A DNA stretch of 64,000 bases. Source: an uncultured Chloroflexia bacterium. GTDB taxonomy: Bacteria; Chloroflexota; Limnocylindria; Limnocylindrales; CSP1-4. The notes under the pieces are model-generated. The model did not search any database. It worked only from the letters and a program-made list of their open reading frames with translations, and was not told where the DNA came from. The stretch lies in NCBI GenBank assembly GCA_963766675.1, contig CAVYBA010000002.1, positions 1,274,806-1,338,805 on the forward strand, written 5' to 3'. This document shows positions 1-64,000 of this stretch, piece by piece (the first letter of the stretch is position 1; each line of letters begins with the position of its first letter). Position numbers and translations under genes: made by a program.

Positions 1-142
1 CCTCCTCGTGGAAGTGCGGGGCGCGCAAGGCGGCGGACGTGCTCAACGGCCGGGTGACGACGACGAACGCGCCAGCGGCCGCGAAAACGCCCACGAAGGC
101 CACGAGCGCGATCGCTCCGAGCCGACGGCTGCGAGGGTTCAC
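1..142 (-). CDS. 5' end of a membrane-anchored or secreted protein (partial, runs off the left edge)
   Basis: GTG at 142 is preceded by GGAG with a 6-nt spacer. Translation VNPRSRRLGAIALVAFVGVFAAAGAFVVVTRP looks like a signal/anchor helix. GC3 is high. No function can be assigned. Confidence 0.35.
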   Translation of the reverse strand, partial: MNPRSRRLGAIALVAFVGVFAAAGAFVVVTRPLSTSAALRAPHFHEE

Positions 143-192
143 CGGGATCTCCGTCCGCGGTCGGGCGTCGTCGCCCTGCGGTCGCGCGTCGC

Positions 193-2070
193 TCACGAGC
201 CCGCCCCGCCGTACAGCTGCTGCGCCCTGGCCCATGCCGCCTTGCCGCACTGGGCGCCGATGACCCGGCCCGTGAAGTCGTCTGCCTGGACGTGGATCCC
301 GCCGTACAGCCGGGACTGTCCGGCCTGGTCGGACGCGTCGTAATAGGTCGCCCATTCGAGCCGGATGTCCGTCGTGGGACCGGACTCGAACTTGAGCGAG
401 CCGGCCTTGATCGTGTAGCCGCTGATGCCGCCCGGGAAGTACTCGCTGCCGGTGAAGCCGGTCAGGACCTCGGCGCCCGCCCGGCTGAACGTGCTGTGCC
501 CCGAGACATATCCCTGGAACGCCGGCGTCACGAACGTCGGCAGCTGGTAGGGGACCCAGGTGGTGGCGAGGATCCACCTGACGCCACCGATCTGGGTCTT
601 CGGGTCCTTCGGGTTGCCCGCCCAGGCGAGGATGGCGATCTCGCCCTCGTGGCCCTGGAGCGCGGCATGGCGCTGGCCCGGCGCGGTCGTCGCGGTGGTG
701 ACGACCTCGATGAGGCCCGGCACCAGCGGCAGGCCTTCCTTGTTGTACGACGGACCGTCGGGGTCGCTCGACTGGCCGAGCCCGCCCATGTATCGGATCA
801 TCGAGATCGGCCGGGTCCCGTCGTAGTCGCCCTTCAGGCCCCACGCCGCAATCGCTGCGTCGTGGACGGCCCCGTTGAGCGCGAGGTAGAGCTTGACGTC
901 CCATTGGAGCCGATCGACGATCGGGCCGCTGCCGCCGATCCGCAGGTTTGGGGAGAGCTCGTCCGAGACGAGGTTGGCGAGGACGTTCCAGTGGCCAGGC
1001 GGAGTCTCGGACTTCGGTCCGTCCGCCCAGAACTCGGCCATGACCCGGGCGAAATCGCCCAGGTTGACGACGTCGCTCGGGTAAGGCTCGCCGGTCGCCG
1101 GGTTGACCGGGTGGCCGTGGCCGTCATTGGTCCCGAGCGAGTTGCCGCCGCGAACGCTGGGCGAGATGTCGATCGTCGCGCCGGCCGTCGGGTCCATCAC
1201 GCTGCTGTCGCGGATCACCTCGACAGCCTGGTCCTTGAACGCCTGGTCCGTCGCCGGATCCCCGAGCCGTGGCGGCGGGCCCGGGTCGATCGGGACGCCG
1301 GCAGGCCCCCCGTCGGGCATGGCAAAGCTCTTGACGTGACCCCAGTGCGGTCCGACCGCCACCTGGACGCCGTTGACGACCGGGATCCCGTTCTGCGAGA
1401 CCATGTGCTCGATCTGGAGAGGTTGCCAGCGATTTGGGTCAGCCATGGTCGTGCCCGGCTTGGCCACGACGAGCGGCGGATTGACCGGCTTGTAGTCCGG
1501 CGAGCTGTAGCCGCCAGCCTCGTTCGATCCGTCCGTCTTGCCGTAGGCCAGGACCGCGGCGGCGATCCGGTTGCCGACGGCCGCCGGCGCGTTGCCCTCG
1601 GTCGTCGTCACGTCGATCGGGTAGCACAGCGAGTCCATGACGTCGTCGAACTCCGACAGCGACAGGTCGCCGCCGACGGACTTGATGAACCGGGCGCTGA
1701 GGACCCGAAAGGCGGCGTAGCTGATCGCCTCGTTCCGGGCGGCCGCGACGTCCGCGGCCTGGACCTTGTCCTTGAAGATGTAGCCGCTGGCGGACGGGTC
1801 GTACGCCGCCCAGGCGTCCCACATCGCCACCGAGGTGTGGAACAGGTTGCGGGCATGGACCGGGGGATTTGGCAGCGCCCGGCGGATGGCGTCGAGGAGC
1901 GCTTCGTCCCATCGTCTGGCGACCGACCATTCGGGATTCTCGATCGCAGCCGCGCACGACGTGCCGGCCGACCAGGGGTGTGTGACGGCGAGCATTCCGC
2001 TCACCAGGACCACGGCCGCCGCGATGACGCCGACGGCCGCCAGGCGGCGCTTCGATGGTACGGCGGCCAT
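193..2070 (-). CDS. secreted PAP2-superfamily / vanadium-haloperoxidase-like protein
   Basis: 625-aa ORF with an N-terminal signal/anchor (KRRLAAVGVIAAAVVLVSG). The C-terminal block SGHSTFSRAGAEVL ... YGGIHVQADDFTGRVIG is typical of the acid-phosphatase/haloperoxidase fold. Confidence 0.7.
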   Translation of the reverse strand: MAAVPSKRRLAAVGVIAAAVVLVSGMLAVTHPWSAGTSCAAAIENPEWSVARRWDEALLDAIRRALPNPPVHARNLFHTSVAMWDAWAAYDPSASGYIFKDKVQAADVAAARNEAISYAAFRVLSARFIKSVGGDLSLSEFDDVMDSLCYPIDVTTTEGNAPAAVGNRIAAAVLAYGKTDGSNEAGGYSSPDYKPVNPPLVVAKPGTTMADPNRWQPLQIEHMVSQNGIPVVNGVQVAVGPHWGHVKSFAMPDGGPAGVPIDPGPPPRLGDPATDQAFKDQAVEVIRDSSVMDPTAGATIDISPSVRGGNSLGTNDGHGHPVNPATGEPYPSDVVNLGDFARVMAEFWADGPKSETPPGHWNVLANLVSDELSPNLRIGGSGPIVDRLQWDVKLYLALNGAVHDAAIAAWGLKGDYDGTRPISMIRYMGGLGQSSDPDGPSYNKEGLPLVPGLIEVVTTATTAPGQRHAALQGHEGEIAILAWAGNPKDPKTQIGGVRWILATTWVPYQLPTFVTPAFQGYVSGHSTFSRAGAEVLTGFTGSEYFPGGISGYTIKAGSLKFESGPTTDIRLEWATYYDASDQAGQSRLYGGIHVQADDFTGRVIGAQCGKAAWARAQQLYGGAGS

Positions 2071-2210
2071 GCAATCCCTCCAGTCGGCTGATCGGGACGC
2101 GACATCCGGCGGGACGGGACAGATGTCTCGCGAAGCGGCGAGCCAGTATCGCGCGTTCGGCCGGCGGCTGGCTTGACTTCGGATCGCCGATGTAAGAGCC
2201 TACCCCAGGC

Positions 2211-2232
2211 ATTTAGAAGAGAGGAACACAAA
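2211..2232. promoter_or_regulatory. purine-rich 22-mer shared with the xylA upstream region (candidate ROK/XylR operator, overlaps the RBS)
   Basis: ATTTAGAAGAGAGGAACACAAA matches 8580-8601 at 17 of 22 positions. Confidence 0.3.
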
Positions 2233-2241
2233 TCCGTGGCG

Positions 2242-3468
2242 ATGCGGCTGCACGCGGTCGGACAACGGAGCGAAACCGTCCGTCGAGCGAACCTGAGCGC
2301 CATCGTCCGTGAGCTGCACGTGAACGGCGCCATGTCGCGTTCCGATCTCGTTGCCCGCACCGGGCTGACTCGCAGTGCCATCCGCGGCCTGATCGGCGAG
2401 TTCGTGGTCGCCGGCCTGGCGTCCGAGGTGCGCGCCACTCCGCTCGGCGGACCCGGACGGCCGTCGCCGCTCGTCCGCCCCAACGCGGACAGCGCGGCGG
2501 TGCTGGCGATGGAGGTTGCCGTCGATTCGCTGGCCGTCGCCCTGATCGGCCTTGGCGGCGAGGTGTTCGACCTGGTTCGAGTGCAGAGGCCACGGGGACA
2601 CTCCTCGGCAAGCGAGGTGGTCGATCAGCTCGCTCAACAGGCCAAGATCGTCCTGGCCCGTTGGAGGGGGCAAACGCCGATCGGGGTCGGCGTCGCCGTA
2701 GCGGGCATCGTCCGGCGCTCCGACGGGTTCGTGGCGATGGCCCCGAACCTTGGCTGGCGCGACGTGCCGCTCGGCGCCCTGCTGGCCGAGGCCCTCGAGC
2801 TGGCCGTCCCGGTCGCCGTCGCCAACGAGGCGGACCTGGGGGCGGTCGCAGAGTTGCACCGCGGCGCGGCGATCGGCGCCGATAACGTGCTCTACCTGTC
2901 CGGCGAGGTCGGCGTCGGCGGCGGATTGATCGTCGACGGCCGGCCGCTCACCGGTGTCGCCGGATTCGGCGGCGAGGTCGGCCACATGCCGGTCAATCCG
3001 ACCGGCATGGCCTGCCAGTGCGGGTCGGTCGGCTGCTGGGAGACCGAAGTCGGCGAGGAGGCGCTGCTCCGACTTGCCGGCCACCCCCCATCCGGGGGTT
3101 GGGCCGAGGTGGACGCCGTCGTCGGCGAGGCTCGAGCGGGTTCGCCGGTCGCGTTGGGCGCCTTCGATGCCGTGGGTAGCTGGCTGGGCGTCGGACTGGC
3201 GGGGTTGGTCAATGTGTTCAATCCCGGGCTCGTCGTTCTCGGCGGACTGTTCGGCCGGATCCAGCCGTTCGTGGGGACCGCCCTGGAGGCGGAGCTCGAC
3301 CGGCGCTCGCTGGCCGGCTCCCGAGCGCTCGTGCGCGTCGTACCGGCACGGCTCGGTGTCGACGCCCCGCTGCTCGGCGCCGCCGAGCTCGCCTTCGAAC
3401 CCCTCCTGGCGGATCCCGCTGCCTGGCTCCGGCCACGCGGCGCGCGGGCCGACAGGGCGAGTGCCTGA
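2242..3468 (+). CDS. ROK-family transcriptional regulator (XylR-like)
   Basis: N-terminal winged HTH (RRANLSAIVRELHVNGAMSRSDLVARTGLTRSAIRGLIGEF) plus a ROK sugar-kinase-like body with the zinc motif CQCGSVGCWETEVG. The longest ORF starts at TTG 2173. GTG 2236 or ATG 2242 behind AGAGAGGA is more likely. Confidence 0.85.
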   Translation: MRLHAVGQRSETVRRANLSAIVRELHVNGAMSRSDLVARTGLTRSAIRGLIGEFVVAGLASEVRATPLGGPGRPSPLVRPNADSAAVLAMEVAVDSLAVALIGLGGEVFDLVRVQRPRGHSSASEVVDQLAQQAKIVLARWRGQTPIGVGVAVAGIVRRSDGFVAMAPNLGWRDVPLGALLAEALELAVPVAVANEADLGAVAELHRGAAIGADNVLYLSGEVGVGGGLIVDGRPLTGVAGFGGEVGHMPVNPTGMACQCGSVGCWETEVGEEALLRLAGHPPSGGWAEVDAVVGEARAGSPVALGAFDAVGSWLGVGLAGLVNVFNPGLVVLGGLFGRIQPFVGTALEAELDRRSLAGSRALVRVVPARLGVDAPLLGAAELAFEPLLADPAAWLRPRGARADRASA

Positions 3469-3696
3469 GCATGACTCGTATCGTCGGCGAATGTCCGACC
3501 GCAGTTCTCAGATACCCGATCGCGGGCATCATTCGTCGGTCCACGTCCCGAGCGCATGAACACTCGGGGCTCATTCGTACAACCGGTCGCGTTGGCCGGT
3601 GGAGCGTTCGTCCCGTCGCGGAATCCGCTTTGGGAGGGTGGTAGCCTAGCGCGGGACACGTGGAACCGATGAGGGATCAGGTCCCAACGAGGAGGA

Positions 3697-4869
3697 ATGA
3701 AACGTATGGCAAGTCGTAGATTCGCGGCCTTGATCGGGGTTGCGGCGATCGCGTTGGCTGCGTGCTCGAGCAGCACCGCCACCACGGCCCCGAGCTCCGG
3801 GGGCGGCGGCAGCAGCGCCGCTGCCGGCAACTGCACCGTCGCCGTGTCCTGGAACAACTTCCAGCAGCCTCGCTGGGCGGCGCACGACCAGCCGAACATC
3901 AAGTCGACTGTTGAGGCCGGTGGCGGCACCTACATCGACGCCGACGCCAACCTGAGCAACGAGCAGCAGCTCACCGACATCGACACCCTCATCTCGAAGG
4001 GCGCCAAGGTCCTGATCCTGCTCGCGCAGGACAACAAGGCCGTCCTCCCGGGCCTCCAGAAGGCGAAGGACGCCGGCATCCCGGTCATCGCCTATGACCG
4101 CCTGATTGAAGACCCGAGCATCCTGTACATCACCTTCGACAACGTCCTCGTCGGCAAGGCAGAAGCGGACGCGGTCATCAAGAAGGTCCCCACGGGCAAC
4201 TACGTCCTGATCAAGGGCGACCCCGGTGATCCGAATGCCTCGACGTTCCTGCCCATGGGCTGGGACCAGGCCGGCCTCAAGGACAAGGTCGCGTCCGGCG
4301 ACATCAAGATCATCGGCCCGGCGGAAGGCACGTTCACCGACGCCTGGAAGACCGAGAAGGCCCAGTCCAACATGGAAGCGATCATCGACCAGGCGAACTC
4401 GTCCGGGACGAAGATCGACGCCGTCCTCGCGGAGAATGACAGCACGGCCCTTGGCGTCGTGGCTGCCCTGACCGCGAAGTCGTACGGCTATCCGCCCCTC
4501 AGCGGCCAGGATGGCGACCCCGCCAACCTCAATAACGTCGCCCTGGGCAAGCAGTACGTGGACGTCTTCAAGAACGCCAACGAGCTCGGCAAGGCCGCGG
4601 GCGCCGCCGCCCTCGCGCTGTGCGCCGGGACCAAGATGGCCGACCTCAAGCTCCCCGACGGCCTCATGGATCCGTCGGTCGCTCCGGCGGCCGGCCTGTC
4701 CGCCCAGGACTTCAAGACGCCAGGCGGCACCACCGTCAAGTCGTTCATCCTCCAGCCGACCCCGCTCACCGCGGACAACCTCCAGGTGGCGATCGATGCC
4801 GGCCAGATTTCCAAGGCCGATCTGTGCAAGGGTGTCGACGCCGCAACGGCGCCTGCCGCCTGTAAGTAA
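3697..4869 (+). CDS. xylF: D-xylose ABC transporter substrate-binding lipoprotein
   Basis: Lipobox AIALAACSSS. Blocks AYDRLIED, FDNVLVGK, GNYVLIKGDPGDPNA, IDAVLAENDSTALG and SGQDGD line up with my recollection of E. coli XylF. A second ATG at 3706 is an alternative start. Confidence 0.85.
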   Translation: MKRMASRRFAALIGVAAIALAACSSSTATTAPSSGGGGSSAAAGNCTVAVSWNNFQQPRWAAHDQPNIKSTVEAGGGTYIDADANLSNEQQLTDIDTLISKGAKVLILLAQDNKAVLPGLQKAKDAGIPVIAYDRLIEDPSILYITFDNVLVGKAEADAVIKKVPTGNYVLIKGDPGDPNASTFLPMGWDQAGLKDKVASGDIKIIGPAEGTFTDAWKTEKAQSNMEAIIDQANSSGTKIDAVLAENDSTALGVVAALTAKSYGYPPLSGQDGDPANLNNVALGKQYVDVFKNANELGKAAGAAALALCAGTKMADLKLPDGLMDPSVAPAAGLSAQDFKTPGGTTVKSFILQPTPLTADNLQVAIDAGQISKADLCKGVDAATAPAACK

Positions 4870-4901
4870 CGCGGTCGCCGATCGCTGAGCTAGCCATTCA
4901 C

Positions 4902-4934
4902 CCTGCGCCCCCGGGGACCCCCCGGGGGCGCAGG
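4902..4934 (+). terminator. GC-rich stem-loop between xylF and the permease gene (intra-operon attenuator or mRNA stabiliser)
   Basis: CCTGCGCCCCC(GGGGACCCCCC)GGGGGCGCAGG has an 11-bp perfect outer stem with further inner pairing. There is no U-tract. Confidence 0.5.
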
Positions 4935-4962
4935 TCATTTCACCCCGACCAGGAGGGCCGTC

Positions 4963-6288
4963 GTGACAAACGTTGCCGACGTGGCACCGGTGTCGAGCCA
5001 GGTCCAGCCACCTGCCCGATCGTCGATCCGTGGCCTGATCGCCCAGACGGAGATCGATCTCCGCCTGTTCGGCATGCTCGTCGCCCTGGCCGTGATCCTG
5101 CTGACCTTCAACATCCTGAGCGGGGGCAAGTTCTTCCAGCCGACCAACATGGTCACCCTGGCGGTCCAGGCAACGGGTGTTGCCATCATCGCCACCGGAA
5201 TGGTCCTGGTCATCGTGTCACGCAACATCGACCTGTCGGTCGGGTCGCTGGTCGGTTTCGTCGCGATGTCCTACGCCCTGATCATGACCGACTGGTTCCC
5301 GCACATCCTCGGACTCGGCGCCGACTTCCCGTTCCTGTGGGCCATCGCGCTCGCCATCGGGATCGCGATCGGAGCGGGCTTCGGCGCGCTCCAGGGCTTC
5401 ATCATCGCCTACGTCGGGGTGCCATCGTTCATCGTGACCCTCGGCGGCCTGCTGTCGATCCGCGGCCTCGTCTGGTACCTCTCGAACGGTGCCGCAGTGT
5501 CGGGCCTCGACCCGCAGTTCCAGCTCATCGGCGGTGGCGCCCAGGGATCGGTCGGGGGACCGCTGACCTGGATCCTTGGATTGCTGGGTTGTCTCGCCAT
5601 CGTCTTCCTGTTGTTCAATGGGCGCCGCCAGCGGCGGAGATTCGACTTCCCGGTCAGGCCGATGTGGGCCGAGGTGGTGCTGGGCGCGGTCGGCTGCCTT
5701 GCCGTGATCGGAGTCGCCGCCTTCGCGAACGCCAACCTGTGGCCTGAGGGACTTGCGAACCGCGTTGCGGCGGAGCAGAACTGGGGACCGACGCCCGCGG
5801 GTGGCTGGCAGATCCCGACGGGGTTGCCCTACCCGATCGTCCTACTGCTGGGCGTCACGCTCGTGATGGCCTGGCTCTCAACGCGGCGTCGCTTCGGCCG
5901 GTACGTGTATGCCTACGGTGGCAATCCGGACGCCGCCGAGCTGGCCGGCATCAACACCCGCTGGACGATCCTCAAGACCTACGTCCTGATGGGGGTCCTG
6001 TGCGCGCTTGCCGGCGCCGTCGCTGCGGCACGACTCAACGGATCCACCCTGGATGTCGGCACCAGCTACGAGCTGTATGTCATCGCCGCCGCGGTCGTCG
6101 GCGGAACGTCGTTCGCAGGAGGCATCGGAACGATCCCGGGCGCGGTCCTCGGCGCCTTCGTCATGCAGTCGCTCGCCTACGGCCTCAGCTTCATCGGCGT
6201 GAACTCGCCCGGCCAGAACGTCGCGGCGGGGATCGTCCTCATCGCGGCCGTTGGTTTCGACAGCTTCAACCGCCGGCGCGGATCCTGA
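4963..6288 (+). CDS. xylH: sugar (xylose) ABC transporter permease, CUT2 type
   Basis: 441-aa polytopic membrane protein downstream of xylF. It has typical AraH/XylH-like hydrophobic repeats and the C-terminal GGTSFAGGIGTIPGAVLGAF block. Confidence 0.8.
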   Translation: MTNVADVAPVSSQVQPPARSSIRGLIAQTEIDLRLFGMLVALAVILLTFNILSGGKFFQPTNMVTLAVQATGVAIIATGMVLVIVSRNIDLSVGSLVGFVAMSYALIMTDWFPHILGLGADFPFLWAIALAIGIAIGAGFGALQGFIIAYVGVPSFIVTLGGLLSIRGLVWYLSNGAAVSGLDPQFQLIGGGAQGSVGGPLTWILGLLGCLAIVFLLFNGRRQRRRFDFPVRPMWAEVVLGAVGCLAVIGVAAFANANLWPEGLANRVAAEQNWGPTPAGGWQIPTGLPYPIVLLLGVTLVMAWLSTRRRFGRYVYAYGGNPDAAELAGINTRWTILKTYVLMGVLCALAGAVAAARLNGSTLDVGTSYELYVIAAAVVGGTSFAGGIGTIPGAVLGAFVMQSLAYGLSFIGVNSPGQNVAAGIVLIAAVGFDSFNRRRGS

Positions 6289-6308
6289 GCCGCAAGGAGG
6301 GCTGACCG

Positions 6309-7103
<795 letters not shown>

Positions 7104-7155
7104 CTGTCCTTCTCACCGAGCTTCGCGGCCACGGCCGCCAGCCTCCAGCGAGGTC

Positions 7156-8505
7156 CTAGCCGGCAGCCTGGCGATCCGCGGCCCACACCCGCCGGTTGAC
7201 CACGTTCTCGAGGAGCTCCTGCCGGCCCGACACCGGCTTCGGATCGATCTCGCCGGACGCAACCTTCGCCTCGAGCGACGCCAGCGTCTCGCGACCCTCG
7301 AGGATTGCCGATCCGAGAGGGCCGTCCCAGTCGCGATAGCGCTCGGCGAGAGGCGCGGACAACGTCTCCCGTTCGACCAGGTCGGCGGCCACGATGAGGG
7401 CTCGAGCGAGCGTGTCGATCCCGCCGATGTGGGCGTGGAACAGGTCCGTCCGGTCCGAACTCTGTCGGCGCAGCTTGGCGTCGAAGTTGAAGCCGCCCGT
7501 CGAGAACCCCCCAACCCTGAGGATTTCGTAGATCGGCAGGACGAGATCCTCGACCGAGTTCGGGAACTGGTCGGTGTCCCAGCCGTTCTGCGGGTCGCCG
7601 CGGTTCGCGTCGATCGAGCCGAGCATCCCGTTCGCGACGGCGTAGGCGACCTCGTGGTGGAACGAGTGGCCCGCCAGGGTCGCGTGGTTTGCCTCGATGT
7701 TCAGCCGGTACTCGTCCTCCAGGCCGTTTCGAACGAGAAAGCCGTGGATCGTCGCCGAGTCGAAGTCGTACTGGTGCTTCGTGGGCTCCATCGGCTTCGG
7801 CTCGATGAGGAGTGTCCCGTCGAACCCGATCCGGTGCTTGTGCTCCGCCACGAGATGGAGGAATCGGGCGAGCTGGGCGCCCTCGCGGCGCAGGTCGGTG
7901 TTGAGGAGCGTGTCGTAGCCCTCGCGGCCACCCCACAGCACGTAGTTGGTGCCGCCGAGCCGTTGGGTCACCTCGAGCATGTGCTTGACTTGGGCGGCCG
8001 CATAGGCGAAGACCGCAGGATCCGGGTTCGTCGCGGCGCCGGCCTGGTAGCGCGGATGGGTGAACAGGTTGGCCGTACCCCACAGGAGCGTGGCTCCGGT
8101 CCGTTCCTGGTAGCCCAGCGCATCGTCGGTCAGGGCGTCCAGGTTGTCGCGGAACTCCGCGAACGAGGCGCCTTCGGGAGCGACGTCGCGATCGTGGAAG
8201 CAGTAATAGGGCATGCCGAGCTTCTCGAGGAACTCGAAGGCCACGGCCATCTTCTGGCGCGCCGCCGACATCGGATCGGCTGCCGGATCGAGCCATGGCC
8301 GGTCGAGCGTCCCGATCCCGAACATGTCCCGGCCGTCCCAGGCGAACGAGTGCCAAAGGCAGACGCCGATCCGCAGGTGCTCCTCCATGCGCTTGCCCAT
8401 GACCAGTCGGTTGGGCTGGTAGACCTTGAACGAGAGGGGATCCGTCGAATCGAGCCCACCGAACGGGATCGGCCCCGTCACCTCGGAGAAGAATCCATCC
8501 GCCAC
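7156..8505 (-). CDS. xylA: xylose isomerase (class II)
   Basis: Motifs [67 protein letters not shown]. The start is placed at GTG 8505, which follows AAGGAGGA by 6 nt. The longest ORF begins at 8538. Confidence 0.9.
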
Positions 8506-8579
8506 GTTCGATCCTCCTTGCCCGTCGCCGGGCGGCATGGTTCACGTCGATCGCCAGGTGGCAAAGCGTAGCAGTTCCG

Positions 8580-8601
8580 ATTTGTGAGAGAGAAGCACAA
8601 A
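8580..8601. promoter_or_regulatory. candidate operator upstream of xylA (TTTGTG-N9-CACAAA)
   Basis: ATTTGTGAGAGAGAAGCACAAA contains a perfect 6-bp inverted repeat and resembles 2211-2232. Confidence 0.3.
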
Positions 8602-8683
8602 CTGCGCCGTCACCTCGCGCCGATGCTGCGCAGGGTCGCCGATGGACCGAGAATGAGTCCCCACGCCGCACCGCGAGGAAGCC

Positions 8684-9187
8684 ATGACCGATACCCAGGT
8701 CCGAACCGACGGACTCCGCCCGGAGCTCATCCGCCTGCTGCAGGGCCACGATGCCCGGATGCCGTTCGACGAGGCGGTGGCCGACTTCCCGGTCGAGGCG
8801 ATGAATGCGTTCGCCCCGAACGTGACCTACACGCCATGGCACCTGCTCGAGCACGTCCGGCTGACGCAGCGTGACATCCTCGACTACATCGTCGACCGGG
8901 CCTATGTCGAGCCACACTGGCCGGACGACTACTGGCCGGCCCGTGAGGCGACCGCCAGCGCGGCGCGGTTCGCCGCCACGCTTGACGGTTTCCGCCGCGA
9001 CAACGAGGCCCTCCAGGCGATCGTCGCCGACCCCGCGACGGATCTGCTGGCGGTCATCCCGAATACGCCCGGCCACACGATCCTCCGCGAGGTCCGCGTG
9101 GTCGGCGACCACAACGCGTACCACATCGGCGAGTTCGCGGTCCTTCGCCAGGTCATGGGCAGCTGGCCGTCGAACCGGGACGGGTAG
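8684..9187 (+). CDS. DinB-family (four-helix bundle) protein
   Basis: 167 aa with HLLEHVRLTQRDILDY and GDHNAYHIGEFAVLRQ, the usual His triad spacing of DinB_2-type proteins. Confidence 0.75.
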   Translation: MTDTQVRTDGLRPELIRLLQGHDARMPFDEAVADFPVEAMNAFAPNVTYTPWHLLEHVRLTQRDILDYIVDRAYVEPHWPDDYWPAREATASAARFAATLDGFRRDNEALQAIVADPATDLLAVIPNTPGHTILREVRVVGDHNAYHIGEFAVLRQVMGSWPSNRDG

Positions 9188-9345
9188 CGCGATCGCCGGC
9201 CGGCGATCCGGGCGCGGCCGAGATGGGGCCGGAGGACCCCCTTATTGGGTGACCTTCGTCACTCGGGCGAGGCGTGGGCGGCGACCACACTGGCCTTGAG
9301 CCGGCTGGTAGGCGCCGGAGCAGGCACAGCGTGCCGGGGTGCGAG

Positions 9346-9741
9346 ATGACCCGAGTCCTCGTCGTCCATCACGACCTCGACCTTGGCGGCATGGAGGCCG
9401 ATTCCCTCCGTCGCTTCGGGTACGAAGTCACCGAATGCGGCGGACCAACCCACAACGTCTGTCCGGTCCTGGCCGGCCACCCATGCGATCTCGCCGAGCA
9501 CGCCGACGTGCTCGTCTACGACGTCTGGGCGAGCGGGGACGCGGAGGGCGCCCGGAAGCTCATCGAGAACATCCGCGACATCCATCCGGATACCCCGGTC
9601 GTCCTGACGTCACCCGGGCTCGGGCTGTCGTGGGAGGAATCCAGCGGGCCGCACAAGGTCACGGAGCTCCTCGGCCAGCCGACCGGCGCCCGGCTCCACG
9701 AGGCGATCCAGACGGCCGTCGGCACGAGCGGCCAGGGCTAG
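9346..9741 (+). CDS. stand-alone atypical receiver (REC-like) domain protein
   Basis: The beta-alpha pattern RVLVVHHD ... DVLVYDV ... PVVLTS ... LLGQP matches a response-regulator receiver, with non-canonical residues. GC3 is high. ATG 9346 was preferred to the upstream GTG 9274. Confidence 0.5.
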   Translation: MTRVLVVHHDLDLGGMEADSLRRFGYEVTECGGPTHNVCPVLAGHPCDLAEHADVLVYDVWASGDAEGARKLIENIRDIHPDTPVVLTSPGLGLSWEESSGPHKVTELLGQPTGARLHEAIQTAVGTSGQG

Positions 9742-10790
9742 GGTCTCGGTCGACTGCTGTCGCGGACGATGAGCTGCGGCTGCAGGAGGGTCCGCGGCGT
9801 CGTGCCGCCGTCGTGAGCCCGGCGCGTTGACCTCAGGCGTCGGATCGCACCATCGAGCTCCCGGACCGCGAGCGCGCCGGCGTCTCGCAGCGGCTGGTCG
9901 ACGGTCGTCAGTGCCGGCCAGAAGTGGGACGACTCGGCGATGTTGTCGACACCGACGACGGACAATTCCTCGGGGATCCGGCGGCCGAGGCGGTGGGCGG
10001 CGTGCATGACTCCGAGAGCCATCTGGTCGTTCGAGGCGAACACGGCGTCGACGTCGGGAGCCTGCTCGAGCAGGCGGGACAGCCCTTCCTCGCCGCTCGT
10101 CGCACTCCAGTCGCCGTGGACCATCTGCCGGTCCGTTGCCGGCAGCCCCTGATCCAGCAGGGAATCCTGCCAGCCGATCTGGCGCTGTCGAGCCTCCCAC
10201 CAGTCCATCGGCCCGGTGATGATGCCCACCCGGCGTGCCCCGCCGGCGACCAGGTGCTCGGTCGCCAGGCGCCCGATCCCGGCGTTGTCGATCCCGATCG
10301 AGCCGAGCAGCGACTGGCTGCCCATGCCGCCGACCATCAGCACCGGTGCGGGCCGGTCCGTGCCGGACGCGTTGGTCCACGCGCGGTTGTCGCCGACATC
10401 GGGCACGGCCCAGATGACGCCGTCGACCTGCCGCGAGAAGAGGCTGTTCAGCAGGGCCTCGACGTCCGTGGTCTCCGGCTCATGGATGAGGTTGAGCGAG
10501 ATGGAGTAGCCCATCGCGGCGGCCTGCTGCTCGATGCCGGTCAGGACGCGTGACGGCCCGAAGTACTCGAGGCCGTAGGCGATGATGCCCAGCGTGTGAC
10601 TGCGACCCTGGGTGAGACCGCGGGCGAACAGGTTCGGCGAGAAGCCAGTGTCCAGGATGACCTGTTGGACCCGCTCGAACGTCCTGGGCGCCACGTCCGG
10701 GCGGTTGTTGATGACCCGCGACACCGTTTGGGTGGAAACGCCCGCCGCCTCAGCCACTTCCCTGATCGTCAGCCGCCGCCTGGGGTTCAT
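9738..10790 (-). CDS. LacI-family transcriptional regulator
   Basis: N-terminal HTH TIREVAEAAGVSTQTVSRVINN plus a periplasmic-binding-protein-like sugar domain. It is divergent from araA. Confidence 0.9.
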   Translation of the reverse strand: MNPRRRLTIREVAEAAGVSTQTVSRVINNRPDVAPRTFERVQQVILDTGFSPNLFARGLTQGRSHTLGIIAYGLEYFGPSRVLTGIEQQAAAMGYSISLNLIHEPETTDVEALLNSLFSRQVDGVIWAVPDVGDNRAWTNASGTDRPAPVLMVGGMGSQSLLGSIGIDNAGIGRLATEHLVAGGARRVGIITGPMDWWEARQRQIGWQDSLLDQGLPATDRQMVHGDWSATSGEEGLSRLLEQAPDVDAVFASNDQMALGVMHAAHRLGRRIPEELSVVGVDNIAESSHFWPALTTVDQPLRDAGALAVRELDGAIRRLRSTRRAHDGGTTPRTLLQPQLIVRDSSRPRP

Positions 10791-10886
10791 GCGAGATGGG
10801 GCTCCATTCCATGTCTGTCGATGGCTCGAAGGTTTCGTTCCGAACCTTGACGACGGCCCGACCGCAAGGTAGCGTCTTGCCTGTTT

Positions 10887-10912
10887 CCGTTAGCGGTAAC
10901 GGGAACGCTAAC
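10887..10912. promoter_or_regulatory. candidate LacI-type operator(s) in the lacI/araA divergent region
   Basis: CCGTTAGCGGTAACGG is a near-palindrome (14 of 16). It overlaps the inverted repeat GTTAGCG-N10-CGCTAAC. Confidence 0.4.
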
Positions 10913-10968
10913 AGCAGCTCGGGCGATCGGCAAGCCCGGGCCTCTCTACCCACATCGAGAGTGATCCG

Positions 10969-12474
10969 ATGAAACCGCTCGGCGAGTTCGAAGTCTGGCT
11001 GGTGACCGGCAGCCAGGAGATGTACGGCGACGAGACCCTCCGCCAGGTCGCTATCAACTCGGGCCTGGTCGCCCGCCAGCTCGACGAATCGCCGGCGATC
11101 CCTGTCCGGATCGTCCACCGGCCGGTCGTCACCTCATCGGAAAGCATCGCCGCGACCTGCCAGGCCGCCAACGCGACCGACAACTGCGTGGGCCTGATCC
11201 TGTGGATGCACACGTTCTCGCCGGCCAGGATGTGGATCGCCGGGCTCCAGGCCCTGCAGAAACCGGTGCTCCACCTCCACACGCAGTTCAACCGCGATCT
11301 CCCGTGGGGCGAGATCGACATGGACTTCATGAACCTCAACCAGGCCGCCCACGGCGACCGCGAGTTCGGCTACATCGAGACCCGGCTGCGCATCCCGCGC
11401 AAGACGGTGGCGGGTCACTGGCAGGATCCCTACGTCGCCGACCGAATCGCGGCCTGGTCGCGGGCCGCGTGTGCCTGGCGCGAGGCGCATCACCTCAAGG
11501 TCGCGCGCTTCGGCGACACGATGCGCCACGTCGCCGACACCGAGGGCGACAAGGTCGAGGCCCAGGTACGACTCGGCGTGACGGTCAACGGATTCGGGGT
11601 GGCCGACCTGACTGGCGCGATCGACGCCGTGCCCGACGGCGCGATCGACGACCTGTGCGAACGCTATGAAGCCGACTACGACCTCGCCGCCGAGCTCCGC
11701 GCCGACGGCGCACGCCGAGCCGACCTTCGCGAAGCCGCGCGGATTGAGGCCGGACTGCGGGCGTTCCTCGAAGCCGGCGAGTTCCACGCCTTCACCGACA
11801 CGTTCGAGGACCTCGCCGGACTGCGACAGCTCCCCGGGATCGCCGCCCAGCGGCTGATGGCCGATGGCTACGGATTCGGCGCCGAAGGGGACTGGAAGAC
11901 CTCCGCGCTCGTCCGGCTGGTGAAGGTGATGGCGACGGGCCTGCCGGGCGGCACGTCATTCATGGAGGACTACACCTACCACCTGGATCCCGCCGGGCCG
12001 AGCGTGCTCGGGGCGCACATGCTCGAGGTCTGTCCGACGATCGCCGGCGGCCGGCCGAGCTGCGAGATCCACCCGCTATCGATCGGCTCCCGCGCAGACC
12101 CGGTCAGACTCGTGTTCGACGCCGCCACGGGACCGGCTGTCGTTACCGGGATGACTGACCTCGGCGACCGCTTCCGGATCGTCGCCAACGTCATCGATAT
12201 CGTGGGGAGCGAGCACCCCTTGCCGCGCCTGCCGGTCGCCCGGGCGGTCTGGCGTCCCCGACCGGACCTGCGGACCGCGGTCGAGACCTGGCTCAGTGCC
12301 GGCGGCGCGCATCACACGGTGCTCAGTCGGGCAATCGACCCGGAGCCGCTTGCCGACTTCGCCGAGATGGCCGGCATCGAGCTCGCGCTGATCGACGACA
12401 CGACCACGGTGGCTGGTTTCCGCAAGGAGCTGCGCTGGAACGCCGCCTACCACCACCTCACCAGGGCCCTGTAG
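10969..12474 (+). CDS. araA: L-arabinose isomerase
   Basis: 501 aa. The N-terminus [18 protein letters not shown], then WMHTFSPA and FMEDYTYH, are characteristic of AraA. Confidence 0.9.
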
Positions 12475-12494
12475 CGCCTGCTCCGTGCGGTCTC

Positions 12495-12528
12495 CGCCCC
12501 GCCCGACACCTCCTCGTCGGGCGGGGCG
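12495..12528 (+). terminator. GC-rich hairpin after araA
   Basis: CGCCCCGCCCGAC / GTCGGGCGGGGCG forms a 13-bp perfect stem with an 8-nt loop. There is no U-tract, which is common in high-GC genomes. Confidence 0.5.
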
Positions 12529-12584
12529 AGACGGCAACGCACATCCGAGCTCGGCCGCAGGACCGGCACGCTCAACCAGGACCG

Positions 12585-12613
12585 TTGACAAGTTACTTAG
12601 TACTCACTAAGCT
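12585..12613 (+). promoter_or_regulatory. candidate sigma-70-type promoter of the TetR gene (leaderless transcript predicted)
   Basis: TTGACA (12585-12590), a 17-nt spacer, then TAAGCT (12608-12613). The GTG start at 12620 lies 7 nt after the -10 box, and there is no Shine-Dalgarno. Confidence 0.4.
12595..12611. promoter_or_regulatory. candidate TetR operator 1 (ACTTAGT-N4-ACTAAG)
   Basis: Inverted repeat sitting inside the promoter spacer and -10 region. A near-identical copy is at 13206-13222. Confidence 0.5.
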
Positions 12614-12619
12614 GCCCGG

Positions 12620-13183
12620 GTGATCAAGAGCACCACCCGCCTGAGCGCCGAGGAACGACGGACCGACGTGATCGCGGCCGCGTCCAGGGAGTTCGCGGCG
12701 CGAGGCTACGCCGGGACGTCGACCCAGGCGATCGCCGAGCGGGCGGGCGTCTCGCAGCCCTACCTGTTCCAGCTGTTCGGGACCAAGAAGGACCTGTTCA
12801 TCGCGGCGGTGCAGACCTGCTTCGCCCGGACGCGGTCCACGTTCGAGGCGACCGGCCGGACGGCGGCGGGGAAATCGAGCGATCCGGGGGCCATCCTCGA
12901 AGCGATGGGTTGCAGCTATCACGACCTGCTCCGTGACCGGGACATGCTGCGGTTGCAGTTGCACGCCTACGCAGCGTGCGACGATCCGGACATCCGGGCG
13001 GTCGTTCGGGACGAGTGGACGCGGCTCCATGAGGCGGTTGCCCGCGTGTCGGGCGCCCAGCCGGCGGATCTTCACCACTGGTTCGCCGAGGGGATGCTCC
13101 TCAACGTCGCTGCCGCGATCGGCCAGCTCGATGAGGCCGACGCCGTCAAGCTCGACCTTGGAGGCGCCTTTGGCTGGCGTTGA
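12620..13183 (+). CDS. TetR-family transcriptional regulator
   Basis: HTH TSTQAIAERAGVSQPYLFQLFGTKKDLF. 187 aa, directly upstream of an MFS efflux gene. Confidence 0.9.
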   Translation: MIKSTTRLSAEERRTDVIAAASREFAARGYAGTSTQAIAERAGVSQPYLFQLFGTKKDLFIAAVQTCFARTRSTFEATGRTAAGKSSDPGAILEAMGCSYHDLLRDRDMLRLQLHAYAACDDPDIRAVVRDEWTRLHEAVARVSGAQPADLHHWFAEGMLLNVAAAIGQLDEADAVKLDLGGAFGWR

Positions 13184-13205
13184 CGGCCCCCTTTTTGCCT
13201 TCCCA

Positions 13206-13222
13206 ACTTAGTGACTACTAAC
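13206..13222. promoter_or_regulatory. candidate TetR operator 2 (ACTTAGT-N4-ACTAAC)
   Basis: Second copy of the motif, 21 nt upstream of the MFS start and just before the AGGAG RBS (13228-13232). Confidence 0.5.
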
Positions 13223-13242
13223 TAGACAGGAGCTTCGTCCCA

Positions 13243-14682
13243 ATGCCCCGTACCCGTGCCTCGGCCGCCTGGGCCTTCGCCATCACCGCCATCGCGCTGT
13301 TCATGGTCTCCCTCGACAACCTCGTAGTCACCACGGCGCTGCCGGTCATCCGGCGCGATCTCGGCTCGTCCCTCCAGGACCTGGAGTGGATGGTCAACGC
13401 CTACACCCTGACGTTCGCGGTCCTGCTGCTCACCGGAGCCGCGCTCGGCGACCGCTTCGGCCGGCGCCGACTGTTCTTGATCGGGTTGACGATCTTCACC
13501 GCCGGATCCGCGGCCGCGGCGCTGTCCCCGTCGAGCAGCGTGCTCATCGCCGCCCGCGCCGTCCAGGGCCTGGGTGGCGCGATCGTGATCCCGCTCACGC
13601 TGACCATCCTGTCCGCGTCGGTCTCGCCGCAGCGTCGCGCGCTGGCGCTCGGTGCGTGGGGCGGCATCGGCGGGCTCGCGATCGCGGTCGGGCCGCTCGT
13701 GGGTGGGGCCATCGCCCAGGGCGTGAACTGGCACTGGATCTTCTGGCTCAACGTCCCGGTCGGGATCGTGGCCGTCGGCCTGGCCTTCCTGCGACTGCAG
13801 GAGACGCGCGGCCCCGAGGGCCGGCTCGACCTCCCCGGACTGGCGCTCGCCAGCGGCGGCCTGCTCGGCCTGGTCTGGGCGGTCATCCACGGCAACGACG
13901 ACGGCTGGACGAACCCACAGATCATGGGCGCCTTCGTCGCCGGGGCGATCCTGCTCGTGCTGTTCGCGCTGTGGGAGCGTCGCACGGCGAATCCGATGCT
14001 CCCGCTCCACATGTTCCGCAGTCGCGCGTTCGCTGCCGCCAACGCGGTATCGCTGCTGATGTACTTCGGGATGTTCGGGTCGATCTTCCTGCTCTCGCAG
14101 TTCTTCCAGGTGGTCCAGGGCCTGAACCCGTTCGAGGCCGGGCTGCGCGTCCTGCCATGGACCGCCATGCCGGCCTTCGTGGCCCCGATCGCGGGCCTGC
14201 TCGCAGGCCGGATCGGTTCTCGCCCGATCCTGGTCCCGGGTCTCGCCCTGATGGCCATCGGGCTGGCCTGGATCGCGGCCGTTGCCAGCCCGGACGCGCC
14301 GTACGCCTCGATCGTCCCGGCCTTCGTGGTCAGCGGGATCGGGATGGGGATGTTCTTCGCCCCCATCGCCAACGTCGTCCTGTCGGCGGTCTACCCGGAG
14401 GAGGAGGGCAAGGCATCCGGGGCCAACAACGCGATCCGCGAGGTTGGCGGCGTCTTCGGGGTGGCGGTTCTGGCATCCGTCTTCTCGGCAAACGGGTCCT
14501 ACACGAGCCCGCAGGCCTATGTCAACGGGCTCGTCCCGGCGGTCTGGGTCGGGGCCGCGGTGGTGGCGATGGCCGCGGTCGTCGCGCTTGCGATCCCGGC
14601 GCACGTCGCCGCCGGGATCCGTCGATCGGTCGGCGCCCCGGCGCTGTCCGGGCCGCTCTCGGACGTGGATCTCGCCGGCTGA
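13243..14682 (+). CDS. MFS drug:H+ antiporter, DHA2 (EmrB/QacA-like, 14-TMS)
   Basis: 479 aa. Motifs LDNLVVTTALPVIRRDL and LGDRFGRRRLFLIGL, with many TM segments. Confidence 0.85.
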   Translation: MPRTRASAAWAFAITAIALFMVSLDNLVVTTALPVIRRDLGSSLQDLEWMVNAYTLTFAVLLLTGAALGDRFGRRRLFLIGLTIFTAGSAAAALSPSSSVLIAARAVQGLGGAIVIPLTLTILSASVSPQRRALALGAWGGIGGLAIAVGPLVGGAIAQGVNWHWIFWLNVPVGIVAVGLAFLRLQETRGPEGRLDLPGLALASGGLLGLVWAVIHGNDDGWTNPQIMGAFVAGAILLVLFALWERRTANPMLPLHMFRSRAFAAANAVSLLMYFGMFGSIFLLSQFFQVVQGLNPFEAGLRVLPWTAMPAFVAPIAGLLAGRIGSRPILVPGLALMAIGLAWIAAVASPDAPYASIVPAFVVSGIGMGMFFAPIANVVLSAVYPEEEGKASGANNAIREVGGVFGVAVLASVFSANGSYTSPQAYVNGLVPAVWVGAAVVAMAAVVALAIPAHVAAGIRRSVGAPALSGPLSDVDLAG

Positions 14683-14699
14683 CATCCGGTTCCCTCGAA

Positions 14700-14729
14700 C
14701 GGCCGGCGTCCCCGTTGGGATGCCGGCCG
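14700..14729 (+). terminator. hairpin after the MFS gene
   Basis: CGGCCGGC-N14-GCCGGCCG begins 18 nt after the stop codon. Confidence 0.45.
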
Positions 14730-15070
14730 CTTGCGCCCGGCCGTGGCCGCGGCCTCAGCTGGTTACTCCACGCGCCGGGCCGTGGCCGCTCGCCCGACGG
14801 TCTGCCCGCTCCGCCGGTTGACGGGGATCAGCGCGCGACCGAGCCCGCTGGATCACCCGGACCGACCGCGGCCGCGATCTCGGCCGCCAATACGGGCAGG
14901 CGAGCGAGAGCGCAAGCGGCGCCCTGCTGTCATCCTAGGCACGTCGCGGCCGCGACCCCCGAAGGGTTCCTCGTCGCGCCGGTTTTCGGGTACGCCCGGG
15001 TCCGGACCCTCCGTCCGCTGCGCGTGTCCCGGGTCGTCGGATTTCGCGACCCTCCGTTGAAAGGACATGC

Positions 15071-17342
15071 ATGAGCCGCTTCTTCAGGGGTCTCGGCCGA
15101 TTCTCGGTCCGGTTTCGCTTCCTCATCGTGCTCGCCTGGCTCGTCGTCACCGTCCTGGCCGTCCGGTTGCTGCCGTCGTTGAGCGATGTCGCCAAGGACA
15201 CGACCAGTGGTTTCCTCCCCGCGAGCGCTCCGAGCATGCAGGCGGCCGGTATGGCGGCTCCCTTCCAGGACGTGTCGCTCGCGCCGGCGACGCTCGTCGC
15301 CGCCCGCGATGGCGGCCTGACCGCGGCCGACAACGCCGCGATCGATGCCATCGAGGGTCGGATCCGCGCCGTCAATCACGTCAAGGCCGTGGTCGATCTC
15401 GGCGTGTCGCGCGACGGCCAGGCCAGGCAGGCGCTCATCGAGGCGTCGGTCATCGCGTTCAGTGCCGGTCCCGAAGCCGAGGGCGTGGTCAACGACATCC
15501 GGTCCACGTTCGCGAGCGGCGGAGCTCAAGCCGGCCTGCAGATCCACCTGACCGGCCAGCTGGCGATCCAGATCGATACCGTCGCTGCGTCCGGCTCCTC
15601 GCAGAACCAGACCCAGGAGCTGTCGCTCCTGTTCATCGTCGTCCTGCTCGTGCTCGCCTTCCGCGCCGTGCTGGCGCCGATCGTGACGCTCGTCCCCGCG
15701 GCCTTCGTCCTCATCCTGGCGGGCCCGGTGATCGCCGAAATCGACCAAGGTCGGCGTCCAGGTCTCGTCGATCACCCAGCTCCTGTTGATCGTGCTGATC
15801 CTCGGCGCCGGAACGGACTACGGCGTGTTCCTCGTGTTCCGCGTCCGCGAGGAGATGCGCCGCGGATTGACCCCGCACGAGGCGGTGATCCGGTCGGTCA
15901 GTCGGGTCGGCGAGTCGATCACGTTCTCGGCACTGACGGTGATCGCCGCGCTGATCAGCCTCGTCATGGCCGAGTTCGCGTTCTACCAGAGCCTGGGACC
16001 GGCACTGGCCATCGGGATCGCACTGATGCTCGTCGCGGGCCTGACCCTGCTGCCGGCGCTGCTCGCGATCCTCGGTCGGGCGGTCTTCTGGCCGACCGGT
16101 GCCGCGGTCCGGACGCACGAACACACCGGCGTGTGGGATCGAATCGGGGTCGCGGCAACGCGCAGACCGGGCGTGACCCTGGTCGCCGGCGTGGCCCTGT
16201 TCGTGGTCCTGAGCACGACGCTGCTGACCACCGGCGTGGCCGGCTTCGGCGATGTGACGTCAAGCCCGAGCGGTACCAATTCGGCCGCCGGGACATCGCT
16301 CCTGGCAGCCCACTTCCCGTCGTCCACGACGAGCCGCACCGCCGTCCTCCTCCAGTTCCCGACATCTGTCTGGGACGACCCGTCGGTCCTCGTCCGGGCG
16401 CAGAGTGGCCTGTCGAGCCTGACGGAGTTCAGCGGCCTCGTCGGCCCGCTCAATCCCAACGGGATCCCGCTGACCACCGACCAGCTGACGTCCCTCCACG
16501 CCGCGCTCGGTCCGGCCCGCCAGCTGCCGGTCGAGCCGGCGACGACGGCCGTCCCCGCGCAGCTCTACAACGCCTACCGATCTACCGGCCAGCTGATCAG
16601 CCCCGACGGCCGGACCGTCCAGTTCTCGGTCGCCTATGCGAATGGCGACGCCTCGAGCCCGGCCGTCCTCGACGCCGTGCCCGCGATGCGCGCCGACGTC
16701 GATCGGGTCGCCGCGGCCGCCGGGGCGTCGGCCGACGGGGTGTTCGGCCAGGTCGCGTTCGCCGCGGACGTCAGTCACATCTCGGGCACCGACCTCGTCC
16801 GGATCATCCCCGTCGTCGCGTTGCTGATCGCGCTGTTGCTGGCGATCGTCCTGCGCAGCCTCGTCGCACCGCTCTACCTCGTCGCGAGCATCGTGCTGTC
16901 GTACGGGGCGGCGCTCGGGCTGGTCGGGATCGTGTTCGTCCACCTCGGCGGCCAGGACGGGATCAGCTTCATCCTGCCGTTCCTGATGTTCGTGTTCCTG
17001 ATGGCGCTCGGCTCGGACTACAACATCCTGATCATGAGCCGGATCCGCGAGGAGGCCCACCAGCTCCCGCTCCGGGATGCGGTGGCGCGCGCGATCGGCC
17101 GGACGGGCAGCACGATCACGACGGCCGGGGTCATCCTCGGCGGCACCTTCGCCGTCCTGGCGGTCGCCGGCGGCTCGTCCGGTGGCGGCCAGATCCAGCA
17201 GATCGGCTACGGCGTGGCCGCGGGCGTGCTGATGGATACGTTCCTGCTGCGTTCGCTGCTGGTGCCCTCGCTGGTGGTCCTGCTCGGACGATGGAACTGG
17301 TGGCCGTCACACCTGGCCCGGACGCAGCTGGCCGACGACTGA
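15071..17342 (+). pseudogene. MMPL/RND-superfamily membrane transporter with a single-base frame break (pseudogene or assembly indel)
   Basis: The N-terminal 223 codons are in frame 2 (MSRFFRGLGRFSVRFRFLIVLAWLV ... LAGPVIAE). The plausible continuation STKVGVQVSSITQLLLIVLILGAGTDYGVFLVFRVREE... is in frame 0. The span is 2272 nt (3n+1). Deleting one A of the AAA run at 15738-15740 restores a 756-aa MMPL protein. Confidence 0.75.
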
Positions 17343-17390
17343 CGAGGCGCGGCTCGTGAGGCTCGGTGATCGACGGTCGATCCGGACCGC

Positions 17391-18710
17391 GTGAGCGACG
17401 ACATGGCCTCGCCGCGGTTCGCCGGGATCGGCCGGTTCCATCGGGATGCTCGGCTGTTCCTCGTCACGACGCTCGTCGCCGGGGCGGCGATGAGCCTGTA
17501 CTACATCGACTTCAACCTCTACCTGCGGTCGCTCGGGCTGTCGTACGCGACCATCGGCGTCGTCTCGACGATCGCCAATGTCGCCGGCGCCATCGCGGCC
17601 TTCCCGTCGAGCGCGGCGTCCGACCGGTTCGGGCGGCGGGCGATCATCGCGGCCGGGATCGCGCTCGGGCTCGTCGCCCTCGGCGGGCTACTCCTGTCCG
17701 AGGTGCTGCCGATGATTGTGATCTTCGCCGCGTTCTGGTCGATCGGGCAGCAGGCATTCCAGGTCGTCCAGTCGCCGTTCCTGACCGAGCACAGCGAACC
17801 CGAGCACCGGAACGAGCTGTTCGCCACCCAGTTCGCGATCCAGAACGTGACGAACGTGGTGGCGGCCGTCCTCGGCGGGATCGGCGCGGCGGCCATAGCG
17901 GGGCTCATCGGGCTCGATCCGGCGGGGTCGGGGACCTATCGGATCATCCTGGTCATCATGGCCGCGCTGCTGACCGCGTCATTGGCCAGCGTGGCGCTCC
18001 TGACCGACGATCGACCACGGACGCTGACCGGCATCCGGATTGCCACGTCCGGCGAACCCGCGGCCTTCCCGCCCGACCCACGACGCCGGCGCGCGATCTT
18101 CGGGATCGTCGTCCGTGACCGCCGTCGCTTCCTGCGACTCATCTTCCCCGGGTTCCTGATCTCGCTCGGTGCCGGCCAGGTGATTCCGTTCCTCAACCTG
18201 TTCGTCCAACGCAAGTTCGGCCTGGACCTCACATCGCTCAACGCCGTGTTCGCGTTCACCAGCCTCGGCACCGTGGCGGCGATCCTCGCCCAACCGTCGC
18301 TCGCGCGGCGCTACGGCCAGATCACGTCGGTCGTGATCGTCCAGGCGGCGAGCATCCCGTTCCTTGCGGTGCTCGGGTTCTCGCCCATCCTGTGGATGGT
18401 CATCCTGGCGATGGCTGTCCGCAGCTCGCTGATGAACGCGGGCAACCCGATCTTCAGCGCCTTCGCGATGGAGCGGGTCAGCCCGGCGGAACGGGCCACC
18501 CTGTCGGCCGCAACCACCGTCCTGTGGCTGATCGGTTGGGTGGTCGGCGGCGTGTATTACACCGTGCTCCAGGCCGTCCTCGGGTTCGACGCCGGCTACA
18601 CCGTCAACTTCGTGACGATCATCACCCTGTACTCGATCGCCACGAGCCTCTACTGGGCCTGGTTCGGCCGAGCCGATCCCGCCCGGCTGGCGGGGCGCGC
18701 ACCGGCCTGA
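17391..18710 (+). CDS. MFS transporter
   Basis: 439 aa, 12 predicted TM segments, motif SDRFGRRAIIAAG. Substrate unknown. Confidence 0.8.
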   Translation: MSDDMASPRFAGIGRFHRDARLFLVTTLVAGAAMSLYYIDFNLYLRSLGLSYATIGVVSTIANVAGAIAAFPSSAASDRFGRRAIIAAGIALGLVALGGLLLSEVLPMIVIFAAFWSIGQQAFQVVQSPFLTEHSEPEHRNELFATQFAIQNVTNVVAAVLGGIGAAAIAGLIGLDPAGSGTYRIILVIMAALLTASLASVALLTDDRPRTLTGIRIATSGEPAAFPPDPRRRRAIFGIVVRDRRRFLRLIFPGFLISLGAGQVIPFLNLFVQRKFGLDLTSLNAVFAFTSLGTVAAILAQPSLARRYGQITSVVIVQAASIPFLAVLGFSPILWMVILAMAVRSSLMNAGNPIFSAFAMERVSPAERATLSAATTVLWLIGWVVGGVYYTVLQAVLGFDAGYTVNFVTIITLYSIATSLYWAWFGRADPARLAGRAPA

Positions 18711-18753
18711 CGCCGTTGGCCGTCGGCGGTCGGTCGGACCGGGCAGGCCGAGC

Positions 18754-20244
18754 TCAGGACAGGGTCCGCAGGCCGGGCCACAGCTGGGTCCACGGGGCCT
18801 GCAGCCCGCTGCACACCGACACGACCTTGCCCTGTTCAGCGTTCTCGATGCCGAGACCGTTGTCGATGATCGCGACGTCGCGACACCCCACGAAGAACGG
18901 GTGCCAGTCCTCGGGTCGCCAGTCACCGACATGGATGACCACGGTGCGATCGGCGGGCGGTGGACCCCACGCCCAATACCCGTTGTGACCCGAATAGACG
19001 GGCGGCAGTCCCGTGCCGAGCAGCACGAGCGGGCTGGCCTCGCTGTAGTCGTTGGTCAGGATGACGGCGCGGGACCGCTGATCGGCCGGCAGCGAGGCCA
19101 CGACACCCTCCACGGTGGCCACGAACTGCGGCCAGCCGACCTCGTTGGCGGTGTCGGGGACGGCCGCCGGGAGACCCGACGTCGCATACGTGGTAAGCGG
19201 CAGCACCGGCAGCGTGAGAAGCGCGATGAGCGTGCCTGACAGCCCCGCGGCCGTGCCGAAACCGGCCGCCTTGACACGGACGTGACCGCGCTCCAGCCAG
19301 CGGTCGACCAGGATCGCGCCAGCAGCCATGAACAGGGGCACGCTGCCGATCGCGTAGTAGGCCTTGCCCCCGCTGGCGAACACGAGGGCGAGCGCGACGA
19401 GCGCGGCAATCCCGAGCGCCCGCCATGGCGCGGCCGCCTTCGAGACGAGCACCCAGGCGAGCCCGGCGCCGCTGACCGGGAAGAGCAGCGGCCCGCTGAA
19501 GAGCCAGAGGAGCGGAACGACCTGGGCGCGATTGTCGCCGGCGTACCCGGAGATGGCCTGGGCCATCGCGAGCTGGGGCCAGCCATTGGCCGCCTGCCAG
19601 GCGAGGTTCGGTGCCCACAGCAGGACGGCGACCCCGATGGCCGCCCACGCCCACGGTGAGCGCACGATGTCCCATCGTCGGGCCAGCACGAGCCCGACGG
19701 CCAACCCCGCCCCGAGGAAGAGGAGGGTGTCCTTGTTCTCGAGCCCGATCCCGGTCGTGACGCCCAACGCGAGCCAGAGGCGACGGTCGCCGCCGGCGAG
19801 GAGCTTCACCAGGAGCCACACGAGGATCGCCCACGCCAGCAGGTCGGGATCGGTGGTGGTGTCGAGGTGCCCGGCACCCAGATAGCCGGACAGCGCGGCC
19901 GTGATCGCCGCAAGCAGCTGTGCCCGTCGCGACCCGCCAAGGTCACCCGCGACGAGGGCGACCAGCACGACGATCAGCCCCATCTCGAGCGCCGGGAGGA
20001 GGCGAACGGCGGTCGGCGAGACACCGAGCAGCGCGACCGAGGCGGCCGACAGCAACGGCGTCAGCGGCGGTTGATCGACGTAGCCGAACGCCGGGTGCTG
20101 TCCGGCGACGACGAAGTACATCTCGTCGCCGTGGAACCCGTAGTCGCCCGACAGCGCCAGCAATGTGACGACCACGATCGCGGCAACGAGGAGGACCGCC
20201 CACGGCACCGCGACGGATGGTCGGAGACGTGGCGGCCTCATGAT
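18754..20244 (-). CDS. GT39/ArnT-like membrane glycosyltransferase
   Basis: Polytopic protein with the N-terminal loop FHGDEMYFVVAGQHPAFGYVDQPPLTPLL typical of PMT/ArnT-type (GT-C) enzymes. Start at ATG 20244 or upstream at 20286. Confidence 0.75.
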   Translation of the reverse strand: MMRPPRLRPSVAVPWAVLLVAAIVVVTLLALSGDYGFHGDEMYFVVAGQHPAFGYVDQPPLTPLLSAASVALLGVSPTAVRLLPALEMGLIVVLVALVAGDLGGSRRAQLLAAITAALSGYLGAGHLDTTTDPDLLAWAILVWLLVKLLAGGDRRLWLALGVTTGIGLENKDTLLFLGAGLAVGLVLARRWDIVRSPWAWAAIGVAVLLWAPNLAWQAANGWPQLAMAQAISGYAGDNRAQVVPLLWLFSGPLLFPVSGAGLAWVLVSKAAAPWRALGIAALVALALVFASGGKAYYAIGSVPLFMAAGAILVDRWLERGHVRVKAAGFGTAAGLSGTLIALLTLPVLPLTTYATSGLPAAVPDTANEVGWPQFVATVEGVVASLPADQRSRAVILTNDYSEASPLVLLGTGLPPVYSGHNGYWAWGPPPADRTVVIHVGDWRPEDWHPFFVGCRDVAIIDNGLGIENAEQGKVVSVCSGLQAPWTQLWPGLRTLS

Positions 20245-20290
20245 CGCCTCCCGCGGGCGCCGTGCCGGACGTCGAGCCGGCGGCATTCGA

Positions 20291-21312
20291 TCAGGACGCC
20301 GTGAGCTCTCGCGGCGTCGTCCAGGATCGGATCGTGGCCATGTAATTCGCGCGCTCGAAGGCCCCCGGGTCCTCGGCGGTCGCCGCGCTCGCGCTCCCGC
20401 GCAGCTGGTCGACCGAGACGTACTCGTGCTCGGACAACCAGGCGCGCAGGCCCGCTTCCACCGTGGCGGCGTGCTCGGACCCGTGGCGGAGCAGGGCGGA
20501 CGTCATCATCACGACGTCCGCGCCGACCATCAGGGCCTTGACCGCGTCGGTTCCGGAGTGGACGCCCGACGTGGCCGCCAGCGAGACGCCGGCCGCCAGC
20601 CGTGGCCGGAGTAGCGCGATCCAGCGGACCGGCAGCCGCAGCTCCCAGGAGTGGCTGAGCTCGAGAGCCGGAACCACGTCGAACGTTTCGAGATCGAGAT
20701 CCGGCTGGTAGAACCGGTTGAACAGGACGAGCCCATCTGCGCCCGCCTGCACGGCGGCCGCCGCGAAGTTGGCGAACGACGAGTAGTACGGGCTCAGCTT
20801 GACGGCGAGCGGGATGGTCACCGCGGCGCGTACGGCCGCGATGAGAGCGAGGTCGGTGGCCTCCACCTGCGCCGCGGTCCGGTTGGGGTCCGCGGCGACG
20901 TGATACAGGTTCAGCTCGAGCGCGTCGGCGCCGGCATCCTGCATCCGGGTGGCGTAATGGACCCAGCCGCCGGTCGTCTGCGCGTTCAGGCTGGCGACGA
21001 TGGGAACGCCCGCCTTGGCCTTGACCCGTTCCAGGGCCAGCAGGTAGCGGTCGGCGGCGCTCATGAACGAGTCGACCGCGGGGAAGTAGTCGATCGCCTC
21101 GACGAAGGCCTCGGTGCCCTGCTCGAGCGACCGGTTGAGGCCGATCTCCTCGGCCAGGATCTCCTCCTCGAAGAGCGACGGCAGGACGATCGCCCCGACG
21201 CCGGCGCGCTCGAGGCGGCCGGCCGTGTCGGGCTGGTTATTGTGCGGCGCCGCCGAGGCGACGATCGGCGAGCGGAGGGTCAGCCCGAGGTATCGGGTGG
21301 TCAGATCGACGG

Positions 21313-21316
<4 letters not shown>
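20291..21316 (-). CDS. dihydroorotate-dehydrogenase-like (class 1 DHOD/DPD-type TIM-barrel flavoprotein)
   Basis: 341 aa starting MTVDLTTRYLGLTLRSPIVASAAP. Motifs LELNLYHV, KLSPYYS, LVLFNRF, ATSGVHSG. Its ATG overlaps the PFOR stop (ATGA at 21313-21316). Confidence 0.8.
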
Positions 21317-24963
<3,647 letters not shown>

Positions 24964-25132
24964 ACGGACTCCCTTTGCCGGGGCGCGCTGTGCGTCGGGG
25001 ACGGACGGCGGCACGCAAGTCGGGGACGTCGGTAGTGGCGCCGGAAAATCGTCCGGCAACCGGTACCCAGCGGAATGATGCCACTCATCGCCCAACCGGG
25101 CGGAGTGCCGTTTGGCGTTCCGGCCCGGGCCA

Positions 25133-26050
25133 TTAGGTCGCCTGGCCAGGGTCTCCGTACCCGGCCCCGAATGCGGTCAGCTCGGCCAGCAGCGCCGCGA
25201 CGGCCGGATGCGTCCGCCGCTCGGAGCGGATCGCGGCCAGGACGCTGCGGACGAGCGGTGGTCGGAGCGGCGCCACGCGGGCGCGGATCAACCGGTCGTA
25301 CAGCGCGAGGCCGGGCAGGACGCTGACCCCCAGCCCGGCACCGACGAGCGCCAGGATCACCGAGTAGTCCTTGCAGTGGGACCGGATCTGGGGGTCGAAG
25401 CCGGCTCGCCGGCAGGCGCGCCAGGTCACCTGGAAGATCGTGCTTGCTTCGGTGTCCATGATCCACGGGAAGTCGCGGAGGTCGGCCAGCGCGAAGCCGG
25501 CCGCCGGCACCTCGACCTCCGGCGAGATCGCGACGTACAACGGATCACGCAGGATCTCGATGGTCTCGATCCCCGGCGCCCGTACCCGGCTGGCCTCGTC
25601 GTACTCGTCGACCACGGCCAGGTCGATCTCGTCCATCTGGAGCGCCAGCAGGCTCTCGTTCGACTCGAGGTCGCGGAGCAGCAGCCGCAGCTTCGGATGG
25701 CTGCGCCCGAGCCCGGCGAAGACCTTGGGCATGATCGCCCGGGCTGCCGTCGGGAAGGCGGCCACGCTGAGCGTGCCCACGACCTCGCTGCGGGTCGCCG
25801 CCAGGTCGGCCTCGGCGGCGGCGATCGCCGCGGTGATCGTGTCGGCGTGGCGGACCAGCATCTGGCCCGCCTCCGTCAACCTGACCATGCGGCCGTACGG
25901 CTCGAGCAGCTTGGCACCCGATTCCTGCTCGAGGATCCGGAGCTGCTGCGAAACCGCCGAGGGCGTGATCGACATCGCCTGGGCGGCGGCCTTGAGCGTG
26001 CCGCGCCGGGCGACCTCGCGAAGCAACTGGAGACGCCAGATGCCGAGCAC
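25133..26050 (-). CDS. LysR-family transcriptional regulator
   Basis: HTH LQLLREVARRGTLKAAAQAMSITPSAVSQQLRILE. 305 aa. Its start lies 1 nt after the stop of the upstream transketolase-like gene. Confidence 0.9.
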   Translation of the reverse strand: MLGIWRLQLLREVARRGTLKAAAQAMSITPSAVSQQLRILEQESGAKLLEPYGRMVRLTEAGQMLVRHADTITAAIAAAEADLAATRSEVVGTLSVAAFPTAARAIMPKVFAGLGRSHPKLRLLLRDLESNESLLALQMDEIDLAVVDEYDEASRVRAPGIETIEILRDPLYVAISPEVEVPAAGFALADLRDFPWIMDTEASTIFQVTWRACRRAGFDPQIRSHCKDYSVILALVGAGLGVSVLPGLALYDRLIRARVAPLRPPLVRSVLAAIRSERRTHPAVAALLAELTAFGAGYGDPGQAT

Positions 26051-26051
26051 G

Positions 26052-28448
26052 TCAGGACTCGCCGGCCGTCCCGGACGAGATGGCGTCGGCGATCGCCCGA
26101 AGGGACGACCGTCGAACGCCGCGTTCGGTCGCGAAACGATCGATTGCGGCCAGGATGTGCGCCGCCGAGAGGTGCGCCTCGTCGGCGACCTCGTCGACCG
26201 AGCCCCCGGTCCGCCAGCGGTCGTCCCAGTCGGCCGACAGCGAGTACTCGCGGGCGGCCGGTCCGGCGACCCAGTCGGCCATCAACTTGAAGGCGCCGTT
26301 GGTGATCGCCATGGCGTCCCAGCGGTCGGCGGCCGAGGCCGTGGCCTCGCGATACGCGGGATCCTGGCGGGCGAACAGCTGCGGGCTCAGCGCGGCCACG
26401 ATCTTGACGTTGAGCCCGCGGGCGTCGAGCTCGGGCAGGACCGACACCAGGTTGGCGGTCGTCACCGTGCCGCGCACGAAGACCGTGCCCATCCTGGGCA
26501 GGCCCGGCCGGTAGTCGCGCAGGACGTACGCCCCGCGGGCCGCCGCGAAGTGCGATGGCATCCCGAGCGCTTCGCGGTCCGGGATCTGGACGGGCGGCCG
26601 GGTCAGGTGGAGGGCCACGATCGGGACATCGGTCGCGAACGCGGCGGCCAGCATGACCGGGACCTCGTTGTGCTCCCAGGGATGCAGGTCGACGACGGCG
26701 CCGCTCGGGAACAGCTGGGTCACACCGGTCTCGAAGATGCCGAAGTGCGTTCGCGAATCCTCGGCGGTCTCGGGGCCCGAGTGGCCGGCCACCCAGAGCA
26801 GGCGCCCGAGCCGGAGCTCGGTGTCCTGGGAGAGTTGCGAGAACAGGCGCATCGGCCCGTACTTGAGGTAGCTGAACGAGGCGTACGTCGAGCAGGCGCC
26901 CCAGAACCCGTCGTAGTCCCGGAACGGGTCCTCGGCGAAGTTGACCGACGTCATCCCGGCGACGATCCCGGCATTGGCGAATTCGGTGATCTCCTGCGGC
27001 AGGACCGCACCGGTCGGATTGGCGTCGCGCTCGTACCAGCCGAACCCCGGCTGGTCGCCGAAGTCCTTGCCGAAGCCGGCGATGTTGGTCGATTCGGCCA
27101 GGTCGGCCGAGGCGACGACGAACAGCGGCCGCCCGTACGCCTGCCGGGCCAGCGCGTTGACCCAGGAGCCCCAGGTTCCCAGGGCTGCCCGGTTCGGGGC
27201 GCGCTCGCCGGGCGCCTTGAACAGCGCCGCCGGATACGACCCGGCGTCGGTGATCCGTGGATCGGCGAAGACCCCGGCACTCTCCGGGCGCCCGAGGCGG
27301 ACGCCCGGGATCTCGTCGGGAACGGTGGCGGCGATGGCCAGCAGCCGGTCGGACAGCCAGGTCACGAGCGCCGGATCGCGGCGCAGGACCGAGATGGCGG
27401 TCCGCAGGTTCGCCTCGGCCTGGGCCGCCCGCATGGCCGGATCCGTCGGGGCGGGCTGATCGACGCCGTCATAGGTCACGCCGTAGCGATCCATGAACGC
27501 CCGCCGGTTGGCCCAGAAGGCCGCGCTGTTGAGCGGGTGCGGCGTACCGTGGGAGGCCGCGTCCACCTTGCCGTAGCCACGACCCTTCTGCGTCCTGAAC
27601 CAGGCCGCGGAGGGCCGATGGTCGGGGTTCTCGCCGTGGACGACGTCGAGGACGGTCTGGGTGACCGGGCCCCACGACATCCCGTCGGACGTGCCGACGA
27701 TGCGCCAGCCATGGGGCACGACCCAGTCCTCGGGCGTGCCGTAGACGACGCTCGAGGCCGCCCGCTCGTCAATACCGAAATCGTTCCAGTCGATCAGCAG
27801 GACGAGGTTCGACAGCCCCAGGCCATAAGCCGAATTGAGCGTCTCGTGCGTGGCCCCGGGCGTGAGCCCGCCCTCGCCCTCGACGGCGAAGACCTTGACC
27901 TCGCCCGCTCCGGCCAGCTTGAGCGCGAGCGCCTGACCGGCGGCGAACGGCAGGCCATGACCGGACGGGCCGGTGTTGGCCTTGAAGAACAGCGTCTTGC
28001 CGGCCATCTCGGCGTGCCCCGGCAGCCCGCCACGATGGCGGAACGTCCGGAGATCCTCCCAGGTCAGCGCCCAGTGCCCGTCGTCGGGGAAGGCGAACCG
28101 GGGATCGCCGTCGGCCTCGTGGCGGGCGCGGAGACTTTCGTTGAGGACCGCCAGCGTGGCGTACACGAGCGGCACGGTGTGCCCCGCCGACAGCACGAAC
28201 CGGTCGGCGAAGCGCCGCCACGGCCGCCGGATGTCCCAGCGCATGGCGCCCGACAGGAGCGTCGCGAGCAGCAGGTGGCCCTTCGAGCGCGACCCGCCGG
28301 GATGTCCGGACTGGCGGTCGTTGAGGGTCAGGTCGATGCACTCGTCGACGACGTCGAGGAGCACCTGGTACTGGTCGAAGTCGGCCGAGGCGGCGGCCAG
28401 GAGATCGGCCGGCCCTGCGCCGGCGACGGGTTCGAGCGTGGCTTTCAT
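26052..28448 (-). CDS. atypical long transketolase-family ThDP enzyme (about 798 aa)
   Basis: GHPGGS, AVEGEGGLTPGATHE (GEG instead of canonical GDG), IDWNDFGID, and a pyrimidine-binding/C-terminal TK-like region. Start at ATG 28448 behind AGGAAG. The longer ORF to 28736 overlaps the aminotransferase gene and is rejected. Confidence 0.75.
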   Translation of the reverse strand: MKATLEPVAGAGPADLLAAASADFDQYQVLLDVVDECIDLTLNDRQSGHPGGSRSKGHLLLATLLSGAMRWDIRRPWRRFADRFVLSAGHTVPLVYATLAVLNESLRARHEADGDPRFAFPDDGHWALTWEDLRTFRHRGGLPGHAEMAGKTLFFKANTGPSGHGLPFAAGQALALKLAGAGEVKVFAVEGEGGLTPGATHETLNSAYGLGLSNLVLLIDWNDFGIDERAASSVVYGTPEDWVVPHGWRIVGTSDGMSWGPVTQTVLDVVHGENPDHRPSAAWFRTQKGRGYGKVDAASHGTPHPLNSAAFWANRRAFMDRYGVTYDGVDQPAPTDPAMRAAQAEANLRTAISVLRRDPALVTWLSDRLLAIAATVPDEIPGVRLGRPESAGVFADPRITDAGSYPAALFKAPGERAPNRAALGTWGSWVNALARQAYGRPLFVVASADLAESTNIAGFGKDFGDQPGFGWYERDANPTGAVLPQEITEFANAGIVAGMTSVNFAEDPFRDYDGFWGACSTYASFSYLKYGPMRLFSQLSQDTELRLGRLLWVAGHSGPETAEDSRTHFGIFETGVTQLFPSGAVVDLHPWEHNEVPVMLAAAFATDVPIVALHLTRPPVQIPDREALGMPSHFAAARGAYVLRDYRPGLPRMGTVFVRGTVTTANLVSVLPELDARGLNVKIVAALSPQLFARQDPAYREATASAADRWDAMAITNGAFKLMADWVAGPAAREYSLSADWDDRWRTGGSVDEVADEAHLSAAHILAAIDRFATERGVRRSSLRAIADAISSGTAGES

Positions 28449-28467
28449 GGTCTTCCTGACGTGTCGT

Positions 28468-29643
28468 TCAGCGGCCGGCGGAGACGGGTTCGAGGACGGT
28501 CCGCATCTTGTCGATCGCACGGCTGATCTGGGCTCGGCTGTTCGCATACGACAGCCGGATGTGGTGGGCCCCGACCTCGCCGAAAGCGGTCCCCGACAGG
28601 ACGGAGACACCCGCCTCGTGGAGCAGGAGGTGGGCCAGCTCGTCGCCGGTCCGGCCCGTACCCGAGACGTCGGGGAAGACGTAGAAGGCACCCTTGGGTC
28701 GCAGGCAGCTGACGCCGGGCAGCGAGTTGAGGCCATCCACGATCAGGTCTCGCCGGGCGTGGAACTCGGCGACCATCGCCTCGACGGCGTCCTGCGGGCC
28801 GCGCAGCGCCTCAACGGCGCCCACCTGGGCGAACGTCGTCGCGGAGCTGACCGAGTTGATGATCAGGCGCCCGAACGCGAACGCGAGCGACTCGGGAACG
28901 ATCGCGTAGCCGAGCCGCCAGCCGGTCATGGCATACGTCTTGGAGAACCCGTCGAGGACGATGGTACGCTCGGCCATGCCGGGCAGCGTCGCGATCGAGA
29001 CGTGCTCGCCCTCGTACAGGATCCGGCTGTAGATCTCGTCGGACAGGACGACCAGGTCGCGCTCGATGGCGACCGCGGCGATCCGCTCGAGGTCCTCACG
29101 GGTCAGGACGCCGCCGGTCGGATTGGCCGGTGAGTTGAGGACGATGAGCCTGGTCCGTGGGGTCACCAGCGAGATCAGCTCGTCGATGTCGAGCCGGAAG
29201 TCGTTCTCCTGGCGGATCGAGATCGAGACGACCGTCCCGCCGACGAACCGGGTGACGCTGGCATAGATCGGGTAGCCGGGATCGGGGACGATGACCTCGT
29301 CACCGGGCTCGACCAGCGCGATGATCGCGTAGTACATGACCCCCTTGCCGCCGACGGTCACGAAGACGTGATCGGCCGGCACGTCGAGGCCGCGGCGGGT
29401 CGAGAAGTCCTCGGCGATGGCGGCACGCAGGTCCGGGATCCCGGCGAACGGCGCGTAATGCGTCGCCCCGCCGTCGAGGGCGCGCTTGGCGGCCTCGCGG
29501 ACGTTGGCCGGCGTGTCGAAGTCGGGCTCGCCGATCTCGAGGTGGATCACCTCGCGCCCCGTCGCCTCGAGTGCGCGGGCGCGGGCGGCCGCCTCGAAGG
29601 CCGTTTCCGTTCCGATGAGTTCCATGCGTGACGCGAGCCGCAT
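28468..29643 (-). CDS. class I/II PLP-dependent aminotransferase (aspartate-aminotransferase-like)
   Basis: 391 aa. Motifs NSPANPTG and FSKTYAMTGWRLGY (PLP lysine), with SYANS near the C-terminus. Confidence 0.85.
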   Translation of the reverse strand: MRLASRMELIGTETAFEAAARARALEATGREVIHLEIGEPDFDTPANVREAAKRALDGGATHYAPFAGIPDLRAAIAEDFSTRRGLDVPADHVFVTVGGKGVMYYAIIALVEPGDEVIVPDPGYPIYASVTRFVGGTVVSISIRQENDFRLDIDELISLVTPRTRLIVLNSPANPTGGVLTREDLERIAAVAIERDLVVLSDEIYSRILYEGEHVSIATLPGMAERTIVLDGFSKTYAMTGWRLGYAIVPESLAFAFGRLIINSVSSATTFAQVGAVEALRGPQDAVEAMVAEFHARRDLIVDGLNSLPGVSCLRPKGAFYVFPDVSGTGRTGDELAHLLLHEAGVSVLSGTAFGEVGAHHIRLSYANSRAQISRAIDKMRTVLEPVSAGR

Positions 29644-29780
29644 CGAGATGCTCCTCTTCTTCCAGATGACACCGGACCCGAGCGCGACCAGCAGCTGGCG
29701 CCCCTCGGGGACGGTGCCTCATCCTGATCAATTACGTCAAACGATTTGTTCTACCAAGAGTCATCAGTCCATCTAATCAG

Positions 29781-31370
29781 TCAAGCGACGGAGGCCGCAG
29801 CCCGACCCGGTTGATCGACTGACGGGTCCCCGGCCGGCGTCACGCCGGCCATCAACAGCCCGAGGATCTCGGGCGTCGCGGTCCCGCGGGTCGCCGTCCC
29901 CACGATCCGTCCCTCGTAAATGACCGCGATGAGGTCGGACAGCTCCTGGATCTCGTCGAGGTCCTCGGAGATCAGGAGGATTGCCGTCCCCGCGTCGCGC
30001 TGTTCGAGCAGGCGCTCGTGGATGTACTCGGTCGCCCCGATGTCAACGCCGCGGGTTGGCTGGGCCGCGACCAGGACCCTCGGCCGGCGGGACAGCTCAC
30101 GGGCCAGAATCAGCTTCTGGATGTTGCCGCCCGACAGGTTCTTGAGTGGCGTGTCGAGCGACGGCGTCTTGATCGAGAACCGCGTGACGAGGTCGCGGGC
30201 GTGCCTCCGCATCGCCCCGAAGTCGAGGAAGATCCCGTGCGTGAAACGCGGATCGGCGTGCTCGTGGAGGAAGACGTTCTCCTGGACGCTGAACTCGCGG
30301 ATCGCCCCGTCTCGCATCCGTTCCTCGGGGACGTAGGCAAGGCCCGCCCCGATCCGCTCGTCGAGCGACGAGCGCGTCATGTCATGCCCCTCGATCTCGA
30401 TCCGGCCAGCGGTCACGGCCCGCAGGCCGGCCAGGCACTGGGCGAGCTCGCGCTGGCCGTTGCCCGAGACACCGGCCAGCCCGACGATCTGGCCCCCGAA
30501 CACGTCGAGGCTGACCCCGCGGAGCGCCTCCGTCCCGCGGTCGCCCATCGCGTGGAGGTCGTCGATGCGCAGCCGGACGGGGTGGCTGGCCATCGGTTGC
30601 GGCGCTAGGCCCCTGACCTCGCGGCCGACCATCATCTGGGCCAGCTCTTCCTTCGTGGCGCCGGCCGTCGGGCGCGTCCCGGCCATCCGGCCGTCGCGTA
30701 GCGCGGTGACCCGGTCGCTGATCGCCATGACCTCGTGGAGCTTGTGCGAGATGAAGGTCAGGGCATGGCCCTCGCCGGCCATCCGCCGGAGCGTGACGAA
30801 CAGGTCGTCTACCTCCTGGGGGGTCAGCACGGCGGTCGGCTCGTCCAGGATGATCACGCTCGCCCCGCGGTAGAGCGCCTTGATGATCTCGACGCGCTGC
30901 TGCTCGCCCACTGCGAGCTGCCAGACATAGGCGGTCGGGTCGACCTTGAGCCCGTAGGTCAGGGACAGCTCGCTGATCCGCTTGGCGACCACGTCGAGAT
31001 CGAGGCGGAACCGGCGCGACGACGGCAGCCCGAGCGCGACGTTCTCGGCGACGGTCAGCGTTGGGACGAGCATGAAATGCTGGTGGATCATCCCGATCCC
31101 GGCCGCGATCGCGTCCGATGGGGAATGGAACGTGACGGGCGCGCCGTCGATCAGGATCTCGCCTTCGTCGGGCCGGTAGAGGCCGTAGAGCTGGCGCACC
31201 AGCGTGCTCTTGCCGGCGCCGTTCTCGCCCAGCAGGGCGTGGACTTCGCCGGCGTTCACGTCGAAGTTGACGTGGTCGTTGGCGAGCACGCCCGGGAAAC
31301 GCTTGACGATGTTGCGCATCTCGATGCGCTGGATGGCGTTCATGCGATCGGTGGTCCGTTGGCCCTTCAA
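29781..31370 (-). CDS. ABC transporter ATP-binding protein, double NBD (nucleoside/BMP-type importer)
   Basis: Two Walker A sites (GENGAGKST, GVSGNGQ), signature LAVGEQQR / LSGGNIQK, Walker B IILDEPT. ATG 31343 is an alternative start. Confidence 0.85.
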   Translation of the reverse strand: MKGQRTTDRMNAIQRIEMRNIVKRFPGVLANDHVNFDVNAGEVHALLGENGAGKSTLVRQLYGLYRPDEGEILIDGAPVTFHSPSDAIAAGIGMIHQHFMLVPTLTVAENVALGLPSSRRFRLDLDVVAKRISELSLTYGLKVDPTAYVWQLAVGEQQRVEIIKALYRGASVIILDEPTAVLTPQEVDDLFVTLRRMAGEGHALTFISHKLHEVMAISDRVTALRDGRMAGTRPTAGATKEELAQMMVGREVRGLAPQPMASHPVRLRIDDLHAMGDRGTEALRGVSLDVFGGQIVGLAGVSGNGQRELAQCLAGLRAVTAGRIEIEGHDMTRSSLDERIGAGLAYVPEERMRDGAIREFSVQENVFLHEHADPRFTHGIFLDFGAMRRHARDLVTRFSIKTPSLDTPLKNLSGGNIQKLILARELSRRPRVLVAAQPTRGVDIGATEYIHERLLEQRDAGTAILLISEDLDEIQELSDLIAVIYEGRIVGTATRGTATPEILGLLMAGVTPAGDPSVDQPGRAAASVA

Positions 31371-31456
31371 CCGGCAATCGACGTTGACCTTCGAGGCCGG
31401 GACGGGAGCGAACCGCGTGGCGGTTCGCTCCCGAGCTCCGGATGTCGGGTGTCGCG

Positions 31457-32536
31457 TTACGGATTGACCTTGACCGCGCCGCTGGTGATATCAGCGATGG
31501 CCTTGTCGCCGGCCGCCTTGGCGTCTGCCGACAGGGTGTAGCCGGGGTTGTAGGCGATCTTGAGACCGCCGTTCTTGAGTTGGAGGGTGTACGTGTCGCC
31601 ACCGAGGTGGCCCGACTGGATCTTGGTGAACATGTCCTCGAGGACGACGGTCCAGTCGTAGACCTGCGAGGCGACCACGAGGTTCGGGGCGAGCGACGAC
31701 TGGTCGGCCTGGGTGCCGAACCAGAGCACGTTGCCGGCGTCCTTGGCGGCGCCGATGGAACCGACGACCGACTGCGAGGAGCCGGTCAGGACGTCCGCGC
31801 CGTTGGTGATGTGGGCCTTGGCGGCCTCGGTCATGGCGGCCACGTCGGAGAACGATCCGGTCCACGTCTTCGAAACGGTGATCGATGGATCGGTGGCGGC
31901 CACGCCCTGGATGAAGCCATCGATGTAGGTCTTCGCGTCGCCGACTTCGACGGGGCCCGTGACGCCGATCTTCTTGGACTTGGTGAGGAGGGCCGCGAGG
32001 ACGCCGTTCACGTAGCCACCCTCTTCAGCGGCCGCGGTGTACGCATAGACATTCGGCAGGCCGAACGTGTTGACGTCGGTGCCCCAGGCGAACGAGACGG
32101 TCGGGAAGTCCTTGGCGATGTCCTGGACGCCGGCGCCGTACTGCGAGCCGTGGGCGATGACCAGGTCGAAGCCCTGCGACGCGTAGTCGCGGATGGCTGC
32201 CTGGGCGTCGGGCACGTTGAACATGTTCTCGGTGTACTTGATGACGAAGTTGGCTTCGCCGCCGGCCTTCTGCTGCTCGGCGATGAGCGCCTGGTACATC
32301 GACTGGCTGAACGCCAGGTCGGTGGTGGCGCTCGGCATGATGACGGCGACGCGGAACGGCTTGGCCGCCGCAGACGGGGATGCGGCCGGGGCAACGGAGG
32401 CCGGGGCGACGGACGCTGCCTGGGTGGGGGTGGTCGACGGCTGGGACGTTGCCGGCGCCTGGGTCGCGGAGTTGCTGCACGCCACCACGATGAGTGACAG
32501 CGCAGCTGCCGCCATGAGCGATGTCCGGAGCTTCAT
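31457..32536 (-). CDS. BMP-family (PnrA/Med-like) ABC substrate-binding lipoprotein
   Basis: Lipobox LIVVACSNS, a Pro/Ala/Ser linker, then FRVAVIMPSATTDLAFSQSMY ... GFDLVIAHGSQY ... GYVNGVLAAL. The longer ORF to 33361 runs through the permease gene and is rejected. Confidence 0.85.
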   Translation of the reverse strand: MKLRTSLMAAAALSLIVVACSNSATQAPATSQPSTTPTQAASVAPASVAPAASPSAAAKPFRVAVIMPSATTDLAFSQSMYQALIAEQQKAGGEANFVIKYTENMFNVPDAQAAIRDYASQGFDLVIAHGSQYGAGVQDIAKDFPTVSFAWGTDVNTFGLPNVYAYTAAAEEGGYVNGVLAALLTKSKKIGVTGPVEVGDAKTYIDGFIQGVAATDPSITVSKTWTGSFSDVAAMTEAAKAHITNGADVLTGSSQSVVGSIGAAKDAGNVLWFGTQADQSSLAPNLVVASQVYDWTVVLEDMFTKIQSGHLGGDTYTLQLKNGGLKIAYNPGYTLSADAKAAGDKAIADITSGAVKVNP

Positions 32537-32622
32537 GTGTCCCTTCTTGCGAGCTTGACGCAGGGTGTCTGCGCGACGATCAGGTCCGTTGATGGCGATG
32601 GGAAACCTCCCGGACGGGGCCG

Positions 32623-33552
32623 TCAGGCCACGCCGCGTTCGAATGGCTTGTCGAGCGCCGCCGGTTGGCGGGCTCGATTGGCGGAGAAGGTCAGGGCGAC
32701 GATGGTCAAGACGTACGGCAACATGACCGCGAAGTCCGATGGGATCTGGACCCCGAGGACCTGCATCCGGAGCTGGATCGCCGTGACGGTGCTGAACAAC
32801 AGCGCTCCGAGGAGGATCCCGACCGGCCGCCAGCCACCGAAGTAGACGAGGGCGACGGCGATATAACCGGCCCCGGCGGTCAGGTTCTCCTGGAACAGGT
32901 TGACGAGGGTGATCGACAACGACGCACCGGCCAGGCCGGCGAGCATCGCCCCGAGGCAGACGCACAGGTAGCGAGTTAGGTCGACGTTGACGCCGAGGGT
33001 GTCGGCGGCGGCCGGGTTCTGCCCGACGGCCCGGACCTTGAGGCCCCACGGCGTGCGCTCGAGGACGTACCAGCTCACCGGGACCAGCGCGAAGGCGACG
33101 TACACCGGCAGGCTCTGGCTGAACAGGATGTCGCCGACGTACGGCAGCCCGCTCAGGACCGGAATGCGGATCGGCTGGAAGCCGTCGACCGTCTTGACCG
33201 TCCCGACCAGGGTCTTGAACAGCAGGCTCGACAGCCCCAGACCGAACAGCGACAGCCCGATTCCGCTGATGCCCTGCTCGGCCTTGAGCGTCACGCTGAT
33301 GACCGACATCAGCAGGCCCATCGCCAGCCCCGCGATCAGCGCCAGGAGGACGCCGACCCACAGGCTGCCGGTCATGAGCGTGCCGTAGAACGCGGCGAAC
33401 GCTCCCACGAGCATGATCCCGTCGACGCCGAGGTTGAGGACGCCGGAGCGCTGGGCGAACATCTCCCCGATCGACGCGTAGAGGTACGGGGTCGCCAGGC
33501 GGATGGACGCGGCGGCGATCGCCACGATGGTGGCCAGCACGGTCTCGTTCAT
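32623..33552 (-). CDS. ABC transporter permease (BMP/nucleoside system, second permease)
   Basis: 309 aa starting MNETVLATIVAIAAASIRLATPYLYASIGEMFAQRSGVLNLGVDG. ATGA overlap with the upstream permease (33549-33552). Confidence 0.85.
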   Translation of the reverse strand: MNETVLATIVAIAAASIRLATPYLYASIGEMFAQRSGVLNLGVDGIMLVGAFAAFYGTLMTGSLWVGVLLALIAGLAMGLLMSVISVTLKAEQGISGIGLSLFGLGLSSLLFKTLVGTVKTVDGFQPIRIPVLSGLPYVGDILFSQSLPVYVAFALVPVSWYVLERTPWGLKVRAVGQNPAAADTLGVNVDLTRYLCVCLGAMLAGLAGASLSITLVNLFQENLTAGAGYIAVALVYFGGWRPVGILLGALLFSTVTAIQLRMQVLGVQIPSDFAVMLPYVLTIVALTFSANRARQPAALDKPFERGVA

Positions 33553-34694
33553 GCCGGCGTCCCTTCGGCTCCGGCGGACGGCGGAACCGCCGCGATCATG
33601 TCGACCCGGCGGGCGGCGCGACGTCTTGCCCAGTACTGCGAACCGACGACGAACAGCACGATCAGCCCGAGGATCGCCTGGATCAGTGCGGATGGGACCT
33701 GGACCGCTCGCTGCATCTTGTCCGCGCCGACCAGCAGGCTGCCGAAGATGTACGACGCAGGGATCGTGCCGAGCGGGTGGAGGCCACCGAACAGGGCGGT
33801 CACGATCCCGCTGAAGCCATAGCCGCTGGTGATCCCGTCGAGCAACCGGTGCTGGACGCCGATGACCTCGATCGCCCCGGCCACGCCCGCCAGACCGCCG
33901 GCCAGCGTGAGTGCCAGGGCCTGGTAGACGGGCACCCGGATCCCCGCGTAACGGGATGCGTCGGGGTTGAGGCCGACGGCGCGGATCCGGTAGCCGATCG
34001 TGGTCCGCCACAGGAAGACATAGGTCACGATCGCCAGCGCGAGCGCCACGAAGATGCCGGCATGAAGCAGGGTCTGCGGCACCAGCCGCATCAGCCATGC
34101 CTGCTCGGGCAGCTTCTCGGACTGGGCGAGGTACTGGCCCGAGTTCACGCCGGCCGGATCGATGAGCGGTCCCCGGATCATGAAGTTCATGAACTGGAGG
34201 GCGATCGCGTTCATCATCACCGTGGTCAGGATCTCGTTGACCCCGAGCCTCGCCTTGAGGATGCCGGGGACGAACCCCCAGGCCGCCCCCGCCAGGAACC
34301 CGAGGGTGATCGTGCCCGGGATCAGGACCCAGCCCGGCAGCGTGCGGAATTCGAGGGCGAACCAGGTGGCGGCGATGGCGCCCAGGATGATCTGGCCCTC
34401 GGCGCCGATGTTGATGACGCTCGCCCGGAACGCGATGCAGATGCCCAGCCCGACGAGCAGCAGCGGGGTCGCCTTGACCAGCGACTGGGTGATCCCCGAG
34501 GTGCTGCCGAAGGCGCCGTCGATCAGGGCGCCGTAGGCCTGCACGGGATCCGCGTTCAGGAGCATGAGCATGACCGCGCCGATCAACAGCGCGAGGCCGA
34601 CCGCCAGCAGCGGCAGGGATGCGCCGAGCGCCATGCCGACGACATCGTGACCGCGCGACGCGCCGCCCCTGGCGGTGCCGCCACCGATCGCCAT
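33549..34694 (-). CDS. ABC transporter permease (BMP/nucleoside system, first permease)
   Basis: Polytopic. Motifs INIGAEGQIILGAIAA and GYGFSGIVTALFGG. An internal ATG about 20 codons in is an alternative start. Confidence 0.85.
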   Translation of the reverse strand: MAIGGGTARGGASRGHDVVGMALGASLPLLAVGLALLIGAVMLMLLNADPVQAYGALIDGAFGSTSGITQSLVKATPLLLVGLGICIAFRASVINIGAEGQIILGAIAATWFALEFRTLPGWVLIPGTITLGFLAGAAWGFVPGILKARLGVNEILTTVMMNAIALQFMNFMIRGPLIDPAGVNSGQYLAQSEKLPEQAWLMRLVPQTLLHAGIFVALALAIVTYVFLWRTTIGYRIRAVGLNPDASRYAGIRVPVYQALALTLAGGLAGVAGAIEVIGVQHRLLDGITSGYGFSGIVTALFGGLHPLGTIPASYIFGSLLVGADKMQRAVQVPSALIQAILGLIVLFVVGSQYWARRRAARRVDMIAAVPPSAGAEGTPA

Positions 34695-34751
34695 GGCGCT
34701 ACCCGTTCACCGGCTGGGACACGACCGCACGCGCGCCATCCGCCGACGAGA

Positions 34752-35711
34752 TCATGCCGATCGCGCCTCCCGGACGATGTGCGTGCCGGCCTGGCCACGA
34801 ACCGCGTCGCGGAGATGCGGCGGATCGGTGATGATCGCCTCGCGCCCGCCGCGCTCGAGATACCAGATGCAGGCCTCGATCTTGGGCGCCATGCTGCCGG
34901 CCGCGAAGTGCGTCCCCTCGGCCAGGTAGTGCTTGGCCTCGGCGAGAGTCAGCGTGTCGATCCAGCGCTGCTCCGGCTTGCCGAAGTCGAGGGCGACCCG
35001 CTCCACTGCCGTCGCAATGACGAACACGTCCGCCCCGAGCTCGCTGGCCAGCAGCGAGCTGGCGAAGTCCTTGTCGATGACGGCCGGGACGCCGTGCAGG
35101 TTGCCCTCCGCGTCGCGGGCGACGGGGATCCCGCCACCGCCCACGGTGATCACGACGAACCCGGCAGCGGCGAGGACCTTGACCGCCGGGAGCTCGACGA
35201 TGCTGGTCGGGATCGGCGAGGCGACGACGACGCGCTTGCCCCGTCCGGCGTCCTCGACGATCGTCCAGCCGTCCGCCTGGCGCCGGGCGGCCATCTCCTC
35301 GTCGAGGAAGGAGCCGATCGGCTTGGTCGGGTGCGTGAACGCGGGGTCGGTCCTGCTGACCTCGACCTGGGTGACCACGGTCACGGCCTGCTTGTCGATC
35401 CCGCGGCGAGCGAAATCGTGGCCCATGGCCTGCTGGAGCTCATAGCCGATGGCGCCCTGCGTATCGGCGCCGCAGACGTCGAGCGGCACCTCGTGCAGCT
35501 CGTGGGCGGCCAGCTCGGAACGACGCAGGATGAACCCGACCTGGGGGCCGTTGCCATGGCCGATCGCCAGGCGCCAGCCATCCTCGACCAGCGCCGTCAG
35601 GTGGTGGCTGGTTTCCTCGAGGGCGGCCATCTGGTCCGGGACCGACTGATGGGCCTTGTCCTTGATCAGCGCGTTCCCGCCGATCGCCACGACCATGAGT
35701 GGACTCGTCAT
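34752..35711 (-). CDS. carbamate kinase
   Basis: 319 aa. Motifs VVAIGGNAL, HGNGPQVG, VITVGGGGIPV, VIDKDFAS, GSMAPKIEA. The longer ORF to 36746 overlaps the next gene and is rejected. Confidence 0.85.
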   Translation of the reverse strand: MTSPLMVVAIGGNALIKDKAHQSVPDQMAALEETSHHLTALVEDGWRLAIGHGNGPQVGFILRRSELAAHELHEVPLDVCGADTQGAIGYELQQAMGHDFARRGIDKQAVTVVTQVEVSRTDPAFTHPTKPIGSFLDEEMAARRQADGWTIVEDAGRGKRVVVASPIPTSIVELPAVKVLAAAGFVVITVGGGGIPVARDAEGNLHGVPAVIDKDFASSLLASELGADVFVIATAVERVALDFGKPEQRWIDTLTLAEAKHYLAEGTHFAAGSMAPKIEACIWYLERGGREAIITDPPHLRDAVRGQAGTHIVREARSA

Positions 35712-35812
35712 GTGCTCTTCTCCCCGGCGCAGGGCCGGCATGCGGCAGGTCGTCGGATGCGTCGCTCGCCGGCCCGGCCAACCGGCCGGGGCTCGGCGGG
35801 CGGGTGGTCGCC

Positions 35813-36790
<978 letters not shown>

Positions 36791-36828
36791 GGCAGTCTCC
36801 TTGAGGGTTCGGAGTTCGGGTGCCAGGC

Positions 36829-37782
36829 CTACTCGGCCGCGCCGAGGATCAGGGCGAGCATGCCCATCTTCAGGACGACGCCGTTGAACGCCTCGGCCCA
36901 GTAGCGCTGGTGGCGGGTGGCGTCGACGTCGGCCAGGAGCTCGTCCATCCGTGGCAGCGAGTGGAGGATGATCGAGCTGCGCTTGGCCTTCTCGCGCAGG
37001 AGCTCGCGGGTGACGCAGTACTCGGGCGGTGTCAGCCCGACCTGGTCGCTGCGTTCGACGCGCGACGCGGTGTAATCGGCCTGGACGACCGGCTCCATGT
37101 AGATGACGTCGGCCTGGTCGATGACGTCGCGGACGTCCGCGGCCTCTTCGTAGTCGACGTTGAGCGCGTCGATCTCGGCCTTGAACTCCGGCAGCAGGCT
37201 CATCTCCGGCGGCCCGACGACGATCGCCTTGGCATCGAACTGCGACAGCGCGTACAGGATCGAGTGCATCGTCCGCATCCGCATGTCGCCGACCAGCACC
37301 CAGGTCAGCCCGTCAAGCGTGCCCTTCTCGAGGAGCGTGGTGTACAGGTCGGTCAGCACCTGGGTCGGGTGCTCGCCCCAACCGTCGCCGCAGTTGATGA
37401 CCGGCACGGACGCCCACTTGGCCGCCTCGGCCGGCGCGCCCTGCTGGAAGTGACGGATCGCGATGACGTCGGCGTAGTACTCGAGCATATGGAACGTGTC
37501 CTTGATCGACTCCTGGTAGAAGTCGCCGGCGCGCGTCATCTTCGAGTCGGAGAAGCCGAGGACCTGGCCGCCCAGTCGGTGCATGGCGGCCTCGTGCGAC
37601 AGCCGCGTCCGGGTCGACGGCTGGTAGAACGCCGTCAGCATCGTCTTGTTCTTGAGCAGGTCGGTGTTGCGACGGTCGCGAGCGAAGGGGCGCAGGTCGT
37701 CGGCGACCTGGAAGACGCGAAAGAACTCGTCCCGACTGAAGTCCTTGAGGGACAGGATGTCGCGACCGAGGAAGCTCCTCAT
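36829..37782 (-). CDS. PyrB-like carbamoyltransferase paralogue with a non-canonical amino-acid site
   Basis: Carries QPSTRTRLSHE, IAIRH, GEHPTQVLTDL, GDMRMRTMHS and LHSLPRMDEL, as in ATCase catalytic chains. The region equivalent to TRVQKER reads EPVVQAD. Confidence 0.75.
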   Translation of the reverse strand: MRSFLGRDILSLKDFSRDEFFRVFQVADDLRPFARDRRNTDLLKNKTMLTAFYQPSTRTRLSHEAAMHRLGGQVLGFSDSKMTRAGDFYQESIKDTFHMLEYYADVIAIRHFQQGAPAEAAKWASVPVINCGDGWGEHPTQVLTDLYTTLLEKGTLDGLTWVLVGDMRMRTMHSILYALSQFDAKAIVVGPPEMSLLPEFKAEIDALNVDYEEAADVRDVIDQADVIYMEPVVQADYTASRVERSDQVGLTPPEYCVTRELLREKAKRSSIILHSLPRMDELLADVDATRHQRYWAEAFNGVVLKMGMLALILGAAE

Positions 37783-39169
37783 GACCTGGTGTCCTCCTGT
37801 ACGGGGTGACGGGTGATGCCCGAAAAGCAGATGACGACGGTCTCGTCTGGACGGAGCGCGCCGCTGCGCGCGAGCTGGAGCAGGCCGGCCAGACCGGCCG
37901 AACCGGTGGGATCGACGTCGATCCCGGTCGCCTCACGAGCGAGGTCGTTGGCGGCCTCGAGCGTGGGCTCGTCGACGACGAGCGACGTCCCGCCGGTGCG
38001 AAGCATTCCGGCGACGACCGCCTGCCAGTCGTAGGTCTCGTCGTCGAGGATCCCGTGGGCGACGCTGTGGGGCGTCTCCTCCCACGGCCACATGAATTCG
38101 GGACGATGGTGCGCGGCGAATGCCAGCGCCTTGTCGATCGACTCCCCGGCGGCGACGCGCTCGGCCACGCGCCCGTGGGCTCGAGCCAGCGGGAAGGCAC
38201 CCCGGGTCTGGACGGTGTCGAACCGTGGTGCATCGACGTGGATGCCCGCCGCGCCGGCGTCGGCGAAGCCGGCGATCACCGACGAGGCGAGCGCCCCGCC
38301 GCCGACCTGGATGACGACCCGGTCGATCCGCGACGGACCGTCGGACCGGCCGACCGTGGCCGCCAGTTCGAGGCCGAGCGTCTCGCCGCCTTCGACCGCG
38401 AAGGCATTGAGGTTCCCCTGGCAGGTGAACGGCAGGGCGCCCTCCGCGAGCGCATCGAGGAGCTCGAGATAGGTCGGATCGCCGGCGACCCCCGGGGTTC
38501 GCTCGCAGACGGCGAGCTCCGCGCCGAGTGCCCGCAGCCGCGCGACGACGGCCGGGTCGGCGTCGGTCGGGATGAACACGAGCAGCCGGCGACCGGCCGC
38601 CCGGGCGACCACCGCGGCGGCCAGCGCCGCGTTTCCGCAGCTGGCGATGGCCAGGGGCCGCTCGGCGCCGCTCCCGCCGACCTCGAGCTCGAGCAGGGTC
38701 CCGAACAGGTGCCGAGCCTTGTGCGACCCCGACACGTTGCCGGTCTCGTCCTTGACCCACACGCCTCCCGCGGCGGACAACCCGACGGCGTCTGACAGCG
38801 CGGCACTCCGGCGGAACGGCGTGACCCGGAAGCCATGGCCGTCGACCGCCGCGACCGCATCATCGAGCCGGCGGACCAGGCCGACGTAGTCATCGTCGCT
38901 CCAGCCGGCGGCGCGGGCCGCATGCCAGGCGTGGAACAGCTGGCGGTACGCGACGAACGGATTGGGGTCGTCGGCGCCCGTCAGGTGGTCGATCGACGAG
39001 CCGACGTGGCGGACCAGCACGTGGTCGATGCCGTCACCGTCGATCGCATTGGGGCAGACGAGCGGGACCGGCGTGCCATCGGCCGGCTGCATCCCGCAAC
39101 CGGCGCAGGCGAACCAGGTAGGTGGCCGCTCGGCCATGGCGGGCCGTCCCGTTGCCTCGCGCCCGACGG

Positions 39170-39173
<4 letters not shown>
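37779..39173 (-). CDS. fold-type II PLP enzyme, threonine-synthase-like
   Basis: SGSHKAR (PLP lysine), [21 protein letters not shown], and an N-terminal Cys-rich stretch FACAGCG...LVCPN. ATGA overlaps at both ends (39170-39173 and 37779-37782). Confidence 0.7.
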
Positions 39174-40669
<1,496 letters not shown>

Positions 40670-40769
40670 GTCAATCCTCAGATCACAAGGAACCGAGCGA
40701 GGGACGGCCGCTCGGAAGACGGATCACGCTTGCGGGGGGACGAACACCGCGTGCTGTCTGGCTGCGGCG

Positions 40770-40808
40770 ATGCTAGCATGCCGCAACGGTTCTGTAATGT
40801 TGTTTACA
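40770..40808. promoter_or_regulatory. palindromes in the AT-richer core of the 336-nt divergent control region
   Basis: ATGCTAGCAT (40770-40779, perfect 10-bp palindrome) and TGTAA-N6-TTACA (40793-40808, CRP/FNR-family-like geometry). Confidence 0.3.
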
Positions 40809-41004
40809 CTAACTGGAAGGAATACGTAACCTTACCTGTACCGAAGTTCGGCTTCGGTAGAGCCAATCGGTACGGAAACGAGCGGGCTGAACGGCCCCCT
40901 TCCCGGGCCGAATAGCGGGTGGTCATCCGCCCCCCGACCGGCGATAACTCAACACCAGGCTGCGGCGGCCCCGTCCTCCATCTCGCGGCCAGCGAAGGCA
41001 GGTT

Positions 41005-43638
<2,634 letters not shown>

Positions 43639-43661
43639 TCGCGACGGGGAGGACGACGACG

Positions 43662-44684
43662 GTGTCAGCGATCACTCCGGGTCTGGTCTGCGCCCACCAC
43701 CACCTCTATTCGGCGCTCGCCCGGGGCATGCCCGCGCCGCCCAGGGTGGCTGCCAGCTTCCAGGAGATCCTCGAGCAGGTCTGGTGGCGGCTCGACAGCG
43801 CCCTCGACCTCGAGATGATCCGCTGGTCGGCCATGCTCGGCGCCCTCGAGGCGCTCGAGAGCGGGACGACGGCCATTGTCGACCATCACGAATCCCCCAA
43901 CGCCATCGAGGGCAGTCTCGACGTCATCGCCGAGGCCTGCGCGGAGGTCGGCGTCCGGTCGATGCTGGCCTACGGCATCACCGATCGCCACGGTCCCGAC
44001 GGCGCACGACGTGGGCTGGCCGAGAACGAGCGATTCATCCGCGCCGGCGGGCACGGATTGGTCGGCATCCACGCCGCGTTCACCTGCTCCGACGACTCGC
44101 TCGCGGCCGCGGCCGGGCTCGCCGCCGACCTGGGCGTCGGCGTCCACGTGCACGTCTGCGAGGGTGCCGGCGATGCCGACGCGCCGCGCCGGCTGGCGGG
44201 CCTCACGCGGGATGACTGGCTCCTCGCCCACTGCGTCCACCTGCCCACCGACCATGACCTGCGCGGCACGATCCTCCACAACCCCATGTCGAACCTGAAC
44301 AACGCGGTCGGCTATGCGAACCCGGCCCGGTTCGCCAACCCGGTCGCGCTGGGCACGGACGGGATCGGCGGGAACGTGCTGGAGGCGTTCCGGCTGGCCT
44401 ACGTCATGGAGCGATCCGTCGACGTCACGTGCGGCCCCGACACCGCCTGGGGCTGGCTGGCCACCGGCTGGGACCTGGTGCCCGAGGCCCGCAAGGACCG
44501 GGTCACCTGGTCCTACGACCCGATGGACCCGTGGCACGTCGCCTTCACCCCCGGAATCCGGCCCATGGAGGTGAGCGTCGGCGGCGAGGTCGTCCTTCGC
44601 GACGGCAGCCCGACCCGTGTCGACGCCACGGAGATCCGCGCCAAGGCCCGCGAGCAGGCCGCCCGCCTCCACGCCCGGCTCTAG
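43662..44684 (+). CDS. ssnA: SsnA-like amidohydrolase (N-terminally short form)
   Basis: Blocks PGLVCAHHHLYSALARG, VWWRLDSALD, ESGTTAIVDHHESP, HNPMSNLNNAVGY and LGTDGIG match my recollection of E. coli SsnA. GTG 43662 lies behind GGGGAGGA. Confidence 0.8.
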   Translation: MSAITPGLVCAHHHLYSALARGMPAPPRVAASFQEILEQVWWRLDSALDLEMIRWSAMLGALEALESGTTAIVDHHESPNAIEGSLDVIAEACAEVGVRSMLAYGITDRHGPDGARRGLAENERFIRAGGHGLVGIHAAFTCSDDSLAAAAGLAADLGVGVHVHVCEGAGDADAPRRLAGLTRDDWLLAHCVHLPTDHDLRGTILHNPMSNLNNAVGYANPARFANPVALGTDGIGGNVLEAFRLAYVMERSVDVTCGPDTAWGWLATGWDLVPEARKDRVTWSYDPMDPWHVAFTPGIRPMEVSVGGEVVLRDGSPTRVDATEIRAKAREQAARLHARL

Positions 44685-44697
44685 GAGGGGCCTCCCG

Positions 44698-47600
44698 ATG
44701 TCCGATCGGTTCCACCCGATCTCGATGGAGCAGCTCACCCACTGGGTGTTCATCGAGCTCGACCGGAAGGACGCTGTCTTCAACATCCCGCGGTCGGCGT
44801 TCTTCGTGCCGCGGGCCGACCATCGATACCGGATCCGGGAACACGGCGTCGACCTCGATGCGCCGTTCGGCGTGGCCGCCGGCCCGCATTCGCAGATGGC
44901 CCAGAACATCGTCGCGGCGTGGCTGGCCGGCGCCCGTGTCATCGAGCTCAAGACCATCCAGACCCTCGACGAGCTCGACGTCAACAAGCCGTGCATCGAC
45001 GTCACGGACGAGGGCTACAACGTCGAGTGGTCGCAGGAGCTGCGCGTCCACCAGTCGTTCGACGAGTACCTGCGAGCCTGGGTGCTGATCCACGCCCTGC
45101 ACCGCCGGTTCGGCTGGCCCGGCGAGACGCCCGGCGTCCTGTTCAACATGAGCGTCGGCTACAACCTCGAGGGCATCCTCAAGCCCAACGTCCAGTGGTA
45201 CTTCGACGCGATGGCCGACGCCTCCGCGTACCTCCCGGCATACGTCGACATCGTCGCGGCGTACGAGCCGTCGGTGCGCGACCTGGCTATCCCATCGCGG
45301 CTGTCGGACACGATCACCCTGTCCACGATGCATGGCTGTCCGCCGGACGAGATCGAGCGGATCGCCGAATACCTGCTCGTCGACAAGGGGCTCCAGACCT
45401 CCGTCAAGTGCAATCCGACGCTCCTCGGGCCCGACCTGGTTCGCGGAATCGTCAACGACGACCTCGGCTTCCACGACGTGCCGATCCCCGACGAGGCGTT
45501 CGGGCACGACCTCAAGTACGCCGACGCGGTCCCGATGTTCCACCGTCTCCAGCGGGTCGCGGCCGGTCGAGGTCTCGGCTTCGGGCTCAAGCTGTCCAAC
45601 ACGCTCGAGGTCGAGAACTGGCGGACCGTGTTCGATCGCGACCCGACCATGTACCTGTCCGGACGTCCGCTCCACGCGGTGACGGCGAACCTCGCCGCCC
45701 GGCTGGCCGACGAGTTCGATGGCGGTCTGCCGCTGTCGTTCGCCGGCGGCGCCGACTGCTTCAACGTCGCCGACCTGCTCCGGTCGGGGATGAGGACGAT
45801 CACGGTTGCCTCGGACCTGCTCAAGACGGGCGGCTACCTGCGCCTCCTCCAGTACTCAGAGAAGACCGACGAGGCGTTCGACGCGGTCGGCGCCAGTTCG
45901 ACCACCGACTTCATCGTGCGATCGGCCGCGGCCGGCGGGTTCGCCGGCGCCACGGGCGACGATCCGGCGACGATCGCGGCGTGCGCCGGCTTCAACGTGC
46001 GCCGCTATGCCGACGCGGTCCGCCACGACTGGCGCTATCGCAAGGCGTCGTTCCGGATGGACCACTCGAAGACCCTGCGAGGCCTCGGCTCGTTCGACTG
46101 CATCAAGGCGCCGTGCGTCGACACGTGCCCCGTCGACCAGGCCGTCCCGCTGTACATGGGCGCGCTGCGTCGCGGCGAACTGGCCGAGGCCGTCCGGATC
46201 ACCCGCGAGGACAACCCCCTGCCCTCGATCCTGGGTCGGGCGTGCGACCACCTGTGCGAATCGACCTGCGTCCGGACGCACCTGGACGAGCCACTGGCCA
46301 TTCGGCACATCAAGCGGTTCGTGATGGACCACGAAACGACCGCCGATGCCGGTGACGTGGCGCCGCCGCCCGTCGGCTTGCGCGTCGCGATCATCGGGGC
46401 CGGCCCGGCGGGACTCGCGGCGGCTCGCGAGCTGGCCCGTGCCGGCGTGACCGTCACGATCTTCGAAGCGCAGCCGTACGCCGGCGGCATGGTCGGCGGG
46501 GCAATCCCCGAATACCGGCTGCCGCAGGCGCGACTCGACCAGGACCTGGCCGTCCTGGCGCGCCTGGGCGTCGAGATCCGCTACGGCATCCGCGCCGGGG
46601 TGGACATCACGATCGAGGGGCTCCGCGCCGACGGGTATGCCGCGATCTTCGTGGCCGTGGGAGCGCAGGCGGCCAGGCGGCTCGACCTGCCCGGCGAGGA
46701 CGCGGCCGGGATCGTCGACGGAGTGACGTTCCTGCGGGGCGTTCGCGAAGGGCGGCCGATCCCGCTCGGCGGCCGGGTCGGCGTGATCGGTGCCGGCGAC
46801 ACCGCGATGGACTGCGCTCGTTCGGCGCGGCGCCTCGGTGCGGGGACCGTTTCGCTGGTGTACCGCCGGACGATCGATCAGATGCCGGCCGATCCCGAGG
46901 AGATCCACGACGCGATCGCCGAGGGCGTCGAGATCGTCGAGCTCGCCAGCCCGGCGAGCCTGCGGATCGCGGACGGCCGGCTGGCCGCCCTGGTCTGCAC
47001 GCGGACCGCCTACCGCGGCGAACGGGATGCCACCGGCAGGAAGGTCCCGGTCGACGTCCCGGGCTCGGAATTCGAGATCGGGCTCGACACGCTCATCGTT
47101 GCCATCAGCCAGCATTCGGCGCTCGGCGTCTTCGGCGACGCGCCGCCGGCCCTGACGCCGGCGCGGTACATCGCGGTGGACCCGGTCACGTTCGAGACCT
47201 CGATCCCGGGCGTCTACGCCGGCGGCGACGTCGCGGCGCACGGGCCGTCCTCGATCGTCCGGGCCGCGGCCGACGGCAAGCGCGTCGCCGCGGCGATCGC
47301 CGCGGCCCACGGCCTCACCAGGCCGGCCGCCGCCACCGTCGACGATCCGATCGACGTGCCGGCCCTGGTCGTCCGCCGCGCCCGGCGCGAGTACCGCGTC
47401 CCGATCCGCGCGTCCGGGCTCGACGCCCGCGCCGGATTCGACGAGACCGCGCTCGGGTACACCCCGGACGAAGCCCGGGCCGAGGCGTCGCGCTGCCTCG
47501 ACTGCCACCAGATCTGCAGCCTGTGCGTCGGCGTCTGTCCGAACCTGGCCCTGATGACGTACGAGTCCGCCCCGATCTCGGTCGACCTGCCGACGCTGGT

Positions 47601-48099
47601 CGTCCGCGACGGCGCCATTGAGCCGACGGGTCCGCGCCGCCCGTTTGCCGCCGAGCAGCGGCTCCAGATCGCGGTCCTGACCGACTTCTGCAACGAATGC
47701 GGCAACTGCGTGACCGCGTGCCCGACCTCTGGCTCGCCGTACCGCGACAAGCCGCGACTCTATCTCGACCGCGCGGACTTCCTGGCGCAGGCGTCGAATG
47801 CGTTCATGCCGCTGGGCGACGGCGTCATGGAGGGCCGTTTCGATGGCCGGACCCACCGGATCGAGGTGGACGACCGGATCGAATACCGCGGTCCGGCGTT
47901 CCGCGCGACCCTGGACCCGAGGACCCTGGAGCTGATCGAGGCGACACCGACCGGCGCCGACGACGGGGAGGAGCTCACGCTCGAGCCCGTCGCGGTCATG
48001 TCAACCCTGCTGGCCGGACTGCGCGGATCGATGCCGCACATCCCCGTGGCGGCCGCCGGTGGAACGTTCGTCGCCGAACCGGGGCCGACCGCCGGGTGA
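44698..48099 (+). CDS. ygfK: YgfK-like Fe-S flavoprotein (DPD-like barrel plus GltD-like FAD/NAD(P) domain plus ferredoxin-like clusters)
   Basis: Blocks FGVAAGPHSQMAQNIVAAWLAGARVIELKTIQ, NVEWSQE, MSVGYNLEGI, LSTMHGCPPDEIERIAEYLL, IIGAGPAGLAAARELARAG and CNECGNCVTACP match my recollection of E. coli YgfK. ATG 44698 lies behind AGGAGGGG. Confidence 0.85.
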   Translation: MSDRFHPISMEQLTHWVFIELDRKDAVFNIPRSAFFVPRADHRYRIREHGVDLDAPFGVAAGPHSQMAQNIVAAWLAGARVIELKTIQTLDELDVNKPCIDVTDEGYNVEWSQELRVHQSFDEYLRAWVLIHALHRRFGWPGETPGVLFNMSVGYNLEGILKPNVQWYFDAMADASAYLPAYVDIVAAYEPSVRDLAIPSRLSDTITLSTMHGCPPDEIERIAEYLLVDKGLQTSVKCNPTLLGPDLVRGIVNDDLGFHDVPIPDEAFGHDLKYADAVPMFHRLQRVAAGRGLGFGLKLSNTLEVENWRTVFDRDPTMYLSGRPLHAVTANLAARLADEFDGGLPLSFAGGADCFNVADLLRSGMRTITVASDLLKTGGYLRLLQYSEKTDEAFDAVGASSTTDFIVRSAAAGGFAGATGDDPATIAACAGFNVRRYADAVRHDWRYRKASFRMDHSKTLRGLGSFDCIKAPCVDTCPVDQAVPLYMGALRRGELAEAVRITREDNPLPSILGRACDHLCESTCVRTHLDEPLAIRHIKRFVMDHETTADAGDVAPPPVGLRVAIIGAGPAGLAAARELARAGVTVTIFEAQPYAGGMVGGAIPEYRLPQARLDQDLAVLARLGVEIRYGIRAGVDITIEGLRADGYAAIFVAVGAQAARRLDLPGEDAAGIVDGVTFLRGVREGRPIPLGGRVGVIGAGDTAMDCARSARRLGAGTVSLVYRRTIDQMPADPEEIHDAIAEGVEIVELASPASLRIADGRLAALVCTRTAYRGERDATGRKVPVDVPGSEFEIGLDTLIVAISQHSALGVFGDAPPALTPARYIAVDPVTFETSIPGVYAGGDVAAHGPSSIVRAAADGKRVAAAIAAAHGLTRPAAATVDDPIDVPALVVRRARREYRVPIRASGLDARAGFDETALGYTPDEARAEASRCLDCHQICSLCVGVCPNLALMTYESAPISVDLPTLVVRDGAIEPTGPRRPFAAEQRLQIAVLTDFCNECGNCVTACPTSGSPYRDKPRLYLDRADFLAQASNAFMPLGDGVMEGRFDGRTHRIEVDDRIEYRGPAFRATLDPRTLELIEATPTGADDGEELTLEPVAVMSTLLAGLRGSMPHIPVAAAGGTFVAEPGPTAG

Positions 48100-48149
48100 C
48101 GACGCCCCGAAACCGGCGCCTGCGCGGGTTCGGACCACGGGCCGCGGCC

Positions 48150-49541
48150 TCAGCCGGACGCGAGCAGCGTACGAGCGATGCGGTTGTGGTCCTCGAGGAC
48201 CATTGGCAGGTCGACCGTCACCAGCTGCCCATCGCGGACGACCGCTCGGCCGTGGACGTAGGTGAACGCCGCCGACGCCGGCGCGCAGAAGATCACGGCG
48301 GCAACCGGGTCGTCGAGGGCTCCGGCGAACCCTGGCGCGCGCAGGTCGATCGCGAAGAAGTCGGCGCAGTGACCGACGGCCAAGGCGCCGATGTCGTCGC
48401 GTCCGAGGACAGTCGCGCCACCGAGCGTCGCGAGCTCGAGCACCTCCCGCGCCGACATTGGCGCCCGGGCGTCCGGCTCGGCCGGGCTGCGACGGCGATC
48501 CTCGGCGAGTGCCACCCGGGCCAGCAGCATCGCCTGGCGCGCCTCCGCGAGCAGGTTCGACCCGTCGTTGCTGGCCGACCCGTCGACGCCGAGACCCACC
48601 GGCACGCCGGACGCCCGCATTCGCCCGACGGGCGCGATGCCCGATGCCAGCCGCATGTTGCTGGTCGGGCAGTGGGCGACGCCGGTGCCCGCCCGGGCCA
48701 ATGCGTCGACCTCGCCCGGCTCCAGGTGGACGCCGTGCGCGAACCAGACGTCGGGACCCAGCCAGCCGAGCTCAGCCATGTACTCGACCGGCCGGCGGCC
48801 GACGGTCTCGAGGCAGAACCGCTCCTCGTCGAGCGTCTCGGCCAAGTGCGTGTGGAGCCGGACGCCGAGCGACCGGGCGAGCGTGGCGGTCTCGCGCATC
48901 AGGTCGGACGTGACCGAGAACGGTGAGCAGGGCGCTAACCCGATCCGGAGCATCGACCCCGCCGACGGGTCGTGGAACGTCTCCACCACCCGCTGCGAAT
49001 CCCGGAGGATCGCCGCCTCGTCCTCGACACACCGGTCCGGCGGGAGCCCGCCGCGCGACTCGCCGAGCGACATGCTCCCGCGCGTGGCGTGGAACCGGAG
49101 GCCGATCTCGGCTGCCGCCTCGATCGTGTCGTCGAGCGTGCTGCCGTTGGGGTAGAGGTACAGGTGATCGGAGCTGGTGGTGCAGCCGGACAGGGCCAGC
49201 TCCGCCAGCCCGGTCAGTGTCGACACACGGACGCCCTCCGGCGTCAGCCTCGCCCAGACTGGGTACAGCGCGCGCAGCCAGTCGAACAGCGCCGCGTCCT
49301 GGGCGGCCGGGATCGCCCGGGTCAGCGTCTGGTACAGGTGGTGATGGGCGTTGACGAGCCCCGGCAGCACGACGTGATCGCGCAGGTCCAGCACCTCGTC
49401 AGCCGTGTCTGGGAGCTCGGCCGTTGGTCCGACCTGCGTGATGGTCCCGTCGACGGCGAACAGGCCGCCACCGGCGAGCTCGCGACGCTCTGCGTCGTGG
49501 GTGACGAGGACCGTCGCGTTGCGGACCAGCAGGCTGGTCAT
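48150..49541 (-). CDS. ATZ/TRZ-type amidohydrolase, 8-oxoguanine/guanine-deaminase-like
   Basis: Motifs LLVRNATVLVT, PGLVNAHHHLYQTLTRA, HTHLAET, HCPTSNMRLASG, GVDGSASND. Confidence 0.75.
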   Translation of the reverse strand: MTSLLVRNATVLVTHDAERRELAGGGLFAVDGTITQVGPTAELPDTADEVLDLRDHVVLPGLVNAHHHLYQTLTRAIPAAQDAALFDWLRALYPVWARLTPEGVRVSTLTGLAELALSGCTTSSDHLYLYPNGSTLDDTIEAAAEIGLRFHATRGSMSLGESRGGLPPDRCVEDEAAILRDSQRVVETFHDPSAGSMLRIGLAPCSPFSVTSDLMRETATLARSLGVRLHTHLAETLDEERFCLETVGRRPVEYMAELGWLGPDVWFAHGVHLEPGEVDALARAGTGVAHCPTSNMRLASGIAPVGRMRASGVPVGLGVDGSASNDGSNLLAEARQAMLLARVALAEDRRRSPAEPDARAPMSAREVLELATLGGATVLGRDDIGALAVGHCADFFAIDLRAPGFAGALDDPVAAVIFCAPASAAFTYVHGRAVVRDGQLVTVDLPMVLEDHNRIARTLLASG

Positions 49542-49609
49542 CCGCCGCTGCCCCGTCGGTCGCGCGAGACCGACATCGAGTCGATGACCGTCCCCATGCC
49601 GGCGTGCCC

Positions 49610-51007
49610 CTAGCGGCGGAGGTATTGGCGTAGGTGCGACGCGAGCAGGCCGCCGGCGGCCCCGCCTGGTCGCATGGCTCCGGCCGGCCTGACCACCGTG
49701 GGCTCGTCGGGGGGTCGAACCGGCACGAACTGCCCGCTCCGGACGACCCAGACCGCGGCGGCGATGCTGACAAGCGCCGAGGTGGCACCCCCGAACGCGA
49801 GCGCCACCGGCGATCCGAACGACGAGGCGAGCCAGCCGGCCAGGAGCCCGCCGACCGGGGTCGATCCGGCGAACACCGTCATGTAGACGCTCATCACCCG
49901 GCCGCGAAGCGCGTCCGGCACGGCCAGCTGGACGGCGGAGTTGGCCGTCGCCGACAGCGCGATCGCGCCGGCGCCGGCCACGAACACCGCGGCCAGCGAG
50001 AGCGGGAAGAAGCGGATCCAGGCGAACGCGAACTCGAGCAAGCCGAGCGCCAGCCCGCCGACGAGGAGGACCGACAGTCGCGGGCGGCGGAGGGCGGCGA
50101 CGCCGAGGGCGGCAACGAGCGAGCCAAAGCCCATCGCCGACATCAGGAACCCGAAGCCGGACGCGCCGACGTGGAGGACGTTGTCCGCCATGGCCGGCAT
50201 CAGGACGTTGAAGTTCATCCCCAGCGTCGACAGGAGGCCGACGACGCAGATCGCCAGCAGCACCACGGGCGTGTGGCGGACGTAGCGGAGGCCCTCGGCC
50301 AGGTTGGCACCGACCTCGGCCACGCTGTGCGGCCGGGCCAGTCGCTCACCGAGGTGCAGGTCCGGCTCGCGCATCGCCGCCAGGCCGGCGATGACGGCCA
50401 CGTAACTCAGCCCGTTGAGCAGGAAGCAGACGGTCACGCCGGCGACCCCGATCACCAGGCCGGCGATCGCCGGACCGACGATCCGCGCCGCATTGAACAT
50501 GGCCGAGTTCAATGCCACCGCGTTGGCCACGTCCTCGCGGCCGGTCATCTCCATGACGAACGACTGGCGCGTCGGCATGTCGACCGCGTTGATGAAGCCG
50601 AGCGCGACCGCGAGCAACAGGACCTGCCAGACCTGGACGACGCCGGCCCAGGACAGGCCCGCCAGGACCAGCGCCAGGATCATGAACAAGGTCTGCGTCG
50701 CGATGATCGTCGGCCGTTTCGGGAGGACGTCGGCGACGATCCCGCCGAACAGCCCGAGGATCAGGACCGGAGTGAATTGCACGGCGGCCACGACCCCGAG
50801 CCAGAGCGGGTCGTGGGTGAGCTGGAGCACCAGCCAGGCCTGGGCGACCGACTGCATCCAGGTCCCGATCACCGAGATCATCTGGCCGAACCAGAAGAGC
50901 CGGAAGTTCCGGTGACGCAGCGCGCCACGCCAACGGAGGTCGCTCGACCGAGGACGGCGTCGCCGGCGAGCGGACTGGTCGCTCGGTGGTCGCTCGCCGG
51001 CGTTCAC
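49610..51007 (-). CDS. MFS transporter (EntS/MFS_3-like)
   Basis: 465 aa. NFRLFWFGQMISVIGTWMQ is typical of this MFS subgroup. It lies upstream of, and co-directional with, the deaminase gene. Confidence 0.8.
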   Translation of the reverse strand: MNAGERPPSDQSARRRRRPRSSDLRWRGALRHRNFRLFWFGQMISVIGTWMQSVAQAWLVLQLTHDPLWLGVVAAVQFTPVLILGLFGGIVADVLPKRPTIIATQTLFMILALVLAGLSWAGVVQVWQVLLLAVALGFINAVDMPTRQSFVMEMTGREDVANAVALNSAMFNAARIVGPAIAGLVIGVAGVTVCFLLNGLSYVAVIAGLAAMREPDLHLGERLARPHSVAEVGANLAEGLRYVRHTPVVLLAICVVGLLSTLGMNFNVLMPAMADNVLHVGASGFGFLMSAMGFGSLVAALGVAALRRPRLSVLLVGGLALGLLEFAFAWIRFFPLSLAAVFVAGAGAIALSATANSAVQLAVPDALRGRVMSVYMTVFAGSTPVGGLLAGWLASSFGSPVALAFGGATSALVSIAAAVWVVRSGQFVPVRPPDEPTVVRPAGAMRPGGAAGGLLASHLRQYLRR

Positions 51008-51040
51008 AGCAAAATCGTGGTCACCGGCCCATCATATCCC

Positions 51041-51064
51041 AAACCTTACCGTAAACGTGAAGGT
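51041..51064. promoter_or_regulatory. 24-bp near-palindrome upstream of the MFS/deaminase unit
   Basis: AACCTTACCGTAAACGTGAAGGTT has perfect 6-bp outer arms AACCTT/AAGGTT and a near-palindromic core. It shares the 9-mer AACCTTACC with 40828-40836. Confidence 0.3.
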
Positions 51065-51120
51065 TCCTCGCTTCGGCACGGGTCCGGCACGGCCCGCCAT
51101 CCGGCCGGACTCGGGACGGC

Positions 51121-52341
51121 TCAGGAAGCGATCGCGGTCATCTCGCGCATCCCGTACGGGAAGTCGAACGCCGGCATGAGCTCCATGAATGGGTCTGGGT
51201 CGAATGCCTCCGGCCCGAGGACGCCGGCCCCCTGCCAGGTACCGACCGCGAGCAACTCCATGGCGATCACCGGCCCGACGGCCGTCTGCCAGACTACGGC
51301 CTGCACGCCGTACCTCGCCATGCACGTCTCGTTGTCGGCGACCTGGTAGAGGTAGACCTCGCGCGGCCGGCCGTCCTTCTCGCCCTTGACCCAGGTGCCG
51401 GCGCAGGTCTTGCCGAACATCCGGTCGCCGAGATGGGCTGGATCGGGCAGGCACGCCGCGACCACGTCTCGGGGCGCGACCTCGACACGGCCCACCCGGA
51501 CCTTGTTCTTGTTGTCGAGGCCGAGCAACTTGATGGTCTTGAGGACGCGGATGAAGTCGTCGCCGAGCCCGTACTTGAAGGTGACCCGCCGGCAGTCCAC
51601 CCAGCGCGGGACGAGCAGGACCTCCTCGTGCTCGACGTTGACGCACTCGACCGGCCCGATCCCCTCGGGGAAGTCGAATACCTCGGGTTCCGAGAACGGC
51701 GCGGTCGTGTACCAGCCGCGGTCCTTCTCCCAGATCACCGGCGGGTTGAGGCATTCCTCGATCGTCGTCCAGATCGAGAAGTTTGGGGCGAACTCGTAGC
51801 CGCGGACCTCGAGGTTGGCGCCGTCGCGAATGCCGATCTCGTCGATCCGGTCGAACAGGTGCTTCCCGGCATAGCGGGCGAAGACGTCCGCCAGTCCGGG
51901 CTCGACGCCCATGCCCACCAGCGCGAGCAGCCCCTTGGCCTTCCAGGCGTCGGCGCGCTCGAACTGGTAGTCGCCGAGCTTGACGCCCGTCAGGTGGAGC
52001 GGGTCCTCGGGGTGGGGCGTGGACAGGGTCATCGCCATGTCCATGTAGGAGCAGCCCGCGTCGAACGCGGCATCGAAGATCTGCTCGTTGAACAGCGGCT
52101 CGACGGCGTTCATCACCAGGTCGACGCCGTGCTTGCGCGCGAGCTCGACGATCATGGCCCGGTCCGTCGCGTCGACCCGCTCGACGGGGAACTTCTCCGG
52201 GTGACGCAGCCGTCCCCGGACCTCGTTCGCACGATCGACATTGATGTCGCACAGGACCATCGTCTCGAGCCACGGGCGGTCCTGGGCGATCACCGCGATC
52301 GCCTCGCCCACACCGCCGACACCGACCAGCAGGATCTTCAT
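51121..52341 (-). CDS. saccharopine-dehydrogenase-family NAD(P) oxidoreductase
   Basis: Rossmann start MKILLVGVGGVGEAI, and VGMGVEPGLADVF typical of the Sacchrp_dh family. ATG 52341 is preferred over the upstream 52374. Confidence 0.8.
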   Translation of the reverse strand: MKILLVGVGGVGEAIAVIAQDRPWLETMVLCDINVDRANEVRGRLRHPEKFPVERVDATDRAMIVELARKHGVDLVMNAVEPLFNEQIFDAAFDAGCSYMDMAMTLSTPHPEDPLHLTGVKLGDYQFERADAWKAKGLLALVGMGVEPGLADVFARYAGKHLFDRIDEIGIRDGANLEVRGYEFAPNFSIWTTIEECLNPPVIWEKDRGWYTTAPFSEPEVFDFPEGIGPVECVNVEHEEVLLVPRWVDCRRVTFKYGLGDDFIRVLKTIKLLGLDNKNKVRVGRVEVAPRDVVAACLPDPAHLGDRMFGKTCAGTWVKGEKDGRPREVYLYQVADNETCMARYGVQAVVWQTAVGPVIAMELLAVGTWQGAGVLGPEAFDPDPFMELMPAFDFPYGMREMTAIAS

Positions 52342-52445
52342 GCCACCCCTCCATGGAAGAGCCGGAAGCAGCAAATGACGCCGACCACGATAGCGGTGAT
52401 CGGCGTCAGGACGTCGGGGTGCAGGTTCCCAGGCGCGGCCCGGGA

Positions 52446-52574
52446 TCAGCGCATGCCGTGGATCCAGTAGGCGCGGCGCGGGTCGGTGGCGCTGTCGCGG
52501 CTGTCGGCGCCAAACGCCAGCGACAGGACGGACAAGACGAGGAAGGACAGCAGGACCAGGGTGCCAATGAGCAT
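52446..52574 (-). CDS. possible 42-aa single-pass membrane peptide
   Basis: MLIGTLVLLSFLVLSVLSLAFGADSRDSATDPRRAYWIHGMR. GGAG lies about 11 nt upstream and GC3 is high. It is below the size cutoff of the ORF track. Weak call. Confidence 0.25.
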   Translation of the reverse strand: MLIGTLVLLSFLVLSVLSLAFGADSRDSATDPRRAYWIHGMR

Positions 52575-52609
52575 CGGAGGAGACTCCAGGAGGTAGACAG
52601 CAGAGGACG

Positions 52610-52659
52610 TTGACATAGTTGACTAATCCAAATGGTATTGGACTACTCGACTATGTCAA
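52610..52659. promoter_or_regulatory. 10-bp perfect inverted repeat (30-nt spacer) in the most AT-rich island of the window
   Basis: TTGACATAGT (52610-52619) pairs with ACTATGTCAA (52650-52659). An inner TCCAA-N6-TTGGA repeat lies at 52627-52642. Confidence 0.35.
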
Positions 52660-52941
52660 GTGGTCCCAACGTCACATTCCACGGGCCAAAGCGCCCGTCG
52701 TCGGCATGCACCACCGCTTGGACGAGGCGCGTCAGCCGTTCCAGTGGTCCGGGTGCGCGAGCGCCGAAATCGTGCAACGACTGGCCCATCCGAGCGGGAC
52801 GAATGGCCCCTCTCTCGACACGGACCGGTCACTATCCTGACCGAAACGCGCACGACGCCTGGAACCGTCCGCCAGCCGTGAGGCGTCCTCGACTCGTCGG
52901 CCCGATGCCGAAAGCCGGCCCCGGCGATCCTCGGAGAATCA

Positions 52942-53847
52942 ATGACGGAATCCAGGCCGATCGACAGCGTGGTCCTGGTCAAGCAGGTGCCCGACACGCA
53001 CCACGTGACGGCCGACGCGATGACCAAGGACGGAACGATGAATCGGGGCGTCCTGCCGGCCATCTTCAATCCGGACGACCTGAACGCCCTCGAGATGGCG
53101 CTCCAGGTCAAGGAGCGATACGGCGGCACGGTGACCGTCATCACGATGGGACCGCCCAAGGCGGCCGCGATCCTGCGCGAGTCGCTGTGGCGTGGGGCGG
53201 ACCGTGCCGTCCTGCTGACGGACCGCCGGTTCGCCGGCGCCGACACCTTGGCCACCTCCGTCGTCCTCCAGCTGGCGATCCAGAAGCTCGATCGCTTCGA
53301 CCTGGTGTTCGCCGGGCGGCAGGCGATCGACGGCGACACGGCGCAGGTGGGCCCGCAGACCGCCGAGAAGCTGGGCATCCCGCAGATCACCTACGCCGAC
53401 ACGGTCGTCGAGATCGCCGGCGGTCGGATCACGGCCCAGCGCGCCCTCGATCACGGCACGGAGATCGTGCGCTGCACGCTGCCCTGCCTGTTGACGGTGG
53501 TCGGCGCGGCCAACACGCCGCGGCCGCCGTCGGCCCGCCGCCAGATCGCGCGCAAGCTCGCCGCGACCCCGGGCGAGTACGCGGGCCTGCGCAGCCGATG
53601 GCCGGAATTCGGGACGGACGAGGCACTCGACGACTACCTGGCAGTTCGCGGTCTGCGGATCCCGGTATGGACGGCGGACGACATCGGCGCCAGTCCGGAC
53701 CGGATCGGCCTGGCCGGCTCGCCAACCCAGGTCCACAAGGTTCACCACGTGGTGCTCGAAAGCACCGAGAGCCGGACGGTCGAGCCAAACCCCGAGTCGA
53801 TCACGGCGATGGTCGCCGAGCTGGTCCGTGAGTACATCGTTGGGTAG
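52942..53847 (+). CDS. etfB: electron transfer flavoprotein beta subunit (FixA-like)
   Basis: Motifs VVLVKQVPDT, NPDDLNALEMAL, GRQAIDGDTAQVGPQTAEKLGIPQITY. Confidence 0.9.
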   Translation: MTESRPIDSVVLVKQVPDTHHVTADAMTKDGTMNRGVLPAIFNPDDLNALEMALQVKERYGGTVTVITMGPPKAAAILRESLWRGADRAVLLTDRRFAGADTLATSVVLQLAIQKLDRFDLVFAGRQAIDGDTAQVGPQTAEKLGIPQITYADTVVEIAGGRITAQRALDHGTEIVRCTLPCLLTVVGAANTPRPPSARRQIARKLAATPGEYAGLRSRWPEFGTDEALDDYLAVRGLRIPVWTADDIGASPDRIGLAGSPTQVHKVHHVVLESTESRTVEPNPESITAMVAELVREYIVG

Positions 53848-53853
53848 GCGGAC

Positions 53854-54894
53854 GTGACCGAACGGCAGGGCGTCTGGGTCCACGTCGAGCAGGCTGACGG
53901 CCGAATCGCCGACGTCAGCCTCGAGCTGGTCGGGAAGGCCCGTGACCTCGCCGACCAGCTCGGGTATGAGGTTGTCGGGCTCCTGTGCGGACACGAGGTC
54001 GAGGCGCTGGCCCAGGACGTCATCCGCCACGGGGCGGACCGGGTGCTGCTGGCCGACCACCCGGAACTGGCCAAGTACCGCACGCTGCCGTACGCGCGCG
54101 TGGCGATCACCGAAGCGCGCAAGCGTCGACCGCAGATCTTCCTCATCGGCGGGACGCCGAACGGCCGCGACCTCGCGCCGCGCGTCGCCAGCGCCCTGCG
54201 CTGCGGGCTGACGGCCGACTGTACCGACCTCCAGATCGGCGACTACCACGTCAAGCGCGAGGGCCGGACGTACGAGAACCTGCTGTACCAGATCCGGCCG
54301 GCCTTCGGCGGGAACCTGGTCGCCACGATCGTCAATCCGTCCACCCGACCCCAGATGGCGACGGTCCGCGAGGGCGTGATGCGGATGCCGGTTGCCGATC
54401 CCCGGCGAACCGGCGTCGTGGAACCGGTGACCCCCCAATTCGAGGCGGGCGACTTCGCCCTCGAGGTGCTGAGCCGCGAGGTCCGCAAATCCGCCGTCAG
54501 GCTCAAGGACGCACCGGTGATCGTGTCGGGCGGGGCGGGGATCTCGGACGCCGACGAGTTCGCCCTGTTGCGCGAGCTCGCCAACCTGCTCGGCGGGGAG
54601 GTCGGTGCCTCGCGCGCGGCCGTCGATGCCGGGTTGGTCGGCCGGGAGTTCCAGGTCGGCCAGACCGGAACCACGGTTCGGCCTCGGCTCTACATCGCCG
54701 CGGGGATCTCCGGCGCCATCCAGCATCGGGCCGGGATGGACCAGTCCTCGAAGATCATCGCGATCAACACCGACCCGAACGCCCCGCTGTTCCAGATCGC
54801 GCACTACCGCATCGTCGGCGACGCGCATGAGGTCCTGCCGATGATCATCAAGGCCGTGCGCGAGCGATCGATGGGCGGGAGCCTCGCCGGATGA
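53854..54894 (+). CDS. etfA: electron transfer flavoprotein alpha subunit (FixB-like)
   Basis: C-terminal FAD block VSGGAGI ... [20 protein letters not shown] ... [25 protein letters not shown]. Confidence 0.9.
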
Positions 54895-56612
54895 CCGCGA
54901 ATTTCTTCCTCGACAACCCGGACCTGCGGTTCCGGCTCGAGCAGCTCGACCTGCGCGAAGTCGTGGATCTCAAGGAAGATCGGTATGCCGCGTCGGACGC
55001 GTGCCCCACCGCGCCGCGCAACTACGCCGACGCGATGGACAACTACCGGATCGTGCTCGACGTGCTCGGCGAGGTCTGCGGCGAGCGCGTGGCACCGCGC
55101 GCGGCCGAAGCCGACGAGGAAGGTGCGCATTTCGACGCGGGCGACGTCACCTATGCCGGGGCCACCCAGGACGCGATCGCGGCCCTCCGGCAGGCCGAGC
55201 TCTTCGGGGCGATGCTGTCGCGCGAGTATGGTGGCCTGAACCTGCCCGAGTCGGTCTACCAGATGATGGTCGAGATCGTGGCCCGGGCCGAGAGCGGCCT
55301 GATGACCGTGTACGGGCTGCAGGAGATCGCGTCGTCGATCGAGGAATACGGCGATCCCGAGACCAAGGCCCGCGTGCTGCCCCGCTTCGCGCGCGGTGAG
55401 GTCTCCGGCGCGATGGTCCTCACCGAGGCGGACGCGGGCTCCGATCTTGGCGCCGTGGCGACGCGGGCGACGCTCGACGAGACGACCGGCCAATGGCACC
55501 TCAACGGCGTGAAGCGGTTCATCACCAACGGTCTCGCGGACGTGTCGCTGGTCCTGGCCCGCAGCGAGGAGGGTTCGACGGACGCCCGCGGGCTGTCGCT
55601 GTTCCTCGTCGAGCGCGACGCCACGGTCAGGATCCGGCGGATCGAGAACAAGCTGGGAATCCACGCCTCGCCGACGTGCGAGATCCAGTACGTCGACACG
55701 CCCGCGGTCCTGATCGGCAAGCGCCGCTTCGGCTTGATGCGCTACTCGATGAACCTGATGAACGGTGCCCGGCTTGCGGTCGCCGCGCAGGCCCTGGGTA
55801 TCGCCGAGGCCGCGTTCCGGGAGGCGGACCAGTACAGCCGCGAGCGCGTCCAGTTCGGCAGGTCCATCCGGACGCTGCCGGCGGTGGCGCGGCTGTTGCT
55901 GTCGATGAAGGTCGACCTCGAAGCGACGCGCGCCTTCCTGGCCGAGACCGGTCGCTGGGTGGATCTCTGGAAGGTCTACGAGCGCGCGGTGGGAGAGGGG
56001 GGTGGCGACGTCGACCCCGCGACGCGTACCCGGCACAAGCAGTGCCAGGCCCTGGCCGAGACACTGACTCCGATGGTCAAGTACTTCGCCACGGAGATGG
56101 GCAATCGGGTCTGCAACCAGGCGATGCAGGTCCACGGCGGCGTCGGCTACATGCGCGAGTTCAACATCGAGCGCCTGCTCCGCGACGTCCGCGTCACGAA
56201 CATCTACGAGGGCACCAGCCAGCTCCAGGTCGTCGCGGCGATCGGCAAGCTGCTCAACCGCTCGCTCGATCCGCTGCTCGCCGAGTGGCAGGCCGCCGAC
56301 TATCCGGCCGACATGGCCGCGGAGAAGGCTGAACTGTGCGACCTGACCGAGCGGCTCGACCGGGCCATTGCGGCACTCAAGGGCCTCCCCGAGCGCGACC
56401 GGGTCGAGTATTACGCCGTCGACCTGGTCGAGATGGCAATCGGGATCGTCGGCGGCTGGCTCCTCTTGCGCGACACGACGACGGCCGACGCCAAGAAGCC
56501 GATCACGCGGGCCTACGTCGCGTCGCTCAAACCGAGGATCCGGTCCGCGGCCGAGGTGATCCTGGCCGCGAACCCCGTGCCGCTGGAGGCGATCGCCGTC
56601 CTGCTCGCCTAG
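54891..56612 (+). CDS. large acyl-CoA dehydrogenase (about 573 aa, extended C-terminus)
   Basis: Motifs LTEADAGSDLG, GVKRFITNG, YEGTSQLQ. 4-nt overlap with etfA. Confidence 0.9.
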   Translation: MTANFFLDNPDLRFRLEQLDLREVVDLKEDRYAASDACPTAPRNYADAMDNYRIVLDVLGEVCGERVAPRAAEADEEGAHFDAGDVTYAGATQDAIAALRQAELFGAMLSREYGGLNLPESVYQMMVEIVARAESGLMTVYGLQEIASSIEEYGDPETKARVLPRFARGEVSGAMVLTEADAGSDLGAVATRATLDETTGQWHLNGVKRFITNGLADVSLVLARSEEGSTDARGLSLFLVERDATVRIRRIENKLGIHASPTCEIQYVDTPAVLIGKRRFGLMRYSMNLMNGARLAVAAQALGIAEAAFREADQYSRERVQFGRSIRTLPAVARLLLSMKVDLEATRAFLAETGRWVDLWKVYERAVGEGGGDVDPATRTRHKQCQALAETLTPMVKYFATEMGNRVCNQAMQVHGGVGYMREFNIERLLRDVRVTNIYEGTSQLQVVAAIGKLLNRSLDPLLAEWQAADYPADMAAEKAELCDLTERLDRAIAALKGLPERDRVEYYAVDLVEMAIGIVGGWLLLRDTTTADAKKPITRAYVASLKPRIRSAAEVILAANPVPLEAIAVLLA

Positions 56613-56666
56613 GTCGTCGGCGCTGCGCGCGTCGAGCCCGGCAGACGTTCGGTCGGCGACCCTCTG

Positions 56667-57026
56667 TCAGTCGAGCCGCTCGAGCACGAGCTGCCACGGC
56701 TCGATGATCGCGGTCGCCATCTCACCCTCGGTCAGCGACGCCATCATCTCGACCCCGGCCGGCGCGGCGACCGTGAACAGGACCGGGCGATCCTCGACGC
56801 TTCCCCAGATCAGCCAACTGGCTTCACTCTGCTGGGCGACACCCTCGACGGTTGCGATGACGGACCTGGCAGCGAGCCCCGGGAGCGGACGAACGTGGCG
56901 CCGATGCGACGGCGTCGTCCGGCGGTGAGGGTGGTGGCCCGAGTCCACGCAGGGAATCCCCGACGGGTCGAACCGGTCCGGCATCTCCAGCGACGGCAGA
57001 TGCGCGATCTTGTGGCCGCGGTTCAT
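56667..57026 (-). CDS. hypothetical protein (119 aa)
   Basis: High GC3. GGGAG lies 8 nt before ATG 57026. No family recognised. Confidence 0.45.
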   Translation of the reverse strand: MNRGHKIAHLPSLEMPDRFDPSGIPCVDSGHHPHRRTTPSHRRHVRPLPGLAARSVIATVEGVAQQSEASWLIWGSVEDRPVLFTVAAPAGVEMMASLTEGEMATAIIEPWQLVLERLD

Positions 57027-57191
57027 GGCGATGGCTCCCTGGACGACTCTGACCGGCTCGCGCCTCGAGCTCGTGGCGAGGATGGATGGCCGGAACAGAG
57101 CCGATCCAGAGGCCTTTGTCATGAATCGGCGGGCGGGTCGCCTCGGTCGACGCTCGACTGGCGCGCTTCCGCCGGCTGCCGGCTGATTCGG

Positions 57192-57467
57192 CTAGACCAC
57201 CGCGAGGAGCTCCGTCATGGCGCCGACGAAGCCGGCGACGGCGAGCCAGGCGACAACGTGGGGGTGCCGGTCCAGCGCCTTTGCGCCGATCCCGAGGACG
57301 AGGCCGAACACGGTCTTCAGGGCGAGGATCGCGTGGGGCCCTGCCACACCAATGAGCAGCGCCATGCCCGGGTTGAGCTCCACGCCGTGGCCATTCGCCA
57401 GCTGGTAGGCGAGACCGTCGGCCACCTGTCCGGCAACCACCAGCAAGGAAAGCGTCATCGAGTGCAT
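57192..57467 (-). CDS. small integral membrane protein (91 aa, about 3 TM segments)
   Basis: Hydrophobic segments LSLLVVAGQVADGLAY, MALLIGVAGPHAILALKTVFGLVLGIG and VVAWLAVAGFVGAMTELL. Confidence 0.5.
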   Translation of the reverse strand: MHSMTLSLLVVAGQVADGLAYQLANGHGVELNPGMALLIGVAGPHAILALKTVFGLVLGIGAKALDRHPHVVAWLAVAGFVGAMTELLAVV

Positions 57468-57552
57468 TGCCTTCAGTATGGGCCGCGTGAGGTGACAGTC
57501 TCGTGACAGCCAGTCCGCGCTCTCTCGCGTCGAGTTGGCAACCCGGCACCCG

Positions 57553-57963
57553 TCAGCCGGTCGGTTCGAGGAGGCAGACCGGGATCACGCGCGAGGTCCG
57601 ACTCGGGTAGTCGGCGAAGTGGGGCAGGGTGGCGACGTGGTTCTCCCAGAGCCGAGCTCGCTCGTCGCCCTCGGCCGATCGCGCCGTAACCTCGACCGTT
57701 CTGCCGTCAACCTCGATCGTGACCTTCGGGTTCGCCATCAGGTTGTGGTACCAGGCGGGGTCCTTCGGCGCCCCTCCGGCCGTGGCTGCGATGACGTAGC
57801 GGGAGTCGTCCCGGCTGTAGGCAACGACGGTCGTCCGCCGCGTGCCGGTTCGGGCGCCGGTGGTGGTGATGATCAGGTGCGGATAGCCGGCGAGTCGACC
57901 TTGCGTGACCTGGCCCTCATGAGCCCGCATGTCGGCCATGATCGAATCGGTCCAACCTGGCAT
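57553..57963 (-). CDS. deazaflavin (F420)-dependent nitroreductase-family protein (Ddn-like)
   Basis: Motifs TTTGARTGTRRTTVVAY, AGGAPKDPAWYHNLMANP, DERARLW. Confidence 0.8.
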   Translation of the reverse strand: MPGWTDSIMADMRAHEGQVTQGRLAGYPHLIITTTGARTGTRRTTVVAYSRDDSRYVIAATAGGAPKDPAWYHNLMANPKVTIEVDGRTVEVTARSAEGDERARLWENHVATLPHFADYPSRTSRVIPVCLLEPTG

Positions 57964-58018
57964 GGTGTTCGCGCCTCGCTGGGGGATCGTTGTTGGCGCA
58001 ACTATACGAGGTGTTCGG

Positions 58019-59132
58019 TCAGCGGGGCCGAATCACCGTCACGAAGCGCTCGCCGTCGACCTCGGTGTACGAGTCGAATTCGACGAGCGCGCCATTCCGG
58101 CCGGGCATCCGGAACCGGGATTCGGCGGCTCCCACATCGGCCAGGATCGCGAGCATGGCCGACACCTGCTCGGTGGATCCCGGGGTCACGAACTCCTGCC
58201 AATAGTGCCCGACCATCGCTTTCCCGAGCAGCGAGGCAGCCGCTCCATTGGCTTCCAGGATGAAGGCCCTGCGCGTCGTACACGACCCTTGCCAGCGACT
58301 TGTCGCGCCACCAGGCGTCCATGGCCTCCGCGCTCCCGTCGGGATCGCGCGTCGCCGTCCAGTGGGTGCCCTCGGCGCTGACGTGCGCGTGCGGATAGAG
58401 CCGGCGCAGCCGCAGCGCGAGGCCCTCCGTGGTCGGCTCCGGCATGCGCGAGAGCGCTAGGTGCGTATATGCGCGAAACGCGACGTCGCGCTCCGGGAGG
58501 CACTCAAGGTCGGGCATGTCCAGTTGGACCGCCACCGCGGTCAGCTCGACGTCGTCCGCGAGTCGAAGCTGCGCCTCGATCCCCAAATCGACGATCGAGG
58601 CATGGACGTCGACGGCGATCAGGTCGCCCGTCGTGGGCCGCAGGACGATCGTGGCGTCGAGATCGTGCCCGGATCGGACGATGTCGAACAAGGCGAGCGC
58701 GTCCTGCAGCGTCCCGGCCGCGATGAGATCGGTGAAATGCCTCGCGCCGACGTCCCGCGACCCGAGGCCGAGCAGGCTGAGCGCCAGGGGGTTGGCCTCC
58801 AGGAGCCAGCCCTCGGCCGACAGCACGACACGAGGCAGGTCAGGCGCGATCCACCACGGCGCCTCATTCGGTGGACGCCATGCCCCGTCGCGATAGACAT
58901 ACCAGCCCGGCGGCTCTCCCGAGATGTCCCGCTCGCGGACCACGACCCGCGGGAAGAGTCCCCGTAGGCGAGCCTCCAGCCGTTCGGGCGCGGACACCGA
59001 CCCGATGGCCTGCACGACGAGTTCTCGAAAGGCCCTGTCCGAGCTCGGGATGGTGGTGATCGTTGCTGGAGCCCTGTGCGACGACGAATGCGTTCCGGCT
59101 CCCCCGGACTGTTGACCCATCCACCGGAGCAT
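58019..59132 (-). pseudogene. internally duplicated PAS-like protein with a single-base frame break (pseudogene or assembly indel)
   Basis: The upstream part is in the frame of ORF 58002..59525, from ATG 59132 or 59120. After ...ARVVYDAQGL the sensible continuation ILEANGAAASLLGKAMVGHYWQEFVTPGS... is in the frame of ORF 58019..58216. The span is 3n+1. GC3 supports the switch near 58262. Confidence 0.55.
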
Positions 59133-59305
59133 CGCACGGCAACCCGCCTCTGCAACCGGACGGTTTGTTACAAGCTCATCGCAATCGGGTCCATCGTCCG
59201 GCTTGGCAAGGTGATGGCGGCTCAGTCCGTGGCGGTCGACCGGCTTGATTCGGCGCCAGGGGCATCGAGCCGAACCGGCGGCGATCGACCCAACGGTGAG
59301 GCAGA

Positions 59306-59380
59306 TGGCTGGCGAGGAAGGATTCGAACCTTCAATCCCCTGATCCAGAGTCAGGTGCCTTACCGTTAGGCCACTCGCCA
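59306..59380 (-). tRNA. tRNA-Gln (anticodon CUG), CCA encoded
   Basis: Hand-folded cloverleaf. Acceptor UGGCGAG/CUCGCCA with U1:A72, D stem GCCU/AGGC, anticodon stem CCUGA/UCAGG, loop CUCUGGA, T arm GAAGG-UUCGAAU-CCUUC, discriminator G, CCA. 75 nt. Confidence 0.9.
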
Positions 59381-59521
59381 ACGAGCCGGTCCGGAATCCT
59401 ACCAGAGGGCCAGTCGCGACACGGCGAACCGGTGCGGCGACGCCGCACTGGCGCCGCGCACCGGAAGATGATCCGAAAAGCGCCCCGCGCTCAGGCGGCG
59501 GCCGCCTCGAGATCATCGTCG

Positions 59522-59710
59522 TCACCGAGCTCTCCGAGCCCGCACCGACTCACCGGCCTGCGCCTGCGCCGGGGCCTCACGGAACAGCAGCACGAGGCCC
59601 GAGGCGACGACCGTGGTCACGATCCCGACCGTGAACGTGCTCGCGGCCGCTCGCCGCGAGACGCGGCCGCGGTCGGGCAGGCCGCGCGCTGAGGGCCGAC
59701 CGCCCGCCAT
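59522..59710 (-). CDS. possible 62-aa single-pass membrane protein
   Basis: MAGGRPSARGLPDRGRVSRRAAASTFTVGIVTTVVASGLVLLFRE... High GC3. No family recognised. Confidence 0.3.
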   Translation of the reverse strand: MAGGRPSARGLPDRGRVSRRAAASTFTVGIVTTVVASGLVLLFREAPAQAQAGESVRARRAR

Positions 59711-59930
59711 GCGGTCAGCACCGACGGCTGCGTCAAGGGTCCGCCGCGGTCCATCTCGGTCGGGTACCCTTGGGCGTGGATCGACGATCCGGATCAGCAA
59801 ACCTCAGACCGACCGGGATTGGCTGGGTAACGTGCGCGATCGTGGCGAAGCTTCCGTACCGCCGAGTGTGCCCGTCGCTTCAAAAGGCGATTCGAGCCAC
59901 GCCGCGAGTGATGCTGTCGATCCCGGCGGG

Positions 59931-62392
<2,462 letters not shown>

Positions 62393-62396
<4 letters not shown>

Positions 62397-63307
62397 GAAT
62401 CCTGATCGCCGACGACGAAGCAACCTCGCGTCTCATTCTGGTGGGGGTCCTCCAGAAGTTTGGTCACGAGGTCATCGCCACGACGGACGGCATCGAGGCT
62501 TGGGACCAGATGCGCCGGCCCAATGCACCGGCACTGGCCATCCTCGACTGGGTGATGCCGGGCCTCACTGGTTTGGAGGTCTGCCAGCACATTCGGGGAC
62601 TGGCCTCGGACGAGCCGCCGTACGTCATCCTGCTGACGTCCATGGCCGAGAAGGCAGACATCGTCGCTGGCCTCGAGGCCGGAGCCGACGATTACCTGGC
62701 CAAACCGTTCCACCCAGGAGAGCTTCGCGCACGGGTCGACGTCGGGCGCCGCCTCACCGAGCTCCAGACAAGGCTGCGCGAGGCCCGCGACGCCCTCGCC
62801 GATGCGGCCATGCATGATCCCTTGACCGGCGCACTCAACCGGCGGGCATTCTCCGACGTCCTGTCACGCGCGCTGTCCGAGGAGGGTCGACATCACCAGG
62901 GGCTTGCCTTGGGGGTCTGCGACCTGGACGCATTCAAGAAGGTCAACGACACCTACGGTCATCAGGTCGGCGACGAGGTGCTGTGTGACCTGGTCTCGCT
63001 GCTGACGGCAAACCTTCGCGGCCACGATGTGCTCGGCCGTTTCGGTGGAGATGAATTCGTTGTCCTCGCAGAGCATCTTGCGGCTGTCGACCCGACCCCG
63101 CTCTACGAGCGGCTCCGGTCGGCAGTCGCGGATCATCCTTTCCCTACCGAAGCTGGAGAGCTGGCACTCACCATCAGCATCGGGGTGAGCGCATGGGGCG
63201 AGGGATGTTCGGCCGACGACCTGCTCGGGGCGGCCGACGACGCCCTGTATCAGGCCAAGCGCGCCGGGCGCAATCGCGTCGTCCTGGCGGGGGTGCCTAC
63301 TACCTGA
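62393..63307 (+). CDS. response regulator with GGDEF output (diguanylate cyclase)
   Basis: REC (ILIADDE, ILDWVMPG, YLAKPF) plus GGDEF (RFGGDEFVVL) with an RxxD I-site (RGHD) 5 residues upstream. ATGA overlap with the kinase gene. Confidence 0.9.
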
Positions 63308-63313
63308 ACCGCG

Positions 63314-64000
63314 TCACGCCCGTGACTGGACTTTCGCCCAGCTGTCCTTCAGCGTCAGCGTCCGGTTGAAGACCGGGTGGTCTGGCATCGAGTCGGGATC
63401 GGGGCAGAAGTACCCCAGGCGCTCGAACTGGACCGTCTGGCCAACGACGGCATCGGCCAGACTCTCCTCGACGTAGCCGTGGACGACCTCCTCGGACCCT
63501 GGGTTCAGGTCATCGAACAGGTCGTGGTCCGCTCCCGGATCCTGTCGCGAGAACAGGTGGTCGTAGAGCCGGATCTCGGCCGGCACGGCGCGAGGGACTG
63601 ACACCCAGTGCAGCGTCGCCTTGGGTCGGCGTCCGTCCGGCGCGCTGCCACCACGCGTCGCCGGGTCATACGTGCAGCGCAACTCGCTGACCTCGCCGGC
63701 GGCGTCCCTGGTCACCGAATGGCAGGTGACGAAGTAGCCGGAACGCAGGCGCACTTCGCGACCCGGCGCCAGGCGGAAGAACTTGGCGGTCGGTTCCTCC
63801 ATGAAGTCGTCGCGCTCGATCCACAGCTCCCGCCCGAAAGGCACGCGTCGCGTGCCGGCGGCCGGATCCTCTGGGTTGTTGGGGACCTCGACCCCGTCGA
63901 CCTGCCCGTCGGGCCAGTTGTCGATGACGACCTTCAGCGGCCGCAAAATGCCGAAACGACGTGGCGCCTGCCAATTCAGCACCGCCCGCACGGCGAATTC
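63314..64000 (-). CDS. glnS: glutamine--tRNA ligase, C-terminal anticodon-binding part (partial, continues past the right edge)
   Basis: Motifs LHWVS, LRSGYFVTC, VQFERLGYFCPD, typical of GlnRS beta-barrel domains. The frame is open to the window edge. Confidence 0.85.
   Translation of the reverse strand, partial: EFAVRAVLNWQAPRRFGILRPLKVVIDNWPDGQVDGVEVPNNPEDPAAGTRRVPFGRELWIERDDFMEEPTAKFFRLAPGREVRLRSGYFVTCHSVTRDAAGEVSELRCTYDPATRGGSAPDGRRPKATLHWVSVPRAVPAEIRLYDHLFSRQDPGADHDLFDDLNPGSEEVVHGYVEESLADAVVGQTVQFERLGYFCPDPDSMPDHPVFNRTLTLKDSWAKVQSRA

Follow-up and report, generated by a model that had tools for sequence, protein, structure and literature searches.

The closest described counterpart of this locus is the oxygen-independent reductive urate pathway of gut bacteria, which runs through 2,8-dioxopurine and was published, with biochemical reconstitution, in 2025. 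Its first three enzymes are of the XDH, YgfK and SsnA types, YgeW and YqeA, which have homologues in the present cluster, are proven members, and the biochemistry of the E. coli and Clostridium homologues of the cluster enzymes has been published. The connection between such clusters and urate degradation, which a preliminary description of this DNA had ascribed to genetic work, holds and now extends beyond genetics.

Compared with the gut-bacterial pathway, the present locus retains the ring-opening enzymes, whereas its last steps are represented by two carbamoyltransferases and a pair of PLP enzymes (PLP1 and PLP2). In the window, that is, the whole 64-kb stretch of DNA analysed, tblastn found no homologue of HyuA, YgeY, YgeX, YgfM, YqeB or YqeC, in agreement with the absences listed earlier, and among the remaining called genes Pfam detected neither a hydantoinase nor an M20 peptidase nor a protein of the SelD type. 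The region is probably a transport-plus-catabolism system for urate and oxidised purines, following the reductive 2,8-dioxopurine pathway with modified last steps. Curated family scores, the 2025 pathway and synteny across phyla support the earlier idea of purine or ureide import joined to degradation, with ring chemistry by the Mo-hydroxylase, YgfK and SsnA and ATP gained via carbamoyl phosphate; family scores and cross-phylum synteny likewise bear out a non-canonical lower half. This form of the cluster, characteristic of Chloroflexota, Actinomycetota and Armatimonadota from soil, appears to be both undescribed and widely distributed among soil bacteria.

Gene organisation, control region and importer

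Gene layout was determined by GC3 frame analysis with profile searches (NCBIfam and Pfam), and reproduced the arrangement first described: nine closely spaced genes on the minus strand (40669-29781), three on the plus strand (41005-48099) that diverge from them, and a convergent deaminase gene.

39170-40669, minus strand: PLP1, first gene in minus-strand transcription order
37779-39173, minus strand: PLP2, second in that order
36829-37782, minus strand: ATCase-like carbamoyltransferase (ATCl), third
35813-36790, minus strand: OTC/AOTC/YgeW-like carbamoyltransferase (OTCl), fourth
34752-~35711, minus strand: carbamate kinase (CK), likely start ATG at 35711
33549-34694, minus strand: ABC permease subunit 2 (NF047929, 202 bits, below cut-off)
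32623-33552, minus strand: ABC permease subunit 1 (NF047928, 199 bits, below cut-off)
31457-~32536, minus strand: BMP/PnrA-family substrate-binding protein (Pfam PF02608, 134 bits)
29781-31370, minus strand: ABC ATPase with two ATP-binding domains (NF047930, 505 bits, below cut-off of 670)
40670-41004: divergent intergenic control region between PLP1 and XDH
41005-43638, plus strand: fused 2Fe-2S/molybdopterin hydroxylase, XdhAC type (XDH; TIGR03311)
43662-44684, plus strand: short SsnA-type amidohydrolase, 340 aa (NF005540, below cut-off)
44698-48099, plus strand: YgfK, Fe-S flavoprotein (TIGR03315)
48150-49541, minus strand, convergent with YgfK: 8-oxoguanine deaminase (NF006055)

The ATGA stop/start overlaps at 39170-39173, 37779-37782 and 33549-33552 are all present, as are the spacers of 23 nt between XDH and SsnA and of 13 nt between SsnA and YgfK, the latter containing GGAGGGG. 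The PLP2 start overlaps the PLP1 stop in this manner, which suggests translational coupling. The control region has an AT-richer core at ~40780-40860, a palindrome TACCGAAG-ttcgg-CTTCGGTA and, in the PLP1 leader, a terminator-like hairpin at 40693-40715. The leader folded no better than shuffled sequences (z=-0.6), no sigma-70 consensus match was present in the divergent region, and an Rfam search of it returned no match even at E<=1.

The best solved homologue of the BMP binding protein is AtzT (6pi5, E=1e-23), and homologues at 54-57% identity adjoin the cluster in four related loci (L028, L040, L074 and L080); those of the ABC ATPase, which starts at TTG 31370 or ATG 31343, were found in 3 of 80. 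The BMP and ATPase genes are separated by a gap with a strong hairpin (~31385-31413). Import of a purine or nucleoside by this BMP-type ABC system is supported as a prediction from homology and synteny.

Proposed enzymes of purine oxidation, reduction and ring opening

NCBIfam models placed the three plus-strand ORFs unequally: YgfK exceeded its family cut-off, SsnA fell short, and the Mo enzyme, previously called XdhD-like, scored 220 bits against the XdhD family (TIGR03313, cut-off 1102) and 946 against TIGR03311 (cut-off 830), so that it is of the clostridial XdhAC type instead. Pfam recognised Fer2, Fer2_2, hammerhead and MoCoBD_1/2 domains in XDH. The motifs GGFGGKE and FRGFG and both Cys sets are kept, and a Glu aligns with the one conserved in E. 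coli XdhA and XdhD; we take these motifs and this Glu to be the equivalents of bovine E802, R880 and the catalytic Glu. No FAD subunit for XDH was found in the 64-kb window. XDH is proposed to be a 2,8-dioxopurine dehydrogenase, possibly a xanthine dehydrogenase too; its substrate may be xanthine, urate or another purine, which sequence does not separate. TIGR03311 is named as a selenium-dependent family, and no YqeB, YqeC or SelD gene lies near XDH.

The designation of YgfK as a YgfK-like Fe-S flavoprotein was confirmed by TIGR03315 (848 bits, cut-off 835). Over residues 1-1004 it shares 35% identity with E. coli YgfK (tblastn), and it matches Fer4_20 and Pyr_redox_2. Of its three domains one is FMN/DPD-like, one is a GltD-like FAD/NAD(P)H domain and one a ferredoxin domain; it is proposed to act as 2,8-dioxopurine reductase.

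The amidohydrolase is SsnA-like by its motifs (HxH, DHH, HxHxxE, HN and GTDG) and by 32% identity to E. coli SsnA residues 54-438 (tblastn), but it is a short form scoring 254 bits against NF005540 (cut-off 444) and covering profile positions 57-340 of 444. Relative to the E. coli protein, ~55 aa are missing from the N-terminus and there are several deletions further inside. The short form recurs in L003, L020, L034 and L026, and homologues at 67-90% identity adjoin YgfK or a mini-YgfK in nine of ten loci, the tenth being a 5.7-kb fragment. Opening of the reduced purine ring is its proposed role.

The convergent gene proved to encode an 8-oxoguanine deaminase (NF006055, 683 bits, cut-off 532), in line with its earlier labelling, with full-length homologues at 50-54% identity in L028, L043, L052, L058 and L059 and partial ones in L074 and L080. 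In the proposed scheme, supported for the following steps by family membership and synteny, this enzyme would be a feeder, converting 8-oxoguanine to urate, and XDH, YgfK and short SsnA would carry urate through 2,8-dioxopurine and its dihydro form to a ring-opened ureide. Opening of the hydantoin might fall to short SsnA, performing both hydrolyses, or to a HyuA-type enzyme encoded elsewhere in the genome; the 64-kb window holds no candidate for this HyuA step.

Carbamoyltransferases, carbamate kinase and the PLP pair

OTCl fell below cut-off in every NCBIfam model (OTC, 257 against 306; AOTC, 256 against 288; YgeW, 191 against 453). Its earlier description as YgeW-type is favoured by 36% identity to E. 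coli YgeW (tblastn, E=5e-57) and by two shared features that E. coli ArgI and PyrB lack, namely KSW(G/A)P (DVWVSMG in ArgI) and a GNxYMREV insert, but is weakened by OTC and AOTC scores that equal or better that for YgeW. The best PDB matches were P. furiosus OTC (217 bits), AOTCase (204) and YgeW 3q98 (178). OTCl and true YgeW occur together in no locus, and OTCl is proposed as the counterpart of YgeW.

ATCl exceeded the cut-off of TIGR00670 (246 bits against 237) and not that of NF002032 (216 against 263). It retains the carbamoyl-phosphate site and R167, with D/Y in place of K83/K84, P in place of R229, V in place of Q231 and an insert of ~12 aa, in 15 of 15 correctly translated orthologues; the lost K84, R229 and Q231 are residues that bind the aspartate beta-carboxylate. 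An M20/YgeY-like hydrolase accompanies ATCl in none of 32 loci, compared with 10 of 14 true-YgeW loci (Fisher p=2e-7, loci being counted irrespective of phylogeny or whole-cluster transfer), and ATCl is proposed to be a phosphorolytic replacement for YgeY. CK (NF009007, 393 bits, cut-off 266) is 50% identical to E. coli YqeA by tblastn and is present in 12 of the 19 full-flank loci carrying ATCl; conversion of carbamoyl phosphate into ATP is its role as supported by homology and synteny.

PLP1 and PLP2 are, by sequence and predicted structure, uncharacterised fold-type-II PLP enzymes (PF00291, 44 and 134 bits). They had been described as two unrelated PLP enzymes; neither is a YgeX orthologue, but YgeX shares their fold type. 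PLP1 resembles cysteine synthase and CBS, with helical extensions at both termini: its profile matched cysteine synthases in the PDB (E=5e-21), and its model (pLDDT 76) is closest to O-acetylserine sulfhydrylases and CBS (TM ~0.75, 21-27% identity). The only PDB sequence matches of PLP2, which has an N-terminal Cys cluster, were to threonine synthase (E=6e-13), and its model (pLDDT 81) resembles threonine synthase, serine/aspartate racemase, threonine deaminase and serine dehydratase. Invariant features are K112, the STGN loop and a Gly-rich phosphate loop in PLP1, and K152 and the SxGN loop in PLP2. Since the catalytic Lys and alpha-carboxylate loop are kept in both, free alpha-amino acid substrates are expected; by our reading, albizziin and diaminopropionate are the only such intermediates of the pathway.

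Cleavage of the ureido groups is most likely phosphorolytic. OTCl would perform the YgeW step and ATCl, with its altered aspartate side-chain pocket, the YgeY step, such that 2,3-diureidopropionate would lose its two ureido groups as carbamoyl phosphate, and each urate would yield perhaps up to two ATP rather than one. PLP1 and PLP2 would stand in YgeX's place, forming pyruvate and ammonia from 2,3-diaminopropionate (or albizziin), for example as a PLP2 racemase with an L-specific PLP1 beta-eliminase, or as a heteromer. Counting against this proposal, SsnA and OTCl lie under their family cut-offs, two PLP enzymes exceed what the YgeX step needs, hydantoinase genes are missing from both the window and L082, and YqeB, YqeC and SelD genes are lacking near XDH.

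Recurrence across genomes and alternative explanations

Eighty loci were kept around PLP1; 41, all of them in other genomes, had complete flanks of 10 kb. The gene set recurs: PLP2 accompanies PLP1 in 40 of these 41, XDH lies nearby in 34 and XDH with SsnA in 33. The minus-strand genes are not chance neighbours; the associations span at least eight phyla. A YgeX homologue occurs in only 3 of the 80 loci, and YqeB and YqeC in none. Adenine deaminase and 8-oxoguanine deaminase recur beside the cluster; L082 is an eight-gene unit between housekeeping genes, a compact cluster with no hydantoinase; and a single carbamoyltransferase is found in L085, L048, L050, L058 and L080. The most conserved unit is a four-gene operon, XDH-SsnA-PLP1-PLP2, with unrelated flanking genes in L013, L019, L042 and L066. 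Within 10 kb, these four loci lack any carbamoyltransferase and also a reductase of the YgfK, UacX or luciferase type, which leaves more than one way to assign the steps.

That unit speaks for a rival reading in which PLP1 and PLP2 would serve maturation or cofactor supply of the Mo-hydroxylase, for instance delivering S or Se in place of YqeB/YqeC/SelD, and the remaining cluster would still degrade purines. The absence of YqeB and YqeC from all 80 loci despite the 'Se-dependent' family of XDH, the likeness of PLP1 to cysteine synthase and its unusually high conservation (63-91% identity across phyla in the loci kept) point the same way. However, PLP1-PLP2 occur with YgeW, M20 and CK and without XDH/SsnA within 10 kb in L008 and L056, and alone in L004, L060, L067, L068 and L073. 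In the window, L082 and L083 the pair is promoter-proximal in one operon with the transcarbamylases and CK. Where the pair occurs YgeX is lacking, and known systems of Mo-cofactor sulfuration use fold-type-I desulfurases. A maturation role is considered unlikely.

Somewhat less probable still is that the divergent operons, which are not co-transcribed in the window, are independent, the minus-strand operon importing and degrading a carbamoylated amino acid (citrulline/albizziin type) as a chance neighbour of a purine hydroxylase operon. The PLP pair and carbamoyltransferase/CK module do occur without XDH (L008, L056, L023 and L037), but XDH is present in all 19 full-flank loci with ATCl, the association extends across phyla, and the homologous enzymes YgeW and YqeA are proven to belong to the urate pathway. 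Moreover, PLP1-PLP2-ATCl-OTCl-CK-XDH are co-directional in L083, consistent with a single operon, and the genes of L085 are likewise co-directional.

Orotate or pyrimidine fermentation, an alternative raised initially, is very unlikely. In this reading YgfK would be a reductase of the dihydroorotate/dihydropyrimidine type, SsnA would be a hydrolase resembling dihydroorotase, and the PyrB-like enzyme would run backwards, CK yielding ATP; the DPD/DHOD-like character of YgfK and of the alternative reductases (UacX type) and the TIGR00670 score of ATCl would suit this. Against it stand the loss of the beta-carboxylate-binding residues from ATCl, the fact that the most constant neighbour is of the XDH family and has active-site residues of the purine type, the recurrent purine deaminases, and two amino-acid PLP enzymes left without a role. 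Least probable of all is biosynthesis of a non-proteinogenic diamino or ureido amino acid (diaminopropionate/albizziin type) by SbnA/CysK-like and ThrC-like enzymes with transcarbamylases: CysK-like enzymes produce diaminopropionate precursors in other systems and a weak SbnA-family match was obtained (NCBIfam, 27 bits), but NRPS, ligase and export context is absent, CK, XDH, SsnA and the purine deaminases indicate catabolism, and the L082 cluster sits among housekeeping genes.

Over the GTDB species-genome collection, a relative of PLP1 is encoded in at least 598 matched stretches.

Organisation of the gene cluster

The genes at 29781-49541 were mapped by combining third-position GC frame analysis with profile searches; the G+C content of the window is approximately 70%, and raw ORF lists are consequently crowded with shadow frames.

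Genes of the cluster, with scores against family models in brackets
39170-40669, minus strand, first in transcription order: PLP1, an uncharacterised fold-type-II PLP enzyme
37779-39173, minus strand, second: PLP2, likewise a fold-type-II PLP enzyme
36829-37782, minus strand, third: ATCl, an ATCase-like transcarbamylase
35813-36790, minus strand, fourth: OTCl, an OTC/AOTC/YgeW-like transcarbamylase
34752-~35711, minus strand, fifth: carbamate kinase
33549-34694, minus strand, sixth: ABC permease
32623-33552, minus strand, seventh: ABC permease
31457-~32536, minus strand, eighth: BMP-family binding protein
29781-31370, minus strand, ninth: ABC ATPase
41005-43638, plus strand: XDH, a molybdenum hydroxylase of 877 aa (TIGR03311, 946 bits, cut-off 830)
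43662-44684, plus strand: short SsnA, 340 aa (NF005540, 254 bits, cut-off 444)
44698-48099, plus strand: YgfK (TIGR03315, 848 bits, cut-off 835)
48150-49541, convergent on the plus-strand genes: 8-oxoguanine deaminase (NF006055, 683 bits, cut-off 532)

The layout given in the preliminary description was confirmed. Its three ATGA overlaps were all found in the sequence, as were the spacers of 23 nt between XDH and SsnA and of 13 nt between the SsnA stop and the start of YgfK, and the convergent gene that it had called 8-oxoguanine/guanine-deaminase-like matched NF006055 over its full length and above the equivalog cut-off. The order of the ABC genes (permease, permease, binding protein, ATPase) is unusual, and the gap between the binding-protein and ATPase genes contains, at approximately 31385-31413, a strong hairpin, GGGAGCGAACCGC-cac-GCGGTTCGCTCCC, which may set differential mRNA stability. 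A class I/II aminotransferase gene (28468-29643, minus strand) starts 137 nt past the end of the ABC ATPase gene and is followed directly, in the direction of transcription, by the gene for a ThDP enzyme of approximately 805 aa (26052-28469, minus strand) that is only distantly transketolase-like (best PDB match E = 9e-19) and reached the cut-off of no NCBIfam model. Homologues of the ThDP enzyme and the aminotransferase (70-71% and 51-53% identity) adjoin the PLP/carbamoyltransferase cluster in two Acidimicrobiia loci, L037 and L041, which suggests that the two may be an accessory part of the cluster.

A riboswitch or leader RNA between the divergent operons was considered and rejected: Rfam gave no match at gathering score in the window or in seven related loci and none at E ≤ 1 in 40620-41050, and the PLP1 leader folded no better than shuffled sequences (z = -0.6). 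Chloroflexota loci share a conserved motif, GGCCAtcTGGCCCTA ... CTGCTGTTGGTCCCG ... CCGTTCGG, upstream of PLP1, which is also given as GGCCAtcTGGCCCTA ... TAGG ... CTGCTGTTGGTCCCGaCC ... CCGTTCGGaCC between the divergent XDH and PLP1 genes. It lies about 40-170 nt upstream of PLP1 in L003, L005, L015, L018, L021, L024, L027, L032, L038, L039, L046, L062 and L071; in the window it is partial, with only the second half recognisable at approximately 40880-40920. Rfam did not match the motif, and its consensus RNA structure was not convincing (-0.67 kcal/mol, one compensatory pair). It probably serves as an operator or promoter for a putative regulator. A sigma-70 promoter scan gave no match.

Related loci and their classes

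PLP1 belongs to a very large and unusually conserved family. A PLP1-anchored search yielded at least 8000 matches, and relatives of PLP1 are encoded in at least 598 matched stretches across the species-representative genome collection. The best 80 of these stretches were kept with 10-kb flanks, 41 of them with full flanks, and within this sample PLP1 identity is 63-91% across phyla, the closest relative among the matches listed (91%) being from a Candidatus Limnocylindrales metagenome-assembled genome. Genome labels in the 80 best loci comprise Chloroflexota, Actinomycetota, Acidobacteriota, Gemmatimonadota, Eisenbacteria, Planctomycetota, Myxococcota and Proteobacteria. A genome-neighbourhood comparison, as proposed in the preliminary description, established that the gene set recurs across phyla: PLP2 lies next to PLP1 in 40 of the 41 full-flank loci and 33 of the 41 contain both an XdhAC-type XDH and SsnA. 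An Armatimonadetes contig (L083) carries PLP1, PLP2, ATCl, OTCl, carbamate kinase and XDH in that order, all co-directional, and a Chloroflexia genome (L082, the same locus as L003) has these six genes with a short SsnA and a mini-YgfK as a compact unit between tRNA-synthetase and RelA genes. The recurrence, together with the L083 order and the L082 unit, indicates that adjacency in the window is not due to chance. Upstream of PLP1 in L083, the transporter genes (7735-9951) encode two NMT1/THI5-type binding proteins and no BMP protein. The NMT1 protein family is the namesake of the NMT1 RNA motif, a reported xanthine/urate riboswitch; this RNA was not detected in L083.

Cluster classes were defined by best-reciprocal assignment of each locus gene to a reference set. 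When the locus ORFs were clustered all against all, several of the recurrent "families" proved to be shadow ORFs of high-GC genes and were left out. The type to which the window belongs, with ATCl, comprises 32 loci, of which 21 have OTCl and 20 carbamate kinase; some, such as L085, combine ATCl and carbamate kinase without a second transcarbamylase. Neither a YgeY-type M20 hydrolase nor YgeX was found in any of the 32, and a hydantoinase in only one. A second type, of 14 loci, has a true YgeW (45-67% identical to that of E. coli), with a YgeY-like hydrolase in 10 and a dihydropyrimidinase/hydantoinase in five, identities that were separately checked, and ATCl in none. Mutual exclusion of ATCl and YgeY (0/32 against 10/14) gave p = 2e-7 by Fisher's test and that of ATCl and HyuA was weaker at p = 0.007, both values ignoring kinship of the loci. 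Core-only operons consist of XDH, SsnA, PLP1 and PLP2 with seemingly unrelated flanks. When translations of the neighbours of these operons and of orphan PLP1-PLP2 pairs were read by eye, no further conserved partner was found; the neighbours (sensor kinases, secreted proteins, an acyl-CoA dehydrogenase) looked unrelated. In a Chloroflexota contig (L087; 11497-13022 and 14010-14986) PLP2 was called in three fragments and the second transcarbamylase in two, possibly through frameshifts that represent either long-read assembly errors or decay of the cluster.

Purine ring chemistry and known pathways

Li et al. 2025 (PMC12507026) and Liu et al. 2025 (bioRxiv 10.1101/2025.04.24.650524) reconstituted the pathway of the homologous clusters in E. 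coli and Clostridium, also named the reductive urate ("yanthine"/2,8-dioxopurine) pathway. Urate is reduced to 2,8-dioxopurine by XdhD-YgfM or XdhAC, YgfK reduces the product in turn, and SsnA opens the ring to give ureidomethylhydantoin, from which HyuA forms 2,3-diureidopropionate; YgeW then yields carbamoyl phosphate, used by YqeA to make ATP, YgeY removes the second ureido group, and YgeX converts 2,3-diaminopropionate to pyruvate and ammonia (PMC12507026; 10.1101/2025.04.24.650524). The XdhAC of C. sporogenes was shown in 2025 to be a 2,8-dioxopurine dehydrogenase. Among pathway clusters the hydrolase UacY is an alternative to YgeW, and UacX an alternative to YgfK. The reconstitution of this homologous pathway makes the earlier purine/ureide reading of the window correct, the upper half of its cluster being the known upper pathway; the cluster is a variant of a known pathway and not a new kind of system. 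Homology and synteny show a predicted capacity for import of a purine or nucleoside, a feeder step from 8-oxoguanine to urate, ring chemistry by XdhAC, YgfK and SsnA, and ATP formation from carbamoyl phosphate.

XDH, first described as an XdhD-like Mo-hydroxylase, is a Mo-hydroxylase and is not of the XdhD type (TIGR03313, 220 bits against a cut-off of 1102). In profile searches it passed the cut-off of TIGR03311, "selenium-dependent xanthine dehydrogenase", and its Pfam architecture is one of fused 2Fe-2S and molybdopterin domains, as in C. sporogenes XdhAC; the gene lies directly upstream of those for SsnA and YgfK. Both Fe-S cysteine sets are retained, as are GGFGGKE, FRGFG and a Glu that lines up with the one conserved in E. 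coli XdhA/XdhD; these three we take to be the equivalents of E802, R880 and the catalytic Glu of bovine XDH. The sequence does not reveal the regiospecificity of the enzyme (urate to 2,8-dioxopurine).

SsnA was by far the best family match of the second plus-strand product (NF005540/TIGR03314; runner-up 83 bits), with a score below the family cut-off. Some 55 residues at the N-terminus and several internal segments are missing from the protein, its metal and catalytic motifs being intact, and the same short form was found in four other genomes. A pseudogene was rejected on the conservation of the truncated form across genomes and the intact motifs; judged from sequence, the short SsnA is a conserved subtype. 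Homologues at 67-90% identity adjoin YgfK or mini-YgfK in nine of 10 loci, the tenth being a 5.7-kb fragment.

Identification of the third product as a YgfK-like Fe-S flavoprotein was upheld by TIGR03315 and by alignment with residues 1-1004 of E. coli YgfK. The mini-YgfK of L082 (4307-6115, 602 aa) matches the window YgfK in two parts, residues 4-479 (the FMN/DPD-like domain at the N-terminus) and residues 939-1041 (the ferredoxin domain at the C-terminus), and has homologues of 41-46% identity in L017, L025, L031, L034, L045, L051, L055, L076 and L079. The GltD-like FAD/NAD(P)H module that lies between these parts in YgfK is missing from the mini-YgfK, which implies that its electrons come from another donor. 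Beside XDH and SsnA, which occur together in 51 loci, the reductase is YgfK in eight, mini-YgfK in eight, a UacX-like DHOD in 10 and F420 luciferase-like in 15; in 11 no reductase was seen beside XDH/SsnA.

Compared with E. coli ygeW-ygeX-ygeY-hyuA-yqeA...ygfK-ssnA-ygfM-xdhD, the window shares a YgfK above cut-off, an adjacent SsnA relative, an XDH-family Mo enzyme, a carbamate kinase with 50% identity to YqeA, a YgeW relative (36%) and purine deaminase and transporter genes alongside. It differs in that the Mo enzyme is of the fused XdhAC/TIGR03311 type without a YgfM FAD subunit, SsnA is the 340-aa short form, import is by an ABC/BMP system instead of the UacT/XanQ permease, HyuA, YgeY, YgeX, YqeB, YqeC and MocA are missing, and an ATCase-like second transcarbamylase and two other fold-type-II PLP enzymes are added. 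The urate clusters of C. sporogenes and C. difficile (XdhAC, UacX, UacY) likewise have a fused Fe-S and Mo enzyme without FAD subunit, and the 10 loci with a UacX-type DHOD-like reductase in place of YgfK parallel them; however, the clostridial clusters retain HyuA, YgeY and YgeX and need SelD and YqeB/YqeC, none of which lies near window-type clusters. The SsnA neighbourhoods of Chloroflexota and Actinomycetota described by Li et al., an F420 luciferase-family variant, are the same kind of environmental cluster, as the 15 of 51 loci with such an oxidoreductase illustrate. Neighbours in their similarity network were scored by Pfam only, with PF00185 as "YgeW" and PF00291 as "YgeX" (PMC12507026), so the PLP1/PLP2 pair, ATCl and the lack of HyuA/YgeY were not distinguished there. 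Li et al. stated that YgfK and UacX are lacking in Chloroflexota (PMC12507026); contrary to this, YgfK, the 602-aa mini-YgfK or UacX is present in the window and in several metagenome-assembled genomes of Chloroflexia. The survey of Liu et al. required at least four of seven C. sporogenes proteins (10.1101/2025.04.24.650524), a threshold that would probably miss window-type clusters, given their lack of HyuA, YgeY and YgeX and a carbamoyltransferase that has diverged too far.

A candidate lower branch

The absence of HyuA, YgeY, YgeX, YgfM and YqeB/YqeC noted at the outset held, as no homologue of any was found in the 64-kb window. YqeB, YqeC and MocA were found in none of the 80 best loci and YgeX homologues in three, and wherever a YgeY-type hydrolase occurred the locus also had a true YgeW. 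The genes of the window were found to encode no SelD-type protein. The compact L082 cluster also encodes no HyuA, and no candidate for the hydantoin-opening step was found there or in the window.

Carbamate kinase was identified as first described (393 bits against a cut-off of 266). The "YgeW-type" assignment of OTCl stood in respect of relatedness, with 36% identity to E. coli YgeW and YgeW motifs that are missing from ArgI and PyrB, and failed in respect of membership: the YgeW models gave 175 bits (TIGR03316, cut-off 500) and 191 bits (NF005538, cut-off 453), OTC and AOTC models scored higher than the YgeW model, and every score was below the curated cut-off. At 325 aa OTCl lacks several insertions of the ~396-aa YgeW architecture, and it matches OTC and AOTC structures equally well. 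ATCl just clears the ATCase model TIGR00670 (246 against 237 bits) and retains the carbamoyl-phosphate site. Of the full PyrB aspartate set (K84, R167, R229, Q231) only R167 was found; with E. coli PyrB as reference, in which all residues checked agreed with the known numbering, K83/K84 are D/Y, R229 is P and Q231 is V, and an insert of ~12 residues adjoins, around which the alignment is somewhat ambiguous. These substitutions and the insert are common to 15 of 15 correctly translated orthologues, and the changed residues argue that the side-chain pocket is not an aspartate pocket. That ATCl is the ordinary PyrB of the host was rejected because both its active-site residues and its conserved operon context speak against it. 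Ureido phosphorolysis to carbamoyl phosphate, followed by substrate-level phosphorylation with carbamate kinase, is a logic shared with the arginine deiminase pathway, agmatine/putrescine carbamoyltransferase and the anaerobic allantoin/oxalurate route. The window differs from these in having two different transcarbamylases in one operon, neither at a characterised-specificity cut-off save for ATCl at TIGR00670; the substrates proposed for the two enzymes are the two ureido groups of one C3 skeleton.

PLP1 (K112, STGN 140-143, SATGSAGT; PF00291, 44 bits) and PLP2 (K152, SCGN 178-181, QVGGG; PF00291, 134 bits) invariantly retain the hallmarks of fold type II, namely a catalytic lysine, an S/T-x-G-N carboxylate loop and a Gly-rich phosphate loop. 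With the lysine and the alpha-carboxylate loop kept, free alpha-amino acids are expected as substrates; as we read the pathway, albizziin and 2,3-diaminopropionate are its sole intermediates of this kind. The predicted structure of PLP1 (pLDDT 76) resembles O-acetylserine sulfhydrylases/cysteine synthases and CBS, and that of PLP2 (pLDDT 81) threonine synthase, serine and aspartate racemases and dehydratases. YgeX shares their fold type and pathway neighbourhood and is found where the pair is absent, but it is a single gene and not two coupled ones, and it is not orthologous to either (BLASTP E = 0.011 and 0.016); it was outside the top 50 structural matches of both models, and no ammonia-lyase model was among their NCBIfam matches.

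For the lower half as a whole we infer the most likely functions from these features. OTCl would perform the YgeW step, ATCl would act in place of YgeY so that both ureido groups are kept as carbamoyl phosphate, giving up to two ATP per urate, and PLP1/PLP2 would replace YgeX. Liu et al. assigned the (R) configuration to the ureido intermediates (10.1101/2025.04.24.650524). YgeX takes both isomers, and two genes are thus reasonably explained by a PLP2 of racemase type that supplies an L-specific, CysK-like PLP1; a heteromer of racemase and beta-eliminase is equally possible, since the genes are translationally coupled. In loci with ATCl as the single transcarbamylase, the pathway would be completed by a PLP-dependent beta-elimination that releases urea from albizziin. 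The hydantoin could be opened by an enzyme elsewhere in the genome or, with neither hydantoinase nor YgeY, by the short SsnA hydrolysing twice at the same carbon and so performing both ring hydrolyses. The branch would extend over many phyla of soil and groundwater bacteria, presumed aerobic, and would not be confined to gut anaerobes. Taken jointly, these parts would make another lower branch of reductive purine degradation, with undescribed chemistry by PLP1-PLP2 and ATCl, a tentative proposal that we consider rather unlikely to hold in every part.

A role of PLP1/PLP2 in cofactor maturation is suggested by the core operon and the missing YqeB and YqeC, and is weakened by L008 and L056, in which the pair sits with YgeW, M20 hydrolase and carbamate kinase but without XDH. 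Independent operons, orotate fermentation and biosynthesis are contradicted, each being countered by synteny, the ATCl residues or gene context.

That the combination was uncharacterised, as first supposed, is in line with the literature searched, in which no paper was found on the PLP pair, the ATCase-like enzyme or a HyuA/YgeY-less variant. Published accounts ascribe the reductive urate pathway to anaerobes of the gut and elsewhere, with enrichment in Bacillota and in habitats associated with hosts, and a commentary restricts it to obligate or facultative anaerobes; the window and its relatives represent a second, environmental version of the route solved in 2025. If true, the proposed lower branch would give a function to two large uncharacterised PLP families, define a new transcarbamylase specificity and allow fuller annotation of purine and nitrogen turnover in soil; ATP yield per urate could be higher, and the choice of enzymes for engineered urate-degrading probiotics would widen.

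A 1260-aa PFOR (21313-25095, minus strand) and a LysR regulator (25133-26050, minus strand) are encoded a few genes from the cluster. PFOR is of interest in that the pathway ends in pyruvate and no electron donor is known for the XdhAC-type enzyme. It was rejected as a conserved electron source, being present in none of the 80 best related loci, and the link is probably coincidental. The cluster has an NAD(P)H-type YgfK, whereas many relatives have the F420 luciferase-like reductase. An F420H2-dependent quinone reductase (57553-57963, minus strand), a DinB/mycothiol-transferase-like protein (8684-9187, plus strand) and an MMPL transporter (15786-17342, plus strand) suggest an F420-using organism, consistent with Chloroflexota or Actinomycetota. 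Unrelated to the cluster, a 625-aa protein (193-2070, minus strand) combines DUF6851 with a helical-bundle domain of the vanadium-chloroperoxidase type.
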